From Candidatus Latescibacterota bacterium (lineage in GTDB: Bacteria > Latescibacterota > Latescibacteria > Latescibacterales > Latescibacteraceae), in assembly GCA_042572165.1 (NCBI GenBank), contig JBHPFF010000002.1, forward strand, positions 1-60,224: 60,224 nt of DNA. Reading direction: 5' to 3'. The stretch's first letter is position 1, and each line of letters begins with the position of its first letter. The translations under genes were made by a program, and so were the position numbers. Under the pieces are notes generated by a model. That model was given only the letters and a program-made list of their open reading frames with translations. It had not been told where the DNA came from and did not search any database. Shown piece after piece: positions 1 through 60,224 of the stretch.

Positions 1-861
1 TTCCACAAAGGAGGTATTGAGGACCTGAGCGGTACAATCATTATTGATGCAACCGGTGACGGTGATATTGCTGCCTGGTCGGGAGCCAGCATTGAAATCG
101 GTCGCGACTATGACAGCGCGTGTCAACCAATGTCAGCACTCTTTCGTATGGCGAATGTTGACATCGAACGTTTGCCGGACAGCGTAGAAATCAACAGGTT
201 TTATGACCGTGCAAAAAAAACAGGTGAAGTCACAAATCCACGTCATAATGTGTTGAAGTTTTATACGGTGCATCCCGATGTCCTGCACTTCAATACAACC
301 AGAGTGCTCGGGAAATCGGCACTCGACGGTTGGTCTATTACCGAGGCGGAAATAGAAGGACGCCGCCAGGTACAGGATATGGTACGGTTTCTGAAAAAGT
401 ACATCCATGGCTTCGAGGAATCATATCTGTCAAAAACAGGCACTCAAATCGGTGTACGCGAGTCGCGGCGGATCATGGGGCACTATGTACTGACCTCCGA
501 AGATGTGCTGGAAGCTCGTCACTTCGAAGACGGTATTGCCTGTGGTTGCTATTCCATTGACATTCACAATCCCGATGGCGAGGGAACGATTATCAAGCGG
601 CTGCAAGAAGGGACGTACTACCAGATTCCCTATCGGTGCCTCATCCCGAAGAAACTGGACAACTGCATCATTGCAAGTCGATGTATCTCAACCACGCATG
701 AAGCGCATGGTTCAGTTCGCGTAATGCCTACTGTCTGGTCTATAGGACAGGCTGGAGGCACCTCGGCGGCAATGTGTATTCGTAAATGTATTCAGCCTCG
801 TGATGTCGATGTCAAGGAACTACGTACTACCCTGAAAAATCAAGGGGCTTTTATCGAATAA
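1..861 (+). CDS. FAD-dependent oxidoreductase (the FAD_oxidored-type family common in glycan-utilisation loci), C-terminal part; 5' end is outside the window
   Basis: Frame 1 is open from nt 1 (FHKGGIEDLSGTIIIDATGDGDIAAW...) and runs into the 130..861 ORF. Motifs DATGDGD, GVRESRRIMG, YQIPYRCLIP and ASRCIS..GSVRVMPT match this family as I recall it. Confidence 0.75.
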   Translation, partial: FHKGGIEDLSGTIIIDATGDGDIAAWSGASIEIGRDYDSACQPMSALFRMANVDIERLPDSVEINRFYDRAKKTGEVTNPRHNVLKFYTVHPDVLHFNTTRVLGKSALDGWSITEAEIEGRRQVQDMVRFLKKYIHGFEESYLSKTGTQIGVRESRRIMGHYVLTSEDVLEARHFEDGIACGCYSIDIHNPDGEGTIIKRLQEGTYYQIPYRCLIPKKLDNCIIASRCISTTHEAHGSVRVMPTVWSIGQAGGTSAAMCIRKCIQPRDVDVKELRTTLKNQGAFIE

Positions 862-877
862 TACTTATGGAGATTAT

Positions 878-1768
878 ATGAAAATGCAGACTCTCATGAT
901 GCTATTATTGCTTTGTATTTTTCTTATGGTGCCACCTTTCACACAAGCACAGAATCCAGCGTTATACAGCCAGCTCGATCCGAGACCGTACGATCCTTCG
1001 GTCGATGCGAATATCAACCTGTATATAGGAAACTGGCGAGAATCAGTTCCTCGAGTAACTCACGGCACACTGATCGAGCGCGACATCCTTACACAGGGTG
1101 ATCCGCAAAATCCAACCGCGCGCGGAACAGTCCTTTCATTCGTCAACCGCTTCACATATGCAACTCTAAGTAGTCATGGAGTAACCACCCCGACTACACT
1201 TGACGGAGAACAGGAAATATTCTACGTCATTTCCGGAACAGGTTTAATCTATACCGGGGAGAAGATCACTGAACTCTCGGGAGGAATCGCTATCCTCATA
1301 CCCCCGGGAATAGAGTTCAGTATTTCGAATACAGCCTCAGAGTCCTTGACAATGTTCGTTATATCGGAGCCCTGTACACCAGGTTTTCGTCCGAATTCCG
1401 AGATTTTGGTCGCGAACGAACACACTACCCCATATAAACAACCTATGTCACACTGGGTCAGCCTCTCAAAAATCCTCTTCAGTACTCAATCGGGATTGGC
1501 AGTACTGGAAAATGTAGTTATTGTTGAGCTCCATCCCATGACATTCTTTCATCCTCATAGCCATCCGGAAGGATGCGAAGAAGTCTGGACAGCAATGACT
1601 GACAATTGCTATTTCCTCCTTGGTAAAGAGATAAGGTACCAGCCGTCTGGTACGGCATATATGATTCCACCAAATGGAAAAACACCCCATGCAAATTTCA
1701 ATGTTTCAGATGTTACCTGTAAGTTGTTTTATTTTGCTCGATATAGTGACCACAAGCTGCGGCCATAG
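878..1768 (+). CDS. Secreted bicupin, single module. The N-terminal barrel lacks metal ligands; the C-terminal barrel has a canonical cupin metal site.
   Basis: GGAG lies 8 nt upstream of the ATG. Sec-type leader MKMQTLMMLLLLCIFLMVPPFTQAQ. Cupin motif 1 is HPHSHPEGCEEVW (nt 1550-1588) and motif 2-like is GTAYMIPPNGKTPHANFN. It starts 17 nt after the upstream CDS. Confidence 0.75.
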   Translation: MKMQTLMMLLLLCIFLMVPPFTQAQNPALYSQLDPRPYDPSVDANINLYIGNWRESVPRVTHGTLIERDILTQGDPQNPTARGTVLSFVNRFTYATLSSHGVTTPTTLDGEQEIFYVISGTGLIYTGEKITELSGGIAILIPPGIEFSISNTASESLTMFVISEPCTPGFRPNSEILVANEHTTPYKQPMSHWVSLSKILFSTQSGLAVLENVVIVELHPMTFFHPHSHPEGCEEVWTAMTDNCYFLLGKEIRYQPSGTAYMIPPNGKTPHANFNVSDVTCKLFYFARYSDHKLRP

Positions 1769-1925
1769 TATAAACCGCTAAGCTTTTATTCGATATTCCG
1801 AAGGGATAAGGCAAATCGGCGATAATATGTCAGTAGATAGGAGTTCCATCATCTCTTGATGATATATATAACCTAACTAAATACAATTAATAAACCAACT
1901 TTTCGGAAAACTGGAGAGATGACCC

Positions 1926-2969
1926 ATGAATAAATCACGTCGAAACTTTATTCGCCGCATTACTGCATCCACAGCGGGAATCGTTGCAGCATCTTATGTG
2001 AAACCGGTTTCTACACAAATTTTAAAATCCAAGATCAGTGTTATACTTGAAAAAGGCTCCGATCGTCGCGAAACAGTTTACAACGCAATAAAGCCATTTA
2101 AGAAGGAAATCGAGAGAGGCATTCAGAAAAAGCGGGTATTCGTAAAACCCAATAACGTAATGGACAGTCACCCGCTTTGTGCAACGAATCCCGATACATT
2201 ACGTGCTGTACTTGACCTCCTAACAGAAATAACCGATCAGCAGATTGTTATTGCCGAATCCACAGCCTCACCCTTGGGAACAATGTACACTTTCGAGGAA
2301 TATGGGTATTTCCCGCTAGAAAAAGAGTACAATATAAAACTTTACGACCTCAATACCAGCACGTCCACAACGCGCTGGATTCATGATCAAAAACTCATAC
2401 CTGTGGGTATCGAGATTATTGACGAATTCCTTGCCCCGGACATCTACTGGATTTCCGTTGCCATTACCAAGACGCATGACAGTGCTATCGGTACGCTGGG
2501 ATTCAAAAACATGCTTATGGCGAGTCCGTTAAATGTGCACAAGTCGGACAAGCGTTTTGTCAGAAACCAGATCGAAAAAAGCAAAATGCACTGGGGAGGA
2601 TCTTTGGGTTTTAACTGGAACATGTTCCAACTGGCGCGTAATGTACGCCCGGATTTTGTTATTATCGACGGTCATGAGGGTATGGAAGGAAATGGCCCGG
2701 TCCGTGGCACCAAGGTTGAGCATGGTATAGCGCTTGCCGGCCCTGATGTGGTAGCGGTTGATCGTACTGCACTCGAACTTATGGGTATTGCGTACGAGGA
2801 TGTGGGATACCTCCAATGGTGTGCCAATGCCGGGTTCGGACAGGGGAACCGTGATCTCATTGAGGTTATTGGCGAAAAAGTGACAGACCACATTATCAAG
2901 TACAAATCTCATTCCAACATTGAAAGAGAACTTGAATGGAAACTAGGTGGAGTTAAGGCACCGGATTGA
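1926..2969 (+). CDS. Tat-signal DUF362 domain protein (divergent paralog D)
   Basis: Twin-arginine leader SRRNFIRRITASTAG. Motifs VFVKPNN, IVIAES, ITKTHDSAIGTLGFKN, IIDGHEGMEGNGPVRG and GPDVVAVDR are as I recall for DUF362. Confidence 0.7.
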   Translation: MNKSRRNFIRRITASTAGIVAASYVKPVSTQILKSKISVILEKGSDRRETVYNAIKPFKKEIERGIQKKRVFVKPNNVMDSHPLCATNPDTLRAVLDLLTEITDQQIVIAESTASPLGTMYTFEEYGYFPLEKEYNIKLYDLNTSTSTTRWIHDQKLIPVGIEIIDEFLAPDIYWISVAITKTHDSAIGTLGFKNMLMASPLNVHKSDKRFVRNQIEKSKMHWGGSLGFNWNMFQLARNVRPDFVIIDGHEGMEGNGPVRGTKVEHGIALAGPDVVAVDRTALELMGIAYEDVGYLQWCANAGFGQGNRDLIEVIGEKVTDHIIKYKSHSNIERELEWKLGGVKAPD

Positions 2970-3325
2970 AAGCCGGGAGAAAATACGCCAGAGGCGTTCA
3001 TTTAAAAGTTTTCTGTTTACATTTTTCAGTACCTGCAAACGATTTTTACTTTACCCAGAAAAGTTGATCCAGGTTATATGTTAGGATTTAATGTAAAATT
3101 CTCGGAAAGTAGCGTGGTCGATATTATATCTCATAACTATAGTAGGCTTACTAACACACAAAGTGGTATAAAGAAAGGGTGCAGGTCAAGTGTGCAAATG
3201 AAACGAGATGGCAAAGTATCCGATCTATTTACTTGATAATATGCTTTTTTATGTTGAATAGGTATAGAATTATTACGAGGAACAAATCAAAGCTGGATTA
3301 TTTTGCATGAAAGGAGGAATGTGGC

Positions 3326-5419
3326 ATGATCAGGATAATCTGTATTTTATGGGTTTCGGTCGTTCTTTTTCTTTCCCCTGAACTTCATTGTTATTGTGAT
3401 ACAGTAGATGTGGATGAATTAATACAATTGGTTCAGAGGTCAGTATCAGGAAACAGAGCTCGGGATTATACGATGAGAATGTGGCAGTATGACAAATGGT
3501 CAACACTGCCGATGTGGAAAAAAACGGCCAGAGAAGTTCAAACAATTATGAGGGAACGTGGATATGATGAAGCTGAGATTGTCGACACTCCGGCAGATGG
3601 TATTACTCAGTACGGCACCTGGACAAACCCGATTGGCTGGGATGTAAAACAGGCTACACTCGAGGTTATTGAACCGGCGAATTTGCCCGAAGAATACAGA
3701 TATCTCTGCAATTTCCTCGATAATCCCACTTCATTGAATAACTTTAGCTGCCCGACACCTCCTGAGGGAATCGAGACCGAGCTTGTTCTCCTAGAAAGAT
3801 CGAATTCGGAAGAATTGAGTAAGCTTAATGCGAGCGGGAAAATAATTCTTGTCTCATCGGGTTCACGCGGCTTGAAAAAATACCTCGATACTCATGGAGT
3901 GCTCGGTATTGTGTCCGACGAAATCGAGGGTAATAACAGGGATTTTATTACTGCGAATCAATGGTTAAATGGCTGGAGCGATTTTCACGGCGGATGGCAG
4001 ATGAATGCTTCCGACAGCAGGAATAATTTTAGTTTTTCGATTTCACAGAAAAAAGGGAATTATCTCAGGAATCTTCTGCGGCAGGGAAAAACTGTTAAAG
4101 TCCGTGCGAAAGTAGACAGTAGATATTTTACAGATGATACACTTCCCTATGTCACAGGATGTATAAGAGGAGCGGGAAGCGAAGGTGAAGAAGTGTTGAT
4201 AGTGGGTCATATGTATGAGTGGGGAGCGAATGACAACTGTACAGGGTGTGCCGCAATCCTTGAATCTGTGGGAACTTTGAATGATTTGATAATATCGGGT
4301 GTACTGCCGCGTCCGAAACGCTCGATACGTGTGTGGATGGGGTTTGAGCTTTATGGGTCAATGGCGTTTACCATACATAATCTTGAGAGGCTGCGCAGTA
4401 AAACCATCGCCAGTGTATGCTGTGACACACCGGCTGAATGCTATGATTTTTCTTCAACAGCATACAGTATAGCGATGAATATCAATGCATGCCCCACATT
4501 TACAGATGCTGTATTTCCGGAAATGGTGGGAAAGTATTATTCCCGATATGCTCCGAATAAACTATGGGAAACAGCACCGTTTAAAGGAGGGCTGGATAAT
4601 TTCTTCGGTGAACCGATGATCGGTGTTCCTTTAAATGCGGTTTCAATGAACAAAGGAGGTCATCTTCACCATAATTCCATGGATACCATTGAAAAAGTAG
4701 ACCCGCGGACGCTTCGCGAACTGAGTATCCTCAATGCTATATACCTGTATTATATGGCTGATGCTGGATTTACTGATATTTATTGGTTTGCAAATCTGAC
4801 TTTTGATAGAGGGATAAACGTTATCCTCGAAAAATCGAAAGAGATGAGATCACTGCTGTTAGAAGCGGATAACGGGGAGGCTCTCGGGAAAATTCTCGCT
4901 GATGGAACAAGAGTAATTAACTATTACACCGATCTCCAAAAAAAGGCTTTAGACAGCATAGAGAGAATTGTTCCTGGGGATAAAAAGACCACGACCCGTA
5001 AATATCTCTCAGAGTATAAAAATTCTATTGATGATTTTGGTAGATTAATTGTGAAACAGTTTGGTGAAGCAGTAAAAGAAAAAGCCGGAGCCGGATCAAT
5101 CAAAATTGTTAAGTATGTAAAAGAAGACAGCGACTGGGAACGTAAAGCCGCAAACATTATCCCGAAACGCACAAAAGTAGGCACACTGACCCTTGAAGGA
5201 ATTCCTTATGAAGAATGGCGGGAAGTAAAGTCTTCACCCCGCTGGTGGTCGGCTACAAACTGGGCGACCGCCTCGTACTGGTGGTGCGATGGTGAGAGAA
5301 ATTTAAATCAAATCAAGGAATTGCTCGAATTGGAAGCAGGTGTCCCGGTTGAAAATTTCGATTTGATCAATTTTTACAGGTTTCTTGAAAAATACGGTTT
5401 AGTAGAGTTTGTGAAATAG
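3326..5419 (+). CDS. Secreted aminopeptidase-like (M28-fold, DUF4910-like) protein with a C-terminal winged-helix-like tail
   Basis: AAAGGAGG RBS and an N-terminal hydrophobic leader. The GHMYEWGANDNCTGCA motif resembles the H..x..ANDN.SG signature of the DUF4910 aminopeptidase-like domain. The product call is tentative. Confidence 0.5.
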   Translation: MIRIICILWVSVVLFLSPELHCYCDTVDVDELIQLVQRSVSGNRARDYTMRMWQYDKWSTLPMWKKTAREVQTIMRERGYDEAEIVDTPADGITQYGTWTNPIGWDVKQATLEVIEPANLPEEYRYLCNFLDNPTSLNNFSCPTPPEGIETELVLLERSNSEELSKLNASGKIILVSSGSRGLKKYLDTHGVLGIVSDEIEGNNRDFITANQWLNGWSDFHGGWQMNASDSRNNFSFSISQKKGNYLRNLLRQGKTVKVRAKVDSRYFTDDTLPYVTGCIRGAGSEGEEVLIVGHMYEWGANDNCTGCAAILESVGTLNDLIISGVLPRPKRSIRVWMGFELYGSMAFTIHNLERLRSKTIASVCCDTPAECYDFSSTAYSIAMNINACPTFTDAVFPEMVGKYYSRYAPNKLWETAPFKGGLDNFFGEPMIGVPLNAVSMNKGGHLHHNSMDTIEKVDPRTLRELSILNAIYLYYMADAGFTDIYWFANLTFDRGINVILEKSKEMRSLLLEADNGEALGKILADGTRVINYYTDLQKKALDSIERIVPGDKKTTTRKYLSEYKNSIDDFGRLIVKQFGEAVKEKAGAGSIKIVKYVKEDSDWERKAANIIPKRTKVGTLTLEGIPYEEWREVKSSPRWWSATNWATASYWWCDGERNLNQIKELLELEAGVPVENFDLINFYRFLEKYGLVEFVK

Positions 5420-5565
5420 AGTAAGGGATTGTGGCTTGTTCAAATTTTAGGCACAGAAGGGTGAAGGGGGTAGTGGTTAAATTTTTTCTGATAAATACTT
5501 TGATTTATATTAATTAAAATCTTCGGATAGTAAAAAACTTCCTAATTATAAAATGGAGGCTGACC

Positions 5566-6897
5566 ATGAAGAGGAGATCATTTCTCGGTACAGCAGTCGG
5601 AACAGCGACTCTTTCTTCTGGGATTACAGGCTGTGCTGAAAGAGAAAAAAGCATGGATAATATCTCAAAGACCGGTGAAAAGTATGTAACGTACAATGGT
5701 AAACTCGCCGAAATGACCCTTGAGGAGGTTAAAAGGCAGTATGAATACGACCTCTTCGAAGATTTTATTTCTTTCCATGATAAATATGTTATTGATCACA
5801 AATACGGAAGTTTTACAGCCAACACCGATCATGATGGTTCACATCCTGACACAAACACAACATCATCATACATGGGAAGAGGGATATGGTGCTATTCCTT
5901 TCTGTACAATAACCTTGCACGGGAGGACAGATACCTCGATATCGCAAGTAAAGCTGTAAAGTTTATCCTCAAACACCAGCCTGCAGGCGATGATTTCTGG
6001 CCGGGTTTATATTCATGTGAGGGAGAGGCGATAGGCTCAGGCAAAGGAAGCTATCCCGGTGATTGTTACATCGCAGAGGGTCTTGCCGAATTCGCAAAAG
6101 CAACTGGAGAAACAAAATATATGGATATTGCCAGAGAAACAATATTTAAGTGCCTTAAGCATTATGACAGAGCTGACTTCAAAGATAGTTCTACCCCGTA
6201 CCCCGGTGCACGGAGTCTGTGGTACTGGATGCTTTTAATGTGGTTTGGCACCAATACGCTCAAATACAAGCCTGACGCCGATCTTGAAAAGTTGGTTGCA
6301 CGATGCATAGATGCCATAATGAACTATCATAAGAATCCAAAGTTCGATCTTATGAATAATTATATCAATCATGACCTTTCCCGCTCGGAGGACCCAAAAT
6401 ATTCCGAGGTGGCGGCATGCGGACATGCCACAGAGGCTACATGGATGATAATGTATGAAGCCGAACGCACGAAAAACAAAGCTCTGTTCGACCGCGCCGC
6501 CGAGCAGTTCAAACGTCATGCAATAGTCAGTAAAGATGATGTTTACGGCGGCTATTTCAATGATCTCTATAATGTTGATGAAAACAGATGGCAACTCTCC
6601 AAAATCTCCTGGGCACAGGCATTTATCCTTATCAATTCGCTCTATATTATCGAGCATGCGGGCGCACTGTGGGCAAAAGATATTTTCGGCGATCAGTTCA
6701 CCTGGGTCCAGGAAAAGCTCCCGCTCAAAAAATATGGCCATTCACTGTGGCTGGAGCCCAGAGACAGAAAAACTACCTTTATACCTCATGCAAGCCGAAA
6801 GGATAACTATCATCATCCGAGGCATCTCATGCTTAACCTTATGTCTCTCGAGAGAATGGTAGAAAGAGGGGGGAAAATATCAGGAGTCTTTGCATAA
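5566..6897 (+). CDS. AGE-superfamily (N-acylglucosamine 2-epimerase-like, alpha/alpha-6 barrel) protein with a Tat leader plus lipobox
   Basis: Leader MKRRSFLGTAVGTATLSSGITGC combines a twin arginine with the lipobox ITGC. Internal GHATEATWMIMYE and GGYFNDL resemble AGE-family motifs. The family call is tentative. Confidence 0.5.
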   Translation: MKRRSFLGTAVGTATLSSGITGCAEREKSMDNISKTGEKYVTYNGKLAEMTLEEVKRQYEYDLFEDFISFHDKYVIDHKYGSFTANTDHDGSHPDTNTTSSYMGRGIWCYSFLYNNLAREDRYLDIASKAVKFILKHQPAGDDFWPGLYSCEGEAIGSGKGSYPGDCYIAEGLAEFAKATGETKYMDIARETIFKCLKHYDRADFKDSSTPYPGARSLWYWMLLMWFGTNTLKYKPDADLEKLVARCIDAIMNYHKNPKFDLMNNYINHDLSRSEDPKYSEVAACGHATEATWMIMYEAERTKNKALFDRAAEQFKRHAIVSKDDVYGGYFNDLYNVDENRWQLSKISWAQAFILINSLYIIEHAGALWAKDIFGDQFTWVQEKLPLKKYGHSLWLEPRDRKTTFIPHASRKDNYHHPRHLMLNLMSLERMVERGGKISGVFA

Positions 6898-7050
6898 AAT
6901 TTCATTTCCGGCTTGTTTTGATGTTTTGATTCATTGAGCGTTTGACAATGACGTTAATATTTTACACTTTTGGTTGTAATTTGTGTTCTTTTTTCTTATG
7001 ATGTATTCTGTTTTGATTTTTAATCTTTACTGTCGTGAAGGAAACTTTGA

Positions 7051-8427
7051 ATGCTCTTTCATAGCTGGATTTTTGTTGTATATTTTATATTTACACTGAT
7101 AATGTTAGTTGCGCTTAAGCGTACCGGATTCTGGCTTCACTGGCTCCTTTTCGCTTCATACTTTTTTTATGGCTGGCTTAATCCGCTCTTTCTCATTCTT
7201 ATTTGCTACTCGACGGTGATTACCTACCTGGTTGGTCTTAAGCTTGGTAGTGTGAATAACAAGAAGCTGTGGCTAAGTCTCTGTATTGTCAACGGTGTAT
7301 TTCTGCTCGGCTTTTTTAAATACGCCGGATTTGTAACGGAAAATCTGAATTTCATTTTCAATACACTGGGGCTTTCAGTTAGTATTCCGGAACCGGGTTT
7401 CATACTTCCGGTCGGGATATCCTTCTATACATTTATCAGCATTGGCTATGTTATTGATGTCTACACTGGGAAAATACCATCCGAGCGGAATTTTATCAGG
7501 CTGGCAGCTTTTATTAGCTTCTTCCCCTATCTTCTTGCCGGTCCTATTGAGCGGGCAAAGAATATTTTGCCACAGTTGAGTACGCCTCTAAAAATTAACC
7601 GTTGTGCAATCACAGAAGGAGCTTCGCTGTTTGTAGTGGGACTATTCAAAAAGTTAGCCCTTGCCGATTTCCTTTCGCTGTATGTCAATCAGGTGTACGG
7701 TGATCCGACCGAATATCATGGATTAACACTTCTCGTCGCCACATATGCTTTCACCTGGCAGATTTATTTCGACTTCAGCGGATATACCGACATGGCACGT
7801 GGTTGTGCACGGATACTTGGTTTCAAGCTTATGTTGAATTTCAATAATCCTTATCTCTCGGCAGGACTCGGAGAATTCTGGCAGAGGTGGCATATCAGCC
7901 TCTCCAGCTGGTTCAGGGATTATGTTTATATTCCCCTCGGAGGAAACCGTCGCGGGCGTTTCAACACTTACAGAAACATGGTGCTGACTATGCTCATCGC
8001 CGGATTGTGGCATGGAGCCGCATGGAACTTTGTTATCTGGGGCGGCTTACACGCTCTGGGTCGCTGTGTCACAAGAGAGTTAGAGAAAACCCGTTTCTAC
8101 TGTGAACGTGTTCCCAGAATTGTAAAACAACTGCTCGTTTTTCATTTTGTGTGTTTGACCTGGATTTTCTTCCGTGCTGAGACTATAGGGGATGCGATAA
8201 CAGTGTTAACCGGAATATTTTCATTTGTTCCAGAGGATCCAAGGTTTCCGGTATGTGCGATACTTTTAATACTCGGCGTCTGGTTATACCAGTTCATGTA
8301 CGAATCAAATTTCAGGAAAATACTTGAATTGTCTTTTATCAGAGTCGTGTTTGTGCTGTCAATGATTTTATATCTCATTTTCTTCAGGACATCTGGTTAT
8401 GAAGTCTTCTACTATTTCAGGTTCTAA
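7051..8427 (+). CDS. MBOAT family membrane O-acyltransferase (AlgI/PatA/DltB-like)
   Basis: Polytopic hydrophobic protein. Signature WHISLSSWFRDYVYIPLGGNRRG ... GLWHGAAWNFVIWGGLH includes the conserved MBOAT His. Confidence 0.85.
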   Translation: MLFHSWIFVVYFIFTLIMLVALKRTGFWLHWLLFASYFFYGWLNPLFLILICYSTVITYLVGLKLGSVNNKKLWLSLCIVNGVFLLGFFKYAGFVTENLNFIFNTLGLSVSIPEPGFILPVGISFYTFISIGYVIDVYTGKIPSERNFIRLAAFISFFPYLLAGPIERAKNILPQLSTPLKINRCAITEGASLFVVGLFKKLALADFLSLYVNQVYGDPTEYHGLTLLVATYAFTWQIYFDFSGYTDMARGCARILGFKLMLNFNNPYLSAGLGEFWQRWHISLSSWFRDYVYIPLGGNRRGRFNTYRNMVLTMLIAGLWHGAAWNFVIWGGLHALGRCVTRELEKTRFYCERVPRIVKQLLVFHFVCLTWIFFRAETIGDAITVLTGIFSFVPEDPRFPVCAILLILGVWLYQFMYESNFRKILELSFIRVVFVLSMILYLIFFRTSGYEVFYYFRF

Positions 8428-9511
8428 CAGCATTATCCTGTCTTTGAGGGATTGGATTATCACAATCGTTCTTATTGCTGTGATTTCAGCTCTCATTTAC
8501 AATGGCTGGTTCAAATGGGAGCGGTTTAATCCTGGTAAAGACTACAGGGTGACCTGCTGGGCTGAACGAGAGAGTGATTACTGGGCATTTGCCCGGTGGA
8601 GCCATCGTGCAGGGGAGCGTTATAATATCTTTTTGATAGGAGATTCTGTCATCTGGGGGCAGGAAACCAGGCTTGATGAAACCATAAGCCATTATCTGAA
8701 TGAATGTCTTGGCGATGAGATTATCGCAAATATTGGAATAGACGGTCTTCACATGGCGGGAATCAACGGAATGGTCAAGTATTACGGTAAATATCTGGAC
8801 AACAAAAACATCATCCTGCAATTCAACCCTTTATGGATGTCTTCCGAGAAGCGCGATCTGAGAGGCGAGGGAAGAATATCATACCATCATCCCCGCCTTA
8901 TCCCGCAGCTATCCTTTCGCATAAACTATAATCAGCCACTTGAAGTAAGAGTCGGCTATCTTTTTGACCATTTTCTCCGCCTGCCAATTTTGGTTCGTCA
9001 TCTGATGGTCAACTATTTCAATAACAAAAGTATTGCCAACTGGATGATGGATAATCCATATAGAAATCCATTCTCTGCCATCACTTTCACCGCTACTCCC
9101 GTGATGGCGGAAAAACAGGGAAAAGGAATTGACTGGAAAGCTAAAGGCATGGAAATAAGTGATTCACCTTTTGTTTCAATTAATGAATCGATGCAGTGGC
9201 AATGTTATTTCAACGCCCTTGAATCTCTGAAAAAAGTGAATGCAAGAGTATTTGTGCTCCTTGGACCGTACAACACTCATGCGTTGACTCCAGATAGCAT
9301 AAAACGCCTCAAATCCATGATTGGGGATGTGAAGAAAAGCTTGGATGATTCAGGAATTCTTTATTTCGATTCTATGGAAAACAATCTGCCGAGCGACACT
9401 TTCGGAGATTCCTGTCACCTGCTCAAGGACGGTCATCTCATGCTTGCCCGAAACCTGATGAATGATACCCGTTTCCGTGAATGGCTAAAAGAAAAAAAAA
9501 TATTTCGCTGA
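8399..9511 (+). CDS. Membrane-anchored SGNH-like hydrolase/acetyltransferase, partner of the MBOAT protein (AlgJ/PatB-like role)
   Basis: It overlaps the MBOAT gene by 29 nt. It has an N-terminal TM helix, a block I-like motif LIGDSVIWGQ and a block V-like motif DSCHL (DxxH). Confidence 0.55.
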   Translation: MKSSTISGSNSIILSLRDWIITIVLIAVISALIYNGWFKWERFNPGKDYRVTCWAERESDYWAFARWSHRAGERYNIFLIGDSVIWGQETRLDETISHYLNECLGDEIIANIGIDGLHMAGINGMVKYYGKYLDNKNIILQFNPLWMSSEKRDLRGEGRISYHHPRLIPQLSFRINYNQPLEVRVGYLFDHFLRLPILVRHLMVNYFNNKSIANWMMDNPYRNPFSAITFTATPVMAEKQGKGIDWKAKGMEISDSPFVSINESMQWQCYFNALESLKKVNARVFVLLGPYNTHALTPDSIKRLKSMIGDVKKSLDDSGILYFDSMENNLPSDTFGDSCHLLKDGHLMLARNLMNDTRFREWLKEKKIFR

Positions 9512-9655
9512 CTATAATTATTTATGGTTCATCCAGTTAATGCTTACCTTGACTCATGAATGAAGTGGATACCCGTTAATTGAGTGAACTACTTTTATTA
9601 CTTAAGTAAACTGAAGAAATCGTTGAGACCATCATATTGGAAGGAACAAAGAAAT

Positions 9656-9697
9656 CCGGATGATTGAGAACCATTTGTGCAGTGCCCAATCATCCGG
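9656..9697 (-). terminator. Hairpin between convergent genes; candidate terminator for the minus-strand gene remnant
   Basis: Perfect 11-bp stem CCGGATGATTG/CAATCATCCGG with a 20-nt loop. On the minus strand it is followed by ATTTCTTTGTT. Confidence 0.35.
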
Positions 9698-9742
9698 TAA
9701 AATTAACATAATTCAAATAACTAAATAGAAAAACAACAAGAA

Positions 9743-10650
9743 TTATGTTGTTAAAACTTTCTTTGCTTTATCGTCGAGGACATTTGTTATGAAAGGAATC
9801 TTTGTTTCTTTTTCTGTTTCCCTGTTTGCTGAGAACAGATCAGACCTCATCATTTCGTTAATTGAGAATTTTCTTGCTCCAGCCATTAACTGCTGAAGAC
9901 CGGCTCCCAGCTTATCAGCCAATGTCCAGAAGGTAATGGCTCCAAAGGGTATATTTTTCATTTCACCGGCACCGACTCTTTTTTGTGCGGCATAATACCC
10001 CTCAAATATATTTTCGGGATGGACACCGAATTAAGAAATGGATTTAGGCAACTCGTCCCAGTTTCTATTAACCTTTTCACGGTTTTCCGGTTTTAACACA
10101 CCCTCGATATTTGAACCCAGATACCCGGGGATCATCATCGATCTTCCCAGGCACACTAATTTTGTAAATGGTCTTCCCAGCGCTATAGCCTAGAAGATAT
10201 GGTCTTCCCTGGTAAGACCGCCGGCAAATGCCATATCAATTACATTTTCACCTTTTTCAGCAAGTATCGAGGCATACTCATAGGCTTTCGAATGTAAGAG
10301 AATTGACGGGACACCCCAGCTTTCCATCATATTCCAGGGGCTCATTCCGGTACCGCCTCCGGAACCGTCTATTGTCAGGAGATCAAGTTTGACCTCCGAA
10401 GCATATTTTATTGACATTGCCAAGGCTTCCATTCCATAGGATCCTGTCTTTAATGAAATCTTTTTATATCCCAATTCCCTCAAATACTTGACTTCTTTAA
10501 TGAAATCTTCTCTTACATGTTCTGGTGATAAGAGGTCAGTATATCCAAGCCTGCTGTGACGTGCAAAAGCTTTTATGGCTCCAGGGGTTTATTGGCATCA
10601 AGCAATATACGTAATATAGCCAATCGTTTTTTCTCAATTTTTTCAATCAT
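9743..10650 (-). pseudogene. Decayed FMN-dependent glutamate-synthase-related gene (GltB domain-2 type): 5'-truncated, one frameshift, two in-frame stops
   Basis: One continuous minus-strand frame reads ...ARHSRLGYTDLLSPEHV...IDGSGGGTGMSPW...AGGLTREDHIF*AIALGRPF...KSIS*FGVHPEN... It is interrupted by TAG (10190-10192) and TAA (10031-10033). The N-terminal ~half of the family is missing. A short out-of-frame ORF, MIEKIEKKRLAILRILLDANKPLEP, sits at the 5' end. Confidence 0.7.
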
Positions 10651-10933
10651 AACTTAAATCATATCAAAATATTTTATCGTTCGTTATAAGATTATTTTAG
10701 CAAAAATAGCAAAAATATGTGAAATTTCATAGATATTTTCTTTTTTCAAATCTAAGTTCGTTAAATCACTCTGAAAAAATTACGATCTCTTACAGTCACT
10801 ATTAAAAATACTATAAATTCATATCTCCTGTGACAATTAATGCTTGACTTAATCATTGCAAGTCTGTTTCATTTGTTTTCATTACTGCAGGCATAAATCT
10901 ATTGTCACAACAGTTAAAAGGAGGAACTAAGTA

Positions 10934-12022
10934 ATGGCTCGAACAATGATCCTGACCATTGTATGTGCATTCATCACATTTTCCCAGAGCCTTGCTCTGG
11001 AGCGTCCGGATGTCGAATTCAAGATATTCCAGTTCCCGCCGAACATGATTCCCCGGATTGACGGTAATACCGATGACTGGAATATCGTCCCGGATGATTA
11101 TATTATCGGCACAGACCAGCTTACCGACGAATCCGGAAGGAGACCTAAAGGGCAAAAACCTGATCCGAAAAGTCTCGATGTGAAGGTTCGTGTCGGCTGG
11201 GTAAAAGGATTGAACCGTCTCTATTTCCTTTATGAGGCGTATGATGATTACTGGGATATGTATTACAGGCGCGGTGATATTTTCGAACTCGTTGTTGATG
11301 GAGACCTCTCAGGAGGCGATATCATCCACAGTCCCCATCTCAAGGGTCTGGAGAGCTATTTCAGATACCAGGGTGTTCTTGGACAGAATTACCATATATT
11401 TACACCGCCCGGTGAAGGACGCGACTGGGCATTTATCTGGGGCTGCCAGACCTGGATTAACGACCTCCCGTGGGCAAACCATGCCTACAATTACGATTTT
11501 AAAGAGGGTGAAAGCGGTAATCTTGTGCTTGAATTCTGGATTACTCCATTTGATTACGCTCCCTACGATGGTCCCGAACGAGCGGTGGTTTCCAAACTCG
11601 TCGAGGACACCATTGTCGGCTTGAATTGGGTAATAATAGATTATGATGCCGGCCGTGATCACTCGAATATCAATGATGATGATGGTTTCTTTAGCCTTTC
11701 TCAGCACCCGAGGGCGTATTGTGACGCTGATGCTGCGGTTGCCTTCCGGCTGATGCCGCTTTTGGAGAAATTCCGTAAATCCATCGAGGCTGAATGGTCG
11801 TTTAAAGTTCTTGATATGGACCGCCGCCTCGTTGCCTTCCAGGATGAATCCTATGGCGAGATAACCTCGTGGTTATGGGATTTTGACGACGGGACCAAGT
11901 CTGGGGAACAGCATCCTGTTCACACGTATACAAGACGCGGCGAATTTGTGGTTACACTTACTGTGGAGGGCCTGGCAGGCAAAGCCAGGAGAATAAAGGT
12001 CAGGGATGTAGCGGTTAAGTGA
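10934..12022 (+). CDS. Secreted protein with a CBM9/DOMON-like domain and a C-terminal PKD domain
   Basis: AAAGGAGG RBS and a signal peptide. IDGNTDDWNIVP...RLYFLYEAYDDYW...ELVVDGDLSGG matches the CBM9-like pattern. C-terminal WDFDDGTKSGEQHPVHTYTRRGEFVVTLTV is a PKD signature. Confidence 0.65.
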   Translation: MARTMILTIVCAFITFSQSLALERPDVEFKIFQFPPNMIPRIDGNTDDWNIVPDDYIIGTDQLTDESGRRPKGQKPDPKSLDVKVRVGWVKGLNRLYFLYEAYDDYWDMYYRRGDIFELVVDGDLSGGDIIHSPHLKGLESYFRYQGVLGQNYHIFTPPGEGRDWAFIWGCQTWINDLPWANHAYNYDFKEGESGNLVLEFWITPFDYAPYDGPERAVVSKLVEDTIVGLNWVIIDYDAGRDHSNINDDDGFFSLSQHPRAYCDADAAVAFRLMPLLEKFRKSIEAEWSFKVLDMDRRLVAFQDESYGEITSWLWDFDDGTKSGEQHPVHTYTRRGEFVVTLTVEGLAGKARRIKVRDVAVK

Positions 12023-12048
12023 AATTTTTATGTACGGCGATTTGGTAT

Positions 12049-12081
12049 AAAGGCACAGCAACGGTAAGCTGTGCCTTTTTA
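12049..12081. terminator. Bidirectional rho-independent terminator between convergent genes
   Basis: 11-bp stem AAAGGCACAGC/GCTGTGCCTTT with an 8-nt loop and a T-run on the + strand. The A-run on the 5' side gives a U-run for the minus strand. Confidence 0.6.
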
Positions 12082-12121
12082 TGTGATGATCGAAGGTTTG
12101 GAAATAATTGATGGAAATGAA

Positions 12122-13579
12122 CTATGGTTTGAAGACTGAAAGTTCCGTCCATTCTCCGATATTTGCTCCTCCTTCGAGTTCGGTGTGATTTACGCTCACT
12201 CTGCCGACACGAATTTCATTTCCATCGTCATCATGGTAGCTGTAGCCGTTCTGGTGGATTATGTAATGAATACCGTTGACCTTACCAAGATAAAGAACAA
12301 CATGCCAGTCAAAACCGCAAACAGTGATACCTGGAGGACAGGTATCGAGATACCTGTGTTTTTCCTCTTTGGGTGTATCAGCTGTGAATGCTGTTACGTG
12401 GTCGGTTGAATACAGCTCATACGTAGTCATTCGCGGCATATTGATTCCAAAAGTTCTGAATACCGCCCTGATAGTACCGACACAATCACGTTCGTGCTCA
12501 GTTCCTCCCCAGGCATATGGGCGATTGAGAAGTTTGAAAATTGTTGTGATTACATTACGCTGGGTGAATGTTTGGAATCCTGTGCTTACTTCAGCATCAG
12601 GTTTGAGCCATCCGGTGACAGCCTTGAGAGTACCATCCGCCATACGCCAGGGAAGAAGAACCTTGTATCCATCAACAGTTTTTTCCGTTAACCTGAGCTT
12701 TGAGCCCATGTATAAATTCCTTATCCACATTGTACAGTTCCTGTCTGAGTAAACCGGTACTTTATGAGTGATTGAAACTATAAAATCTGTCTGATCGGAA
12801 AGTTTCCTTATCTGGTCTGTTGTGCCAATTGCAACATGATCGGTGGGAATCCAGCCGTAAGCATATTCACTTTTAACATAAAACCAGCTGCCGTCAGCGG
12901 ACCGGTGGAGAACTGCAACAGGCATACCGGTTTCAAACACTGCATTCTGGAACATATCGAGCCAACCGTATTGTGATGTGTAAACACGGTCATGTGTCGG
13001 AACATAACGGTTAAGTGTATGTTTAACAACAATGCCATATTGCGGATTGACTGTTGGAGGAACAGATTTTTCGTTAATTGTTGCAATAAGCTCCTGTTTT
13101 GTCTGTTCGGGATAGGGAATATGCCGTCTATCCCAGAAATTCCCGTCTTTTATGTAATTACTTGATTTTTGAAACCAAGCGCGGAGACTGTCGCCGGGAA
13201 ATGATTGAAGTGTTAAAGGATCAGCTATATTAAAGAAAATTCGGGAGAAATTGGCCTGATCGAGAATCGGTGGAAACGGGATCACAGTTCCATCCACAAG
13301 AGTTTTTTGCGGGAGTCTGGTACGGTTTTTATTATTAAGGTTTTTAATCTGTTTTTGAGTCATGATTACACGGTCGGGATCCCCCTGAATACGTGATATC
13401 CAGAATTCAGGATACTGCATCTCTTTCGTTGCCGGAGGTACAATATCAGGGGCGGCTGATAATTTTGATTGATTCTGTGCAAATGAGGAACCGGTCGTTG
13501 AGATAACATTAAAAACAATCATAATAAAAAGAATAATTATCAGATAGTGTCTTTTTTCATTATTATCTGAAGATTTCAC
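12122..13579 (-). CDS. Secreted SH3b + NlpC/P60 (C40) cell-wall peptidase, YkfC-like
   Basis: Signal/anchor segment. RPYAWGGTEHERDCVGTIRAVF supplies the catalytic Cys context. Downstream HVVLYLG and IIHQNG supply the His residues. Confidence 0.7.
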   Translation of the reverse strand: MKSSDNNEKRHYLIIILFIMIVFNVISTTGSSFAQNQSKLSAAPDIVPPATKEMQYPEFWISRIQGDPDRVIMTQKQIKNLNNKNRTRLPQKTLVDGTVIPFPPILDQANFSRIFFNIADPLTLQSFPGDSLRAWFQKSSNYIKDGNFWDRRHIPYPEQTKQELIATINEKSVPPTVNPQYGIVVKHTLNRYVPTHDRVYTSQYGWLDMFQNAVFETGMPVAVLHRSADGSWFYVKSEYAYGWIPTDHVAIGTTDQIRKLSDQTDFIVSITHKVPVYSDRNCTMWIRNLYMGSKLRLTEKTVDGYKVLLPWRMADGTLKAVTGWLKPDAEVSTGFQTFTQRNVITTIFKLLNRPYAWGGTEHERDCVGTIRAVFRTFGINMPRMTTYELYSTDHVTAFTADTPKEEKHRYLDTCPPGITVCGFDWHVVLYLGKVNGIHYIIHQNGYSYHDDDGNEIRVGRVSVNHTELEGGANIGEWTELSVFKP

Positions 13580-13707
13580 TAGATTCCTCCTTTTGAGTAA
13601 GTAATTACATTTATAAGTAATGTTTACTAAATGAGATTACTGTAGTTTGATTGCTCAGGAAATTTAAACGTTATTTTTCATGTTTAATAAGGATAATGGG
13701 AGCTAAG

Positions 13708-14859
13708 TTATTTGATTTTTATAACGATATCCCGTGATCTGTCAGCGCCGTGTTCCTGCAGGGTAATGCTGTCCTCCGTGCTGATTATATCCGCAACTCC
13801 CCTGTAGTCAACTGGAATTTTTGCAAGAAATGCGGTATAGGCTTTGACTATGGTTTCTCCTGTATCGATGTACTCAAATACCGGATGGTCAAATATACTA
13901 CCCTTGGCAAGAATGTCAGCAAAAGGGCGAGGCATAGCAGTGGTGCCGAATTCGAGCCCGCGTGCAAAAGGTTTGTCTTTTACTGCATGACGCCAGATCC
14001 TGAGCCAGGGATAATCTGATAATTCCCAGATGTAGCCGATTAAAAGCTCCTTGCCGGGATTGCATGCTGTAACCCAGCCGGATGTATCATCATCCGAAAA
14101 AACAAACGAAACGACACCCGGATTTTGATTATCTTCAAGAAATCTTAAATCGACAAGTTTTCCCCTGTAAACAATTTGGGGCCAGTAAACGACCGGTTCC
14201 TCGATGTTAGGCATTGGATTACCGGCCCAAAATCCCTTTTTTGCATTTGAATCTACCATAACGGTTTCATCAAGGAATGGCGGCGCTATGGATGGGTGCT
14301 GAACTATATTATACACTCTCCCCAGTTTATTAATATTTGTAATTTCCTCACGTACAGTGAAGACGGGAGCATTTTCATAGAGATTTATCGTACGTTTCAA
14401 TTGCATTCCGGCTATAGGGAGTTCGCATGACATTCCGGCACTGATAATACCTTCCTTGAGAACCGGTTGTGAGAGAAGCTTCCAGAGAACCTTTGAGGAT
14501 TCACCGTGATTTGTCATTCCGTTGCGGGCTTCTGTCTTTGAGGAGCGTCCCAGACGGTCGAAACATATAAAATGACCCATACTTCGAGGTTTAAGATCGC
14601 CGATTTCAGGATAATTCCAGGTGAGGGGATTGAATCCCTGATCCAGAAAATGAAAGTCAACTATTGATCCACCGCCAAGATCAATGACAACCTTTGTTTT
14701 TTTCCCTTCAAGTTGAATAACACTCCTGCCCTCAATTCCTGTTTCAGACCATGAAACAGACGAGAGTGAAATCAGAAGAAAAGTAAAAACAGCAGCTATT
14801 ATTTTCATTTGTTTTCTCCAAATTACATGTTTTTTTGTGATATTTTTTATTTTATTCAA
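13708..14859 (-). CDS. Secreted hypothetical protein, possibly galactose-mutarotase-like fold; function unknown
   Basis: Long ORF with the leader MKIIAAVFTFLLISLSSVSWS. An alternative start at nt 14808 is likely. I saw no diagnostic motif, so the fold suggestion is weak. Confidence 0.55.
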   Translation of the reverse strand: MNKIKNITKKHVIWRKQMKIIAAVFTFLLISLSSVSWSETGIEGRSVIQLEGKKTKVVIDLGGGSIVDFHFLDQGFNPLTWNYPEIGDLKPRSMGHFICFDRLGRSSKTEARNGMTNHGESSKVLWKLLSQPVLKEGIISAGMSCELPIAGMQLKRTINLYENAPVFTVREEITNINKLGRVYNIVQHPSIAPPFLDETVMVDSNAKKGFWAGNPMPNIEEPVVYWPQIVYRGKLVDLRFLEDNQNPGVVSFVFSDDDTSGWVTACNPGKELLIGYIWELSDYPWLRIWRHAVKDKPFARGLEFGTTAMPRPFADILAKGSIFDHPVFEYIDTGETIVKAYTAFLAKIPVDYRGVADIISTEDSITLQEHGADRSRDIVIKIK

Positions 14860-15060
14860 ATCTACTATTCCAGGATCAAATTTGCAGTAATAAATAATAT
14901 TCTCCTTGACATTAATTGAAGAATCTCATATTCAATAAATAAAAATATTTTATCATTTACAACAATTTTTCATATTTAATAAGGTATATTCCCATGAATA
15001 CAGATAAAACTCCGAGTAGAAATAACATAACTGAATTCATGTAACCAGAAAGGCAGAAAA

Positions 15061-16749
15061 ATGTGTAAAAAAACACTGTTTGTTTGTGTTGTATTATTTG
15101 TAATTCCGTTTGTTGTTACTGCTCAGAAACCGGGCCCTTATCATCATCTCGATCCAAAACCGTATGATCCGAAAGTGGATGTGAATACTGAAATGTTTAT
15201 TTCACACTGGGAACTTTCCATGCCACGGCATTCTCATGGATCACTCGTGGAGCGGGATATTTTTACACAATGCGGAGATGATCCTTTAAAACCCACAAAA
15301 AAAGGCGGAGTGCTGACTGAGATCAAACGTTTCAGTCATGCCTCCCTTGATACCGGTGCATCTACCGCCCCGACTACCCTTAAAGACGAACAGGAAATAT
15401 TTTATATTGATTCGGGAAAGGGAAGGATCAAAGCCGGTAAAAAAACCGCTGATCTCTACGGTGGCGTAGGAGTTCTCATGCCTCCGGGAATTGAATTCAC
15501 AATGACTAATACGGGTGATGAACCATTAACCATGTACGTTATTGTGGAACCGATTCCCGATGGATTCAACTCGAACAAAGAAATGCTTGTGAGAGACGAG
15601 AATATTATCCCTATAGGCGGCACAACCGGCCACTGGTCACACATCAGCACAAGGCTTTTCGTGAAAGAAGACGGACTTGCTGTTATCACGGGGATGGCTC
15701 CGGTATGGTATGATCCCATGACGATGGGACAGCCGCACAGCCATGGTGAGGGTGTTGAGGAAATCTGGTTTGCGCTGAGGGGTGACATAACTCTCCTTCT
15801 CGGGAAACGTATTACCAAGCTGCTTCCGGGATCGGGATACAAGATCCCGTCCAACGGCAAAACTCCTCATTCGAATATTAATTTAACGGACGAGCCAATC
15901 AAGCTGTTCTGGTTTATGAAATCCGTTCCCGGTGGTAAAGTTGTCCCTTATGCCAACCTCGATCCGAAACCGTACGACCCGAAAACCGAGGTTGATATGG
16001 ATATGTTTATTTCAAGCTGGAAGGAATCCATGCCGAAAAAAGAACTTGGTTCAATAATCGTGAGGGATATTTTCACCAGAGCAGAAGATGATCCGTTACG
16101 CCCCTACACACGCGGAGCTGTGCTGAATTACCTTACCGGTTACACACATGGAACGCTTTATCCGCATTTATCGACAACACCATCAGCACTCAAGGGCGAG
16201 CAGAAAGTATTTTACATATGTTCAGGGAAAGGCACAGTATCTGCCGGGGGTAAAACCGCCGATCTTCACGAGGGTGTCGGAGTACTCATGCCGGCGAACC
16301 TCGAGTTCGTCATAAAAAATACCTGCGATGAACCACTGAACATGTACATTATTACCGAGCCGATCCCGGATGGTTTCCAGCCGAGAAAGGATATGCTTGT
16401 AAAAGATGAGAAAACTATCCCTATAAGCGGCACAACGGGGCACTGGGCAAACATTACAAAAAGAATGTTCGGAAGAGATGATGGGCTTGCGATGATACTG
16501 GGAATGTCGCCTGTCTGGCTGGCGCCTATGACTATGGCACAACCGCATGCCAGCGATCCGGTTGGAGTTGATGTGCTCTGGGTTGCTCTAAAGGGGGATA
16601 TAACGACATTACTTGGCAAGGAACTCCGTAAAATGCCCCCCGGTTCGGCATTCAAAAATCCGGGAGATGGCAGGGTTTATCATGCCAATATCAATGTAAC
16701 GAATGAACCTATAAAGCTTTTCTGGACAAGGACAATCGCACCGGAATAA
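15061..16749 (+). CDS. Secreted tandem bicupin (two fused bicupin modules, four predicted barrels)
   Basis: Sec leader. Module 1 starts at LDPKPYDPKVD (nt ~15148) and has PHSHGEGVEEIW (15736-15768). Module 2 starts at LDPKPYDPKTE (nt ~15958) and has PHASDPVGVDVLW (16546-16581). Confidence 0.75.
   Translation: MCKKTLFVCVVLFVIPFVVTAQKPGPYHHLDPKPYDPKVDVNTEMFISHWELSMPRHSHGSLVERDIFTQCGDDPLKPTKKGGVLTEIKRFSHASLDTGASTAPTTLKDEQEIFYIDSGKGRIKAGKKTADLYGGVGVLMPPGIEFTMTNTGDEPLTMYVIVEPIPDGFNSNKEMLVRDENIIPIGGTTGHWSHISTRLFVKEDGLAVITGMAPVWYDPMTMGQPHSHGEGVEEIWFALRGDITLLLGKRITKLLPGSGYKIPSNGKTPHSNINLTDEPIKLFWFMKSVPGGKVVPYANLDPKPYDPKTEVDMDMFISSWKESMPKKELGSIIVRDIFTRAEDDPLRPYTRGAVLNYLTGYTHGTLYPHLSTTPSALKGEQKVFYICSGKGTVSAGGKTADLHEGVGVLMPANLEFVIKNTCDEPLNMYIITEPIPDGFQPRKDMLVKDEKTIPISGTTGHWANITKRMFGRDDGLAMILGMSPVWLAPMTMAQPHASDPVGVDVLWVALKGDITTLLGKELRKMPPGSAFKNPGDGRVYHANINVTNEPIKLFWTRTIAPE
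15148..16746 (+). repeat. Intragenic tandem duplication of a ~810-nt bicupin module
   Basis: The two halves align residue by residue (LDPKPYDPK..., RDIFT, DDPL.P, GEQ.(I/V)FY, LMP, EPIPDGF, GTTGHW, DGLA, MT(M)xQPH, IKLFW). DNA similarity is visible, for example at 15151-15210 versus 15961-16020. Confidence 0.8.
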
Positions 16750-16820
16750 CAGTGTGATTGATGTGAGAAAATACAAAGATATTAAGTGAGAACCTCTGGC
16801 GGTATTAAAGGGGGAAAGTG

Positions 16821-17909
16821 CTATTGTCGGGCTTTTTTGGCATCTTCATATATCCAAGCACGCGTCTGGTCAATATGTTCGTACAGTTTATATTTTACGA
16901 TGTGTTTTCTGTAATCGGGACCGACAATTTTTATCTTTGACAGGTTATCTTCCCCAATTCCGGCTTCTCCGCACCAGGTCAGGTATTTTACCTCGTTGTA
17001 GTCAACACCCATTAATTCAACTCCCAGGCGGTCAGCGGCAAGCCAGTCTGTGCTGGCAAGGGCGACACCTTGGTATATCGGTGTACCGTGCCACGGTCCG
17101 TTTCCCTCTATACCCTCTACTCCATCGAGGACCGCAAGATCGGGCTGTACACTCATTGTTGCCAGCAGGAACATGTTATAGCTGAGACCCCTGTTATCGC
17201 CTGAATGCATTTTTGCCTTCTCGTTTTTATCCTTTGCTGTTGATTTATAGTGATGTACGGGTGAGCCCATAGTCATGTTCTTAAGTGATAGCGTAACTAT
17301 GACACTTGAGTGCGTTTTAAGGCGTGTTGCAGATATCATATATATATTCGGATCAAGGAAGGAAGCAGTAATGTTGATTTTCAGCGGATGACCAGTAGCG
17401 TCCAGTATCCATCTTGGAGTAAAAGGAAGATCGTTATTATCAATGAATTCAATGTTATATTCTTTTAATAAGGGGAGGTAATCAATTTTTTCGAATTCAA
17501 CTAAAATGTTGACCGGCTTGTTGGCAGTGCCCTCAGCGATAATAACTTTCCTGTCATAGACAGGCTTGAGGAAATCAAGGACTCCTCTGAGCTGGTTTAC
17601 ATCGGTGCCGCATCTCGGAAATTCCTCTAAAACCTCCCCGACGTTTGCTTTGATAACAACCTGTTTGTTACCGATGGCATTTACAATCTCTTTTTCCAAT
17701 GGTTTCAGGGCACGGTAAGTGGCATCGCGTGTATCTGTACCTGTAACAAAGGATACCCGGCTGTCTTTTGTGCCGTACCTTCCCATGGAGGATGATTTGC
17801 CCGGCTGGTAGAGAGAACCAGATAACAGACCCGAAGTGCCTGCGGTCATTTGTTTTAAGAATCTGCGGCGTCCTGTAATTTTCTTGTGTGAACTGGAATT
17901 TTTTTCCAT
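16821..17909 (-). CDS. Tat-signal DUF362 domain protein (paralog A)
   Basis: Leader GRRRFLKQMTAGTSG. Motifs VVIKANVG, VIIAEGT, ISATRLKTHSSVIVTLSLKN, LDGVEGIEGNGPWHGTP and ALASTDWLAADR. Confidence 0.7.
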   Translation of the reverse strand: MEKNSSSHKKITGRRRFLKQMTAGTSGLLSGSLYQPGKSSSMGRYGTKDSRVSFVTGTDTRDATYRALKPLEKEIVNAIGNKQVVIKANVGEVLEEFPRCGTDVNQLRGVLDFLKPVYDRKVIIAEGTANKPVNILVEFEKIDYLPLLKEYNIEFIDNNDLPFTPRWILDATGHPLKINITASFLDPNIYMISATRLKTHSSVIVTLSLKNMTMGSPVHHYKSTAKDKNEKAKMHSGDNRGLSYNMFLLATMSVQPDLAVLDGVEGIEGNGPWHGTPIYQGVALASTDWLAADRLGVELMGVDYNEVKYLTWCGEAGIGEDNLSKIKIVGPDYRKHIVKYKLYEHIDQTRAWIYEDAKKARQ

Positions 17910-17956
17910 TGTAGTTTTCCTGTTAATGAACAGCTCTATTAAAGAAAAATAAAAGG

Positions 17957-19060
17957 CTATTTTTCAGCTTTTTCCATGTCTTCATATATCCATGCCCGCT
18001 GCTGTTCGATATTTTTAGGCAGTTTGTATTTTTTAATATGTTTTTTATAGTCCGGACCGTTAATTTTTATCTTTGACAGGTCATCTTCTCCCATACCAGC
18101 CTCGCCGCACCAGACCAGGTATTTCAACTCACTGTAATCATGCCCCATTAATTCTACTGCCAGGCGGTCTGCGGCAAGCCAGTCCGTACTCGCAAGCGCA
18201 ACACCATGTTCGATAGGTGTTCCCCTGACAGGGCCGTTGCCCTCCATGCCGACCACGCCGTCAAGAACAGCAAGATCGGGCTGTATGCCCATCGTGGCGA
18301 GGAGAAATATATTATAGCTCTGACCACGTCTTCCCCAGGCATGCATTATCTGCTTTTCGTTCCTGCCTTCAGCTTTTTTTTGTTTGTAGTGATTGATGGG
18401 TGAACCCATCGCTATATTCTTGAGAGAAAGAGTGGCGATGACACCGCCCGAATTTTTCAGGCGGGTTGCTGATATCATGTAAACATTCGGGTCGAGATAG
18501 ATATCGATCAGATTGATGGGCATGGGATGGCGATTCGGAGCCTGGATGAATTTTTTTATAGTTGGATGGTCATTGAGATCGATGAATTTAACATTGTATT
18601 CTTTTTTCAGAGGCAGATAACCGTAATTTTCGTAACCGATAAAGGTATTTATGAATCCTTGTGGTGTCGGCGCTGCGGCTGTACCTTCAGCAATTATTAC
18701 CTGTCTGTCATAAATCGGTTTGAGAAAATCGAGAATTCCGCGAAGTTGATCCGGGTCGCTTGCGTTCAACCACCACTCTTTTGCAATCTGACCCACATTG
18801 GGTTTAATGACAACCTGCCTGTCACCAATGGCTTTTTCAATCTCTTTTTCAAAAGGTTTCAGGGATTGGTAAGTAACCTCACGGTGATCGGTTCCTGTAA
18901 CAAATGAAACCCGGCTTGTTTTTCGAGATAGAATATTTGCGTGTGAAGATTCAGGTTGATAAAGACCATAAAGCGCCATTCCTGCGGCGCCGGCAGACAT
19001 TTGGTGTAAAAATCTGCGACGGTCACCTACTTCAGGATGTGAATATGTTTTATTTTCCAT
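17957..19060 (-). CDS. Tat-signal DUF362 domain protein (paralog B, in tandem with A)
   Basis: Leader DRRRFLHQMSAGAAG. It has the same motif set as paralog A and is about two-thirds identical by eye. A 47-nt spacer separates it from A. Confidence 0.7.
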   Translation of the reverse strand: MENKTYSHPEVGDRRRFLHQMSAGAAGMALYGLYQPESSHANILSRKTSRVSFVTGTDHREVTYQSLKPFEKEIEKAIGDRQVVIKPNVGQIAKEWWLNASDPDQLRGILDFLKPIYDRQVIIAEGTAAAPTPQGFINTFIGYENYGYLPLKKEYNVKFIDLNDHPTIKKFIQAPNRHPMPINLIDIYLDPNVYMISATRLKNSGGVIATLSLKNIAMGSPINHYKQKKAEGRNEKQIMHAWGRRGQSYNIFLLATMGIQPDLAVLDGVVGMEGNGPVRGTPIEHGVALASTDWLAADRLAVELMGHDYSELKYLVWCGEAGMGEDDLSKIKINGPDYKKHIKKYKLPKNIEQQRAWIYEDMEKAEK

Positions 19061-19299
19061 ATTGCAAGTCCTCTATGATTTCCAGCTGTAACTGTTAATG
19101 CCTTATCGAAGTTATCCCTGAACAGTACAAAATGTTCAGAGAACTAATTGAATGCTTCATGGCTTATTTATAATATCACTGATTTTGCAATAAAATCAAT
19201 ATATATTCTTTTTTCCGGCTAAAGTTACGCATTTTTTCATTCAAATTACAAAAAGTTTAGTCTTTTTTACATAAAATAGTTCCATGGAATCCGAACTAT

Positions 19300-20433
19300 C
19301 TATTTGAAAATATCATCAGATATACGGTCAGATCTTATCTCGGGGGCACGCCAGTCCCCGGGCAGATCGGCACAGTTGACCATTAGGCCGTTTTTTTCAC
19401 AATGGGAGTAAAATCCTGTCAGGAATGTTATGGTTTTTTCAAGAATGTATTCGTGTGTCTGCGGCATTTCACCCGTCTCGATCATTCTAGCAAACTCAAG
19501 GCAGGGGGGGAGAAAGAGATTCTTATACAGTGAAAACACATCCCCGGGAACATCATCGTAATCAGCAACTCTTCCCATGTTAGTGGATACAACCAACCAC
19601 CCGAATGTATCCCTTTCACTCGTCAGATTCATTCCCGCGTAATAGTCACGATTATTCTCATGACTGCATCTCATGGTAAAGAAAGCAGATTTAAACTCCC
19701 ACCATTTATCAGCCTGTAGACTTACTGCGACTACCTTCGGCTGTAAGACAGTGTGTAATTTATAAATCCCGTGGATAGCGTGGGCGGGATATTCATTGGT
19801 CGTTTCCAGTGCCATCGCACCAGTGATAACGGCACCCTCATCGAGCTTTTTTTTCAGGTTGTAGCGGAGCCTGACAGTCTCATGCATCATCTCATCTGAA
19901 GATGGCACCATCAGAGGGGCATTGTACTTTTTTGAACGGTCGAGAACCTCTTTTGCTTCCCTGAGCGAGAGAGCAAGCGGGCGGTCTATCATCACAGGCA
20001 TGCTAGCTTCAAGATACGGTTTTGAAAGCTGGGGAAACCAGCCTGCAGAGTAAAAGTCGGAAATCATCACAGCATCAACTTTATCAACCATGTCGTAATA
20101 GTTCTTTACCGCCTTGATATCGTATTTCTTTGCAAAAGCCTCTGCGAGTTCGGGATCCGGATCCCAGATCATGGTCATGACCATACCGGTTAACCGGGGC
20201 CAGACAATTCCAAGCTCCTCTCCAAGAGGAGGATTCATGGGTATTCCCCATGCAGAATCGGCGTGGGAATACTCGCCGCAGGTGATGACACCTACCTCGA
20301 TCATCTCGACTGAAGAAGGGCTTTTTCTGGTGTATATTTTACGTTTTGCCTGAGCTTTCCGGGTTGAAGCAAGCAGTACTCCGGTAGTTGAAGCCGTTTT
20401 CAGAAATGACCGTCTCGAAGGTGTTTCTGACAT
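19300..20433 (-). CDS. Tat-signal Gfo/Idh/MocA-like oxidoreductase
   Basis: Leader SRRSFLKTASTTGVLLAS. Rossmann-like VGVITCGEYSH...DPDPELAEAFAKKYDIK...VDAVMISD...MIDRPLALSLREAKE follows the Gfo/Idh/MocA layout, with DRP in place of EKP. Confidence 0.55.
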   Translation of the reverse strand: MSETPSRRSFLKTASTTGVLLASTRKAQAKRKIYTRKSPSSVEMIEVGVITCGEYSHADSAWGIPMNPPLGEELGIVWPRLTGMVMTMIWDPDPELAEAFAKKYDIKAVKNYYDMVDKVDAVMISDFYSAGWFPQLSKPYLEASMPVMIDRPLALSLREAKEVLDRSKKYNAPLMVPSSDEMMHETVRLRYNLKKKLDEGAVITGAMALETTNEYPAHAIHGIYKLHTVLQPKVVAVSLQADKWWEFKSAFFTMRCSHENNRDYYAGMNLTSERDTFGWLVVSTNMGRVADYDDVPGDVFSLYKNLFLPPCLEFARMIETGEMPQTHEYILEKTITFLTGFYSHCEKNGLMVNCADLPGDWRAPEIRSDRISDDIFK

Positions 20434-20491
20434 TGGATGACCCCCTTTCTTCAGGGGAAATGAATTAGATATTTTCAGAAATTAAACTGTT

Positions 20492-21769
20492 TTATTTAAA
20501 AAACTCCATCACAGCCAGAATACCGGTATAGGCGATAAAACATGAAAAAATAAGGGAAGTAACGAGACCGATATTGAGCAATATTCCTGCTCTGTGCTCA
20601 CCCATAAGTTCTTTTTTATTGATGAGTAGAATAATACCAATAATGGCGACAGGGAGTATAAAAACATACGCTACCTGTGTTGCAATCTGGGCAGCTATGG
20701 GATTTGCGCCGAAGATAGGCACAACGAGACCGAACAGACAGGCAATGAATGCAAGACGGCGGAAAAGCGATGATTTTGTATCCATCTTGCCTGCGCGGTA
20801 ATCATCGACTAATAGAGGCGCTACCATCAGAATAGGGAATACGGAAGACAACCCGGCGCTCAGAGTTCCGGTAAAGAAAAGCGCCACCGCATATTTTCCC
20901 GCAATCGGCTCCAATGTATACATCATATCCAGAACCTTGGTAATAACCTGTCCGCGGTGAAACAATGCACCGGTGGCAGCAGCCATAATTGAGAAACTGA
21001 TAATAAACACGAGGATAGCATAAAACAGCGAATCTCTGCTTTGTTCATAAGTATTTTGTTTTGTCCAACCTTTTTCTTTCATCAGGAGCGGTCTAACGAC
21101 AAATGTCGGAGCGCCTATCGTTGTACCGACAAAAGCCGCCACCATGAGTTTACCTCCCGGTATCTTTGGAATACGTGGTATAAAACCAGCAACAATCTCT
21201 TTTGGGGATGGCATAACTACAAACATTGAAATGATAAATGAAATGCCCATAATTGTGACAAATACTATGAGTATCTTTTCAAAAAATGAATACCTGCCCA
21301 CCAGGAGCAGAGAATACATTATCAGAATAACCACAATGGCGATTCCCAGAACACTCCAGTATTTTGGAAGATCAAGGCCGGGTATGAACATGTGCACTAT
21401 CTCGTAGATTGCATTGGCGGATAATCCCAGTATACCTGTCAGGGAATTCCACTGGGCAAAGATAATACCGATCATAGTCGCAATTGCGATGGGCTTGCCG
21501 TAACGTATGTGTTTCTTGAACCCGTACAGGGTGGTCTCGCCGGTAATAACTCCAAAACGGCCGAAAGCCTCCATCAATACCCACGAGAAAAGACAGCTGA
21601 GAAAGAGCACCCAGGTAAGCTGCATGCCAAACTGCGATCCGGCTTTTGCCATTGATGTAACACTGCCTGTCCCTACCGAGTAACCAATGCCGAAAATTGC
21701 AGGGCCTATCATTAAGACCATGATCCAGATGCGTTTCACTAACGAAACGTTTGTTGAGCCTTCCTTCAT
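20492..21769 (-). CDS. NRAMP-family divalent metal cation transporter
   Basis: Polytopic membrane protein of about 11 TM helices. N-terminal GPAIFGIGYSVGTGSVTSMAKAGSQFGMQLTW resembles the Nramp consensus region. Confidence 0.6.
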   Translation of the reverse strand: MKEGSTNVSLVKRIWIMVLMIGPAIFGIGYSVGTGSVTSMAKAGSQFGMQLTWVLFLSCLFSWVLMEAFGRFGVITGETTLYGFKKHIRYGKPIAIATMIGIIFAQWNSLTGILGLSANAIYEIVHMFIPGLDLPKYWSVLGIAIVVILIMYSLLLVGRYSFFEKILIVFVTIMGISFIISMFVVMPSPKEIVAGFIPRIPKIPGGKLMVAAFVGTTIGAPTFVVRPLLMKEKGWTKQNTYEQSRDSLFYAILVFIISFSIMAAATGALFHRGQVITKVLDMMYTLEPIAGKYAVALFFTGTLSAGLSSVFPILMVAPLLVDDYRAGKMDTKSSLFRRLAFIACLFGLVVPIFGANPIAAQIATQVAYVFILPVAIIGIILLINKKELMGEHRAGILLNIGLVTSLIFSCFIAYTGILAVMEFFK

Positions 21770-21844
21770 AATTCTCTCCTGGAGTTAAATAAGAAACAGA
21801 GTGACATAAAATTGATTTGCTAATTATAAGATAAAACTTTTGCG

Positions 21845-21874
21845 TTTACAATAAAATACCTATTTATTTATGAT
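21845..21874 (+). promoter_or_regulatory. Candidate sigma-70-like promoter for the ROK kinase gene
   Basis: TTTACA-N18-TATGAT lies 59 nt upstream of the ATG in a 163-nt divergent intergenic region. This is a consensus match only. Confidence 0.25.
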
Positions 21875-21932
21875 AGTTTTTGTCTGTTTGAAAGCTGATA
21901 TGCCTCGTGATGAAAAATAACTGGTTTGAATA

Positions 21933-22910
21933 ATGGCTGAAAAACTCTATGTTGGTGTTGATCTTGGCGGAACAAATATATGTTCCGGTCTGGTAAACGA
22001 AAATGGGGAAGTACTGTCGAGGGATAAGCGAAAGACACTGGGACGAGTTTCCGCCGAGGCGCCGGTGAAACAAATCGTGGATTCAATTAACGACGTGGTT
22101 CTGAATGGTGGAGCAGTTTTTTCCGATATACGGGGCATTGGAATCGGGTCGCCGGGTCCTCTGAGTGCGAAGGAAGGTAAAATCCTCAGAACCACCAACC
22201 TTCCTTACTGGATAAATTTTCCCATCACAGAAAAAATAAGGGAACAAACCGGTATTAATACTTTCCTCCAGAACGATGGAACATGCTTTGCTTACGGTGA
22301 ATGGTGGATGGGAGCGGGCAGGGGAAAGAATGATTTTTTTGCAGTAACCCTTGGAACAGGCATTGGCGGCGGCGCAGTCTCAGGCGGTACACTGCTAACC
22401 GGTTTCAACGACAATGCCTGTGAATTCGGACATACGACCATAGATTACAACGGCCCCCAGTGCCGTTGCGGGCAAAAAGGATGCCTTCAGCTCTACGCCT
22501 CTGCTACCGGTATCGTACGCATGACACGAGAAAATCTGATAAACGAGCATCATGAGACATCACTTGCCGTATATCGCACAGAACCTGAAAAACTCTCCGC
22601 AGAAGCTATCTACACAGCGGCGTGTGAGGGTGATTATTTCGCACGGTCTATGTTCGACAGGGCAGGATACATTCTCGGAATCGGACTTGTCAATGCGCTC
22701 AATATCCTCAACTATGAAACTGTGGTTATCGGTGGGGGACTTGCAAGGGCGGGTGATTTAATTTTTGATCCTGCAAGACGTGCACTTTTTGAACGAGGGT
22801 TTATGCCTTATAATAAACAGGTAAACATCATACCTGCGGAAAGACCGGATGATGCAGCCATACTCGGTGCTGTCAGGATAGTTATTGATAATGAGAACAT
22901 AAAAGGATAA
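21933..22910 (+). CDS. ROK family sugar kinase (glucokinase-like)
   Basis: N-terminal VGVDLGGTNI, the zinc motif GHTTIDYNGPQCRCGQKGCL, and a GGG...G ATP-binding tail. Confidence 0.8.
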   Translation: MAEKLYVGVDLGGTNICSGLVNENGEVLSRDKRKTLGRVSAEAPVKQIVDSINDVVLNGGAVFSDIRGIGIGSPGPLSAKEGKILRTTNLPYWINFPITEKIREQTGINTFLQNDGTCFAYGEWWMGAGRGKNDFFAVTLGTGIGGGAVSGGTLLTGFNDNACEFGHTTIDYNGPQCRCGQKGCLQLYASATGIVRMTRENLINEHHETSLAVYRTEPEKLSAEAIYTAACEGDYFARSMFDRAGYILGIGLVNALNILNYETVVIGGGLARAGDLIFDPARRALFERGFMPYNKQVNIIPAERPDDAAILGAVRIVIDNENIKG

Positions 22911-22934
22911 TGAAACGGTCGGTGAAAGCTGCAA

Positions 22935-24923
22935 TCATAGTTCTTCAATTACAATCAGAGGCTGCCCCTTGTCAACGCTGTCTCCTTCTTTAATCAAAAA
23001 TTTGACAATTTTACAGTCTACTGGTGCGCTGATCTCATTTATGAGTTTCATCGCTTCCACGATACATAATGTTTCACCGGCCTTAACAATATCATCTACA
23101 TTGGCATACGATGGTTTCCCCGGTGATGGTGAGGAATAATACTTACCGACAAGGGGAGAATTAATAGTGGTTGTTAATGCTCCATCGCCGGTTTGATCCA
23201 GGGAAGAATCCTGTGCCGTAGAGGAATCTTCTGAAACGGTTTCTGAGATTGGCTGATCTTCGGGTAGTGAGGGTGGTGTAGATTTCAACTGGGAAACAGC
23301 GGTACCATCGGCTTTCATCGAGAAGCTGGTGTCACCTTTACGAATGACAAGCTCGGATATACTGAGTTCGGCCATCTTTTGCATAATTTCACCGAATCCA
23401 TCATAATCAGTCTGCGACAGTAAAGATGTACCGGAAACTTCCCCGGCTTTTTTCTTTTCCAAACCGGAAAGAGCCTTCACATCAGCAGTTACCGGGGGAG
23501 CCTCCCTCTCTGCGATTTCAAGCTCCACCGGTGCAGGGGGGCGTTCATCAGGAGGCAGACTTCGCCATTTAAAATATTCGAGTGCCTGTTCGGGGAAAAG
23601 GCAGTAAGAAATGATATCCTCTTCATGGTCAATAAGGCTGGAATCAAGATTTTCAATGGCTTTAGGAAGCATGGGCTCTATATCATCTGCGGGTCTGTGC
23701 GTGATGGGTTTCTCGTCACCGAGTATCATTTTAGTAAAATCGGGACTGATTTTTGCCGGCGGTCTGCCATAAAGACCCCTGACATAATTTTTTATCTCGT
23801 TGGGAACAATTTTATAACGCTCGCCGGAGAGGACATTAAGCACAGCCTGAGTTCCAACCATCTGGCTTGTTGGTGTAACAAGCGGAGGAAAGCCCATGTC
23901 GGCCCGTACGCGGGGTATCTCCTTAAAAACCTCATCAAGTCTATCGAGGGCTTTTTGCTGTGCCAGTTGCGATCTGAGATTGGATATCATACCGCCCGGA
24001 ATCTGGTGCAGCAGGATTTCGGGATCAATTGTCGATGTTGGCCTATGTGCCGGCCTCATTTTAGGAGCAATTTCAGTGAAAAAACCTGCAATTTTCTGAA
24101 GAGCGTCAATATCAAGTTCAGTGGAATATTCAGTTTCATTGAAAATAGCTGCCATTGTTTCAACCGGCGGCTGTGAGGAGTATCCCGAAACAGGAGAAAT
24201 TGCACAGTCAATTGCACCGGCTCCAGCCCTGACACCCTCCACATAGGTTGCAATAGCCATGCCGCTCGATGAATGACAGTGTAATTGAATAGGAACATTG
24301 ACAGCATTAACCAGAGCCGTGATTAACTTTTCAGATGCGATGGGTGAGAGAATACCTGCCATATCTTTTATGCATAATGTGTCTATGCCGGCTTCAACCT
24401 GTTCTTTTGCGGCTTTCACATAGTTCTCAATAGTATGATGGGGACTTATGGTATATGAAAGTGTCCCCTGAACATGTCCGCCGTGCTTTTTAATTGACTT
24501 GATCGCATATTCGAGATTTCTCGTATCGTTTAGGGCATCAAAAACCCTGAAAATATCTATGCCGTTATAACAGGCCAGAGCAATAAAACGGTCGAGGAGA
24601 TCATCGGCATAATTTTTGTAACCTACAATATTCTGGCCTCTTAAAAGCATTTGAAGAGGTGTTTTTGTGGCTTTTGATTTTATCATCCTCAACCGTTCCC
24701 ATGGATTTTCCCTTAAAAATCTGATACACACATCAAATGTGGCGCCTCCCCACATTTCGAGGGAATAGTATCCGACTGAATCGATTACATCAACAATTTT
24801 CATAATATCATCGATTCTCAATCTTGTTGCCCAAAGAGACTGATGAGCATCACGTAACGTTGTATCGGTAATCCTCAGGGGGATACGGGATTTCTTTTTC
24901 TTTGTGGCTTTTGGCTTATTCAT
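22935..24923 (-). CDS. Biotin-dependent carboxyltransferase subunit (oxaloacetate decarboxylase alpha / pyruvate carboxylase B-like) fused to an AccB-type biotin carrier domain
   Basis: N-terminal ITDTTLRDAHQSL (HMGL-like/5S carboxyltransferase). A long S/T/P/E-rich linker follows. C-terminal SPLVGKYYSSPSPG...GETLCIVEAMKLINEI is a biotinyl-lysine motif of AccB style. Confidence 0.75.
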   Translation of the reverse strand: MNKPKATKKKKSRIPLRITDTTLRDAHQSLWATRLRIDDIMKIVDVIDSVGYYSLEMWGGATFDVCIRFLRENPWERLRMIKSKATKTPLQMLLRGQNIVGYKNYADDLLDRFIALACYNGIDIFRVFDALNDTRNLEYAIKSIKKHGGHVQGTLSYTISPHHTIENYVKAAKEQVEAGIDTLCIKDMAGILSPIASEKLITALVNAVNVPIQLHCHSSSGMAIATYVEGVRAGAGAIDCAISPVSGYSSQPPVETMAAIFNETEYSTELDIDALQKIAGFFTEIAPKMRPAHRPTSTIDPEILLHQIPGGMISNLRSQLAQQKALDRLDEVFKEIPRVRADMGFPPLVTPTSQMVGTQAVLNVLSGERYKIVPNEIKNYVRGLYGRPPAKISPDFTKMILGDEKPITHRPADDIEPMLPKAIENLDSSLIDHEEDIISYCLFPEQALEYFKWRSLPPDERPPAPVELEIAEREAPPVTADVKALSGLEKKKAGEVSGTSLLSQTDYDGFGEIMQKMAELSISELVIRKGDTSFSMKADGTAVSQLKSTPPSLPEDQPISETVSEDSSTAQDSSLDQTGDGALTTTINSPLVGKYYSSPSPGKPSYANVDDIVKAGETLCIVEAMKLINEISAPVDCKIVKFLIKEGDSVDKGQPLIVIEEL

Positions 24924-25103
24924 ATAGCTTGTTTCCTTTTCATATCCGTGAAATCGATGATTATCAATAATATTGAAATGTTAAATTTTTCAATAAAATT
25001 GGATTTATTTATCTAATATAAAAATTTTTAACGAAAATGCAAAACTGTCTTCGAAATTATTATGCTAAAATATAAAAGTAATCCTGGAATTATCATTAAT
25101 ATA

Positions 25104-25592
25104 CTAATTAATAGGCATCATATAGTCAGCAAGACGGCTTGAGGTTTTTCGTAGATTCAAACTTATCAGGCGGGTTATACCTTTTAAAATCTTGATGCCG
25201 ATTTCCGGGTATTCTTTCAGGACATGATTGAACTGGTCACGAAGAAAAAAAATCAGCAATGCTTTCGTTTTTGCACGCACTGTGGCAGAACGGGGATAAT
25301 CATCGATGATAGCCATTTCGCCAATTGACCGTCCCCTGCCAATTTCGCTTAAAATTATATAATCGGTTTGTTGAGATTTTTTTACTACTTCCAATGTTCC
25401 ACTGATAACAAAACAAACGTATTCACCGTTCTCGCCTTCCTTGAAGAGTATTTTCCCGGCAGCAATCTCTTTGAGATGCATATATCGGGTAATAATCTTA
25501 AGCTCTCTGTTAGAGAGTGTATCAAAGATTGGAATATTATTGAGAAAATCAATAATTTCTGCAGATTTTATATTTCTCGTCAACTGTTTCAT
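25104..25592 (-). CDS. Stand-alone cyclic-nucleotide-binding domain protein
   Basis: Pattern G..GE...FVISG...V, then IGEMAIIDDYPRSATVRA, which contains the cNMP-binding RSAT motif. No DNA-binding domain is present. Confidence 0.65.
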   Translation of the reverse strand: MKQLTRNIKSAEIIDFLNNIPIFDTLSNRELKIITRYMHLKEIAAGKILFKEGENGEYVCFVISGTLEVVKKSQQTDYIILSEIGRGRSIGEMAIIDDYPRSATVRAKTKALLIFFLRDQFNHVLKEYPEIGIKILKGITRLISLNLRKTSSRLADYMMPIN

Positions 25593-25739
25593 TTTCTCAT
25601 CCGTGAAATAATTGAATAGATTAAAGCGTATCGAAGTATTAATGAGTTAAAGTAGTATATAAAAAATTGTAGAAGATAAGAAGAAAATATTTTAAAATTT
25701 TACTTTCCATGCAAGGTTCAGCTCAATAAACGACACTGC

Positions 25740-26270
25740 TTGACTCGGCCAGTTGGACGACCACCGAGGAAACCGATTGTGTTGTTATATGAATTTCAAT
25801 ATAAAGCGGCCAGTCGGGATCAACCGAGGCGAGTGGTCACCAAGGTGAAATGGCACCAAGGGGAGCTATTTCCAAGAGCATGACCAATATGAGCGCCAAA
25901 CCAGAAGGCGTGGTACACTTCTACAATGGCCGTGGCACAGCTGAGCAGGGGATTAAAGAAGGTAAATACGCTCTGAACTGGACACGACTCTTATGCAAGC
26001 GTTTCGTCTCTAATTAGGTGAGGCTCGGGTTATTCGTTCTGGCATACAATCTGGGGAATTTTCTTAGACGCCTGGTTCTTCCGAAGAAAATCAAACACTG
26101 GTCAATTCGCAGCCTCCTCGTGAAATTTATCAAAACCGGAGCGAAGATTGTCAGACGCAGCGGATAGATTACGTTTCAAATGGCAGAAGTTACTATAGAC
26201 AAGAGGCTGTTCGACGGGATATTGTCTCGAATCGAAGATTGCGTTGCTGTTCTGTTTAACTACACCGTTA
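25740..26270 (+). mobile_element. IS1380-family transposase remnant: C-terminal ~170 codons only, with one frameshift and two in-frame stops
   Basis: Reads LTRPVGRPPRKPIVLLYEFQYKAASRDQPRRVVTKVKWHQGELFPRA / (frameshift) MTNMSAKPEGVVHFYNGRGTAEQGIKEGKYALNWTRLLCKRFVSN*VRLGLFVLAYNLGNFLRRLVLPKKIKHWSIRSLLVKFIKTGAKIVRRSG*ITFQMAEV... This is the FYN.RGTAEQ.IKEGK...LAYNL..F.R signature I associate with IS1380. A 17-nt perfect palindrome, GTCTCTAATTTAGAGAC, lies at 26294-26310. Confidence 0.7.
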
Positions 26271-26509
26271 TGGGGTTGATTCAATGGATACGTGTCTCTA
26301 ATTTAGAGACAAATATTTTTAAAATCTATAAGGTTAAGGCGGTTTTTTGTAAAATTATATTTGTTAAAAAACATAAAATTAGTAATATTCATTTATCAAA
26401 TGGATTAGGGGAACTGTAACTACTCATGGATTTGAAATGGTTAATATTGCAAAAAGCATTCCATACTAATTATTTACTTGTTATCATACAAATTGGAGTT
26501 ATGATGAAA

Positions 26510-27338
26510 AGACGTGACTTCATCAAACAATCGAGCGCCGCAGCCTCTGGTTTTGCCATGTACGAATTATTCGAGTACGAGGATAATATAACCCAGGCTT
26601 TCCCAACCAGCAGGGGTACGGGCATAGAGGAAGCGAACTATTACATCGAGCACTGCAAGGATAAGAACACCATACCTGATGTGCGACCGGAAATCAGGGA
26701 AAATTCCCGGGCTGTTTTCCTGATTGAGACCCACGTAGACGCCCAAAAGGACGCTGAAAGATTATATCCCGAGACGGCTGACCAACTCCGAAAGGAGGGA
26801 CAGCGTATTGCCAGGCTGCTGTTTGTCAAGGGCACTAAGAAAGGAGGATCAACCTTCATCAAACCAAACTTCACCGATACTGGTGAGAGTAGATACTTCA
26901 AACTTAACAACGGAGTCCATTCTGCACCCGACTTTATTGTGGGCGTGGTCGAGAACCTCCGTGACATCGGAAATCCGAACGTGGCATGCGGTGAGACTCC
27001 CACAAACGCTGTGAGACACCGTCTTGGAGGGTGGAGCGCACGACTGGAATGGCTTTTACCGTGATTATCTGGTCAACATTGTCATCGTCGGTTGCTCACC
27101 CTACGAGGTGGATGCTGTCGGCAGTTACATTATGGGCCACGACCCACGCGAGGTCTGGTATACCCGTGTTGCAAAAGAAAAAGGCTACGGCGAGTGTGAC
27201 CCGAATAAGATTGACATTTACTGGATTCGTGAGAATGGAGACATCGTACCGGTGAAAAATCTCACTGAAATAAAACGTTGTCCGCTCGGGCTTGACTGGT
27301 TTAGGAGCGGAAATCCGAATGATTATCTTTTCTGGTGA
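26510..27338 (+). pseudogene. Tat-signal DUF362 pseudogene: +1 frame change and loss of the central ~130 codons
   Basis: Leader MMKRRDFIKQSSAAASG and the N-terminal DUF362 part (STFIKPNFT, VACGE) end at a stop at 27062-27064. The C-terminal part (NIVIVGCSPYEVDAVGSYIMGHDP...) continues in another frame from ~27024. The K(T)H / KN / EG.GP core seen in intact paralogs is absent. Confidence 0.65.
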
Positions 27339-27521
27339 AAAGAAATTTATTTACGATTAGTAAAGAGATTTAAGTGGATAAAAAGGTGTTAAAAAAACGA
27401 AAACAAGATTTAAACTGGGTGAAACAGTATGCTTAAAAAATTTGTAGTGAAATTTTCTTAAAAAATATTATTGATGGAGAAAAATTGGTAATTTAAAAAA
27501 ATTTTAATTAAGGAGGACAGC

Positions 27522-29249
27522 ATGGTTAAGCACTGGCTCTTATTTCTAACACTTTTTGCGGTTTCCTCAGCTGCAACAGCACAAAATGAGGATCGAGGGT
27601 TCCAACTCCATCCCAAGCAGTACGAGCGCGGAGTGGACGTGGATGCAAAAATGTTCATTGGCGACTGGCGCGATTCCATTTACAGGGTTAAGTTCGGTAG
27701 CCTGGTAATCAGGGATATTTTTACGCCAAATCTATCCGGCAACCCGCTCAAGCCTTCCGGCAAAGGTGAGGTGCTTGAAGTGTACAAGGAATTCGCGCAA
27801 TGTTTCCTTGCGGCCAACACCATAACCACGCCCACAACGCTTGCCGGTGAACAGGCGGTTTTCTATGTCACCGCGGGAACTGCCCAGATCTCCGCCGGAG
27901 ACAGGATCTACTGCTTGGAAATCGGCTCGGCGGCGCTTGTTCCCGCAGACCTCGAATTCACCCTGAAAAGTGGCCCCGACGAAGAACTGTCTATGCTTAT
28001 GGTCATCGAACCGATAGTTGGGGACTTTACTCCGAGAAAAGACCTGTTTGTACGAAATGGAAAAAACTCCCATTACGCAAGTTCCGGACACTGGTCAAAT
28101 ATCTCTGTACCACTCATTGGCAAAGATGATGGCCTGTGCGTAATGCATAGTTTTTTTGAAGTCCTTATCATGCCCCATAAAATTGCCCGGCCGCACGCAA
28201 GTCTCGGCTTGGGTACTGACGTCAACTGGTACTGCGTTGAAGGCGACTGGACAAATTTGGGCAAGCAGATATGGAAGTTCCGTCCGGGTATGGCCTTTAA
28301 GAATCCTTCCGATGGCCGTGTATACCACTCAAACATCAATACCTCCGAAAAACCGATCAAGTTCATACATATCCGTTCCGAGAGTCCACAAAGCCTGTAT
28401 GGCAAATACATGGGTGAGCAGAAACGGGATGAATTCTACGCTCTCCACGGCAATCCCGACGCCAATGTCGATACTGACATGTTCGTTCATTCATGGAAAC
28501 ACAAAGAACCCAGAATTGAGCATGGGGCCATACGGGTAAGCGATATATTTACCGAAAACACCTCGGAGGATCCACTCAAGCCGGAGAAGAAAGGCGCAGT
28601 CCTCGATGTGTTCAGTGAATATGCCTGGGGTGTGCTTGAGCCCGGCGAATCAACCACCAAAGAAACGCTTTGGGGTGAGCAGAAGGTTTTTTACTTCACC
28701 GGCGGCGAAGGCGAAGTTACCGGCGGAAAAGACACGGTACAGTTCAACGGATACACCGGTGTCCTCATTCCCGAGGGCCTGAGCTTTCAAATCAAAAATA
28801 CCGGCAATAAATCTTTGACAATGCTTATTTTGGGCGAAAAAACCTACAAAGGATTCAAACCCCGAAAAGACATGCTCGTTATCAAGGAGGGTGAAAAACC
28901 TCTCAGTGGAACGTACAGCCACTGGAACAATATTAATAAGCCTATCTTCGGAAAAAACAACGGCATGGCACGCTTGGTAGGCTTTGGGGCAGTTTGGCTC
29001 TCTCCAGCCACCATGGCGCAGCTGCATGCCAGCAGGGGATTGGGCACTGATGTTCTGTGGCTTGCCCTGGAAGGCGATATATGGTCGGTTCTGGGCCAGA
29101 CACTCTACCGTCTCGAACGCGGCATGGCGTTCAAGAATCCTTCTGATGGTCTGATATACCACGGCAATATCAACACGACCGAGAATATGATTAAACTGCT
29201 CTGGACTCGCTCAATTTCACCGGAGCAGGCAGAAAACCTCGGTAAGTAA
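27522..29249 (+). CDS. Secreted tandem bicupin (two fused modules, both with the substituted H-A-S...D site)
   Basis: AAGGAGG RBS and Sec leader. Module 1 has RPHASLGLGTDVNW (28194-28229). Module 2, from nt ~28440, has QLHASRGLGTDVLW (29025-29060). The module architecture matches 15061..16749. Confidence 0.75.
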   Translation: MVKHWLLFLTLFAVSSAATAQNEDRGFQLHPKQYERGVDVDAKMFIGDWRDSIYRVKFGSLVIRDIFTPNLSGNPLKPSGKGEVLEVYKEFAQCFLAANTITTPTTLAGEQAVFYVTAGTAQISAGDRIYCLEIGSAALVPADLEFTLKSGPDEELSMLMVIEPIVGDFTPRKDLFVRNGKNSHYASSGHWSNISVPLIGKDDGLCVMHSFFEVLIMPHKIARPHASLGLGTDVNWYCVEGDWTNLGKQIWKFRPGMAFKNPSDGRVYHSNINTSEKPIKFIHIRSESPQSLYGKYMGEQKRDEFYALHGNPDANVDTDMFVHSWKHKEPRIEHGAIRVSDIFTENTSEDPLKPEKKGAVLDVFSEYAWGVLEPGESTTKETLWGEQKVFYFTGGEGEVTGGKDTVQFNGYTGVLIPEGLSFQIKNTGNKSLTMLILGEKTYKGFKPRKDMLVIKEGEKPLSGTYSHWNNINKPIFGKNNGMARLVGFGAVWLSPATMAQLHASRGLGTDVLWLALEGDIWSVLGQTLYRLERGMAFKNPSDGLIYHGNINTTENMIKLLWTRSISPEQAENLGK

Positions 29250-29383
29250 GAGTCATTACAACATAAAAATTATCAAAGTCATAATTATTACGCTTATTTC
29301 TCGGTCAAACAATATATGTTTGAACAAGTCATTTAGTATTATGCAACAAATACAATCAAACGCAAGCGAGTTACACTTTCCTA

Positions 29384-30487
29384 ATGAATTTTTTAAAACG
29401 GAGTGGAACCATGTATCACGAAAATTCTAAAAATATACTGATGAAAGGACGTCGTCGTTTTTTATTTCAACTTTCGGCTATGACTGCTTATTCACTCTCT
29501 TCTTTGAGAAAATCCTATGCCGCACCTATGACTGGTTTGGAGAATAGCCGTGTTTCGTTTGTAACAAGTTCTGATACAAGAGATGCGGCTTTAAGTTCAT
29601 TGGAACCTTTTAGGAATGAAATACGGGAGGCAATCGGAAACAAACAGGTTGTCATTAAAGCGAATATCGGTGCTTTAAAAGAGGGACATTATTGCTGTGC
29701 TACAGATGTGAATCAGCTTCGCGGAATACTCGATTTTCTCAAACCGATCTATAACAGAAAAGTGATAATTGCTGAGGGATGTTCAACCGATCAACAACCT
29801 ATTGGAATATTTTATGAAAAACTGGGATATTTATCATTAATGGATGAATATAACATTCAACTTATAGATTCCAATGATCAACCGGTTACAACTAAATTCA
29901 TCAAATCCGAAAAACAACATCCTCTCGGAGTTGATATTATAAATACTTTTCTCGATCCGAATAATTACATGATTTCAGCAACCCGACTTAAATCACATGG
30001 CACTGTCATTGCTACATTGTCCTTAAAAAACGTATCGATGGGATCGGTCATTAGTCGCTATTGGCAGAAAGATAACAAGGATTGGCGTGATAAGAAAAAA
30101 ATGCATTCAGGGGGAGGCAGGGGACTGAGTTATAATATGTTTCGTTTGGCAACATACGGGGTACAACCTGATCTGGCGGTGCTTGACGGAGTTATCGGTG
30201 TCGAGGGAGAAGGACCAGTGATGGGAGATCCAATAGAACATGGTGTTGCCCTTGCCAGCACCGACTGGGTGGCAGCTGACCGTCTCGGTGTGGAATTAAT
30301 GGGTGTCGATTATAGATATATTAAGTATGTGCAGTGGTGTGCAAACGCCGGGATGGGCATTGATGATCTTAAAAAGATTGAAATAATAGGACCCGATTAC
30401 ACAAAACATATTAGAAAATACAGGATGCGTAAGAATTTTGATAGACAACGTGTGTGGGTTCAGGAAGATTTCGGCTATGGTCAATAA
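29384..30487 (+). CDS. Tat-signal DUF362 domain protein (paralog C)
   Basis: Leader GRRRFLFQLSAMTAY. Motifs VVIKANIG, VIIAEGC, ISATRLKSHGTVIATLSLKN, LDGVIGVEGEGPVMGDP and ALASTDWVAADR. The start may instead be an internal Met (nt 29411 or 29441). Confidence 0.7.
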   Translation: MNFLKRSGTMYHENSKNILMKGRRRFLFQLSAMTAYSLSSLRKSYAAPMTGLENSRVSFVTSSDTRDAALSSLEPFRNEIREAIGNKQVVIKANIGALKEGHYCCATDVNQLRGILDFLKPIYNRKVIIAEGCSTDQQPIGIFYEKLGYLSLMDEYNIQLIDSNDQPVTTKFIKSEKQHPLGVDIINTFLDPNNYMISATRLKSHGTVIATLSLKNVSMGSVISRYWQKDNKDWRDKKKMHSGGGRGLSYNMFRLATYGVQPDLAVLDGVIGVEGEGPVMGDPIEHGVALASTDWVAADRLGVELMGVDYRYIKYVQWCANAGMGIDDLKKIEIIGPDYTKHIRKYRMRKNFDRQRVWVQEDFGYGQ

Positions 30488-30909
30488 AATCGTGTCCTGC
30501 CCCCATAATTTATACCACATCTTAAGTTAGTCATGGCGCCGAGTTTTGGGCTACCGTTGTTGTTCGATTCTTCTTCGCTCAACCTCACAACAACGGCTGG
30601 GTGACTAACACAACAGGTAGTCCGACTTTCGGGGGCAAGGTCATTGGTTGGTGACTGATCCCCTGAGCGACGACATAGCCCGATTAATAAGCATTTGTGG
30701 AACAAACACCAAAACCTTATATTATTATTTAGATTGATAACACATTGATAAATTATTGCTCATTTAAAAGTATAGTGTGTATGCGCAATCTCGTTTCAGA
30801 TTTGTACTTTTCCCTTGGTTATTCAGGTTTCTTTAAGATGTGCGCGTTTTTTTAAAAAAAGATACATACTGTCTCTACAATGTGCTTTTTTAAAATCCAT
30901 AAAACATAA

Positions 30910-33087
30910 GTGGAGGCAAAATTGAAGTATCTTTTTTTTATCATAGCTATAATCTCAACATTGCTTTTCTCATGGATACCCTGCACAGAAGCTCAAATAA
31001 CCGCGGTTTACACAAAAAATCCCGTTAAACTCGATGGTGTCCTAGACGAAGCTGATTGGGCGAAAATCACACCGACAACTGCGTTTTATCAGCAGGAACT
31101 TATCGAAGGTGCCCCCATCTCCGAACGTACAGAACTCAGAATCATGTACGACAAAAACAACATCTATGTGGGCGTAAAATGTTTCGATTCTGAACCAAAC
31201 AAAATCATCCACAAAGCCCTTATGATCGGAACAAATCTCTCGGGCGACGATCAGATAACAATTACACTTGACACGTATAACGATAATCGCTCCGGCTACA
31301 ACTTCTCGGTAAATCCGATCGGTGCAACCTATGACGGCACATTCCTGGGTGGCGATGCCGATTTTAATCCTTCATGGGATGGAATCTGGCATACACGGTC
31401 ACGAATATCTGAAATCGGATGGACATGTGAAATAGTGATCCCTTTTAAAACTCTCCGTTTCCCTGCTACAGAAAATCAGGTATGGGGATTTAATTTCCGA
31501 CGCAACATCCGGCGTAAAAACGAGGAAGCACTTTGGAAAGCATGGAAGAGAAATGAGGGACTGACCATGCTCTCTAAAGACGGCACACTCACCATTCCCG
31601 GCAATTTCAGCGCGGGAAAGCAGCTTGATGTAATGCCATATGTCCTTGGTGGTGTTGAAGATGCATCAGGAGAAAAGAAAGAAAACACCTTCAAAGGCGG
31701 TATCGATCTCAAATACGGTATCACTTCCAACACAACGCTCGATATAACAATAAACACGGATTTTGCCCAAATTGAAAGCGACACCGAGGTGGTTAATCTT
31801 ACCCAGTTCAACCTTTCCTACCCTGAGCAGCGACCTTTTTTTCTGGAAAATTCCGAGCTATTCAAATTTTCACAGGGGATGAACAACGTATTTTATTCGC
31901 GCAATATCGGGATTACACCTGACCGTAATTCTGTACCAATCCTTGGTGGAGTCAAACTATCTCAGAAACGCGGTAAATCCAACCTTGGCATTCTGAGTGT
32001 TCAAACCGGCGAAGACGATAGATTTTCCGGAGCAAACTACAGCGTTGTCCGCATGAAACGTGACCTGTACAAACAATCCTATATTGGAGCAGTCGCAACC
32101 AGTGTATATAACGACAATCCGCTTGTGGATAATACTTACCGATCGAATTTTGTTACCGGTGCCGATCTGGTCCTGAGAACCGACTCTTTTATGGGTGACA
32201 AAAACCTCGAACTTCAGAGTTACCTTGTCGGCTCTATCACCGACGGTTCAGCTCACGAAAGTCTTTCCGGGCGCATTTACGTTGCTTACCCCAACGATAT
32301 ATTTTACGCATACATGCTCTTCCACTCTCTGGGCAACGAATACAATCCCGGGCTCGGGTATATCAGCAGAGACGCAGGGTGTCTGCAATACATGGGGCGT
32401 TTCCAGTACAATCCAAGACCTAACATCCCATTTATCAAACAGTTTCAGTTCGAACCTTTCATGTTTAATTACTATACCGACACCCATAGACGGATGATCG
32501 ACCGTACACTCCAGTTCTCACCTCTGGGATTAACAACCAATTCCGATGACAAATTCGAAGTTGTAATCACCAATGAGTACGAAATTGTTGATAATAATTC
32601 CGGCATTTTCGGTAATGATTCAGATGATCTAGTCCCGTTCGGTGCTTATGAATGGATGGATTACAAAGCACAATTCTCTTCAAGTTCGCGCAGGATGTTT
32701 ACGGTTGACTTGGGTACAACAGTTGGTGATTTTTATAATGGAACACGTAACGGCTATGAGGCGGAATTTGGCGTGAATACTTCTCCTCACTACCGTGTGA
32801 CCGCAAACGCTAACTATAACAATCTCGGCTTCGGCAAAAGAAATATTATCAAACGCTACTATGGCAGCAGGCTCTATCTTTATTTCAACGTTCGTACATC
32901 CGCAACAACCTTTGTCCAGTACAATAACGACACGGGTGAAGTCAATGTGAATTTTCGCTTCCACTATATTCCAAAAATCGGGAGCGACATCTATATTGTC
33001 TACAACCACCTGATGGACGAAACACAAAATTACACTACCCTTCAGAGTATGGCAATGTTAAAAATTAATGCCACGATAAGATTTTAA
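30910..33087 (+). CDS. DUF5916-like protein: N-terminal CBM9-like domain plus a large beta-rich (outer-membrane-like) domain
   Basis: Non-ATG start (GTG 30910 or TTG 30922) with a signal peptide. LDGVLDEADWAKI...IMYDKNNIYVGVKCFDSEP...ITLDTYNDNRSGYNFSVNP fits the family pattern. The protein ends in an aromatic residue (..TIRF). Confidence 0.6.
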   Translation: MEAKLKYLFFIIAIISTLLFSWIPCTEAQITAVYTKNPVKLDGVLDEADWAKITPTTAFYQQELIEGAPISERTELRIMYDKNNIYVGVKCFDSEPNKIIHKALMIGTNLSGDDQITITLDTYNDNRSGYNFSVNPIGATYDGTFLGGDADFNPSWDGIWHTRSRISEIGWTCEIVIPFKTLRFPATENQVWGFNFRRNIRRKNEEALWKAWKRNEGLTMLSKDGTLTIPGNFSAGKQLDVMPYVLGGVEDASGEKKENTFKGGIDLKYGITSNTTLDITINTDFAQIESDTEVVNLTQFNLSYPEQRPFFLENSELFKFSQGMNNVFYSRNIGITPDRNSVPILGGVKLSQKRGKSNLGILSVQTGEDDRFSGANYSVVRMKRDLYKQSYIGAVATSVYNDNPLVDNTYRSNFVTGADLVLRTDSFMGDKNLELQSYLVGSITDGSAHESLSGRIYVAYPNDIFYAYMLFHSLGNEYNPGLGYISRDAGCLQYMGRFQYNPRPNIPFIKQFQFEPFMFNYYTDTHRRMIDRTLQFSPLGLTTNSDDKFEVVITNEYEIVDNNSGIFGNDSDDLVPFGAYEWMDYKAQFSSSSRRMFTVDLGTTVGDFYNGTRNGYEAEFGVNTSPHYRVTANANYNNLGFGKRNIIKRYYGSRLYLYFNVRTSATTFVQYNNDTGEVNVNFRFHYIPKIGSDIYIVYNHLMDETQNYTTLQSMAMLKINATIRF

Positions 33088-33260
33088 TTTCCCATTCTCC
33101 GGGATAAACAGCGGGAATATGAAGACTGTGTGAAACGATGGAACTGAGGCTAGTTTATAACCTTTGGAAAAGTGAAAAAACAGTTGCAATTCCTGAAAAC
33201 TACACCTTAAATTTTAACTGAAAGTGTCCAACTTATTCTGACGACATACAGTCATCATCG

Positions 33261-33410
33261 TTGAGGAAGATGCTGGAAGTGCTGCTGGCCATCAAACGAG
33301 ACCCCGTTTTGCTTGAGAAGTTCACATCAGTCTATCGAAGCTCAGGAAGTAAAAAGAAAGCGATTGTCGCCGTTGCCTGCAAGCTGACTGTTCGGATGCG
33401 GGCAAAATGA
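33261..33410 (+). mobile_element. IS110-family transposase remnant (last ~50 codons only)
   Basis: Reads LRKMLEVLLAIKRDPVLLEKFTSVYRSSGSKKKAIVAVACKLTVRMRAK*. This matches the conserved C-terminal ...GK..KVAIVAVARKL... tail of IS110-family transposases. An upstream in-frame stop means nothing more of the gene is present. Confidence 0.6.
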
Positions 33411-33433
33411 AATGTTTTGTGGTGTTTGGAGGT

Positions 33434-34690
33434 ATGAGAATGAGAGTACATGTTCTGTTTCCAATAATTTTAGTCGCACTCTCTTTTACAGAGAAAATAT
33501 TCGCGGGAGAACAAAACTATAATTTTGATGGAAAAATATCCCGCAAGGTACTTGAAAACTACTTGGACCGTTCAATTACAATGCAGGGATTTCTCCATGA
33601 CGAGAAAACATCTCCTGGTTTCACAAAAGCTCAGAGTGAAGATAACATTCGTATGATCATGAATATAGGTGCAAAATTCATCGGTAGGGCATTTTGCGTA
33701 TGGGGGAATGAACCGGTTATGGTTGATCAGATCTCAAAAGCTGTACCACTCATTACTAGAATTCACAACATTGATCCCGATATCATCCTACAGGGAACAC
33801 TTTTCGAGATTATGACAAGTAAAGTAAGCAGTATTCCTGTACCGGAGTGGGTGTTTCGGGAGTTTTACTTGGAACCTGAAAATCGTACTTTCAATTATGA
33901 TGCAATGCTTTACCAGGATAAAAACAGGATGGATGAATGGGGTAAGGGGCTTTCCGTTCCCGACATGAAACAGCTCGAAACCCGAATGTGGTTCTTTTAC
34001 ATTGCAGCAAGTTATATCGATGTGGGCATTGAAGCGATCCATTTCGGACAGATAAGACTCATGGATGACCGGGATCCGGATCTCATCTATTGGCGTGATA
34101 TATTACGACGTATTCGACACTATGCACTGAGAAATGCTCGACGGCACTGGGTACTCTGCGATTCCCACACGCCTCACGGTGATTCGAAGTCAGTTGTTGA
34201 CGGGATGCTTCTTTTCGATTTTAACAGTTTCATCATGAAGGTTCAGGGATTAGCTGATTCCTCTCCCAGTGGTGAACTGAGGATGGGTGCAATGCGAACC
34301 GTCTATGGCCGAAGTCCGGGAGGAATGACTCCCAGTGGTTGGGAGTGTGATCATATACCGTATCTCATTGAGATAGACAACTATGGCTACAGCGGTCGTG
34401 GCGGTGAATTTGGAGTGGGTTCGGGATCTTCGGGATGGATTTGGGGATATGACGAGATCACCTGGTTCGCGAACAAGGACACTCAAGGCCGGAACCAGTG
34501 GCTCCGTTACAGCTGGAATTGGATTCGGGAACATGATTCTAATGGACATTTTGAGATGCCGGGGAGCCGTACTATTTCATCCCATATCGGGGGGAAAAAT
34601 TGGTATTTCGCCAATACCGCAAGCGATGCTTTTCCTGATGGTTTCAATCAGGAAGAAACGATAAAACTGATTTGGTTACAAGATGAGTAA
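33434..34690 (+). CDS. Secreted hypothetical protein, function unknown (possibly a glycoside-hydrolase-like barrel; speculative)
   Basis: Long ORF. I prefer the start at MRMRVHVLFPIILVALS (33434) over 33407, because the 33407 ATG overlaps the stop codon of the IS110 remnant (33408-33410). It has a signal peptide and no motif I recognise. Confidence 0.55.
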   Translation: MRMRVHVLFPIILVALSFTEKIFAGEQNYNFDGKISRKVLENYLDRSITMQGFLHDEKTSPGFTKAQSEDNIRMIMNIGAKFIGRAFCVWGNEPVMVDQISKAVPLITRIHNIDPDIILQGTLFEIMTSKVSSIPVPEWVFREFYLEPENRTFNYDAMLYQDKNRMDEWGKGLSVPDMKQLETRMWFFYIAASYIDVGIEAIHFGQIRLMDDRDPDLIYWRDILRRIRHYALRNARRHWVLCDSHTPHGDSKSVVDGMLLFDFNSFIMKVQGLADSSPSGELRMGAMRTVYGRSPGGMTPSGWECDHIPYLIEIDNYGYSGRGGEFGVGSGSSGWIWGYDEITWFANKDTQGRNQWLRYSWNWIREHDSNGHFEMPGSRTISSHIGGKNWYFANTASDAFPDGFNQEETIKLIWLQDE

Positions 34691-35313
34691 GCCTCGATTT
34701 AACCCGGTATTTATTTTGAAATCGAGCTTTGGAGTCTTCTCAAAGTTGTCAGCCAAAACATTGATATGATTCCAGAAATAGAATCAACAATTATTATTTT
34801 GATAATATGTAAGTTATATAAGATTCATCAAACAGAAAAGAGAAATGGGAAAACTCCGGCTTGCCTGTAAATATGTTTTTTAATGAAATACCTAATTAAG
34901 TTGCGGGAGATTTAACACAAATACTTGAGGTAACTGAAATTAAATGCAAGATACAGTTATTTTTTTGCAGAAAATATCAATTTAAGGATTAGTCTGCCTT
35001 TGCATGTATACCATTTTGTTTACAAACCTGCACGTCTTCAATGAATTAGCTGGTTATTTTTTCTTGGCTTTAGCGTTTTATACATCAAATTATTTTGCTA
35101 TAAATTGTTTATTCTAAATTCAGAATAAATAGTTTCTTAACAGATAAGTCACAATTAATTAAGAAAAGTAGTATTGAAATAGTAAAATATTTTTTTTATA
35201 TTTTCATGTTAATTCAAATTTTAATTATCTTATAACTTCAAATTATTTTTTGATACGAGGAATGTTTGATAATAGTTTATTTTAATTGTACCACAAAGGA
35301 GAAGATTTCGAAG

Positions 35314-36186
35314 ATGTATGCTATTTTAGAAAAGAAGCTCATAGCTCCCGGGGTAACTATGGCAAAAATCGTTGCTCCGAAAATAGCTGAGACCCGTAAA
35401 GCAGGCCAGTTTATCATAATGAGGATTTACGAAAAGGGAGAACGTATACCCCTGACAATTGCCGATGCCGATCCTGAAGATGGAACAATAACGGTTGTTT
35501 CACAGGGAGTCGGTAAATCCACAACACACTTTGAGAATATGCCCATTTCGCATGGCATTATTGATATTGTTGGCCCGCTTGGTCATCCAACACGTATCGA
35601 AAACTACGGTCATGTCGCCTGTGTGGGTGGTGGAATCGGTATTGCACCGGTATATCCGATCGCGCAGGCTATGAAAAAAGCAGGGAACCGTGTGACATCT
35701 ATCCTTGGCGGCAGGACGAAACATTTTGTCATACTTGAGGACTGGATGCGCAGGGTTTCGGATGAAGTCTATTGTTCAACCGATGACGGGTCATACGGTA
35801 AAAAGGGTTTTGTTACGGATTTGATAAAGGAACGAGTTGAAAAAGGAGACCGGTTCGATTTAGCTGTTGCGATTGGCCCTGTGCCGATGATGAGGGCAGT
35901 TTCCGGGCTAACTAAAAAATTGAATATCCCCACAATAGTCAGTCTTAATACGATCATGGTGGATGGCACCGGCATGTGTGGAGGATGTAGAATTACAGTT
36001 GGAGATGAAACGAAGTTTGCGTGTGTGGATGGTCCTGAATTTGACGGTCATCAGGTTGATTTTGAGGAATTAACCCTTCGCCTTCAGATATTCAAGGAAT
36101 ACGAAAACATGGCAATGAAACTTTACGAATCTGAAACCGTAAATAAGAATTGTATTAAAAAAAGGACATTCGATGGGACAAAATAA
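35314..36186 (+). CDS. nfnA: NfnA-like ferredoxin-NADP+ reductase small subunit (FAD/NAD-binding, 2Fe-2S; sulfide dehydrogenase/DHOD electron-transfer-subunit family)
   Basis: AAGGAG lies 12 nt upstream of the ATG at 35314. MYAILEKK...AGQFIIMR...IPLTIAD is followed by the C-terminal CGGCRITVGDETKFACVDGPEF cluster motif. Confidence 0.65.
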   Translation: MYAILEKKLIAPGVTMAKIVAPKIAETRKAGQFIIMRIYEKGERIPLTIADADPEDGTITVVSQGVGKSTTHFENMPISHGIIDIVGPLGHPTRIENYGHVACVGGGIGIAPVYPIAQAMKKAGNRVTSILGGRTKHFVILEDWMRRVSDEVYCSTDDGSYGKKGFVTDLIKERVEKGDRFDLAVAIGPVPMMRAVSGLTKKLNIPTIVSLNTIMVDGTGMCGGCRITVGDETKFACVDGPEFDGHQVDFEELTLRLQIFKEYENMAMKLYESETVNKNCIKKRTFDGTK

Positions 36187-37582
36187 GATGAACATACCCC
36201 GCCAGCCGATGAAAGAACAGCCTCCTGAAGAGCGGGTGAAGAATTCTCTTGAGGTTCCTCTCGGATATGATCCTGAAACTGCCATGCGTGAAGCAGAAAG
36301 GTGCCTTCAGTGCAAAAAAATGCCCTGCGTTGATGGATGCCCGGTTAATATTGACATTCCGGGATTTATCAGGCTGATAGGTGAGGGTAAATTCATTGAA
36401 GCCGCACTGAAGATAAAGGAGACAAATTTGCTGCCGGCTGTCTGCGGGCGAGTATGCCCCCAGGAAGATCAGTGTGAAAAGTTATGTGTGCGTGGAAAGA
36501 AAGGCGAGCCGGTAGCCATCGGCAGGCTTGAGAGGTTCGTTTCTGACATTGAACGTGAGCAGGGAAATATATCTATTCCTGAAATCCCATATTCAACAGG
36601 AAAGAAAGTTGCAGTTATAGGTTCGGGACCATCGAGTCTGACTGTTGCAGGAGACCTGGTCAAAATGGGTCATGAGGTCATCGTTTTTGAGGCGCTGCAC
36701 AAACCCGGCGGGGTGCTTGTATACGGCATACCTGAATTCAGGCTCCCGAAAGCAATTGTGGAAGCGGAAATTACTTATCTTGAAAAACTCGGTGTAACGT
36801 TTGAATTGAATAGTGTTATTGGACGGATCGATACCATAGACGGCTTGTTTGAGGACGGATTCGATGCCGTATATGTGGCAACTGGTGCAGGTGCGCCGAT
36901 ATTTCTTGGCGTTACGGGTGAAAACCTTGGAAGAGTGTTCAGTGCAAATGAGTATCTGACACGATCCAACCTTATGAAGGGCTACCTGTTTCCTGAGTAC
37001 GATACTCCCATGCCGAGAAGCCGGAAAGTTATAGTTCTCGGGGGTGGAAACGTGGCGATGGACTCTGCCCGTACAGCCAAACGCCTTTTTCCTGAAAAGG
37101 TCACTATTCTTTACCGGAGAAGTGCGGCTGAAATGCCTGCCAGAGACGAAGAAATTGAACATGCTAAAGAAGAAGGAATTGAGTTCCAATTACTTACCGC
37201 TCCCGTCGAATTTACCGGCGACGATTCACGAATGGTCCGCACAGTTAAATGTATCCGTATGGAACTTGGCGAACCCGACGAATCCGGGAGACGCAGGCCG
37301 ATTCCGATTCCCGGTTCGGAATTCGATGTGGAAGCCGATACCGTGATCGTCGCTATAGGTAACATGCCAAATCCCCTTATCCCGAAAACGACACCGGATT
37401 TGCCCCTCGGCAGGCGCGGGACGATAATAGCCGATGAAAAAGGCAGAACAGGGAAGAAAGGTGTTTTTGCCGGCGGCGATGTCGTCACAGGTGCGGCAAC
37501 CGTAATCCAGGCCATGGGTGCCGGAAGAATAGCAGCCCAAAGCATACATGAGTATATCATGGGTGATGGGGATTGGAAGTGA
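36173..37582 (+). CDS. nfnB: NfnB-like / GltD-like NADPH-dependent oxidoreductase subunit (2x[4Fe-4S] + FAD/NADPH)
   Basis: It overlaps nfnA by 14 nt. Motifs are CLQCKKMPCVDGCPV, CGRVCPQEDQCE, VAVIGSGPSSLTVAGDL and VLGGGNVAMD. Confidence 0.7.
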   Translation: MGQNKMNIPRQPMKEQPPEERVKNSLEVPLGYDPETAMREAERCLQCKKMPCVDGCPVNIDIPGFIRLIGEGKFIEAALKIKETNLLPAVCGRVCPQEDQCEKLCVRGKKGEPVAIGRLERFVSDIEREQGNISIPEIPYSTGKKVAVIGSGPSSLTVAGDLVKMGHEVIVFEALHKPGGVLVYGIPEFRLPKAIVEAEITYLEKLGVTFELNSVIGRIDTIDGLFEDGFDAVYVATGAGAPIFLGVTGENLGRVFSANEYLTRSNLMKGYLFPEYDTPMPRSRKVIVLGGGNVAMDSARTAKRLFPEKVTILYRRSAAEMPARDEEIEHAKEEGIEFQLLTAPVEFTGDDSRMVRTVKCIRMELGEPDESGRRRPIPIPGSEFDVEADTVIVAIGNMPNPLIPKTTPDLPLGRRGTIIADEKGRTGKKGVFAGGDVVTGAATVIQAMGAGRIAAQSIHEYIMGDGDWK

Positions 37583-38910
37583 GGCAAAAACCGAATAATG
37601 ATTACAGTCAGGCGCTTGATTTTCTTTACAGTTTTATTGATTATGAACGCGACCACAAGTGGTCCTATGACAGCGGTCATTTTAATCTTGACCGGGTAAG
37701 AACTTTTTTCGAAGCCCTCGGAAATCCTCACTGTCACGGTTGGTTTGTTCATATTGCCGGAACGAACGGGAAAGGTTCCGTTGCAGCAATGATAGCAAAC
37801 AGTCTATCGAGTGAGGGTTTTTGTACGGGACTTTATACTTCCCCGCATCTGGTTTCCTTCCTCGAAAGGATCAGGATTGACGGTCGCATGATTACACCTG
37901 AGGAGTTAGTAGAGGATGTTAATCGCATCAGGAGTGTCACAGAGCGTTTTCCGGGTCTCACCTTTTTTGATGTCTGGACAGGGCTTGCTTTTGATTATTT
38001 TGCCCACAGTTCTGTTGATGTTTCAGTGATAGAAGTGGGGATGGGCGGACGGCTTGATTCCACGAATGTAATTACCCCCGCAATATCAGTAATTACCTCG
38101 ATATCAATAGATCATCGCGGAAAACTTGGCGATACACTTTCAGAAATTGCCCTGGAGAAATCAGGTGTTATCAAACACGGAATTCCGGTGGTAAGCGCCC
38201 CACAGGAGCCGGAGGTTCTCAATGTGCTTGAGGAAAAGGCAAATGAAATCGGAACGACACTTACACTTGTTGGACGTGATATTAAATTCCATCAAATCAA
38301 TAATGGAATATACTATAGTGGTCTATTATGGGATTTTGACCGCGTTAAAGTTCCTCTTACTGGAAACGTGCAATCGCTGAATGCAGCGGTAGCATTGGCT
38401 TCACTTGAAATTCTGGCTTCATGTGGATACAACATTGATCCAGGTTCGGCGAGGACAGGTATTGAAACGGTACAGTGGCCCGGGCGTCTCCAGATTATTG
38501 CAAAAGAGCCGTATGTCATAGTGGATGGTGCATGCAATCCCGAAGCAATGAGCGCTGTATGCGAGTTTGTGTCATCGATAATGCCCAGGGATAAAACGAT
38601 AGCTGTTGTGGGTATGTGTAAAGATAAAGAGGTTAAACAGGTGCTCGGTATTCTTGCAGAGACTGCCACAAAGTTTGTTTTTACACGGGTTGAAAATCCC
38701 CGAGCAATGAATGTGGAGGAAATGGCTGAACTTTCGCCGGAATCGGTTGAAACATGGCTTGAACAAGATTCGAAAGATGCTGTCGAAAAAGCCGTTTCAC
38801 TTGCCGGAAGATATGGACTTGTACTTGTGACTGGTTCGTTATATCTTGTTGGTGAGGTGCTTAAGTGTTATGGAATCATGGTGCCATGTACATATGATGT
38901 TACTCATTGA
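37573..38910 (+). CDS. folC: Folylpolyglutamate synthase / dihydrofolate synthase
   Basis: HIAGTNGKGSV P-loop, EVGMGGRLDSTNV, and the Mur-ligase layout. The non-ATG start (TTG 37573 or GTG 37579) overlaps the nfnB stop, so the start is uncertain. Confidence 0.75.
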   Translation: MEVRQKPNNDYSQALDFLYSFIDYERDHKWSYDSGHFNLDRVRTFFEALGNPHCHGWFVHIAGTNGKGSVAAMIANSLSSEGFCTGLYTSPHLVSFLERIRIDGRMITPEELVEDVNRIRSVTERFPGLTFFDVWTGLAFDYFAHSSVDVSVIEVGMGGRLDSTNVITPAISVITSISIDHRGKLGDTLSEIALEKSGVIKHGIPVVSAPQEPEVLNVLEEKANEIGTTLTLVGRDIKFHQINNGIYYSGLLWDFDRVKVPLTGNVQSLNAAVALASLEILASCGYNIDPGSARTGIETVQWPGRLQIIAKEPYVIVDGACNPEAMSAVCEFVSSIMPRDKTIAVVGMCKDKEVKQVLGILAETATKFVFTRVENPRAMNVEEMAELSPESVETWLEQDSKDAVEKAVSLAGRYGLVLVTGSLYLVGEVLKCYGIMVPCTYDVTH

Positions 38911-38998
38911 AAAATCTCGATATTGATTGAATTATGAAAAAGGCATATATAATATAGTGAAATAAATCACGATATAAGGAATCCCGGGAGAGTGGATC

Positions 38999-39550
38999 AT
39001 GTTGAGAGACAAAACTATTGTGCTTGCGGTTACCGCCAGTATTGCAGCATATAAAAGTGCAGAAATCATAAGGGAACTAAAAAACGCCAACGCGGAAGTT
39101 CTGGTTATTATGACAGAGGGAGCTGCCGAGTTTATCACTCCTCTTACGCTTGAAACCCTTTCCCAGAATCCTGTTGCTGTGGAAATGTTCAACAGGAACA
39201 ACAGTTGGAGTCTCGAACATGTAGCCCTTGCAGATCGTGCCGATTGTTTGATTGTCGCTCCCGCAACAGCCAATATACTCGGCAAAACTGCCACTGGAAT
39301 AGCTGATGATCTTGTCAGTACGACGATTTTAACTATGATGTCGACCATCCCGATCCTTATGGCGCCTGCAATGAATTCTCGTATGTGGGAAAATCCTATT
39401 GTACAGGAGAACGTAAAAATCCTCGAGAATGCCGGTGTTCATTTTGTCGGTCCTGCCAAGGGCAAACTGGCTGACGGTCGTATTGGTGTCGGAAGAATGG
39501 CGAGGGTTAATGAAATTCTAGATGCTGTCCGGCAGATCTTTGTTAAATGA
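38999..39550 (+). CDS. coaC: Phosphopantothenoylcysteine decarboxylase-type flavoprotein (CoaC domain only, no CoaB half)
   Basis: Motifs VTASIAAYKSAEIIRELK, APATANILGKTATGIADDLVST and APAMNSRMWENP. At 183 aa there is no room for the synthetase domain. Confidence 0.7.
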   Translation: MLRDKTIVLAVTASIAAYKSAEIIRELKNANAEVLVIMTEGAAEFITPLTLETLSQNPVAVEMFNRNNSWSLEHVALADRADCLIVAPATANILGKTATGIADDLVSTTILTMMSTIPILMAPAMNSRMWENPIVQENVKILENAGVHFVGPAKGKLADGRIGVGRMARVNEILDAVRQIFVK

Positions 39551-40440
39551 ATAACCTGCTTGTAAGAACGGGAGGGCTTGGCGATTGTGCCCTCACATTG
39601 CCTGTAGCAGCCTCCATTAAAAGACGATATCCCGGAGCGGGACTGCATGTTCTCGGTAATGAAACGATGCTTTCTGTTGCGCGTCTTTCAGGGATTTTTG
39701 ACGGATTTCATTCTGTGGATGCCCATGGGTATTCTGATATATTTTCTCCCTCGGAGCCTGCTGATTTTGTCAGATCATTTTTCATGGAATTCGAAAATGT
39801 TTATTTCTTTACAACTGCTGATAAAGACAATATTATAAGGAAGATAACTGATGCAGGAGCTCAGTCTTGTTATGTACTGGATCCCCGTAAGCCGGATTAC
39901 CATCAAAAACATATCATTCAACACCTGATGACAATTTTGGGGGACTCAGAACCGGGTCATGATATAAATGACGGTTTTAAAATCATCGGTACATATGATA
40001 GTGATAACAGACATCACGGGATAGTCATTCATCCCGGCAGCGGGAGCCTCATGAAGAACTGGCCTCTTAAGCGATATATTCGTTTTGCCGGTGAGGTGGA
40101 CAACCATGTAACATTTATTTTGGGTCCTGCGGAGATTGAACGAGGTATGTATTGTGCGATATCGCCGGATCGTTATACCGTCATTTCTCCGGAGACGCTC
40201 AACGATTTATGGGATGTTTTGCGAGGTACCGGTATTTATATTGGAAATGATTCGGGAGTGAGCCATCTTGCCTCGCTCTCCGGAACACCGGGAGTAGTTC
40301 TTTTCGGCCCTACTGATCCTGTGGTATGGAGACCACTCGGCACAAGGATAACGGTAGTGACATCCCCTGACGGTACAATGAATGGTATAAGTGTGGAAGA
40401 TGTTCTCAGGCGTATTGAAAATATTCAGTTTCAAAGATAG
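39547..40440 (+). CDS. Glycosyltransferase family 9 (heptosyltransferase-like)
   Basis: ATGA start/stop overlap with coaC. Motifs are GGLGDCALTLPVAASIKRRYP and IGNDSGVSHLASLSGTPGVVLFGPTDPVVWRP. Confidence 0.7.
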   Translation: MNNLLVRTGGLGDCALTLPVAASIKRRYPGAGLHVLGNETMLSVARLSGIFDGFHSVDAHGYSDIFSPSEPADFVRSFFMEFENVYFFTTADKDNIIRKITDAGAQSCYVLDPRKPDYHQKHIIQHLMTILGDSEPGHDINDGFKIIGTYDSDNRHHGIVIHPGSGSLMKNWPLKRYIRFAGEVDNHVTFILGPAEIERGMYCAISPDRYTVISPETLNDLWDVLRGTGIYIGNDSGVSHLASLSGTPGVVLFGPTDPVVWRPLGTRITVVTSPDGTMNGISVEDVLRRIENIQFQR

Positions 40441-41136
40441 TTATTTACATTTGTCACGAGCGATTTCTGCATCTGACTTTTTCAGGTAAACCGGCTTGAG
40501 AGCGACAGGATTGATAGAGTTGCCTGTGTGGAACATCATAAGACCGATCTGTGCCACCGCAACACCTGATGGCTGTGCTTTTTCAGATGTAATGAATGAA
40601 ACCGATGATTCGGTACGTTCCTCAATAGCAGCCTTGAACTTTTCAGCGGCAGGACCTGTAATAAGCACCTGTTCATCAAAGGAATTGAGGGTATCAGCCA
40701 GTTTTGGGATTGTCAGAGCAGATGGAGAAACGATAACCGAGGGGACCCCCTCACTGGTTCGGTAAAGAGCGGAATAGACCTCGAACCTTCTGGCATCGAT
40801 GAGTGGGCACACGAGTGCTCCGGGTTTTGACGCATTCCATGCTATCGCCATGAGTGTATTTACGCCTGCAACCTCTGCTTTGAGTCCGTAAGCAAGTCCC
40901 ATTGCGGTGGCGATTCCAATGCGAAGGCCTGTAAAACTACCGGGACCGAGCGATACTGATACACCCTGAATGTCTGTAGCGGTTATCCCTGCTTCATCCA
41001 CCAGTTCCAAGATATATCTCGCGAGAAGCTCACAGTGAGAGGAACGGGAAGTTATTGAACGACTGTGAACTTTACCGTTATGAATGAGTGCAGCGCTCAG
41101 GCGCTCGGTTGCTGTTTCAATACCGAGAATGTTCAT
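40441..41136 (-). CDS. tsaB: tRNA t6A37 biosynthesis protein TsaB
   Basis: MNILGIETATERLSAALI... and GPGSFTGLRIG. I prefer the start at Met11 of the ORF (41136); the ORF extends to 41166. Its stop directly abuts the GT9 stop. Confidence 0.75.
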   Translation of the reverse strand: MNILGIETATERLSAALIHNGKVHSRSITSRSSHCELLARYILELVDEAGITATDIQGVSVSLGPGSFTGLRIGIATAMGLAYGLKAEVAGVNTLMAIAWNASKPGALVCPLIDARRFEVYSALYRTSEGVPSVIVSPSALTIPKLADTLNSFDEQVLITGPAAEKFKAAIEERTESSVSFITSEKAQPSGVAVAQIGLMMFHTGNSINPVALKPVYLKKSDAEIARDKCK

Positions 41137-41239
41137 GCGGGGTACCTCTAAAATAGACTTTTCCACAGATTTGTTTTCAAAATAGTTTCATCTATTGACC
41201 TGAGTTCTATGTAATAATATATTGAAATTGGAGGAAGGA

Positions 41240-42166
41240 ATGAAATATATTTACGGCCCTGTTCCGTCACGCCGTCTCGGCTTGTCATTAGGTATAGATA
41301 TTATACCTCCCAAGCACTGTACTCTGTCATGCATATACTGCCAGCTAGGAAAAACGCCTCATATCACGATTGAGCATCACGAATACATACCAGCGGAAAA
41401 GGTGCTTGAAGAGTTAAAAGAACTGTTACACCGGGGAGTTAAAACTGACTGGATAACATTTGCAGGTTCGGGTGAACCGACACTGCATTCCGGTTTGGGC
41501 AGCATGATAAGAAACGTCAAATCATTGACTGATATACCGGTTTGTGTTATAACCAACGGCACATTGCTCTGGGACCCGTGTGTGCAAAAAGAACTCCTTG
41601 GTGCTGATGCAGTGTTGCCCTCACTTGACAGTGCTGTTGAACAAACATTTCAGGATATTTGTCATCCCCATCGAGATCTGAGCATTGTTGAGATTATTGA
41701 TGGTCTCGTGCAATTCAGAAAAGAGTATTCAGGAAAAATATTACTTGAGATTTTATTCGTTAAAGGGCTTAATGATTCTCAAAAAGAACTTGAGCACTTG
41801 CGTGATGCTGTTAAAAAGATCAAGCCTGATGAGGTTCATCTTAACACGGTGGTTCGTCCCCCGGCGGAAAATTCAGCCGAGCCTCTTTCGAGAGAGCAGC
41901 TTGAGGAGATACGGGATTATTTTGGTAAAAACACTGTAATAATTGCAGAATTCAAAACGGATTCGGCACGTCACGCTCACGCTGGTATAAATGAGATAAA
42001 GGAATATCTTAAAAGGCGCCCGGGAAGTCTCGTTGATATTTCAACTGCTCTAGGTATAAATGAAAATGAGGCAAAAAAGATGCTTGAACGTTTAACTGAG
42101 TGCGGCGAGGTTGTTAGAAGAAACTATTTACGAAAGGATTACTGGGAATATCCCGGCAAATCATAG
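41240..42166 (+). CDS. Radical SAM protein, substrate unknown
   Basis: GGAGGAAGG RBS before the ATG at 41240. MKYIYGPVPSRRLGLSLGIDIIPPKHCTLSCIYCQLG contains the CxxxCxxC motif. GSGEPTL follows. Confidence 0.75.
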   Translation: MKYIYGPVPSRRLGLSLGIDIIPPKHCTLSCIYCQLGKTPHITIEHHEYIPAEKVLEELKELLHRGVKTDWITFAGSGEPTLHSGLGSMIRNVKSLTDIPVCVITNGTLLWDPCVQKELLGADAVLPSLDSAVEQTFQDICHPHRDLSIVEIIDGLVQFRKEYSGKILLEILFVKGLNDSQKELEHLRDAVKKIKPDEVHLNTVVRPPAENSAEPLSREQLEEIRDYFGKNTVIIAEFKTDSARHAHAGINEIKEYLKRRPGSLVDISTALGINENEAKKMLERLTECGEVVRRNYLRKDYWEYPGKS

Positions 42167-42277
42167 ATTATTTTGCCAGAACTGAGTTCGGAGATTGTTC
42201 CGGTGTTTTTTTGACTGGTGGCAGTTCTTCCAATAACTTTGCACTTCAATCCGAAAGTACTCCGGCGGGCAAAATGC

Positions 42278-42306
42278 TTGACTCAGTATATTGTTTTTTG
42301 TATACA
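42278..42306 (+). promoter_or_regulatory. Candidate sigma-70-like promoter
   Basis: TTGACT-N17-TATACA lies 88 nt upstream of the 42395 start. This is a consensus match only. Confidence 0.3.
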
Positions 42307-42394
42307 TATATATAATTTTATCTTTGTAAGATAGGTATTCAATCACTTCTATATAACAAACAGGCTTATAAAATTTCAAATCGGATGACCGAAG

Positions 42395-42787
42395 ATGATA
42401 TCAAACGTTGAGTTCCTCAAAAAAATAGAGGATATAGCGGAAAAAGATAAGCGATACCGAAAAGAAATGTATCTCTTCATTCTTGCCGCTCTTGAATATA
42501 CAATATCGAAACTGCCTGAACGACGTCATGTGACAGGTCAGGAACTGTCGTTTGGGGTTGCCGAATATGCCCGGGAAAAGTATGGGTATATGGCGCGCCT
42601 TGTATTGAATAATTGGGGTGTTAAAACAACCGCTGATTTTGGTGAAATTGTATACCTGATGATCGAACAAGGGATCATGAGCAAAATTAAAAATGACAGC
42701 AAAAGTGATTTTACAGACGTATTTAGTTTCGATAAAGAGTTTAACTGGGAAAGGTTCAGACCTTCGATATCTTCCGGGAGGATTTAA
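42395..42787 (+). CDS. Conserved hypothetical protein; resembles what I recall as the Minf_1886 family (unverified)
   Basis: 130-aa ORF. YRKEMYLFILAALEYT...HVTGQELSFGVAEYAREKYGYMARLVLNNWGVKTTADFGEIVYLMIEQG. It ends 6 nt before comM. Confidence 0.5.
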   Translation: MISNVEFLKKIEDIAEKDKRYRKEMYLFILAALEYTISKLPERRHVTGQELSFGVAEYAREKYGYMARLVLNNWGVKTTADFGEIVYLMIEQGIMSKIKNDSKSDFTDVFSFDKEFNWERFRPSISSGRI

Positions 42788-42792
42788 TTACC

Positions 42793-44334
42793 ATGTTCGC
42801 GCGTGTTCGATCCGGAGCGGTTCTGGGAGTGGACGCTTATATTGTCGAAGTGGAGACAGATCTGGAATTTCGATTACCATCCATGACCACTGTTGGACTT
42901 GCCGAGGGTGCTGTTAAAGAAAGTAAAGAACGTGTAACCTCCGCTATAAAGAACTCCGGGTATTCTTTTCCCCAGAAACGTATAACCATAAATCTTGCAC
43001 CGGCTGATATCAGGAAGGAAGGGTCGGCTTTCGATCTCCCCATGGCTGTGGGAATTCTTGCCGCAGATGGAAAGCTGCCTCACCACTCTCTTGAGCGCTA
43101 TGTCCTTATGGGAGAATTGTCTCTTGACGGGTCTTTACGTCACGTTCGTGGTGTGTTGCCGATTACAATGGCAGTCAGGGAAGCTGGATACGAAGGGATC
43201 ATTGTGCCGTATGAGGATGGCAAGGAAGCAGCGCTTGTGGATAATATAGACGTGTATCCCGCACGCGATCTCAGGCAGGTTGCGGACTTTTTATCCGATC
43301 AGCTGAATCTCACCAAACAGACACATCCTGCCATGAATTCACTGGTAATGAAAAATCAGGCAGATGTTGATTTTAGTGATGTTAAGGGTCAGGCACATGT
43401 AAAGCGGGCTCTGGAAATTGCTGCGTCGGGCAGTCATAACGTTCTCATGATCGGTCCTCCGGGTTCAGGCAAGACCATGCTTGCACGGAGAATGCCCACT
43501 ATTCTTCCTGAAATGAGCATCGAGGAAGCTCTTGAAACGACAAAAATACATTCCGTGACTGGGTTTTTACATGACGGTAATCCGATGGTTGTCGAACGGC
43601 CATTCAGAGATCCTCATCACACAATCTCAGAAATTGCCCTGGTTGGTGGTGGTAGCTATCCGAGGCCCGGCGAAGTGAGCCTGGCTCATAATGGTGTATT
43701 ATTTCTCGATGAATTGCCCGAACTTGGAAAGAAAAACATCGAATCTCTCAGGCAGCCGATTGAAGACGGCACTGTGAGGATATCAAGGGCATCATTTTCA
43801 GTTGTATTTCCGGCCTCATTCATACTTGTGACAGCGATGAATCCCTGTCCCTGCGGTTATTTAACCGATCCTGCACATGAATGCACCTGTACTCCCTATG
43901 CAATTCAGCGCTACATGGCAAAAGTTTCCGGCCCAATTATGGACAGAATTGATTTACATATTGAGGTGCCGAGTGTAAAATATCGCGATCTTGCGGATAC
44001 CTCCGACAGCGGCGAAAAATCTGATGAAGTTCGTAAACGTGTTAACCGTGCACGCGAAATCCAGAGGCTCCGCTTTGCTAATTTCAGGCAAATCCACGCT
44101 AATGCTCACATAAAGCCGAGGTTAATAAAGCGTTTTTGCTCTCTTGATGAAGAAGGGAAGAAAATACTAGAGCGGTCAATTGAATCGTTCGGTTTCTCGG
44201 CGCGTGCATACCATAGGATTCTCAAAGTTGCAAGAACAATTGCCGACCTTGAGGGGGATGAATATATTTTGTCAAAACATATATCAGAGGCTGTGCAATA
44301 CAGAACACTTGACAGAAATCTCTGGTTGAAGTAA
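42793..44334 (+). CDS. comM: YifB/ComM family Mg-chelatase-like AAA+ ATPase
   Basis: N-terminal Lon-protease-like MFARVRSGAVLGVDAYIVEVE. Walker A is GPPGSGKTMLARRMP and Walker B is LFLDELPE. The C-terminal part is ARAYHRILKVARTIADLEG. Confidence 0.85.
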   Translation: MFARVRSGAVLGVDAYIVEVETDLEFRLPSMTTVGLAEGAVKESKERVTSAIKNSGYSFPQKRITINLAPADIRKEGSAFDLPMAVGILAADGKLPHHSLERYVLMGELSLDGSLRHVRGVLPITMAVREAGYEGIIVPYEDGKEAALVDNIDVYPARDLRQVADFLSDQLNLTKQTHPAMNSLVMKNQADVDFSDVKGQAHVKRALEIAASGSHNVLMIGPPGSGKTMLARRMPTILPEMSIEEALETTKIHSVTGFLHDGNPMVVERPFRDPHHTISEIALVGGGSYPRPGEVSLAHNGVLFLDELPELGKKNIESLRQPIEDGTVRISRASFSVVFPASFILVTAMNPCPCGYLTDPAHECTCTPYAIQRYMAKVSGPIMDRIDLHIEVPSVKYRDLADTSDSGEKSDEVRKRVNRAREIQRLRFANFRQIHANAHIKPRLIKRFCSLDEEGKKILERSIESFGFSARAYHRILKVARTIADLEGDEYILSKHISEAVQYRTLDRNLWLK

Positions 44335-44376
44335 TTTATTTTAATAATAGTTGAATTTTTATCGGTTGAAATCAAG

Positions 44377-45888
44377 ATGAATAAAGAAAAAAATACAGAG
44401 CACCGTATACTCCTGTTTGAGCAGAATGGGGAAACAGTAAAGCTTTTTAAGGAAACTCTGGCTGATCTGGGGTATGATGTAGAGCCTGTGGAAGGTAGTA
44501 CTGAGGGTATGACAGTACTGGAAAAGAATCCGCCGGAGTTGGTAATAGCCGATGTTGAATTTCCCGAAGTTTCCGGCCTCGACATACTCGAAATAATAAA
44601 GAAAAGAAATTTACAGATTCCAGTTTTGATAACCGGTAAAACCACCGGACTCCCCGTTATTCAGGCTTTTCGTGAAGGCGCAGTTGATTATCTCCTAAAA
44701 CCGCTGGATAGTTCCGATCTGAAAGAAAGATTTTGCGCTTACATCAAAAAAAGAGATACAATGTATAAAGGCGATGAGGCGAAAATAAAGGAACTCATGA
44801 AGAGCATTGAACATGATAACCAGGAGATGAATAACCTTCTTAAAATCGATTCTTCCTTTACTGAAACCAGCGATTCAAAAGCCATGTTATATCGTTTGAC
44901 CGATCTTGTTGCCGAATCCATGAACTGTGAGGCTGCAAGTATAATGCTCGTTAATGAACGTGACAATACACTTGAGTTTGTTGTGGCAACCGGAGAAAAA
45001 AAACAGCGTCTTGAAACACTCTCAATTCCTCTGGGCGATGGGATTGCCGGTTGGGTTGCATTACACGGTGAGGCTCAGATTGTAAACGATACGACCGAAG
45101 ATACACGTTTTACTGGGAAGGTCGACAAGCACTCAGGTTTTAAAACCAGGCAAATTCTTGCAATTCCCTTGCGGCAAGACTCAAATATTATCGGCGTTTT
45201 GGAAGCAATAAATACAAAAGACAACCGTATTCTCGGTGATGATGATGTTCGTTTTCTCAACGCTTTCGGTGAACGCGTGGCATCCGTTATTGAAACGTCG
45301 AGAACAATTGAAAATCACCAGAATTTTTATGTACAGACTACAAATATCCTTGTAAATGCAGTAGAAAAAAAAGATATATTTACTGAAGGTCATTCCTGGA
45401 AAGTGGCTGAATTAAGCCATAAAATATCACTCGCAATGAATCTGAGTGAAACTGAAAAAACCGATCTACATTACGGATCACTTTTACATGACATTGGGAA
45501 ACTGGATATGCCCTCCTCACTTTTCACCAAACGCAATCTTTCGCAACGTGAACTTGAATATATACGGCAGCATCCTGTAAAGAGTGCAAAACTTATTGAA
45601 CCGATTACATTCTGGAAAGCGGCAGTTCCTCATATTCTTTATCATCACGAATCATGGGACGGAAGTGGTTATCCTTTCGGACGTTTGGGCGATTCAATAC
45701 CCATTGGTGCCCGTATTATACATTTAGGTGAGGCTTTCAGCGTCATGAGGGCTTCAAATACCTACAAAAAACAGATGTCTCTTAAAGAAGCTATTCTTGA
45801 AATCATGAGGTGCTCGGGAAAACAGTTTGACCCCGAGGTCGTTAAAGTATTTATCGGAGTATTACAAAAAGAGACAGCACACAAATGA
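44377..45888 (+). CDS. Response regulator with REC, GAF and HD-GYP domains (c-di-GMP phosphodiesterase type)
   Basis: REC features are LVIADVEFPEVSG and DYLLKP. A central GAF-like region is present. HD-GYP features are GSLLHDIGKL and HHESWDGSGYPFG. Confidence 0.75.
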   Translation: MNKEKNTEHRILLFEQNGETVKLFKETLADLGYDVEPVEGSTEGMTVLEKNPPELVIADVEFPEVSGLDILEIIKKRNLQIPVLITGKTTGLPVIQAFREGAVDYLLKPLDSSDLKERFCAYIKKRDTMYKGDEAKIKELMKSIEHDNQEMNNLLKIDSSFTETSDSKAMLYRLTDLVAESMNCEAASIMLVNERDNTLEFVVATGEKKQRLETLSIPLGDGIAGWVALHGEAQIVNDTTEDTRFTGKVDKHSGFKTRQILAIPLRQDSNIIGVLEAINTKDNRILGDDDVRFLNAFGERVASVIETSRTIENHQNFYVQTTNILVNAVEKKDIFTEGHSWKVAELSHKISLAMNLSETEKTDLHYGSLLHDIGKLDMPSSLFTKRNLSQRELEYIRQHPVKSAKLIEPITFWKAAVPHILYHHESWDGSGYPFGRLGDSIPIGARIIHLGEAFSVMRASNTYKKQMSLKEAILEIMRCSGKQFDPEVVKVFIGVLQKETAHK

Positions 45889-46038
45889 TTTACATATCGT
45901 TTGTTGATAATAAATCCTCATTTATCCCACACACCATTTTACTTACCTGTTTATATACTATTCCTGAATGAAAAATACTGCGAGGAGATCAGTAAAAATC
46001 ACTTTTAAACTTTTTTTGTTATTTAAGCGTCCAACCAT

Positions 46039-46683
46039 ATGAAAAGAAATGAAAACACACAAGTGAATAATAAAATGCATGTGACGGGACATGTTGATAC
46101 AAACAAGAACGATCATGAACCCGTAAGTGATGCTGAGTTGATAAAACGTTTCAGGATGGGTGATGATAACTCATTCTCGGCTATTGTTTTACGGTATCAG
46201 GGGCGTCTTGTACGAACCGCACAGTCTATTCTTGGTGATAAGGACGAAGCCATGGATATTTCGCAGGAAGCGTTCGTCAAAGCATATTTCAGTCTGAAAA
46301 AATTCAGAAGTGATTCATCGCTTTATACGTGGCTCTATCGAATTGTTTACAATCTGTGCCTCAGTTCACTTCGAAAAAAAAAGATAATAACATTTATATC
46401 TTTTCATGAACGTTCCGAAACAACCGATTTTCCATCGTTAAATCCTGATCCGGGTGTTGAGTTTGAACGTAAAGAGATAAAATCAGCAGTTAACAATGCA
46501 TTACAAAAACTGCCCCCGAAACAACGTATGGTCTTTGTCATGAAACAGTTTGACGGTTTGAAACATGTGGAGATCGCACAGATAATGGGGATAACAGAAG
46601 GTGCTGTGAAAGCTTCACATTTTCATGCCGTCCAAAAACTTAGAAATCTGCTAAGTAGATATGGAGAAGCATATGGACTGTGA
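46039..46683 (+). CDS. ECF-type RNA polymerase sigma-70 factor
   Basis: Region 2 is DISQEAFVKAYF...YTWLYRIVYNLCL. Region 4 is LPPKQRMVFVMKQFDGLKHVEIAQIMGITEGAVKASHFHAVQKLR. Confidence 0.8.
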   Translation: MKRNENTQVNNKMHVTGHVDTNKNDHEPVSDAELIKRFRMGDDNSFSAIVLRYQGRLVRTAQSILGDKDEAMDISQEAFVKAYFSLKKFRSDSSLYTWLYRIVYNLCLSSLRKKKIITFISFHERSETTDFPSLNPDPGVEFERKEIKSAVNNALQKLPPKQRMVFVMKQFDGLKHVEIAQIMGITEGAVKASHFHAVQKLRNLLSRYGEAYGL

Positions 46684-47248
46684 AAAAGTGAGAGAATATT
46701 TGCCATTCCTTTGTGACGGTTCCATTGATTCTGATACAGTTGAACAGGTAAAGATTCACCTTGTTAAATGTGATGAATGTCAGAATGAGTACAATAAGGT
46801 TACCGATATGCTGCAGCAGATTCAAGTCACATTAAGTGAAGATATTCCAGAGGCTGTGCCCGGGTATGTCGAGGCCGTCTGGAGGAAGATCGATAAGAAA
46901 AAGATTGCACGCTCGATATACTGGCGGACTGTTTCTGCTGCGGCGGTTGTAGTACTTGCTGTAACCGTCGTAATGTATGGTTATATTGACCGGAACAGCG
47001 AAATACCGCCGGTTTCTGAAAATGTTGTTTTTACAGAACCCGAGAGTGAATATGATGAGTATGTAATGTCGGAATACATGACTAAAAATGATATTCCCGA
47101 ACTGATTGATACTGTCGATATAATTGATGACCAAATCATCGTAGATGCACTTATAACAAATAGTTATCATAATATTAGACCTGAGGAAATTATAAACCTG
47201 ATGGACGAGGATGAACTGGTATTACTTTTTGCTTCACTTGAAAGGTAA
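46661..47248 (+). CDS. Anti-sigma factor (zf-HC2, single-pass membrane)
   Basis: It overlaps the sigma gene. CEKVREYLPFLCDG...HLVKCDECQNEY forms the H/C zinc motif. The TM helix is TVSAAAVVVLAVTVVMYGY. The start could be 46661 or 46673. Confidence 0.65.
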   Translation: MEKHMDCEKVREYLPFLCDGSIDSDTVEQVKIHLVKCDECQNEYNKVTDMLQQIQVTLSEDIPEAVPGYVEAVWRKIDKKKIARSIYWRTVSAAAVVVLAVTVVMYGYIDRNSEIPPVSENVVFTEPESEYDEYVMSEYMTKNDIPELIDTVDIIDDQIIVDALITNSYHNIRPEEIINLMDEDELVLLFASLER

Positions 47249-47255
47249 GGTGAAA

Positions 47256-47954
47256 ATGATGAAAAAGAAAAGTTTTGTTTTGTCTCTGATTATAATTCTT
47301 ATGTTAACCGGTATGAGCCTGGCAGGCTCACATGAAAAAGAGAAGAGTTTGAGTGAATCAGGAAAGCAACTATATTTTGATTTGATAGAATTTGATCTTA
47401 TGGAGCCCTTTCCTCATGAGCTATACCTTGCTGAGGCTCCAAGGGCACATATTGCACCAAAGCCTTTCACAAAGGAATTTTATTCTTCAAATGGGAATAA
47501 GTCCAAGTCACGCCTCATGGTGATCTGGCGGCTGGTGGATCATCTCGACCTTGACGAGGATACAGGTACAAAGTTTTTCCCGATATACCTCGAGTACATC
47601 AATACACGTAACAAACTGCTGGGAGAACAGAAGGAGTTGACTGAATCGATATCAGAGGGGGCGGATGATGAATCTGTTCCGATAAAAACCCTGAAAGAGA
47701 ATGTTGTAAAACTCAAAAAAGTAGAAAAATCCCTGAGGGATGAACGGGAAACGTTATTCAAAAAATCGGAAAACATTCTAAATGAACGTCAGCACATCAA
47801 ACTAATTGTTTTTGAGGATAAGCTGAAGAGAGACCTTTTCTCACGGTTCAGGTCGAGAAGAATAAGTTCTGATTCATCTGAGAGGTTAGATAAAAGTAAG
47901 GAGTCACTTGAAAAAGCAAAACAATTATTAGAAAGTGAAAAAAGAACCAAGTAA
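47256..47954 (+). CDS. Periplasmic coiled-coil protein, possibly Spy/CpxP-like (LTxxQ-type)
   Basis: Start at MMKKKSFVLSLIIILMLTGMSLAG, 8 nt after the anti-sigma stop. K/E-rich helices are present, and LNERQHIKL resembles an LTxxQ repeat. The product call is weak. Confidence 0.4.
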   Translation: MMKKKSFVLSLIIILMLTGMSLAGSHEKEKSLSESGKQLYFDLIEFDLMEPFPHELYLAEAPRAHIAPKPFTKEFYSSNGNKSKSRLMVIWRLVDHLDLDEDTGTKFFPIYLEYINTRNKLLGEQKELTESISEGADDESVPIKTLKENVVKLKKVEKSLRDERETLFKKSENILNERQHIKLIVFEDKLKRDLFSRFRSRRISSDSSERLDKSKESLEKAKQLLESEKRTK

Positions 47955-48001
47955 GAGAAATAAAGTCTCAGTAAACAAGCAGTGATATGTAATGCAGCCA
48001 G

Positions 48002-48772
48002 TTAAATAATTTCCATGAGATCAGCCTGTATCCAGCCCCCTGCACCGCTCTTGAGCCGTATCAGGTTCCATGAGTACTGCCCGCGCTCGATTATGACTTT
48101 CGTGCCGGTATGAATGGTGAAAACATGAGTGTTTTCAGTACCTGGACCGGAATATGCTTCAGCTTCCTCCGACATAATGACAGCTTCAACCACCGTGGCA
48201 TTGTAATGAAGCTTTTGTATGAGCACACCAGTTGACACTATACAAACAAACAGGCAAACACCAGCAAGGGAAGATGTCGTTATTCTTTTCCATTCCTTTG
48301 TGAACAAAGCAGCTGTAGCACATATCATAGCCATGGCAAATGTCAATCCCGACCATATTGCTGCAGCATTGATATTAATGGCGTTATACCGGCGGGCGGC
48401 GAACGTCAGAAGAACATTTGAATTTTCCGGCTCCTGATCCATTTTAATAGAATTCAGATATGCAAGATTTGCATGGGCATCCTTATCGGATGGTGAGAGT
48501 TTTAATGCACGTTCGAGATAAAGAATGGCTTTACCTGTGTGACCGGCTCTGTATGCTGAGTTCGATGTGTTGTAGTAAAGTTCAGAATTTTTTATCCCGC
48601 TCTGAATGAGTTCCTCATACAGTGTAAGGGCTTCGGTAAACTGGCCGTTGCGGTATAAATTTCCCGCCTCGTTATATCGGATTACCTGTTCGCTTCTATT
48701 GGAAACCTGTGTATGAACAGGTATCGCTATAGAAAGCAGAAAGAGTAAAATGTAAGTTGTTCTCATCGCCAT
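48002..48772 (-). CDS. batE: BatE-like protein (TPR + TM + C-terminal SH3-like domain)
   Basis: Last gene of the Bat array. It has TPR repeats (AGNLYRNGQFTEALTLYEEL...), two TM segments and an SH3-like tail. Confidence 0.6.
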   Translation of the reverse strand: MAMRTTYILLFLLSIAIPVHTQVSNRSEQVIRYNEAGNLYRNGQFTEALTLYEELIQSGIKNSELYYNTSNSAYRAGHTGKAILYLERALKLSPSDKDAHANLAYLNSIKMDQEPENSNVLLTFAARRYNAININAAAIWSGLTFAMAMICATAALFTKEWKRITTSSLAGVCLFVCIVSTGVLIQKLHYNATVVEAVIMSEEAEAYSGPGTENTHVFTIHTGTKVIIERGQYSWNLIRLKSGAGGWIQADLMEII

Positions 48773-48774
48773 AT

Positions 48775-50556
48775 TTACAAACCAGCTTTCAATTCGTTAA
48801 GGATGGATTGTGTCTCTTTAAGGAGATTTTCCTGAATCCGGTTATCTGAAGCGGAAGAAGAAAACCTGGTGAAATCACACAGTTCGAGGTTTTTCCTTGT
48901 TCTTTCAGCCAGTTCGGAAGAGATGCCGTTTTTCATGATTGTATCTTCAAGTTCGCGTGAAGTAAGAGTTCCTGTCTCGATGTTTAACATATCACCGATA
49001 TATCCCACGACAGCATCACTTAGACTGCCACAAAAATCATGAGTATCATCGCTCGTAAGTAATTTAGATGCATTCGCGAGTCTTTTTAGGGCATTTTTCC
49101 AGGCATTGATACGTCGTTTCATACCGGTATTACGTTCAATTGCATCGCTTCTTCTTTTCAAGAGCAAAGCGGAAACAAATCCTGCAAACGGAATAAAATA
49201 TGTAAGATAAAATAATTTATTCGCATAAACACGTCTTTCGGGGCTTTCTATTATTGTTTTGTCGGGTTTTATATATCGAATATCTGTGGCGATATTTTCA
49301 ATCGTTTTCCTCGAACTCATTACTGCTGTTTGATCGGAAGCTAAAGCTTCTCCGGGCGATACTCTTAGTTTGATGGGTGCGGTTGATACGGTATGATAGG
49401 ATTCATCACCGGGATTAAAGAAAGTTATAGAGAACGGATCAAGGGTGATTTCTCCCTGACTCCTGGGGATTATTACAAATTCCCATGTTTTGGTTCCGCC
49501 CACGACAAATCCTGAGTTTGAAATATTTTCCGATACCTTGGGATCATAGGTTTTGAACGCAGAAAAATCCGGTACATTAACCGAAGTAATGAGATCGAGA
49601 TTTCCATTACCCGTCACGGATACCTTGATAGAGACCACCTCACTAATATTGACCTCCGTTTTATCAACCGATGACGATATGGAGAAATTACCTACCGAGC
49701 CGTTGAAAGTATCCGGCTTTCCTTCCTCAGAGAGAGGCTTAACCTCGATAGTAATCGGTTCGGTGGTTAAGGTATTGGAACGCCTGCGTGAAAAAAAGCC
49801 GTCACCCCAACTGTATGCCAGGGCAGCCGGTCCGATAGTAAGCTCACCGGAGGTTGTGGGGAACAGGGCTGTTTTAATGGTGTTTATCTGGTAAATCCTG
49901 TTTTCTATTATCCGGGTTGATGGCGGAATCTCGGGAAGTTTTACAGCCCAGAATCCGGTTGTTGTGGGAGGGGAATACTCGGTGTCAAATATGTTGAGCT
50001 GGTTGTAAAGCTCAAAGGTGAGGATTACCTGTTCTCCAACGCAGGGTGTTTTTTTGTCTACAAATGTTCTGATAAAGACATTATCACTGTTTACTGAACT
50101 GCTTCGGGATCTCAACCCTGACGATGAAGGAGGGGAGGGCAGTTTTTGAGAGGTACCGGCGGTTACCACCTCAACCTTTGTTCCGGGAGCCGAAAAACTC
50201 TGATTTCCAACCTTTACGGTTACTGCACCGACAGTGGAAGTCCCGATCTTTGTGGGTAAAAGATAATAGGTAAATGACTTGTTTGTAGAAGTTCTCCCGT
50301 TGTTAATTTCTATTTCGGTGCTTTGACCGAGGGGACCTGTTACTGTAAAATCAGGTGTAGTTTCAAGGATAGGAGAGCCGGCATTGGAAGCATCCGGTCC
50401 CGAAATCCTTACCGTCAATGTAATGCGTTCATTAACCGGTACTTTTGTGGGATTGACAATAGAGGACACATCTATCTGGGCACATAATGCAGCAGATGCT
50501 ACACTCAGCATGAGAATCATGCAAAATAATGTCAAATACAAAGCCTTACCAGTCAT
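48775..50556 (-). CDS. batD: BatD-like protein (oxygen-tolerance family)
   Basis: 593 aa, with a signal peptide, repeated beta-sandwich-like segments, a C-terminal TM helix and a cytoplasmic tail. Its position between batC and batE fits the known order. Confidence 0.6.
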   Translation of the reverse strand: MTGKALYLTLFCMILMLSVASAALCAQIDVSSIVNPTKVPVNERITLTVRISGPDASNAGSPILETTPDFTVTGPLGQSTEIEINNGRTSTNKSFTYYLLPTKIGTSTVGAVTVKVGNQSFSAPGTKVEVVTAGTSQKLPSPPSSSGLRSRSSSVNSDNVFIRTFVDKKTPCVGEQVILTFELYNQLNIFDTEYSPPTTTGFWAVKLPEIPPSTRIIENRIYQINTIKTALFPTTSGELTIGPAALAYSWGDGFFSRRRSNTLTTEPITIEVKPLSEEGKPDTFNGSVGNFSISSSVDKTEVNISEVVSIKVSVTGNGNLDLITSVNVPDFSAFKTYDPKVSENISNSGFVVGGTKTWEFVIIPRSQGEITLDPFSITFFNPGDESYHTVSTAPIKLRVSPGEALASDQTAVMSSRKTIENIATDIRYIKPDKTIIESPERRVYANKLFYLTYFIPFAGFVSALLLKRRSDAIERNTGMKRRINAWKNALKRLANASKLLTSDDTHDFCGSLSDAVVGYIGDMLNIETGTLTSRELEDTIMKNGISSELAERTRKNLELCDFTRFSSSASDNRIQENLLKETQSILNELKAGL

Positions 50557-51325
50557 TGCCCAGTCTCATTTCTTTTTGCATTTTTTGTTTGCGAAGTGAA
50601 AGAGCTTTTTTCTCTTCATCGTTAATAGCGTCAAGAATTCGCTGTGCCTCTTGTGGTGTCATAGGTTTCTGTTCGTTATCCATTTGCTGTGATTTCTGCT
50701 GTTCCTGATCCTGCTTTTCATTCTCCTCGGAGCTGTCCGTCCTGTTTTTCTTTTCGTCGCTTTTTTGTTCTTCCTCTTCCTGTTTCTCCTGAGTGTCCTT
50801 TTTTTGCTGACCATTTTGCTTATCAGAATCTTCTTTTTGCTTACCGTTATCCTGTTGTTGTTCCTGCTGCTGTTTTTGTTGTTGCTGCAATTTCCGGACA
50901 GTTATTTCAAGGTTATTTCTGATATCCTCGGATGATTGATCGAGCTTGACTGCTTTTACGTATTCCTCTATAGCGCTTTCGAGATTACCCGACAGAAAAA
51001 GGGTGTTGCCGGCATTGAAATGGGCTGCCGCCTGCTGGTTGCTTTTATTAAATCCTTGTACCGCAGTGTTTAGTTCACGTAACGCCGCTTCGGTTTCATT
51101 CTGCTCGGAAAGTGCAGTACCGAGGTTAAACCTCAATTCTGGGGAATCCGGATTTTCAGTGACAGCCTCGGTAAAATGCTCCGAACTCTCGTCATATTTC
51201 TGCTCGTTGTATGCTTTAATACCGCGTTTGTTGGCTGATGAAGCCCGGTCGGCATTTGAAACAGCCGGGGATAATAGAATAAAAATACAGATGTATAGAG
51301 ATATTTTCATGACACTTCTTTCCAC
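50546..51325 (-). CDS. batC: BatC-like TPR protein with a Q/E/K-rich tail
   Basis: Signal peptide, TPR repeats and a long low-complexity acidic/glutamine region. Its position after batB fits the known order. Confidence 0.6.
   Translation of the reverse strand: MERSVMKISLYICIFILLSPAVSNADRASSANKRGIKAYNEQKYDESSEHFTEAVTENPDSPELRFNLGTALSEQNETEAALRELNTAVQGFNKSNQQAAAHFNAGNTLFLSGNLESAIEEYVKAVKLDQSSEDIRNNLEITVRKLQQQQKQQQEQQQDNGKQKEDSDKQNGQQKKDTQEKQEEEEQKSDEKKNRTDSSEENEKQDQEQQKSQQMDNEQKPMTPQEAQRILDAINDEEKKALSLRKQKMQKEMRLGNDW
50683..50923 (-). repeat. Coding low-complexity tract (Q/E/K/D-rich) inside batC
   Basis: Translates to QQQQKQQQEQQQDNGKQKEDSDKQNGQQKKDTQEKQEEEEQKSDEKK...; on the + strand it shows as GTTGTTGCTGCTG-type purine/pyrimidine-skewed runs. 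Confidence 0.8.
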
Positions 51326-52347
51326 CGTGAGGGCAGCATCCCGCTGCGTCGTTCACCCAAACTAATCCAGATAAGGAGAAAAAAGAGCGACATCCCGAGC
51401 GGGAGCTGATAACGTTCCTTTAAACGCGAAATTTTACGTTCGTGGATATCCGTTTTATGCCGGGTTCCCAGGTGATCGATTATCTCCTGTATATCGACTT
51501 CACCGTTCACAGTACGCAGGTATGATCCGTTGGTTTCACTGGCGATACTGATAAGAGTGTCCTCATCGAGTGAGGTTTTAACCACATTTCCTTTGCTATC
51601 CTTTTTGTAATCTTCCAGTTCGCCCCGCTCGTTTCGAATGGGAATAATTTCACCGCTTCTTGTTCCGATTCCGATAGTAAAAATACGAATGCCCTTGGAT
51701 GCTGCTTTTTTTGCAGCACTTCCTGGATTACCGCTGAGATTTTCCCCGTCGGTAAAGAGAATAATGAGCTGACTTTCACTGTCAGCATCGGAACCTTTTT
51801 CCAGAAGTATAAGAGAACCTTCAATTGCTTCGCCAATATTTGTACTCTGTTCCGGAATAATTCCTATGTCAATGTTGTCTAGGAGTGTTTTTGCCGCACC
51901 GTAATCTGTAGTCAGTGGGCACTGTACAAAGGATTTTCCGGCAAAAGCAAGAAGAGCCACACGATCACCTTTCAAATTGTCTATAAGACGGTGTATTTCA
52001 TATTTTGCCTGTTGTATCCGGTTGGGTTTTATATCCTCAGCAAGCATGGAGTATGAGGTATCCATGGCGATAACTATATCAATTCCCATGCGCCTTAGAA
52101 TTTCTGTTTTTGTTCCGAACCGGGGTTCGGTAAGTGCAAGTACTAAAAAGACCATGCCAAGAGCATACAAAAACCATCTGATTCTTTGTTTTGCTTTGCT
52201 TTTTGAACGTGTAAGAGTATTATAAAGTTCCAGGTTTGCGAACCGCCGCCTGTCCCTTCGGCTTACCAGAGACAGAAACCCACCTATGGCTAAAAGTACG
52301 GGTAACAGCAGTAACAGCCAGAAAACCTCGGGATTATTAAATGCCAT
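51307..52347 (-). CDS. batB: BatB-like VWA-domain membrane protein
   Basis: N-terminal TM helices. The VWA MIDAS motif is VIAMDTSYSM, followed by LFTDGEN. Confidence 0.7.
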   Translation of the reverse strand: MAFNNPEVFWLLLLLPVLLAIGGFLSLVSRRDRRRFANLELYNTLTRSKSKAKQRIRWFLYALGMVFLVLALTEPRFGTKTEILRRMGIDIVIAMDTSYSMLAEDIKPNRIQQAKYEIHRLIDNLKGDRVALLAFAGKSFVQCPLTTDYGAAKTLLDNIDIGIIPEQSTNIGEAIEGSLILLEKGSDADSESQLIILFTDGENLSGNPGSAAKKAASKGIRIFTIGIGTRSGEIIPIRNERGELEDYKKDSKGNVVKTSLDEDTLISIASETNGSYLRTVNGEVDIQEIIDHLGTRHKTDIHERKISRLKERYQLPLGMSLFFLLIWISLGERRSGMLPSRWKEVS

Positions 52348-52349
52348 GG

Positions 52350-53339
52350 TCAGGGAAGCCTCCTGAGAATTGTTCTGTCAAACACAAAAGAGAGCAAAAG
52401 CATCGTAAAACCAGCCATGAGAAACCACGAATACCAATCATCGTAGTCAACCCATTCTCGGTGTTTTATTTTCGATGTTTCGAGCTTGTCGATTTCATCA
52501 TATATACCCTGAAGTTCCCGGGTGTTTTTGGCACGGTAATAATTGCCTCCGGTTATACTTGCAACTTCTTTCAGGATTTCCTCATCGATGTGTGTTTCGA
52601 TGGTATAAACTCTTCCATAAGCCCTGATAGGCGCCTCACCTTCTGTTCCCACGCCGATTGTGTATATTTTTATTCCCAGAGTTTCAGCAATTCGGGCGCC
52701 GGTCAGAGGATCGAGATTACCTCGGTTGTTCATGCCGTCGGTAAGAAGAATTATTATCTTGCTATTTGCCTCAGATTTGCGAAGCCTGTTAATGGATGTG
52801 GCTATGGCCGAGCCGATTGCAGTACCATCATCGATACGCGATTCCTTGGCGCGTTCAAGGAAAGAAGCGAGCATGTTATAATCAATAGTCAGCGGGCAGA
52901 GGGTAAAACTCTGTGCTGCAAAAACGACAAGACCGATTCTGTCGTTTCTGCGAAGTTTTATGAAATCGCTCACCACCTCCTTTGCAGCTTCAAATCGTGT
53001 AATTGGGTGAAAATCCATAGCTTCCATGCTGGATGATATGTCAAGTGTAAGAATAATATCGATTCCGCGTTCGGTCCGTGTATGCAAGCTCTGGCCTGTT
53101 TGAGGTCTTGCCATGGCAACTATGAGAAGGAAGACGGCTTCCACTACGATGAACAGGGATACAACACGTTTGAATGTTCCCATTCCGGTTCCGATCTGTT
53201 TAAAAACAGATGTATGTGAAAACAGCAAAGTAGCTTCATAAGGTCTTTTGTTTAAAAAGTATCTGACAAACACCCATAAGGGGATAAGAAGCAATATCAG
53301 CCAGGCAGGATCGGCAAATCGGAACATTTCAGCGTTCAC
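52350..53339 (-). CDS. batA: BatA-like VWA-domain membrane protein
   Basis: The N-terminal FADPAWLILLLIPLWV motif is typical of BatA. MIDAS motif ILTLDISSSM, then LLTDGMNN, and a C-terminal TM helix. Confidence 0.7.
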   Translation of the reverse strand: MNAEMFRFADPAWLILLLIPLWVFVRYFLNKRPYEATLLFSHTSVFKQIGTGMGTFKRVVSLFIVVEAVFLLIVAMARPQTGQSLHTRTERGIDIILTLDISSSMEAMDFHPITRFEAAKEVVSDFIKLRRNDRIGLVVFAAQSFTLCPLTIDYNMLASFLERAKESRIDDGTAIGSAIATSINRLRKSEANSKIIILLTDGMNNRGNLDPLTGARIAETLGIKIYTIGVGTEGEAPIRAYGRVYTIETHIDEEILKEVASITGGNYYRAKNTRELQGIYDEIDKLETSKIKHREWVDYDDWYSWFLMAGFTMLLLSFVFDRTILRRLP

Positions 53340-54360
53340 CTCCTGTCTGTTTCACCTTTATTTTATCAATCGTTTCACCATCATTGACCTCAGAGAGTGC
53401 AGATTCCTGGGCGGCTGCAAACTTTTCCCTTTCACTCTCAATTTTTTCCAGTACATTTTTAACCGCTTTGAGTGCCCTGTCAATGACTGTGGAAATGTAT
53501 TCTGGTGAGGGTGTATATTTTGCAAACTTGACCATATCAGATTCTATAAGAACATCCCGAATCTGATCAACTATTGAGGAATCAACGGTATCACTGGAAA
53601 TGTTTGAAATAATTTCTTCCGTTGTTTCATAAAGAGCGTCAAAATTCATGTTTCGATGGATGAAACCGCGCATGGCATTTGAAACATGTATATATAATTC
53701 CTTAATATGTCCTTTTTCATAAAGTTTCAATGCCCTGATACGTTCAAATTCAGCGATTTCGTCTATCGGTTCAGAAGGTTGTATTATTGAGCCGCTCTTT
53801 TTCTTTCGAAAGTAAAAATATACCCCGATTATGGCAATAAATATAATTACTATAATTATCAACCAGGGGGGAATACCTCTGAAAGCAATACTGAATGGAC
53901 TTCGATTAGGCAGGAGAGATCCACCGGATACCTCTTGTATTGCCAGGGTAAGAACATTTGATTCTGCTTTTCCGGAATCGCCATCGGCGGTCATGTAATC
54001 AACATAAAAGGGCCCCACAGTAAGAGAGTCAACGGCAAAAACATAGGTTAAAAAACTATAATTCTCTCTTGTTATGCCTGAATTAAATTTTTCAGTAGTT
54101 TTCCCGGTCTCTTCTATATCTATAAATAGCGACTTATCAACAAGATAGGGTTCGCTAATACTAACTTTTTCGGGGATGGTAACACTGCAAAAAACTGACA
54201 GGGAATCGCCGATGGTGAGAGATGTTCTTGATGAATATACTTCAACTGCAATGTTTTCAGGGGAAATGGCATGTGATACCATTTCCCCCGTAAACACAAC
54301 AAGTAAAAAAGAAAAAATGTAAAAGATTCTATGGTTCATAGACACATTATCAGTCACCAA
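53329..54360 (-). CDS. Hypothetical membrane protein with a BatD-like layout (periplasmic beta-rich domain, one TM, cytoplasmic helical tail)
   Basis: It overlaps its neighbours on both sides by 11 nt. The TM helix is PPWLIIIVIIFIAIIGVYFYF. The tail ends ...VLIESDMVKFAKYTPS, resembling the BatD tail ...LELCDFTRFSSS. Confidence 0.5.
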   Translation of the reverse strand: MVTDNVSMNHRIFYIFSFLLVVFTGEMVSHAISPENIAVEVYSSRTSLTIGDSLSVFCSVTIPEKVSISEPYLVDKSLFIDIEETGKTTEKFNSGITRENYSFLTYVFAVDSLTVGPFYVDYMTADGDSGKAESNVLTLAIQEVSGGSLLPNRSPFSIAFRGIPPWLIIIVIIFIAIIGVYFYFRKKKSGSIIQPSEPIDEIAEFERIRALKLYEKGHIKELYIHVSNAMRGFIHRNMNFDALYETTEEIISNISSDTVDSSIVDQIRDVLIESDMVKFAKYTPSPEYISTVIDRALKAVKNVLEKIESEREKFAAAQESALSEVNDGETIDKIKVKQTGGER

Positions 54361-55765
54361 AAACGTCTTCTAATACGTTGTTAACTGTTAAGACAACCCG
54401 GGATGCAGAAACATAAATTATAGGTGACAGGTTAGATGTTACATAGGTATTTTGCTGTTCAGTCGCAAAAGATTTGCCGTAATATATCTCAGTAAGCAGT
54501 CTGTCATCCTGGTAAAAACTGAGAACCGTTTGAGGTTTGTCAAGACCGGAATTAGCAAGGTCTTTTTCTGTTGGTTCAAGTGAATACATATCTCTGATCA
54601 TCAGGAAAGCGCTTATGGAGAAAATACGTGAAATGGTTTCTTGCTGTACGTTTTTATCTATTGGGGATATAACACTCCAGTTTTTCTGAGAATCTTTGGA
54701 AAAAGTAATTGGTTGTCCTGCTGTATCTAAAACAATTTTGTTAACAATTTCTCTGTTGAATTTTATTGGCTGCTTATCAATGAACCATGTAGTAACACGG
54801 TTAAGTAAAATAAGAAGGGAATTATTAAGAGAGAAAATAAGATCATTATCAAATCTTTTTGCATACCAGAGATGTCTTAAACCAGGTTCGGAAATCTTGT
54901 TGCCGATCAATATCATTTTATTTGGCATCCCATATTTCAAAGTTATATTAAAAATAACACTTGGATTATTAAGTCCATATTTTGCAAGATCATCTGTTTT
55001 TTCCTCTTCTCTCGTCATAATTTGTGATTTGTTGATTTCTTTAGCAAGGTCACTAATATTTTTTTGATCGGCAAGATGGTAATACGGTTCCATCATGAAC
55101 CAGGTAATATCATTGTGTGCGAGAACTATTTTATTGGCGTCGCCTTCCGTTCTTATGATTTCGATTCCGATAATATCATCAGCGAGTACATTGAGAATTG
55201 ATCTCGAACGATACGATGCTATGGGTTGTTTCATGATATCGGTGAGTTTTCTTTCTACTGCGAGTACACGGTTTTCAGAAGCAAAACAAACATATGACAT
55301 TGTCCTGTCGGGAGTGTAGGAACCGACAAAAATTGTATCAGATTCACCAGTAACATAATTCATTGCCATATAATAATCAGGTTTTGCCAGCTCATATACG
55401 CTCAAATCTTCCGGGTTATTATCTACTTCGATAAGTATATCGCTTCTGTCCAGTGAAAAGAAAAGAGTGTATATAGGGTCTTTATCCGCTTCGCTTTTAA
55501 CAGGTGCGGTAATATTCCAGATTCGACCAACACCGCGCTCAAAAGTAATAGAGGAATCCGGTCGAACGAGGGTAAAACTTTTGATATTATCAAGGTCGAA
55601 CCGTATCAGTTCTCTTTCTTCAGCTTCACGAATTTTTCTTTCTTCTTCGACCTTGTAAACTTTAAAATATACAAAGATACCAATTGCTATTATTAATACA
55701 AGAGTAAGAAGTGATTTAATCAATTTCATTATTAATCTCCAGTTAGCGTCTGCGATACCAAACAA
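54350..55765 (-). CDS. DUF4340-like N-terminally anchored protein (commonly follows GldG-type genes)
   Basis: N-terminal TM helix, repeated beta-rich segments, and a 23-nt overlap with the GldG-like gene. The family call rests on size, position and layout. Confidence 0.45.
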   Translation of the reverse strand: MFGIADANWRLIMKLIKSLLTLVLIIAIGIFVYFKVYKVEEERKIREAEERELIRFDLDNIKSFTLVRPDSSITFERGVGRIWNITAPVKSEADKDPIYTLFFSLDRSDILIEVDNNPEDLSVYELAKPDYYMAMNYVTGESDTIFVGSYTPDRTMSYVCFASENRVLAVERKLTDIMKQPIASYRSRSILNVLADDIIGIEIIRTEGDANKIVLAHNDITWFMMEPYYHLADQKNISDLAKEINKSQIMTREEEKTDDLAKYGLNNPSVIFNITLKYGMPNKMILIGNKISEPGLRHLWYAKRFDNDLIFSLNNSLLILLNRVTTWFIDKQPIKFNREIVNKIVLDTAGQPITFSKDSQKNWSVISPIDKNVQQETISRIFSISAFLMIRDMYSLEPTEKDLANSGLDKPQTVLSFYQDDRLLTEIYYGKSFATEQQNTYVTSNLSPIIYVSASRVVLTVNNVLEDVFGD

Positions 55766-57194
55766 CTATACCAATAAATAAAATAAATGATGGATATAGT
55801 ATTAATGTAAACCACGTAAGTTTGCGTCTCTCCTGTTGATTTAGGTTGACTGGTGTAAAAATTGCCAAATTGGGAGTAACTTCAATTATTTTTTCGTTTC
55901 TTGTTATCCAGTTAACCGTGTTGAGGAAAAGGTTTAAATTTGAGGGAAATGGGGTGACGATAGAATTCGTTATGAACATGCTGTTCCCCCAAAAGGACGA
56001 TCTGATGAAAAAGAACTGGTCTTCATCTGTTTTAAGGGAATCGGGAAGTAAGAAATTACGTTCGGTTGCCATTGCTATAGTAAGCGGGCCTTTCTTTTCA
56101 TGTTCATCACGTGTAGGTTTTATGTTTGTTTCGACGGTTTTTGCAGATTCAATATCCGTTTCAGCCCAGCTGTCCTCGCTGGAAGCTAAAAGACGGGTGC
56201 ACTTTGTCATACTTCTTTGAGCAACATCTATGCTTCGAACAAAAGGGAATATAAAAGTCTGATTTGGTAAATTATCGGTAATCTCATGCTCATTCTGTGC
56301 CTCACATAAAGGAGATATCGGGCCGCCCATATCAGTTGTCATTCTGCTAGAGGTTTCATAAATATAGTCATTCCCGTACTCGAGGTTGTATTTCGTTAAA
56401 ATGTTCTCAAGATTTGTTTCTTTCCCCGGATTAACCATGAGAAAAATTCTGCCTTCACTGTTCAGGTATTTATCAATCATCTCGGCCTCATCATCAGTAA
56501 ACGGTACAGTCTGTCCCGCAACGATGAGAAGTGTGCAATCATCCGGTACTTTACCTTCATCAAGAATATTCACGGTTTTAACAAGGTAATTCTGCTCAAT
56601 AAGGCGGTCTCTTATAGTACTTAAACCCATACGGTCAGAATTGTTGATTTGTAGTTCCCCATGCCCTGTGGAGAAATAGATTGTTTTTGTCTGCTCGGTC
56701 AGTAGTCTGTAAAGTGCTATTGTCAAGTTTCGTTCAGTATGATACTGTCCCGGTGGTGGGGGATTTAGAAGTGAATTTTTTGATTCTGATTCAAAAACAA
56801 TAGTTCTTGGAAAAGAAACATCATATTTTTCAGCTATTAAGGGATTCTTGATCTGATCAATGAACTCGACATTGATATTTTTGTTTTCCTTTTTATATTT
56901 TTCAAAAAGAATACGTATTCTTTCCTGATAGGCACTGTTGGTATAAAATGCTTTAATATTCACTTCAAAATCGATATCATTGAGAAGATTTATTGTCTCT
57001 TTTGAAAGAGTATTTAATTTATTTTTTGTTACATCAAATAATGGTGTTTTTACTGCTATTATGTAGTTAAAAATAAACAAACCAACAACGAGAGCAATTG
57101 CGAAAATTACCGGACTGAGACCGAACTTAAAAAACTTTTCTATCATTACTTGTGTGATGTTTGTTGTTTTCCCCTGCATAGCTATTGCCTCCAT
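55743..57194 (-). CDS. GldG-like auxiliary component of an ABC-2 transporter
   Basis: N-terminal TM helix, a large periplasmic domain, and a C-terminal TM ending ...IGIVVWYRRR, which is typical of the GldG family. Confidence 0.6.
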   Translation of the reverse strand: MEAIAMQGKTTNITQVMIEKFFKFGLSPVIFAIALVVGLFIFNYIIAVKTPLFDVTKNKLNTLSKETINLLNDIDFEVNIKAFYTNSAYQERIRILFEKYKKENKNINVEFIDQIKNPLIAEKYDVSFPRTIVFESESKNSLLNPPPPGQYHTERNLTIALYRLLTEQTKTIYFSTGHGELQINNSDRMGLSTIRDRLIEQNYLVKTVNILDEGKVPDDCTLLIVAGQTVPFTDDEAEMIDKYLNSEGRIFLMVNPGKETNLENILTKYNLEYGNDYIYETSSRMTTDMGGPISPLCEAQNEHEITDNLPNQTFIFPFVRSIDVAQRSMTKCTRLLASSEDSWAETDIESAKTVETNIKPTRDEHEKKGPLTIAMATERNFLLPDSLKTDEDQFFFIRSSFWGNSMFITNSIVTPFPSNLNLFLNTVNWITRNEKIIEVTPNLAIFTPVNLNQQERRKLTWFTLILYPSFILFIGIVVWYRRR

Positions 57195-57967
57195 CTTGCA
57201 GATTCAATAGAGATTCCGGTCAGAAACAGCCAGAATGTTGTCATTGACAGATAATAAACGATATGTTTTATACCGATGTATCCCAGCGTAAATGAATCAA
57301 GATGATCAGCCAATGATATATACCGTAAGAGCAGATTAAACGGCTCGGCTATGAATCTTGAGGTATAAACAAGAAGCCACAGACCCATGATAAACGTCAG
57401 AGTTAGAGCCGCCGCTACAATCTGGTTTTCCGTCAGTGAACTGAAAAACATGCCTATAGAAATGAGTGTGGCACCTAAAAGAAAAGTTCCCAGGTAAGAA
57501 CTCAAAACAGGCGCCAAGTCAAGTTTGTAGCCCGAGTGAACCATCATGAATATATTGAATGCCACAGTCAATAACATCATGATGGAATATATGGTCAAGC
57601 AGGAAAAGAATTTGCCAAAGAGCACCTGTGATGTTGTTATAGGAGAAGTCATTAATAGTTCCATGGTCCCGTTTTTCTTCTCTTCAGCATAAAGGCGCAT
57701 TGTGAGTAACGGAGTTATGAGAATAAATATATAGTCCATAAAGCTGAACATAGTGCTTGCTACATTATTAACATTTATTAAAGAAACTTCTATACCGTAA
57801 TTAGTGGCTCTCATCAGTTCATTTATTGTTTGTGTGGCAAAAGAAAAGAAAGTATCCTTGAAATTATTCCCGACCGTGAGAAGGAACACAGTAGCCAGTA
57901 TGTAAAAAACCGGAGAGACGAAGTAACTTTTAATTTCTCTGTCATAAACGGCTAAAATATTTCTCAT
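57182..57967 (-). CDS. ABC-2 type transporter permease (GldF-like)
   Basis: Six predicted TM helices. The N-terminus MRNILAVYDREIKSYFVSPVFYI is typical of this permease family. Confidence 0.7.
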   Translation of the reverse strand: MRNILAVYDREIKSYFVSPVFYILATVFLLTVGNNFKDTFFSFATQTINELMRATNYGIEVSLINVNNVASTMFSFMDYIFILITPLLTMRLYAEEKKNGTMELLMTSPITTSQVLFGKFFSCLTIYSIMMLLTVAFNIFMMVHSGYKLDLAPVLSSYLGTFLLGATLISIGMFFSSLTENQIVAAALTLTFIMGLWLLVYTSRFIAEPFNLLLRYISLADHLDSFTLGYIGIKHIVYYLSMTTFWLFLTGISIESARWRQ

Positions 57968-57983
57968 TATTTATTATCTCCGA

Positions 57984-58913
57984 CTAATTCATGGTTACAT
58001 TAATGAATATTTCTTCAAGAGTCATTGACATTTGTTTAAGTTCCAATAACTCAAGATTTTCATTAACTATAGTACGTGCAATATTAGGACGTATATCTCG
58101 AGAATTATCTGATTCGAGTTTAAAAATTGTTGAATCGTGTGTACTTTGAGTTTCATTAATATTAAGTACACCGTCTATTTTTTCAAGCTTTGATGCAAGT
58201 TTAGGTGCTTTTCCCCTTACCTCAACAGTGAGCAGCTCGTTGCGTGGTATTTTCTCTCGAATATTTGACGTGGAATCCTCTGCTACGATTTTCCCGTCGT
58301 TAATGATAACCACACGCTCACAGGTTATATCAACTTCAGGGAGAATATGTGTGGAGAGAATGACTGTGTGGTCACCACCGAAGCTTTTGATGAGATCACG
58401 TATTTCGACTATTTGAATGGGATCGAGTCCTATGGTCGGTTCGTCTAGTATCAAAAGCTTGGGATTATGTATAATTGCCTGAGCAATTCCGACACGCTGA
58501 CGATATCCCTTCGAAAGGGCACCGCACTTGGTTCTATGATATTTTTTGAGTCCACATTTTTCTATTACTTTATCTACACTATTTTTGAGCTTCTTTTTTT
58601 CTACACCTTTTATTTTGGCATTAAAGTGCAGATAGCTTCTCACAGACATATCCAGATAAAGGGGGGGGTGTTCGGGAAGATAACCTATACGTTTTCTTAC
58701 CTCAAGCGAATTATCTACAATATCCAGACCGTCTATAGTTACATTTCCTTCAGTAGGTGAGAGATAACCGGTAATTATCTTCATCGCGGTTGATTTTCCT
58801 GCACCATTCGGTCCCAATAATCCCAGAACCTCGCCTTTTTTCACGGAGAAGGAAATCTTATCGAGGGCCATTTTTGTACCATAATATTTGGTCAGATTTT
58901 CAACTTCGATCAA
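57984..58913 (-). CDS. ABC transporter ATP-binding protein (GldA-like)
   Basis: Walker A GLLGPNGAGKST, signature LSKGYRQRVGIAQA and Walker B LLILDEPTIGLD. Confidence 0.85.
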   Translation of the reverse strand: MIEVENLTKYYGTKMALDKISFSVKKGEVLGLLGPNGAGKSTAMKIITGYLSPTEGNVTIDGLDIVDNSLEVRKRIGYLPEHPPLYLDMSVRSYLHFNAKIKGVEKKKLKNSVDKVIEKCGLKKYHRTKCGALSKGYRQRVGIAQAIIHNPKLLILDEPTIGLDPIQIVEIRDLIKSFGGDHTVILSTHILPEVDITCERVVIINDGKIVAEDSTSNIREKIPRNELLTVEVRGKAPKLASKLEKIDGVLNINETQSTHDSTIFKLESDNSRDIRPNIARTIVNENLELLELKQMSMTLEEIFINVTMN

Positions 58914-59049
58914 TGAGTTTCTCCTTTGATGTATACTATATTAAGATTGTTTTTACAGTAAAATTGTCCCATAATACATCTTTATGGCGTTTTGTTCTGT
59001 AAGTTAGATTAAAAAATAAAAAGCTTCTATTGGAAATTGATAAAATACA

Positions 59050-59790
59050 TTAATACGGAGTTTCATTTTCAATTTCAGTAATAATGTTTTTAACCCTGCT
59101 GATCTGTTCATTGGTACAGCAGATTAATAATCTTACTGAACCTTCGGCACCCCTTATACCACCTGCTGATATCTGAAATGCCTGTGCTCCGGTCAAAATA
59201 TCAAAAGCTTCAATTTCAGTAACAATTGTTCCCCTCATTGGCATAAGAGAATGCTCTGGATTTTTATCCATGCTCAGATCTGATATTTCACCGATGTCGA
59301 AGCCAATTTCCTTTTCAAGTCCCACCGGTATAACAAGACGCAATTTCTTACCGTAAAGGTTACCCCAGAATCCACCGACAGTGCCGCCGGCGGGATGACC
59401 CACAAGGCAACCGGCAGTGCGTTTGTCGTAGTTTAATGCATTTGCGCCCTTGATGATAACATCTCCTGGGCTCATGTTTTTCGAAGCTTCGATGACCGTT
59501 TCACCATCCATATGTATTTCACCCTTATGTATAATTATATCATTAATTTCTTTCTTGGAGCTTTTAATTTCAGGGTGCGGATTTTTTGGAACAGTCACGC
59601 CTGTTGTGTAGATAAAAGGTTCCAGTTTAAAATCCAGGAATTCTTCAGCTATATAAGAAGTTGTCGTGCCACGGCAAATACCGATAGTACCATTATTATA
59701 TGCTGACTTAACAACAGGGTGTTTTTTAACTCCTTTTGCAATAAGTCTTTTCGATTGTGAAACAGTAAGAACAATTTCAAGTTTTATCAT
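59050..59790 (-). CDS. Hypothetical cytoplasmic protein, unknown family
   Basis: 246-aa ORF with no signal peptide. It has Gly-rich motifs GICRGTTTSYIAEEF, IIKGANALNYD, GHPAGGTVGGFWG and SAGGIRGAEGS. I cannot place it. Confidence 0.55.
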   Translation of the reverse strand: MIKLEIVLTVSQSKRLIAKGVKKHPVVKSAYNNGTIGICRGTTTSYIAEEFLDFKLEPFIYTTGVTVPKNPHPEIKSSKKEINDIIIHKGEIHMDGETVIEASKNMSPGDVIIKGANALNYDKRTAGCLVGHPAGGTVGGFWGNLYGKKLRLVIPVGLEKEIGFDIGEISDLSMDKNPEHSLMPMRGTIVTEIEAFDILTGAQAFQISAGGIRGAEGSVRLLICCTNEQISRVKNIITEIENETPY

Positions 59791-59850
59791 CTGAGATTTC
59801 TTTTGTTACATAAATAATTATTGAGACCGCTTGCTAAAGTTCTTTGAGGT

Positions 59851-60224
59851 CTACCTGAATTGTTTTATTCGTTTCTTAAAAAACAGGATCAATGCATCGT
59901 CATATGGTTTGCCGGTCAAAAGTAATATCTGGTCGACGCCGTTTCTTTTGAAAAGCTGTGATAGTTTGTTGTACCGCTCTTGCATATATATCCAGTACTT
60001 TTTTCGTAATCCTCTGGATGACGTATCGATCATGAAAACCTCACCGGTCTCGGCATTTTCCAGAGCAATAACACCTGAATCACTCAGAATATCCTCACGT
60101 TCATCTCTTATGGTAATTGCGATTACATCATGTTTTTGTGCTGCTACACTGAGTGCAGTTTCATATCCGCTGTCAAAAAAATCTGAAATCAGGAAGACAA
60201 TTGCTTTACGTTTCAGGATACGGC
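59851..60224 (-). CDS. DUF58 family protein (MoxR-operon partner), C-terminal part; 5' end is outside the window
   Basis: The minus-strand frame is open to the window edge: ...RILKRKAIVFLISDFFDSGYETALSVAAQKHDVIAITIRDEREDILSDSGVIALENAETGE... The SDF...HDV.A..I.D..E pattern matches DUF58. Confidence 0.6.
   Translation of the reverse strand, partial: RILKRKAIVFLISDFFDSGYETALSVAAQKHDVIAITIRDEREDILSDSGVIALENAETGEVFMIDTSSRGLRKKYWIYMQERYNKLSQLFKRNGVDQILLLTGKPYDDALILFFKKRIKQFR

Follow-up and report, generated by a model that had tools for sequence, protein, structure and literature searches.

Exported DUF362 proteins as LarA relatives and candidate users of the nickel-pincer cofactor in Latescibacterota, with an optional association to Sec-exported bicupins

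The LarA superfamily, composed of Lar_N (DUF2088) and LarA_C domains, comprises 2-hydroxyacid racemases and epimerases dependent on the nickel-pincer cofactor (NPN). As larBCE is present without larA in about 15% of genomes (PMC11796402), the question in the NPN field is which proteins use the cofactor in those genomes making it without LarA. So far, a single further NPN-using family has been reported, in 2026, namely the NphT-type AKRs, which shuttle hydride on sugars without NAD(P), and sugar-acting NPN enzymes are known (PMC13524815). Besides, some LarA homologues have one catalytic His only (PMC12611868), and Lar_N shares the Pfam clan CL0471 with DUF362 (PMC11770544).

The window considered here, i.e. 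the whole stretch of 60,224 nucleotides from a Latescibacterota contig, brings DUF362 genes next to genes for Sec-exported bicupins, all genes lying where a preliminary description had placed them. Bicupin C1 (878..1768, + strand) stands beside the DUF362 gene D1 (1926..2969, +), and bicupin C3 (27522..29249, +) beside D3 (29384..30487, +). Bicupin C2 (15061..16749, +) is convergent with the tandem paralogues D2a (16821..17909, -) and D2b (17957..19060, -; 62% identity), and is therefore not co-transcribed with them; D2a and D2b are in line with a Tat-signal GFO/IDH/MocA oxidoreductase (19300..20433, -), upstream of them on the same strand, and with an Nramp divalent-metal transporter (20492..21769, -), in the order Nramp-GFO-D2b-D2a. 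An Nramp gene also lies directly upstream of DUF362 in another locus (L106). The decayed DUF362 copy of the preliminary description (26504..27338, +; leader KRRDFIKQ) is real, yet it comes from a different and longer Tat-DUF362 subfamily of about 480 residues: residues 1-178 are found at 26504-27031 and residues ~382-483 at 27024-27335 in another frame, the core having lost about 200 internal codons together with a shift of frame, and the copy scores only 14 bits against PF04015 where its intact homologue (L038) reaches 62 bits. It adjoins a decayed IS transposase (25740..26167, +) with DDE_Tnp_1_4 fragments in three frames. The best matches are Latescibacterota MAGs. The gene neighbours, namely Tat-GFO/IDH/MocA proteins, Tat xylose-isomerase-like TIM barrels, sulfatases, SGL, DegT, UxuA-like proteins, 3-keto-disaccharide hydrolase, SusC/D and GH78, agree with the sugar-processing context proposed earlier.

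Regarding the bicupins, the five shared modules reported previously are confirmed by alignment: spread over three Sec-type proteins, one in C1 and two fused in each of C2 and C3, they align over about 270 residues with 29-48% identity to the first module and 46 invariant columns, and all three proteins match the Pfam model Cupin_2 significantly (44-101 bits), in line with the cupin assignment. The AlphaFold model of C1 (pLDDT 91.8) shows two beta-barrels and its top PDB matches are bicupins. In barrel 2 of C1, H227, H229, E234 and H271 make up the canonical HxH...E...H metal site, whose His3Glu set is invariant across the single-module family. The site is kept in the N-terminal module of C2, replaced by PHASD...GVD in the C-terminal one and by a degenerate PHAS(L/R)GLGTD in both modules of C3; it is thus missing from three of the five window modules, which are possibly non-catalytic, and HxH...E...H is absent from barrel 1 of the window modules in the module alignment. 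An identity as (S)-ureidoglycine aminohydrolase found no support, since the corresponding NCBIfam models (TIGR03214, NF008373 and others) gave 17-40 bits, far from their cut-offs of 200-445. The family is almost confined to Latescibacterota and massively expanded there, one MAG alone encoding 22 modules or more. This expansion, together with the invariant His3Glu site, the presence of MncA (2vqa) among the structural neighbours of C1 and the Nramp gene in the C2/D2 locus, would suit proteins that bind or buffer metals in the periplasm, as do MncA/CucA of cyanobacteria, rather than pathway enzymes, a role that we judge very improbable; just as improbable is the corollary that the family expanded for metal handling near metal-dependent exported enzymes. 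Indeed, many enzymatic bicupins, YlbA, EF2996 and oxalate decarboxylase among them, are at least as close to C1 as MncA; invariant polar residues of the kind that line a substrate site are numerous in barrel 1 and in the N-terminal extension; and the bicupin neighbours are mainly sugar enzymes. The bicupins are rather viewed as probable metal-dependent isomerase/lyase-type enzymes that would act on the same intermediates as DUF362 or on neighbouring ones, barrel 2 of the canonical modules providing the metal site of three His and one Glu.

Both families are predicted to reach the periplasm, though by different routes, as proposed in the preliminary description. The bicupin N-termini are strongly hydrophobic and end in TQA/VTA/ATA-Q, as expected of Sec-type signals, and a hydrophobic N-segment is found in 96 of 103 bicupins family-wide. 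For Tat leaders, the criterion was an S/T-R-R-x-F-L-K motif followed by a weakly hydrophobic h-region; the RR motif occurs in all five window DUF362 copies, including the previously quoted leaders of D1 (SRRNFIRR), D2a (GRRRFLKQ), D2b (DRRRFLHQ) and D3 (GRRRFLFQ), and in 95 of 100 DUF362 homologues. The Tat HMMs fall just under their cut-offs, with 13.9-15.2 against 16.7 for TIGR01409 in the window DUF362 proteins, and Pfam TAT_signal is below cut-off in the homologues. By N-terminal motif, the DUF362 leaders are hence Tat-like and the bicupin leaders Sec-like. Sec-exported bicupins would fold in the periplasm, and the difference in export route implies that bicupin and DUF362 do not co-fold before export.

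Whether the two families form a dedicated couple, as the preliminary description had argued, can be judged from how often their genes meet. All three window bicupin genes do have a DUF362 neighbour, as claimed (permutation p ~0.006, 49 window genes), and the adjacency recurs outside the contig with an enrichment of about 8-fold in other MAGs (odds ratio 7.9, p = 1.3e-5), 13 DUF362 genes being counted among the 128 that flank bicupin blocks and 7 among 499 others within 10 kb. Besides, two different DUF362 subfamilies both occur beside bicupins, and in one locus (L087) a two-module bicupin lies next to a DUF362 protein 72% identical to D2b. These observations would favour a periplasmic enzyme of two components that either form a physical complex or carry out two obligately coupled steps. 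Against it, only 13 of 80 bicupin blocks in other genomes have a DUF362 neighbour and 84% have none, the unpaired blocks either being tandem arrays with URO-D-like genes after them or adjoining Tat-GFO/IDH/MocA or P60 genes. From the other side, over 90% of DUF362 genes lack a bicupin partner: in Latescibacterota-type genomes, a bicupin adjoins two of the 42 short-DUF362 genes and about three of the 30 long-DUF362 loci, and in Bacteroidota, Verrucomicrobiota, Acidobacteriota and others, adjacency was found for 0 of ~97 DUF362 genes or loci. DUF362 is also widespread in phyla without the bicupin. Orientation is not conserved either, as the convergent arrangement of C2 with D2a/D2b illustrates; the Sec and Tat routes speak against joint folding ahead of export; and no co-phylogeny was seen, the closest homologues of the window bicupins occurring in some cases with DUF362 and in others without. 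A dedicated pair is consequently improbable. The pairing is real but optional, a lineage-specific and facultative association, and the low pairing rates from both sides mean that the link between the two families, as members of gene clusters for periplasmic sugar processing, is loose rather than obligate. As a lead, it is weaker than the link between DUF362 and LarA.

To our knowledge, no function has been assigned to the widespread family DUF362. The assignment of D1, D2a, D2b and D3 to it holds, all four matching PF04015 (E = 1e-24 to 1e-30, 85-106 bits for a cut-off of 24), and Lar_N and LarA_C give no match to the window DUF362 proteins even at E <= 10. In the model of D2a (pLDDT 87.8), the fold is LarA-like: no PDB neighbours other than LarA enzymes (9eia, 5huq, 2yjg and 4nar; probability 1.0, E = 4e-5 to 1e-3) are significant, and the best 11 Foldseek matches all belong to the LarA family (probability 1.0, TM 0.35-0.44). 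Conversely, LarA from L. plantarum matches Lar_N (PF09861), LarA_C (PF21113) and, weakly, DUF362 (E = 5e-5), with profile positions 18-171 covering LarA residues 83-246 where positions 1-199 cover D2a 84-297. As judged from the model, the DUF362 proteins are homologous to the LarA lactate racemase, with an alpha/beta fold. Fragment mapping places LarA 155-201 on profile positions 92-137, D2a 190-215 on 101-125 and D2a 192-272 on 103-173. In these Pfam profile coordinates, accurate to about one position, H200, K210 and H235 of D2a fall on H174, K184 and H200 of LarA, its catalytic His, cofactor-tethering Lys and Ni-ligand His, respectively. An end-pinned MAFFT alignment agrees for H200 and K210, and these positions are strongly conserved: in a set of 99 DUF362 sequences drawn from two subfamilies and several phyla, all have K210 and N211 and 96 have H200, and H235 is kept in 94 of 95 short-subfamily sequences. 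D1 and D3 retain both the H-x9-K-N and the KMH motif; D2b carries a Ser at the position equivalent to D2a His200. A DUF362-Fer4 protein linked to lar genes reads H-x4-GFGGALKN for H-x3-GFSGGRKS in LarA, and also matches Lar_N (E = 1e-4).

The resemblance could nevertheless be one of fold only. In such a case, which we regard as rather unlikely, DUF362 would lack NPN, its Lys and His being directly catalytic (Schiff base, acid/base) or binding another metal or cofactor; it seems similarly doubtful that Tat export serves another end, for instance oligomerisation or, as for MncA, the selection of a metal in the cytoplasm. On that side stand the profile comparisons with hhalign, in which DUF362 and LarA alignments were never significant and other registers were proposed, so that the His/Lys/His mapping rests on the Pfam model coordinates. 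LarA_C is missing, and the equivalents of LarA R75, which binds phosphate, and of H108 are not conserved, these regions reading KANVG and IIAEG in DUF362, which thus has the H174 equivalent alone of the two catalytic His of LarA. Many DUF362 proteins also have a 4Fe-4S protein as fusion or as partner, unlike LarA, and Nramp genes beside DUF362 in two loci suggest a simple divalent metal. As the preliminary description had it, no Cys cluster that could hold an Fe-S centre is present in the four intact window copies, with 2, 2, 1 and 4 Cys. Speaking for NPN is the coincidence of the His-x9-Lys spacing and of the following His with the cofactor residues of LarA.

The gene neighbourhoods bear on the same point. 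In a sample of 80 larB-anchored loci, where bona fide PF04015 proteins within 8 kb were counted, DUF362 is found near larC/larE/larB in nine, and in seven of these the distance is within ~1.5 kb (p = 2e-4 against a uniform spread); seven of the nine loci encode Tat-signal DUF362. In Bacteroidales MAGs (n=5), Tat-DUF362 is divergent from larC-larE-larB, Acidobacteriaceae (n=2) carry two tandem Tat-DUF362 genes each, and Lachnospiraceae (n=2) have cytoplasmic forms. The five Bacteroidales loci share synteny and hence are not independent. LarA was detected in four of the same 80 loci and AKR homologues in three, all distinct from the nine with DUF362, which is thus the commonest of the three candidate families beside larB in this sample and stands there without a detected LarA or AKR homologue, an arrangement ill-suited to a purely structural kinship. 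Counted from the DUF362 side, on the other hand, lar genes are rare, being near one of ~170 loci (L154), where an AKR of the known NPN-using kind lies nearer to larB than DUF362; the proximity to larBCE may reflect shared regulation or a cofactor-handling role, which we find no likelier than a fold-only kinship. No lar gene lies within the window. Latescibacterota MAGs do carry larB and larC (L282, L308), with no larE seen beside larB; in L308, larB is 11.9 kb from DUF362 on the same contig, and the same MAG has a bicupin-DUF362 pair (L065). With its LarA fold, its His/Lys/His pattern and its adjacency to larCEB in three phyla, DUF362 is a directly testable candidate NPN user.

The reading preferred here is that of two exported enzyme families belonging to one periplasmic sugar repertoire rather than an obligate pair, with a LarA-like DUF362 carrying NPN, a proposal that we hold to be evenly balanced as a whole. 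DUF362 probably carries the nickel-pincer cofactor of LarA into the periplasm. The preliminary description, right about the missing Fe-S cluster, had found the reason for Tat routing unclear and DUF362 without assigned function; clan membership, the His/Lys/His pattern and larBCE linkage improve on both points. The likely answer is that DUF362 would be loaded with the cofactor in the cytoplasm and then leave it through Tat in folded form. Since no pool of NAD(P) exists in the periplasm, a protein-bound hydride carrier would allow self-contained hydride shuttling there. Its substrates may be sugars released from (sulfated) glycans, which would undergo epimerisation, isomerisation or oxidoreduction by hydride shuttling, with the residue equivalent to D2a H200 as single acid/base; these substrates and any functional hand-over between bicupin and DUF362 are what we infer from the context. 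More broadly, it is conceivable, though we lean slightly against it, that DUF362 represents a large second branch of LarA-like NPN enzymes explaining some larBCE-without-larA genomes, the Tat forms being the first extracytoplasmic NPN enzymes. If so, Tat-DUF362 would place nickel-pincer chemistry in the periplasm, exporting a covalently tethered hydride carrier that epimerises, isomerises or oxidises periplasmic sugars, and the breakdown of glycans by bacteria would gain a cofactor-autonomous redox step; in some lineages DUF362 would be wired to a membrane polyferredoxin, and in Latescibacterota it would work alongside the expanded family of Sec-exported bicupins.

Compared with the known systems, DUF362 comes closest to the LarA superfamily, with which it shares the Pfam clan, the sole significant fold match, the cross-match of LarA to the DUF362 HMM, putative conserved equivalents of His174/Lys184/His200 and adjacency to larB/larC/larE, the single-His LarA homologues being likewise linked to carbohydrate metabolism (PMC12611868). 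It differs by the lack of a Lar_N or LarA_C match and a length shorter by ~100 residues, by the lack of a His108 or Arg75 equivalent, by Tat export and by the frequent partnership with or fusion to 4Fe-4S proteins; no exported LarA was found in the literature searched on periplasmic or twin-arginine nickel-pincer proteins. The NphT-type AKRs, which are NPMN-dependent hydride transferases, are alike in their larBCE adjacency in loci without larA and in a cofactor His/Lys motif (Semersky et al. 2026, PMC13524815), the text of which contains neither "periplasm", "signal peptide" or "twin-arginine" nor DUF362. Their TIM-barrel fold is, however, unrelated to that of DUF362.

The Tat-GFO/IDH/MocA proteins and the periplasmic 3-keto-glycoside toolkit share neighbourhoods with DUF362 and the bicupins. 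In Tat-GFO/IDH/MocA, a folded enzyme is exported with its bound hydride cofactor, which is the same folded-export logic as proposed for DUF362. Both these proteins and the toolkit, i.e. xylose-isomerase-like TIM barrels and 3-keto-disaccharide hydrolase, differ from DUF362 in folds and cofactor, and neither DUF362 nor the bicupin is a described part of this pathway. As for the bicupins, YlbA/(S)-ureidoglycine aminohydrolase, EF2996, oxalate decarboxylase and MncA/CucA share the two-barrel architecture (Foldseek E = 1e-13 to 1e-16) and, with the canonical modules, HxH...E...H in one barrel, and MncA and CucA are periplasmic as well. The window family nonetheless stands apart from them by an identity of 10-16%, by its N-terminal extension LDPKPYDP...RDIFT and barrel-1 motif TTPTTL.GEQ, and by its tandem fusions and large paralogue arrays.

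In the window, the ORF listing and translation recover the genes named in the preliminary description, namely the bicupin genes C1 (878-1768, + strand, 296 aa), C2 (15061-16749, +, 562 aa) and C3 (27522-29249, +, 575 aa), and the DUF362 genes D1 (1926-2969, +, 347 aa), D2a (16821-17909, -, 362 aa), D2b (17957-19060, -, 367 aa) and D3 (29384-30487, +, 367 aa). Both family assignments stand, with Cupin_2 matched by C1, C2 and C3 and PF04015 by the four intact DUF362 copies (Pfam; E = 1e-24 to 1e-30 for the latter), as does the module blueprint, the five bicupin modules aligning across ~270 residues with 29-48% identity. Regarding export, the N-termini of C1, C2 and C3 are strongly hydrophobic segments ending in TQA-Q, VTA-Q and ATA-Q, and N-termini of this type are found in 96/103 bicupin homologues. 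The twin-arginine leaders reported for the DUF362 proteins are present by motif (SRRNFIRR, GRRRFLKQ, DRRRFLHQ and GRRRFLFQ) and followed by a weakly hydrophobic A/G/S/T-rich stretch; the RR motif recurs in 95 of 100 homologues, and Tat HMMs score the window proteins slightly below their cut-offs. The reported lack of a Cys cluster for an Fe-S centre also holds, the intact copies having 2, 2, 1 and 4 Cys and no cluster motif.

C1 and D1 are transcribed in the same direction, 157 bp apart, as are C3 and D3, 134 bp apart, and C2 is convergent with D2a. On the minus strand (16821-21769), an Nramp transporter gene and a Tat-signal GFO/IDH/MocA gene precede D2b and D2a, all four running in the same direction; an Nramp gene also lies directly upstream of a DUF362 gene in L106, a locus from another genome, and this position hints at a divalent-metal requirement. 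Promoter and terminator scans of the three loci gave counts at chance level, uninformative on operon structure. A FAD_oxidored (PF12831) gene cut by the window start (130-861) precedes C1-D1, and its homologue adjoins DUF362 in a Bacteroidales locus (L120). Divergent from C2, a 383-aa exported protein without Pfam match is encoded at 13708-14859 (-), a homologue of which lies directly upstream of DUF362 in L097. The window further encodes an MBOAT acyltransferase (7051-8427), an oxaloacetate-decarboxylase-alpha-like biotin protein (22935-24923), a CBM9+DUF5916 protein (30910-33087) and a BatD/VWA/BatA-type aerotolerance-like operon (48775-53339).

The decayed DUF362 copy was rightly recognised: a broken copy lies directly upstream of C3 and belongs to a separate, longer (~480 aa) Tat-DUF362 subfamily. 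In its intact homologues (L033 and L038, 54-64% identical), residues 1-178 correspond to window positions 26504-27031 and residues ~382-483 to 27024-27335 in another frame; given the residue gap between these two segments, ~200 codons including the core motifs have been deleted. Immediately upstream of the pseudogene, at 25740-26167, are fragments of a decayed IS transposase, with DDE_Tnp_1_4 profile positions 274-405 split over three reading frames, like the 104-aa DDE_Tnp_1_4 fragment found beside a bicupin-GFO pair on another contig.

The C1 model (pLDDT 91.8) matches EF2996, YlbA-type ureidoglycine aminohydrolases, oxalate decarboxylase, quercetinase and MncA in Foldseek, with E-values of 1e-16 to 1e-13 at an identity of just 10-16%. 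Ureidoglycine aminohydrolase was considered as the bicupin identity and rejected because NCBIfam enzyme models score far under their cut-offs. Across 36 single-module homologues, barrel 2 invariably keeps H227, H229, E234 and H271; in the window, this metal site is intact in C1 and the N-terminal module of C2, and degenerate in the other three modules. Barrel 1 is devoid of His ligands and has invariant Q112 and E113 instead; together with the likewise invariant H62, E67 and R68 of the N-terminal extension and H192 and W193 of the inter-barrel linker, the conservation pattern suggests a second, non-metal site.

For both families, the closest matches are in Latescibacterota MAGs, at ~50-62% identity. 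The bicupin family is small (of 1.84 billion cluster representatives, 685 match at E <= 1e-3 and 129 at E <= 1e-30), and a scan of species-representative genomes shows it to be nearly restricted to Latescibacterota-type MAGs, the remaining carriers being a few Terriglobia, a Pirellulales, two proteobacterial MAGs and a Poribacteria. Within Latescibacterota-type MAGs it is strongly expanded, with at least 22 modules in one MAG, mostly as genes in tandem or fusions of two modules. A far wider range (345 loci) is seen for the short Tat-DUF362 subfamily, including Bacteroidales, Rikenellaceae, Mariniphaga, Verrucomicrobiota, Omnitrophota and Solibacteraceae, and the long one also occurs in Acidobacteriota, Verrucomicrobiota, Calditrichia and others.

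The preliminary description took the two families for a coupled two-component periplasmic enzyme system. Outside the contig, their adjacency is indeed enriched: in bicupin-anchored loci, a DUF362 gene of either subfamily is the immediate neighbour of 13/80 bicupin blocks, and DUF362 makes up 13 of the 128 genes flanking such blocks vs. 7 of the 499 other genes within 10 kb (odds ratio 7.9, p = 1.3e-5). Seen from the DUF362 side, a bicupin neighbours 2/42 short-subfamily genes in Latescibacterota-type genomes and 0/49 in other phyla, and ~3/30 and 0/48 long-subfamily loci, respectively. The nearest homologues of the window bicupins are found both with and without DUF362, while all three are paired here (permutation p ~0.006), which makes the window unusual, and co-phylogeny of paired members revealed no consistent orthologous pair. 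The pairing is thus real but facultative, a lineage-specific association, and fits two families serving the same kind of gene cluster rather than a fixed two-subunit machine.

The sugar-processing surroundings that had been proposed are confirmed at DUF362 loci. DUF362 genes occur with Tat-signal xylose-isomerase-like TIM barrels and sulfatases (L004 and L005), as well as with Tat-GFO/IDH/MocA, SMP-30/gluconolactonase, UxuA-like and Tat-DegT proteins, and a Mariniphaga polysaccharide-utilisation locus combines DUF362 with SusC/D, three sulfatases, GH78, a 3-keto-disaccharide hydrolase and Tat-GFO/IDH/MocA. These surroundings are a periplasmic sugar oxidation/isomerisation toolkit. Bicupins also often adjoin xylose-isomerase-like TIM barrels, sulfatases and Tat-GFO/IDH/MocA genes, besides an NlpC/P60-SH3 protein (8 cases). 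Their commonest neighbours are URO-D-like (PF01208) genes (17 cases), one or two of which typically follow arrays of two to four tandem bicupin genes (L002, L006, L008, L012, L024, L027, L062 and others).

The D2a model (pLDDT 87.8) has LarA-family structures as its only significant PDB neighbours, DUF362 and Lar_N share one Pfam clan (PMC11770544), and LarA from L. plantarum, a lactate racemase, matches the Pfam DUF362 model (E = 5e-5), LarA 83-246 covering profile positions 18-171 and D2a 84-297 positions 1-199. By contrast with this curated model, sequence searches of the PDB retrieved nothing, whether started from one DUF362 sequence or from a profile, a LarA HMM was not significant against DUF362 sequences, and hhalign of DUF362 vs. 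LarA (single-, 2- and 11-sequence LarA profiles; local, global and end-pinned modes) was significant in no run and yielded three conflicting registers, so that the Pfam coordinates were used. In these, LarA 155-201 maps to positions 92-137, D2a 190-215 to 101-125 and D2a 192-272 to 103-173, aligning YMISATRLKTH200...SLK210N of D2a with LLISEGFIESH174...GGRK184S of LarA, and KMH235SG with MANH200SG; hence H200, K210 and H235 would lie opposite LarA H174, K184 and H200, a mapping that the curated Pfam model alone supports in full, an end-pinned MAFFT alignment giving the same equivalences for the first two. In LarA, H174 is one catalytic His, K184 tethers the nickel-pincer cofactor (NPN) and H200 ligates nickel (PMC11770544). 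K210 and N211 are invariant in 99 DUF362 sequences, H200 is kept in 96/99 and H235 in 94/95 short-subfamily sequences. D2b, with LKNSGG for the family LKTH, is among just 3/99 sequences without the catalytic-His equivalent; its Lys and second His are retained.

Sequences of LarB, LarC and LarE, encoded by the cofactor-synthesis genes, were taken from annotated plasmids, and the LarB alignment was scanned against species-representative genomes. In a larB-anchored sample of 80 loci with 8-kb flanks, nine contain DUF362 genes (Pfam, E = 1e-21 to 1e-56), all keeping H-x9-K-N; LarA and AKR (aldo-keto reductase) homologues occur in 4 and 3 of the 80, none among these nine. The distance to a lar gene is at most ~1.5 kb for seven of the nine DUF362 genes (p = 2e-4 vs. 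uniform spread). Five loci are from Bacteroidales MAGs, where a 311-aa Tat-signal DUF362 is divergent from larC-larE-larB at 150-300 bp; these are syntenic, so ~4 independent associations are counted. Two are from Acidobacteriaceae MAGs, each with a tandem pair of Tat-DUF362 genes 3-5 kb downstream, and two from Lachnospiraceae with cytoplasmic DUF362, one fused to 4Fe-4S domains and also matching Lar_N (E = 1e-4). A 520-aa membrane polyferredoxin follows DUF362 in the four Bacteroidales loci with intact frames (the fifth, L260, is frameshifted), and a similar one is confirmed in the Acidobacteriaceae locus L297 and probable, from its N-terminal sequence, in L276, which suggests electron exchange between the membrane and some of the periplasmic DUF362 enzymes. 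These polyferredoxins (520-550 aa, Fer4_5 plus several Fer4 domains; L255, L259, L265, L305, L297 and, putatively, L276) are Pfam-confirmed in L259 and L297 and presumed elsewhere from N-terminal similarity. In Bacteroidales, larB is followed by a WbqC-like gene.

Latescibacterota possess the NPN pathway at least partly: larB is present in L282, and L308 has larB and larC on a contig that carries a DUF362 gene 11.9 kb away, in a MAG that also holds a bicupin-DUF362 pair. Among the window and ~240 DUF362/bicupin loci, lar genes were found in L154 only, one of ~170 DUF362-anchored loci, where the candidate user lying closer is an AKR. Such rarity would follow if one biosynthetic cluster served many paralogues, and is not evidence that it does. 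In this Mariniphaga locus (L154:395-6671), a Tat-DUF362, an AKR-like gene, a membrane protein (H-x5-DH motif, weak DsbD_2 match), larB and larC follow in order; the AKR is a possible NPN enzyme of the NphT type.

The occurrence of larBCE without larA in ~15% of genomes implies unknown NPN users (PMC11796402), and NphT-type AKRs acting on sugars, uncovered in 2026 by the same neighbourhood logic as applied here, are such users (PMC13524815); that search was limited to proteins without LarA homology, and DUF362 is absent from its text (PMC13524815). The sole substantial NCBIfam match of the window DUF362 proteins is the 'Npun_F2552 family' (45-53 bits vs. a cut-off of 500), named after a cyanobacterial protein. 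Cyanobacteria are reported with larBCE and without LarA (PMC11796402), and their NPN user could be a DUF362-like protein. The literature search found no paper tying DUF362 to NPN, Tat or cupins, nor NPN to Tat or periplasmic export; text matches to 'DUF362' were discarded, one being DUF3623 and the baculovirus ones longer DUF36xx names, e.g. DUF3627.

We infer NPN binding, the substrates and bicupin-DUF362 cooperation, and put the use of NPN by DUF362 proteins at close to an even chance. DUF362 proteins would likely be LarA-like enzymes whose tethered cofactor is loaded in the cytoplasm before export in the folded state, which offers a likely answer to the Tat routing that had seemed unexplained; once in the periplasm, they would carry out hydride chemistry on sugars independently of NAD(P), and the bicupins would catalyse neighbouring metal-dependent steps. 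Compared with LarA, DUF362 has no counterpart of H108, R75 or the LarA_C domain; homologues of LarA that have a single catalytic His and are linked to carbohydrates by context are known (PMC12611868).
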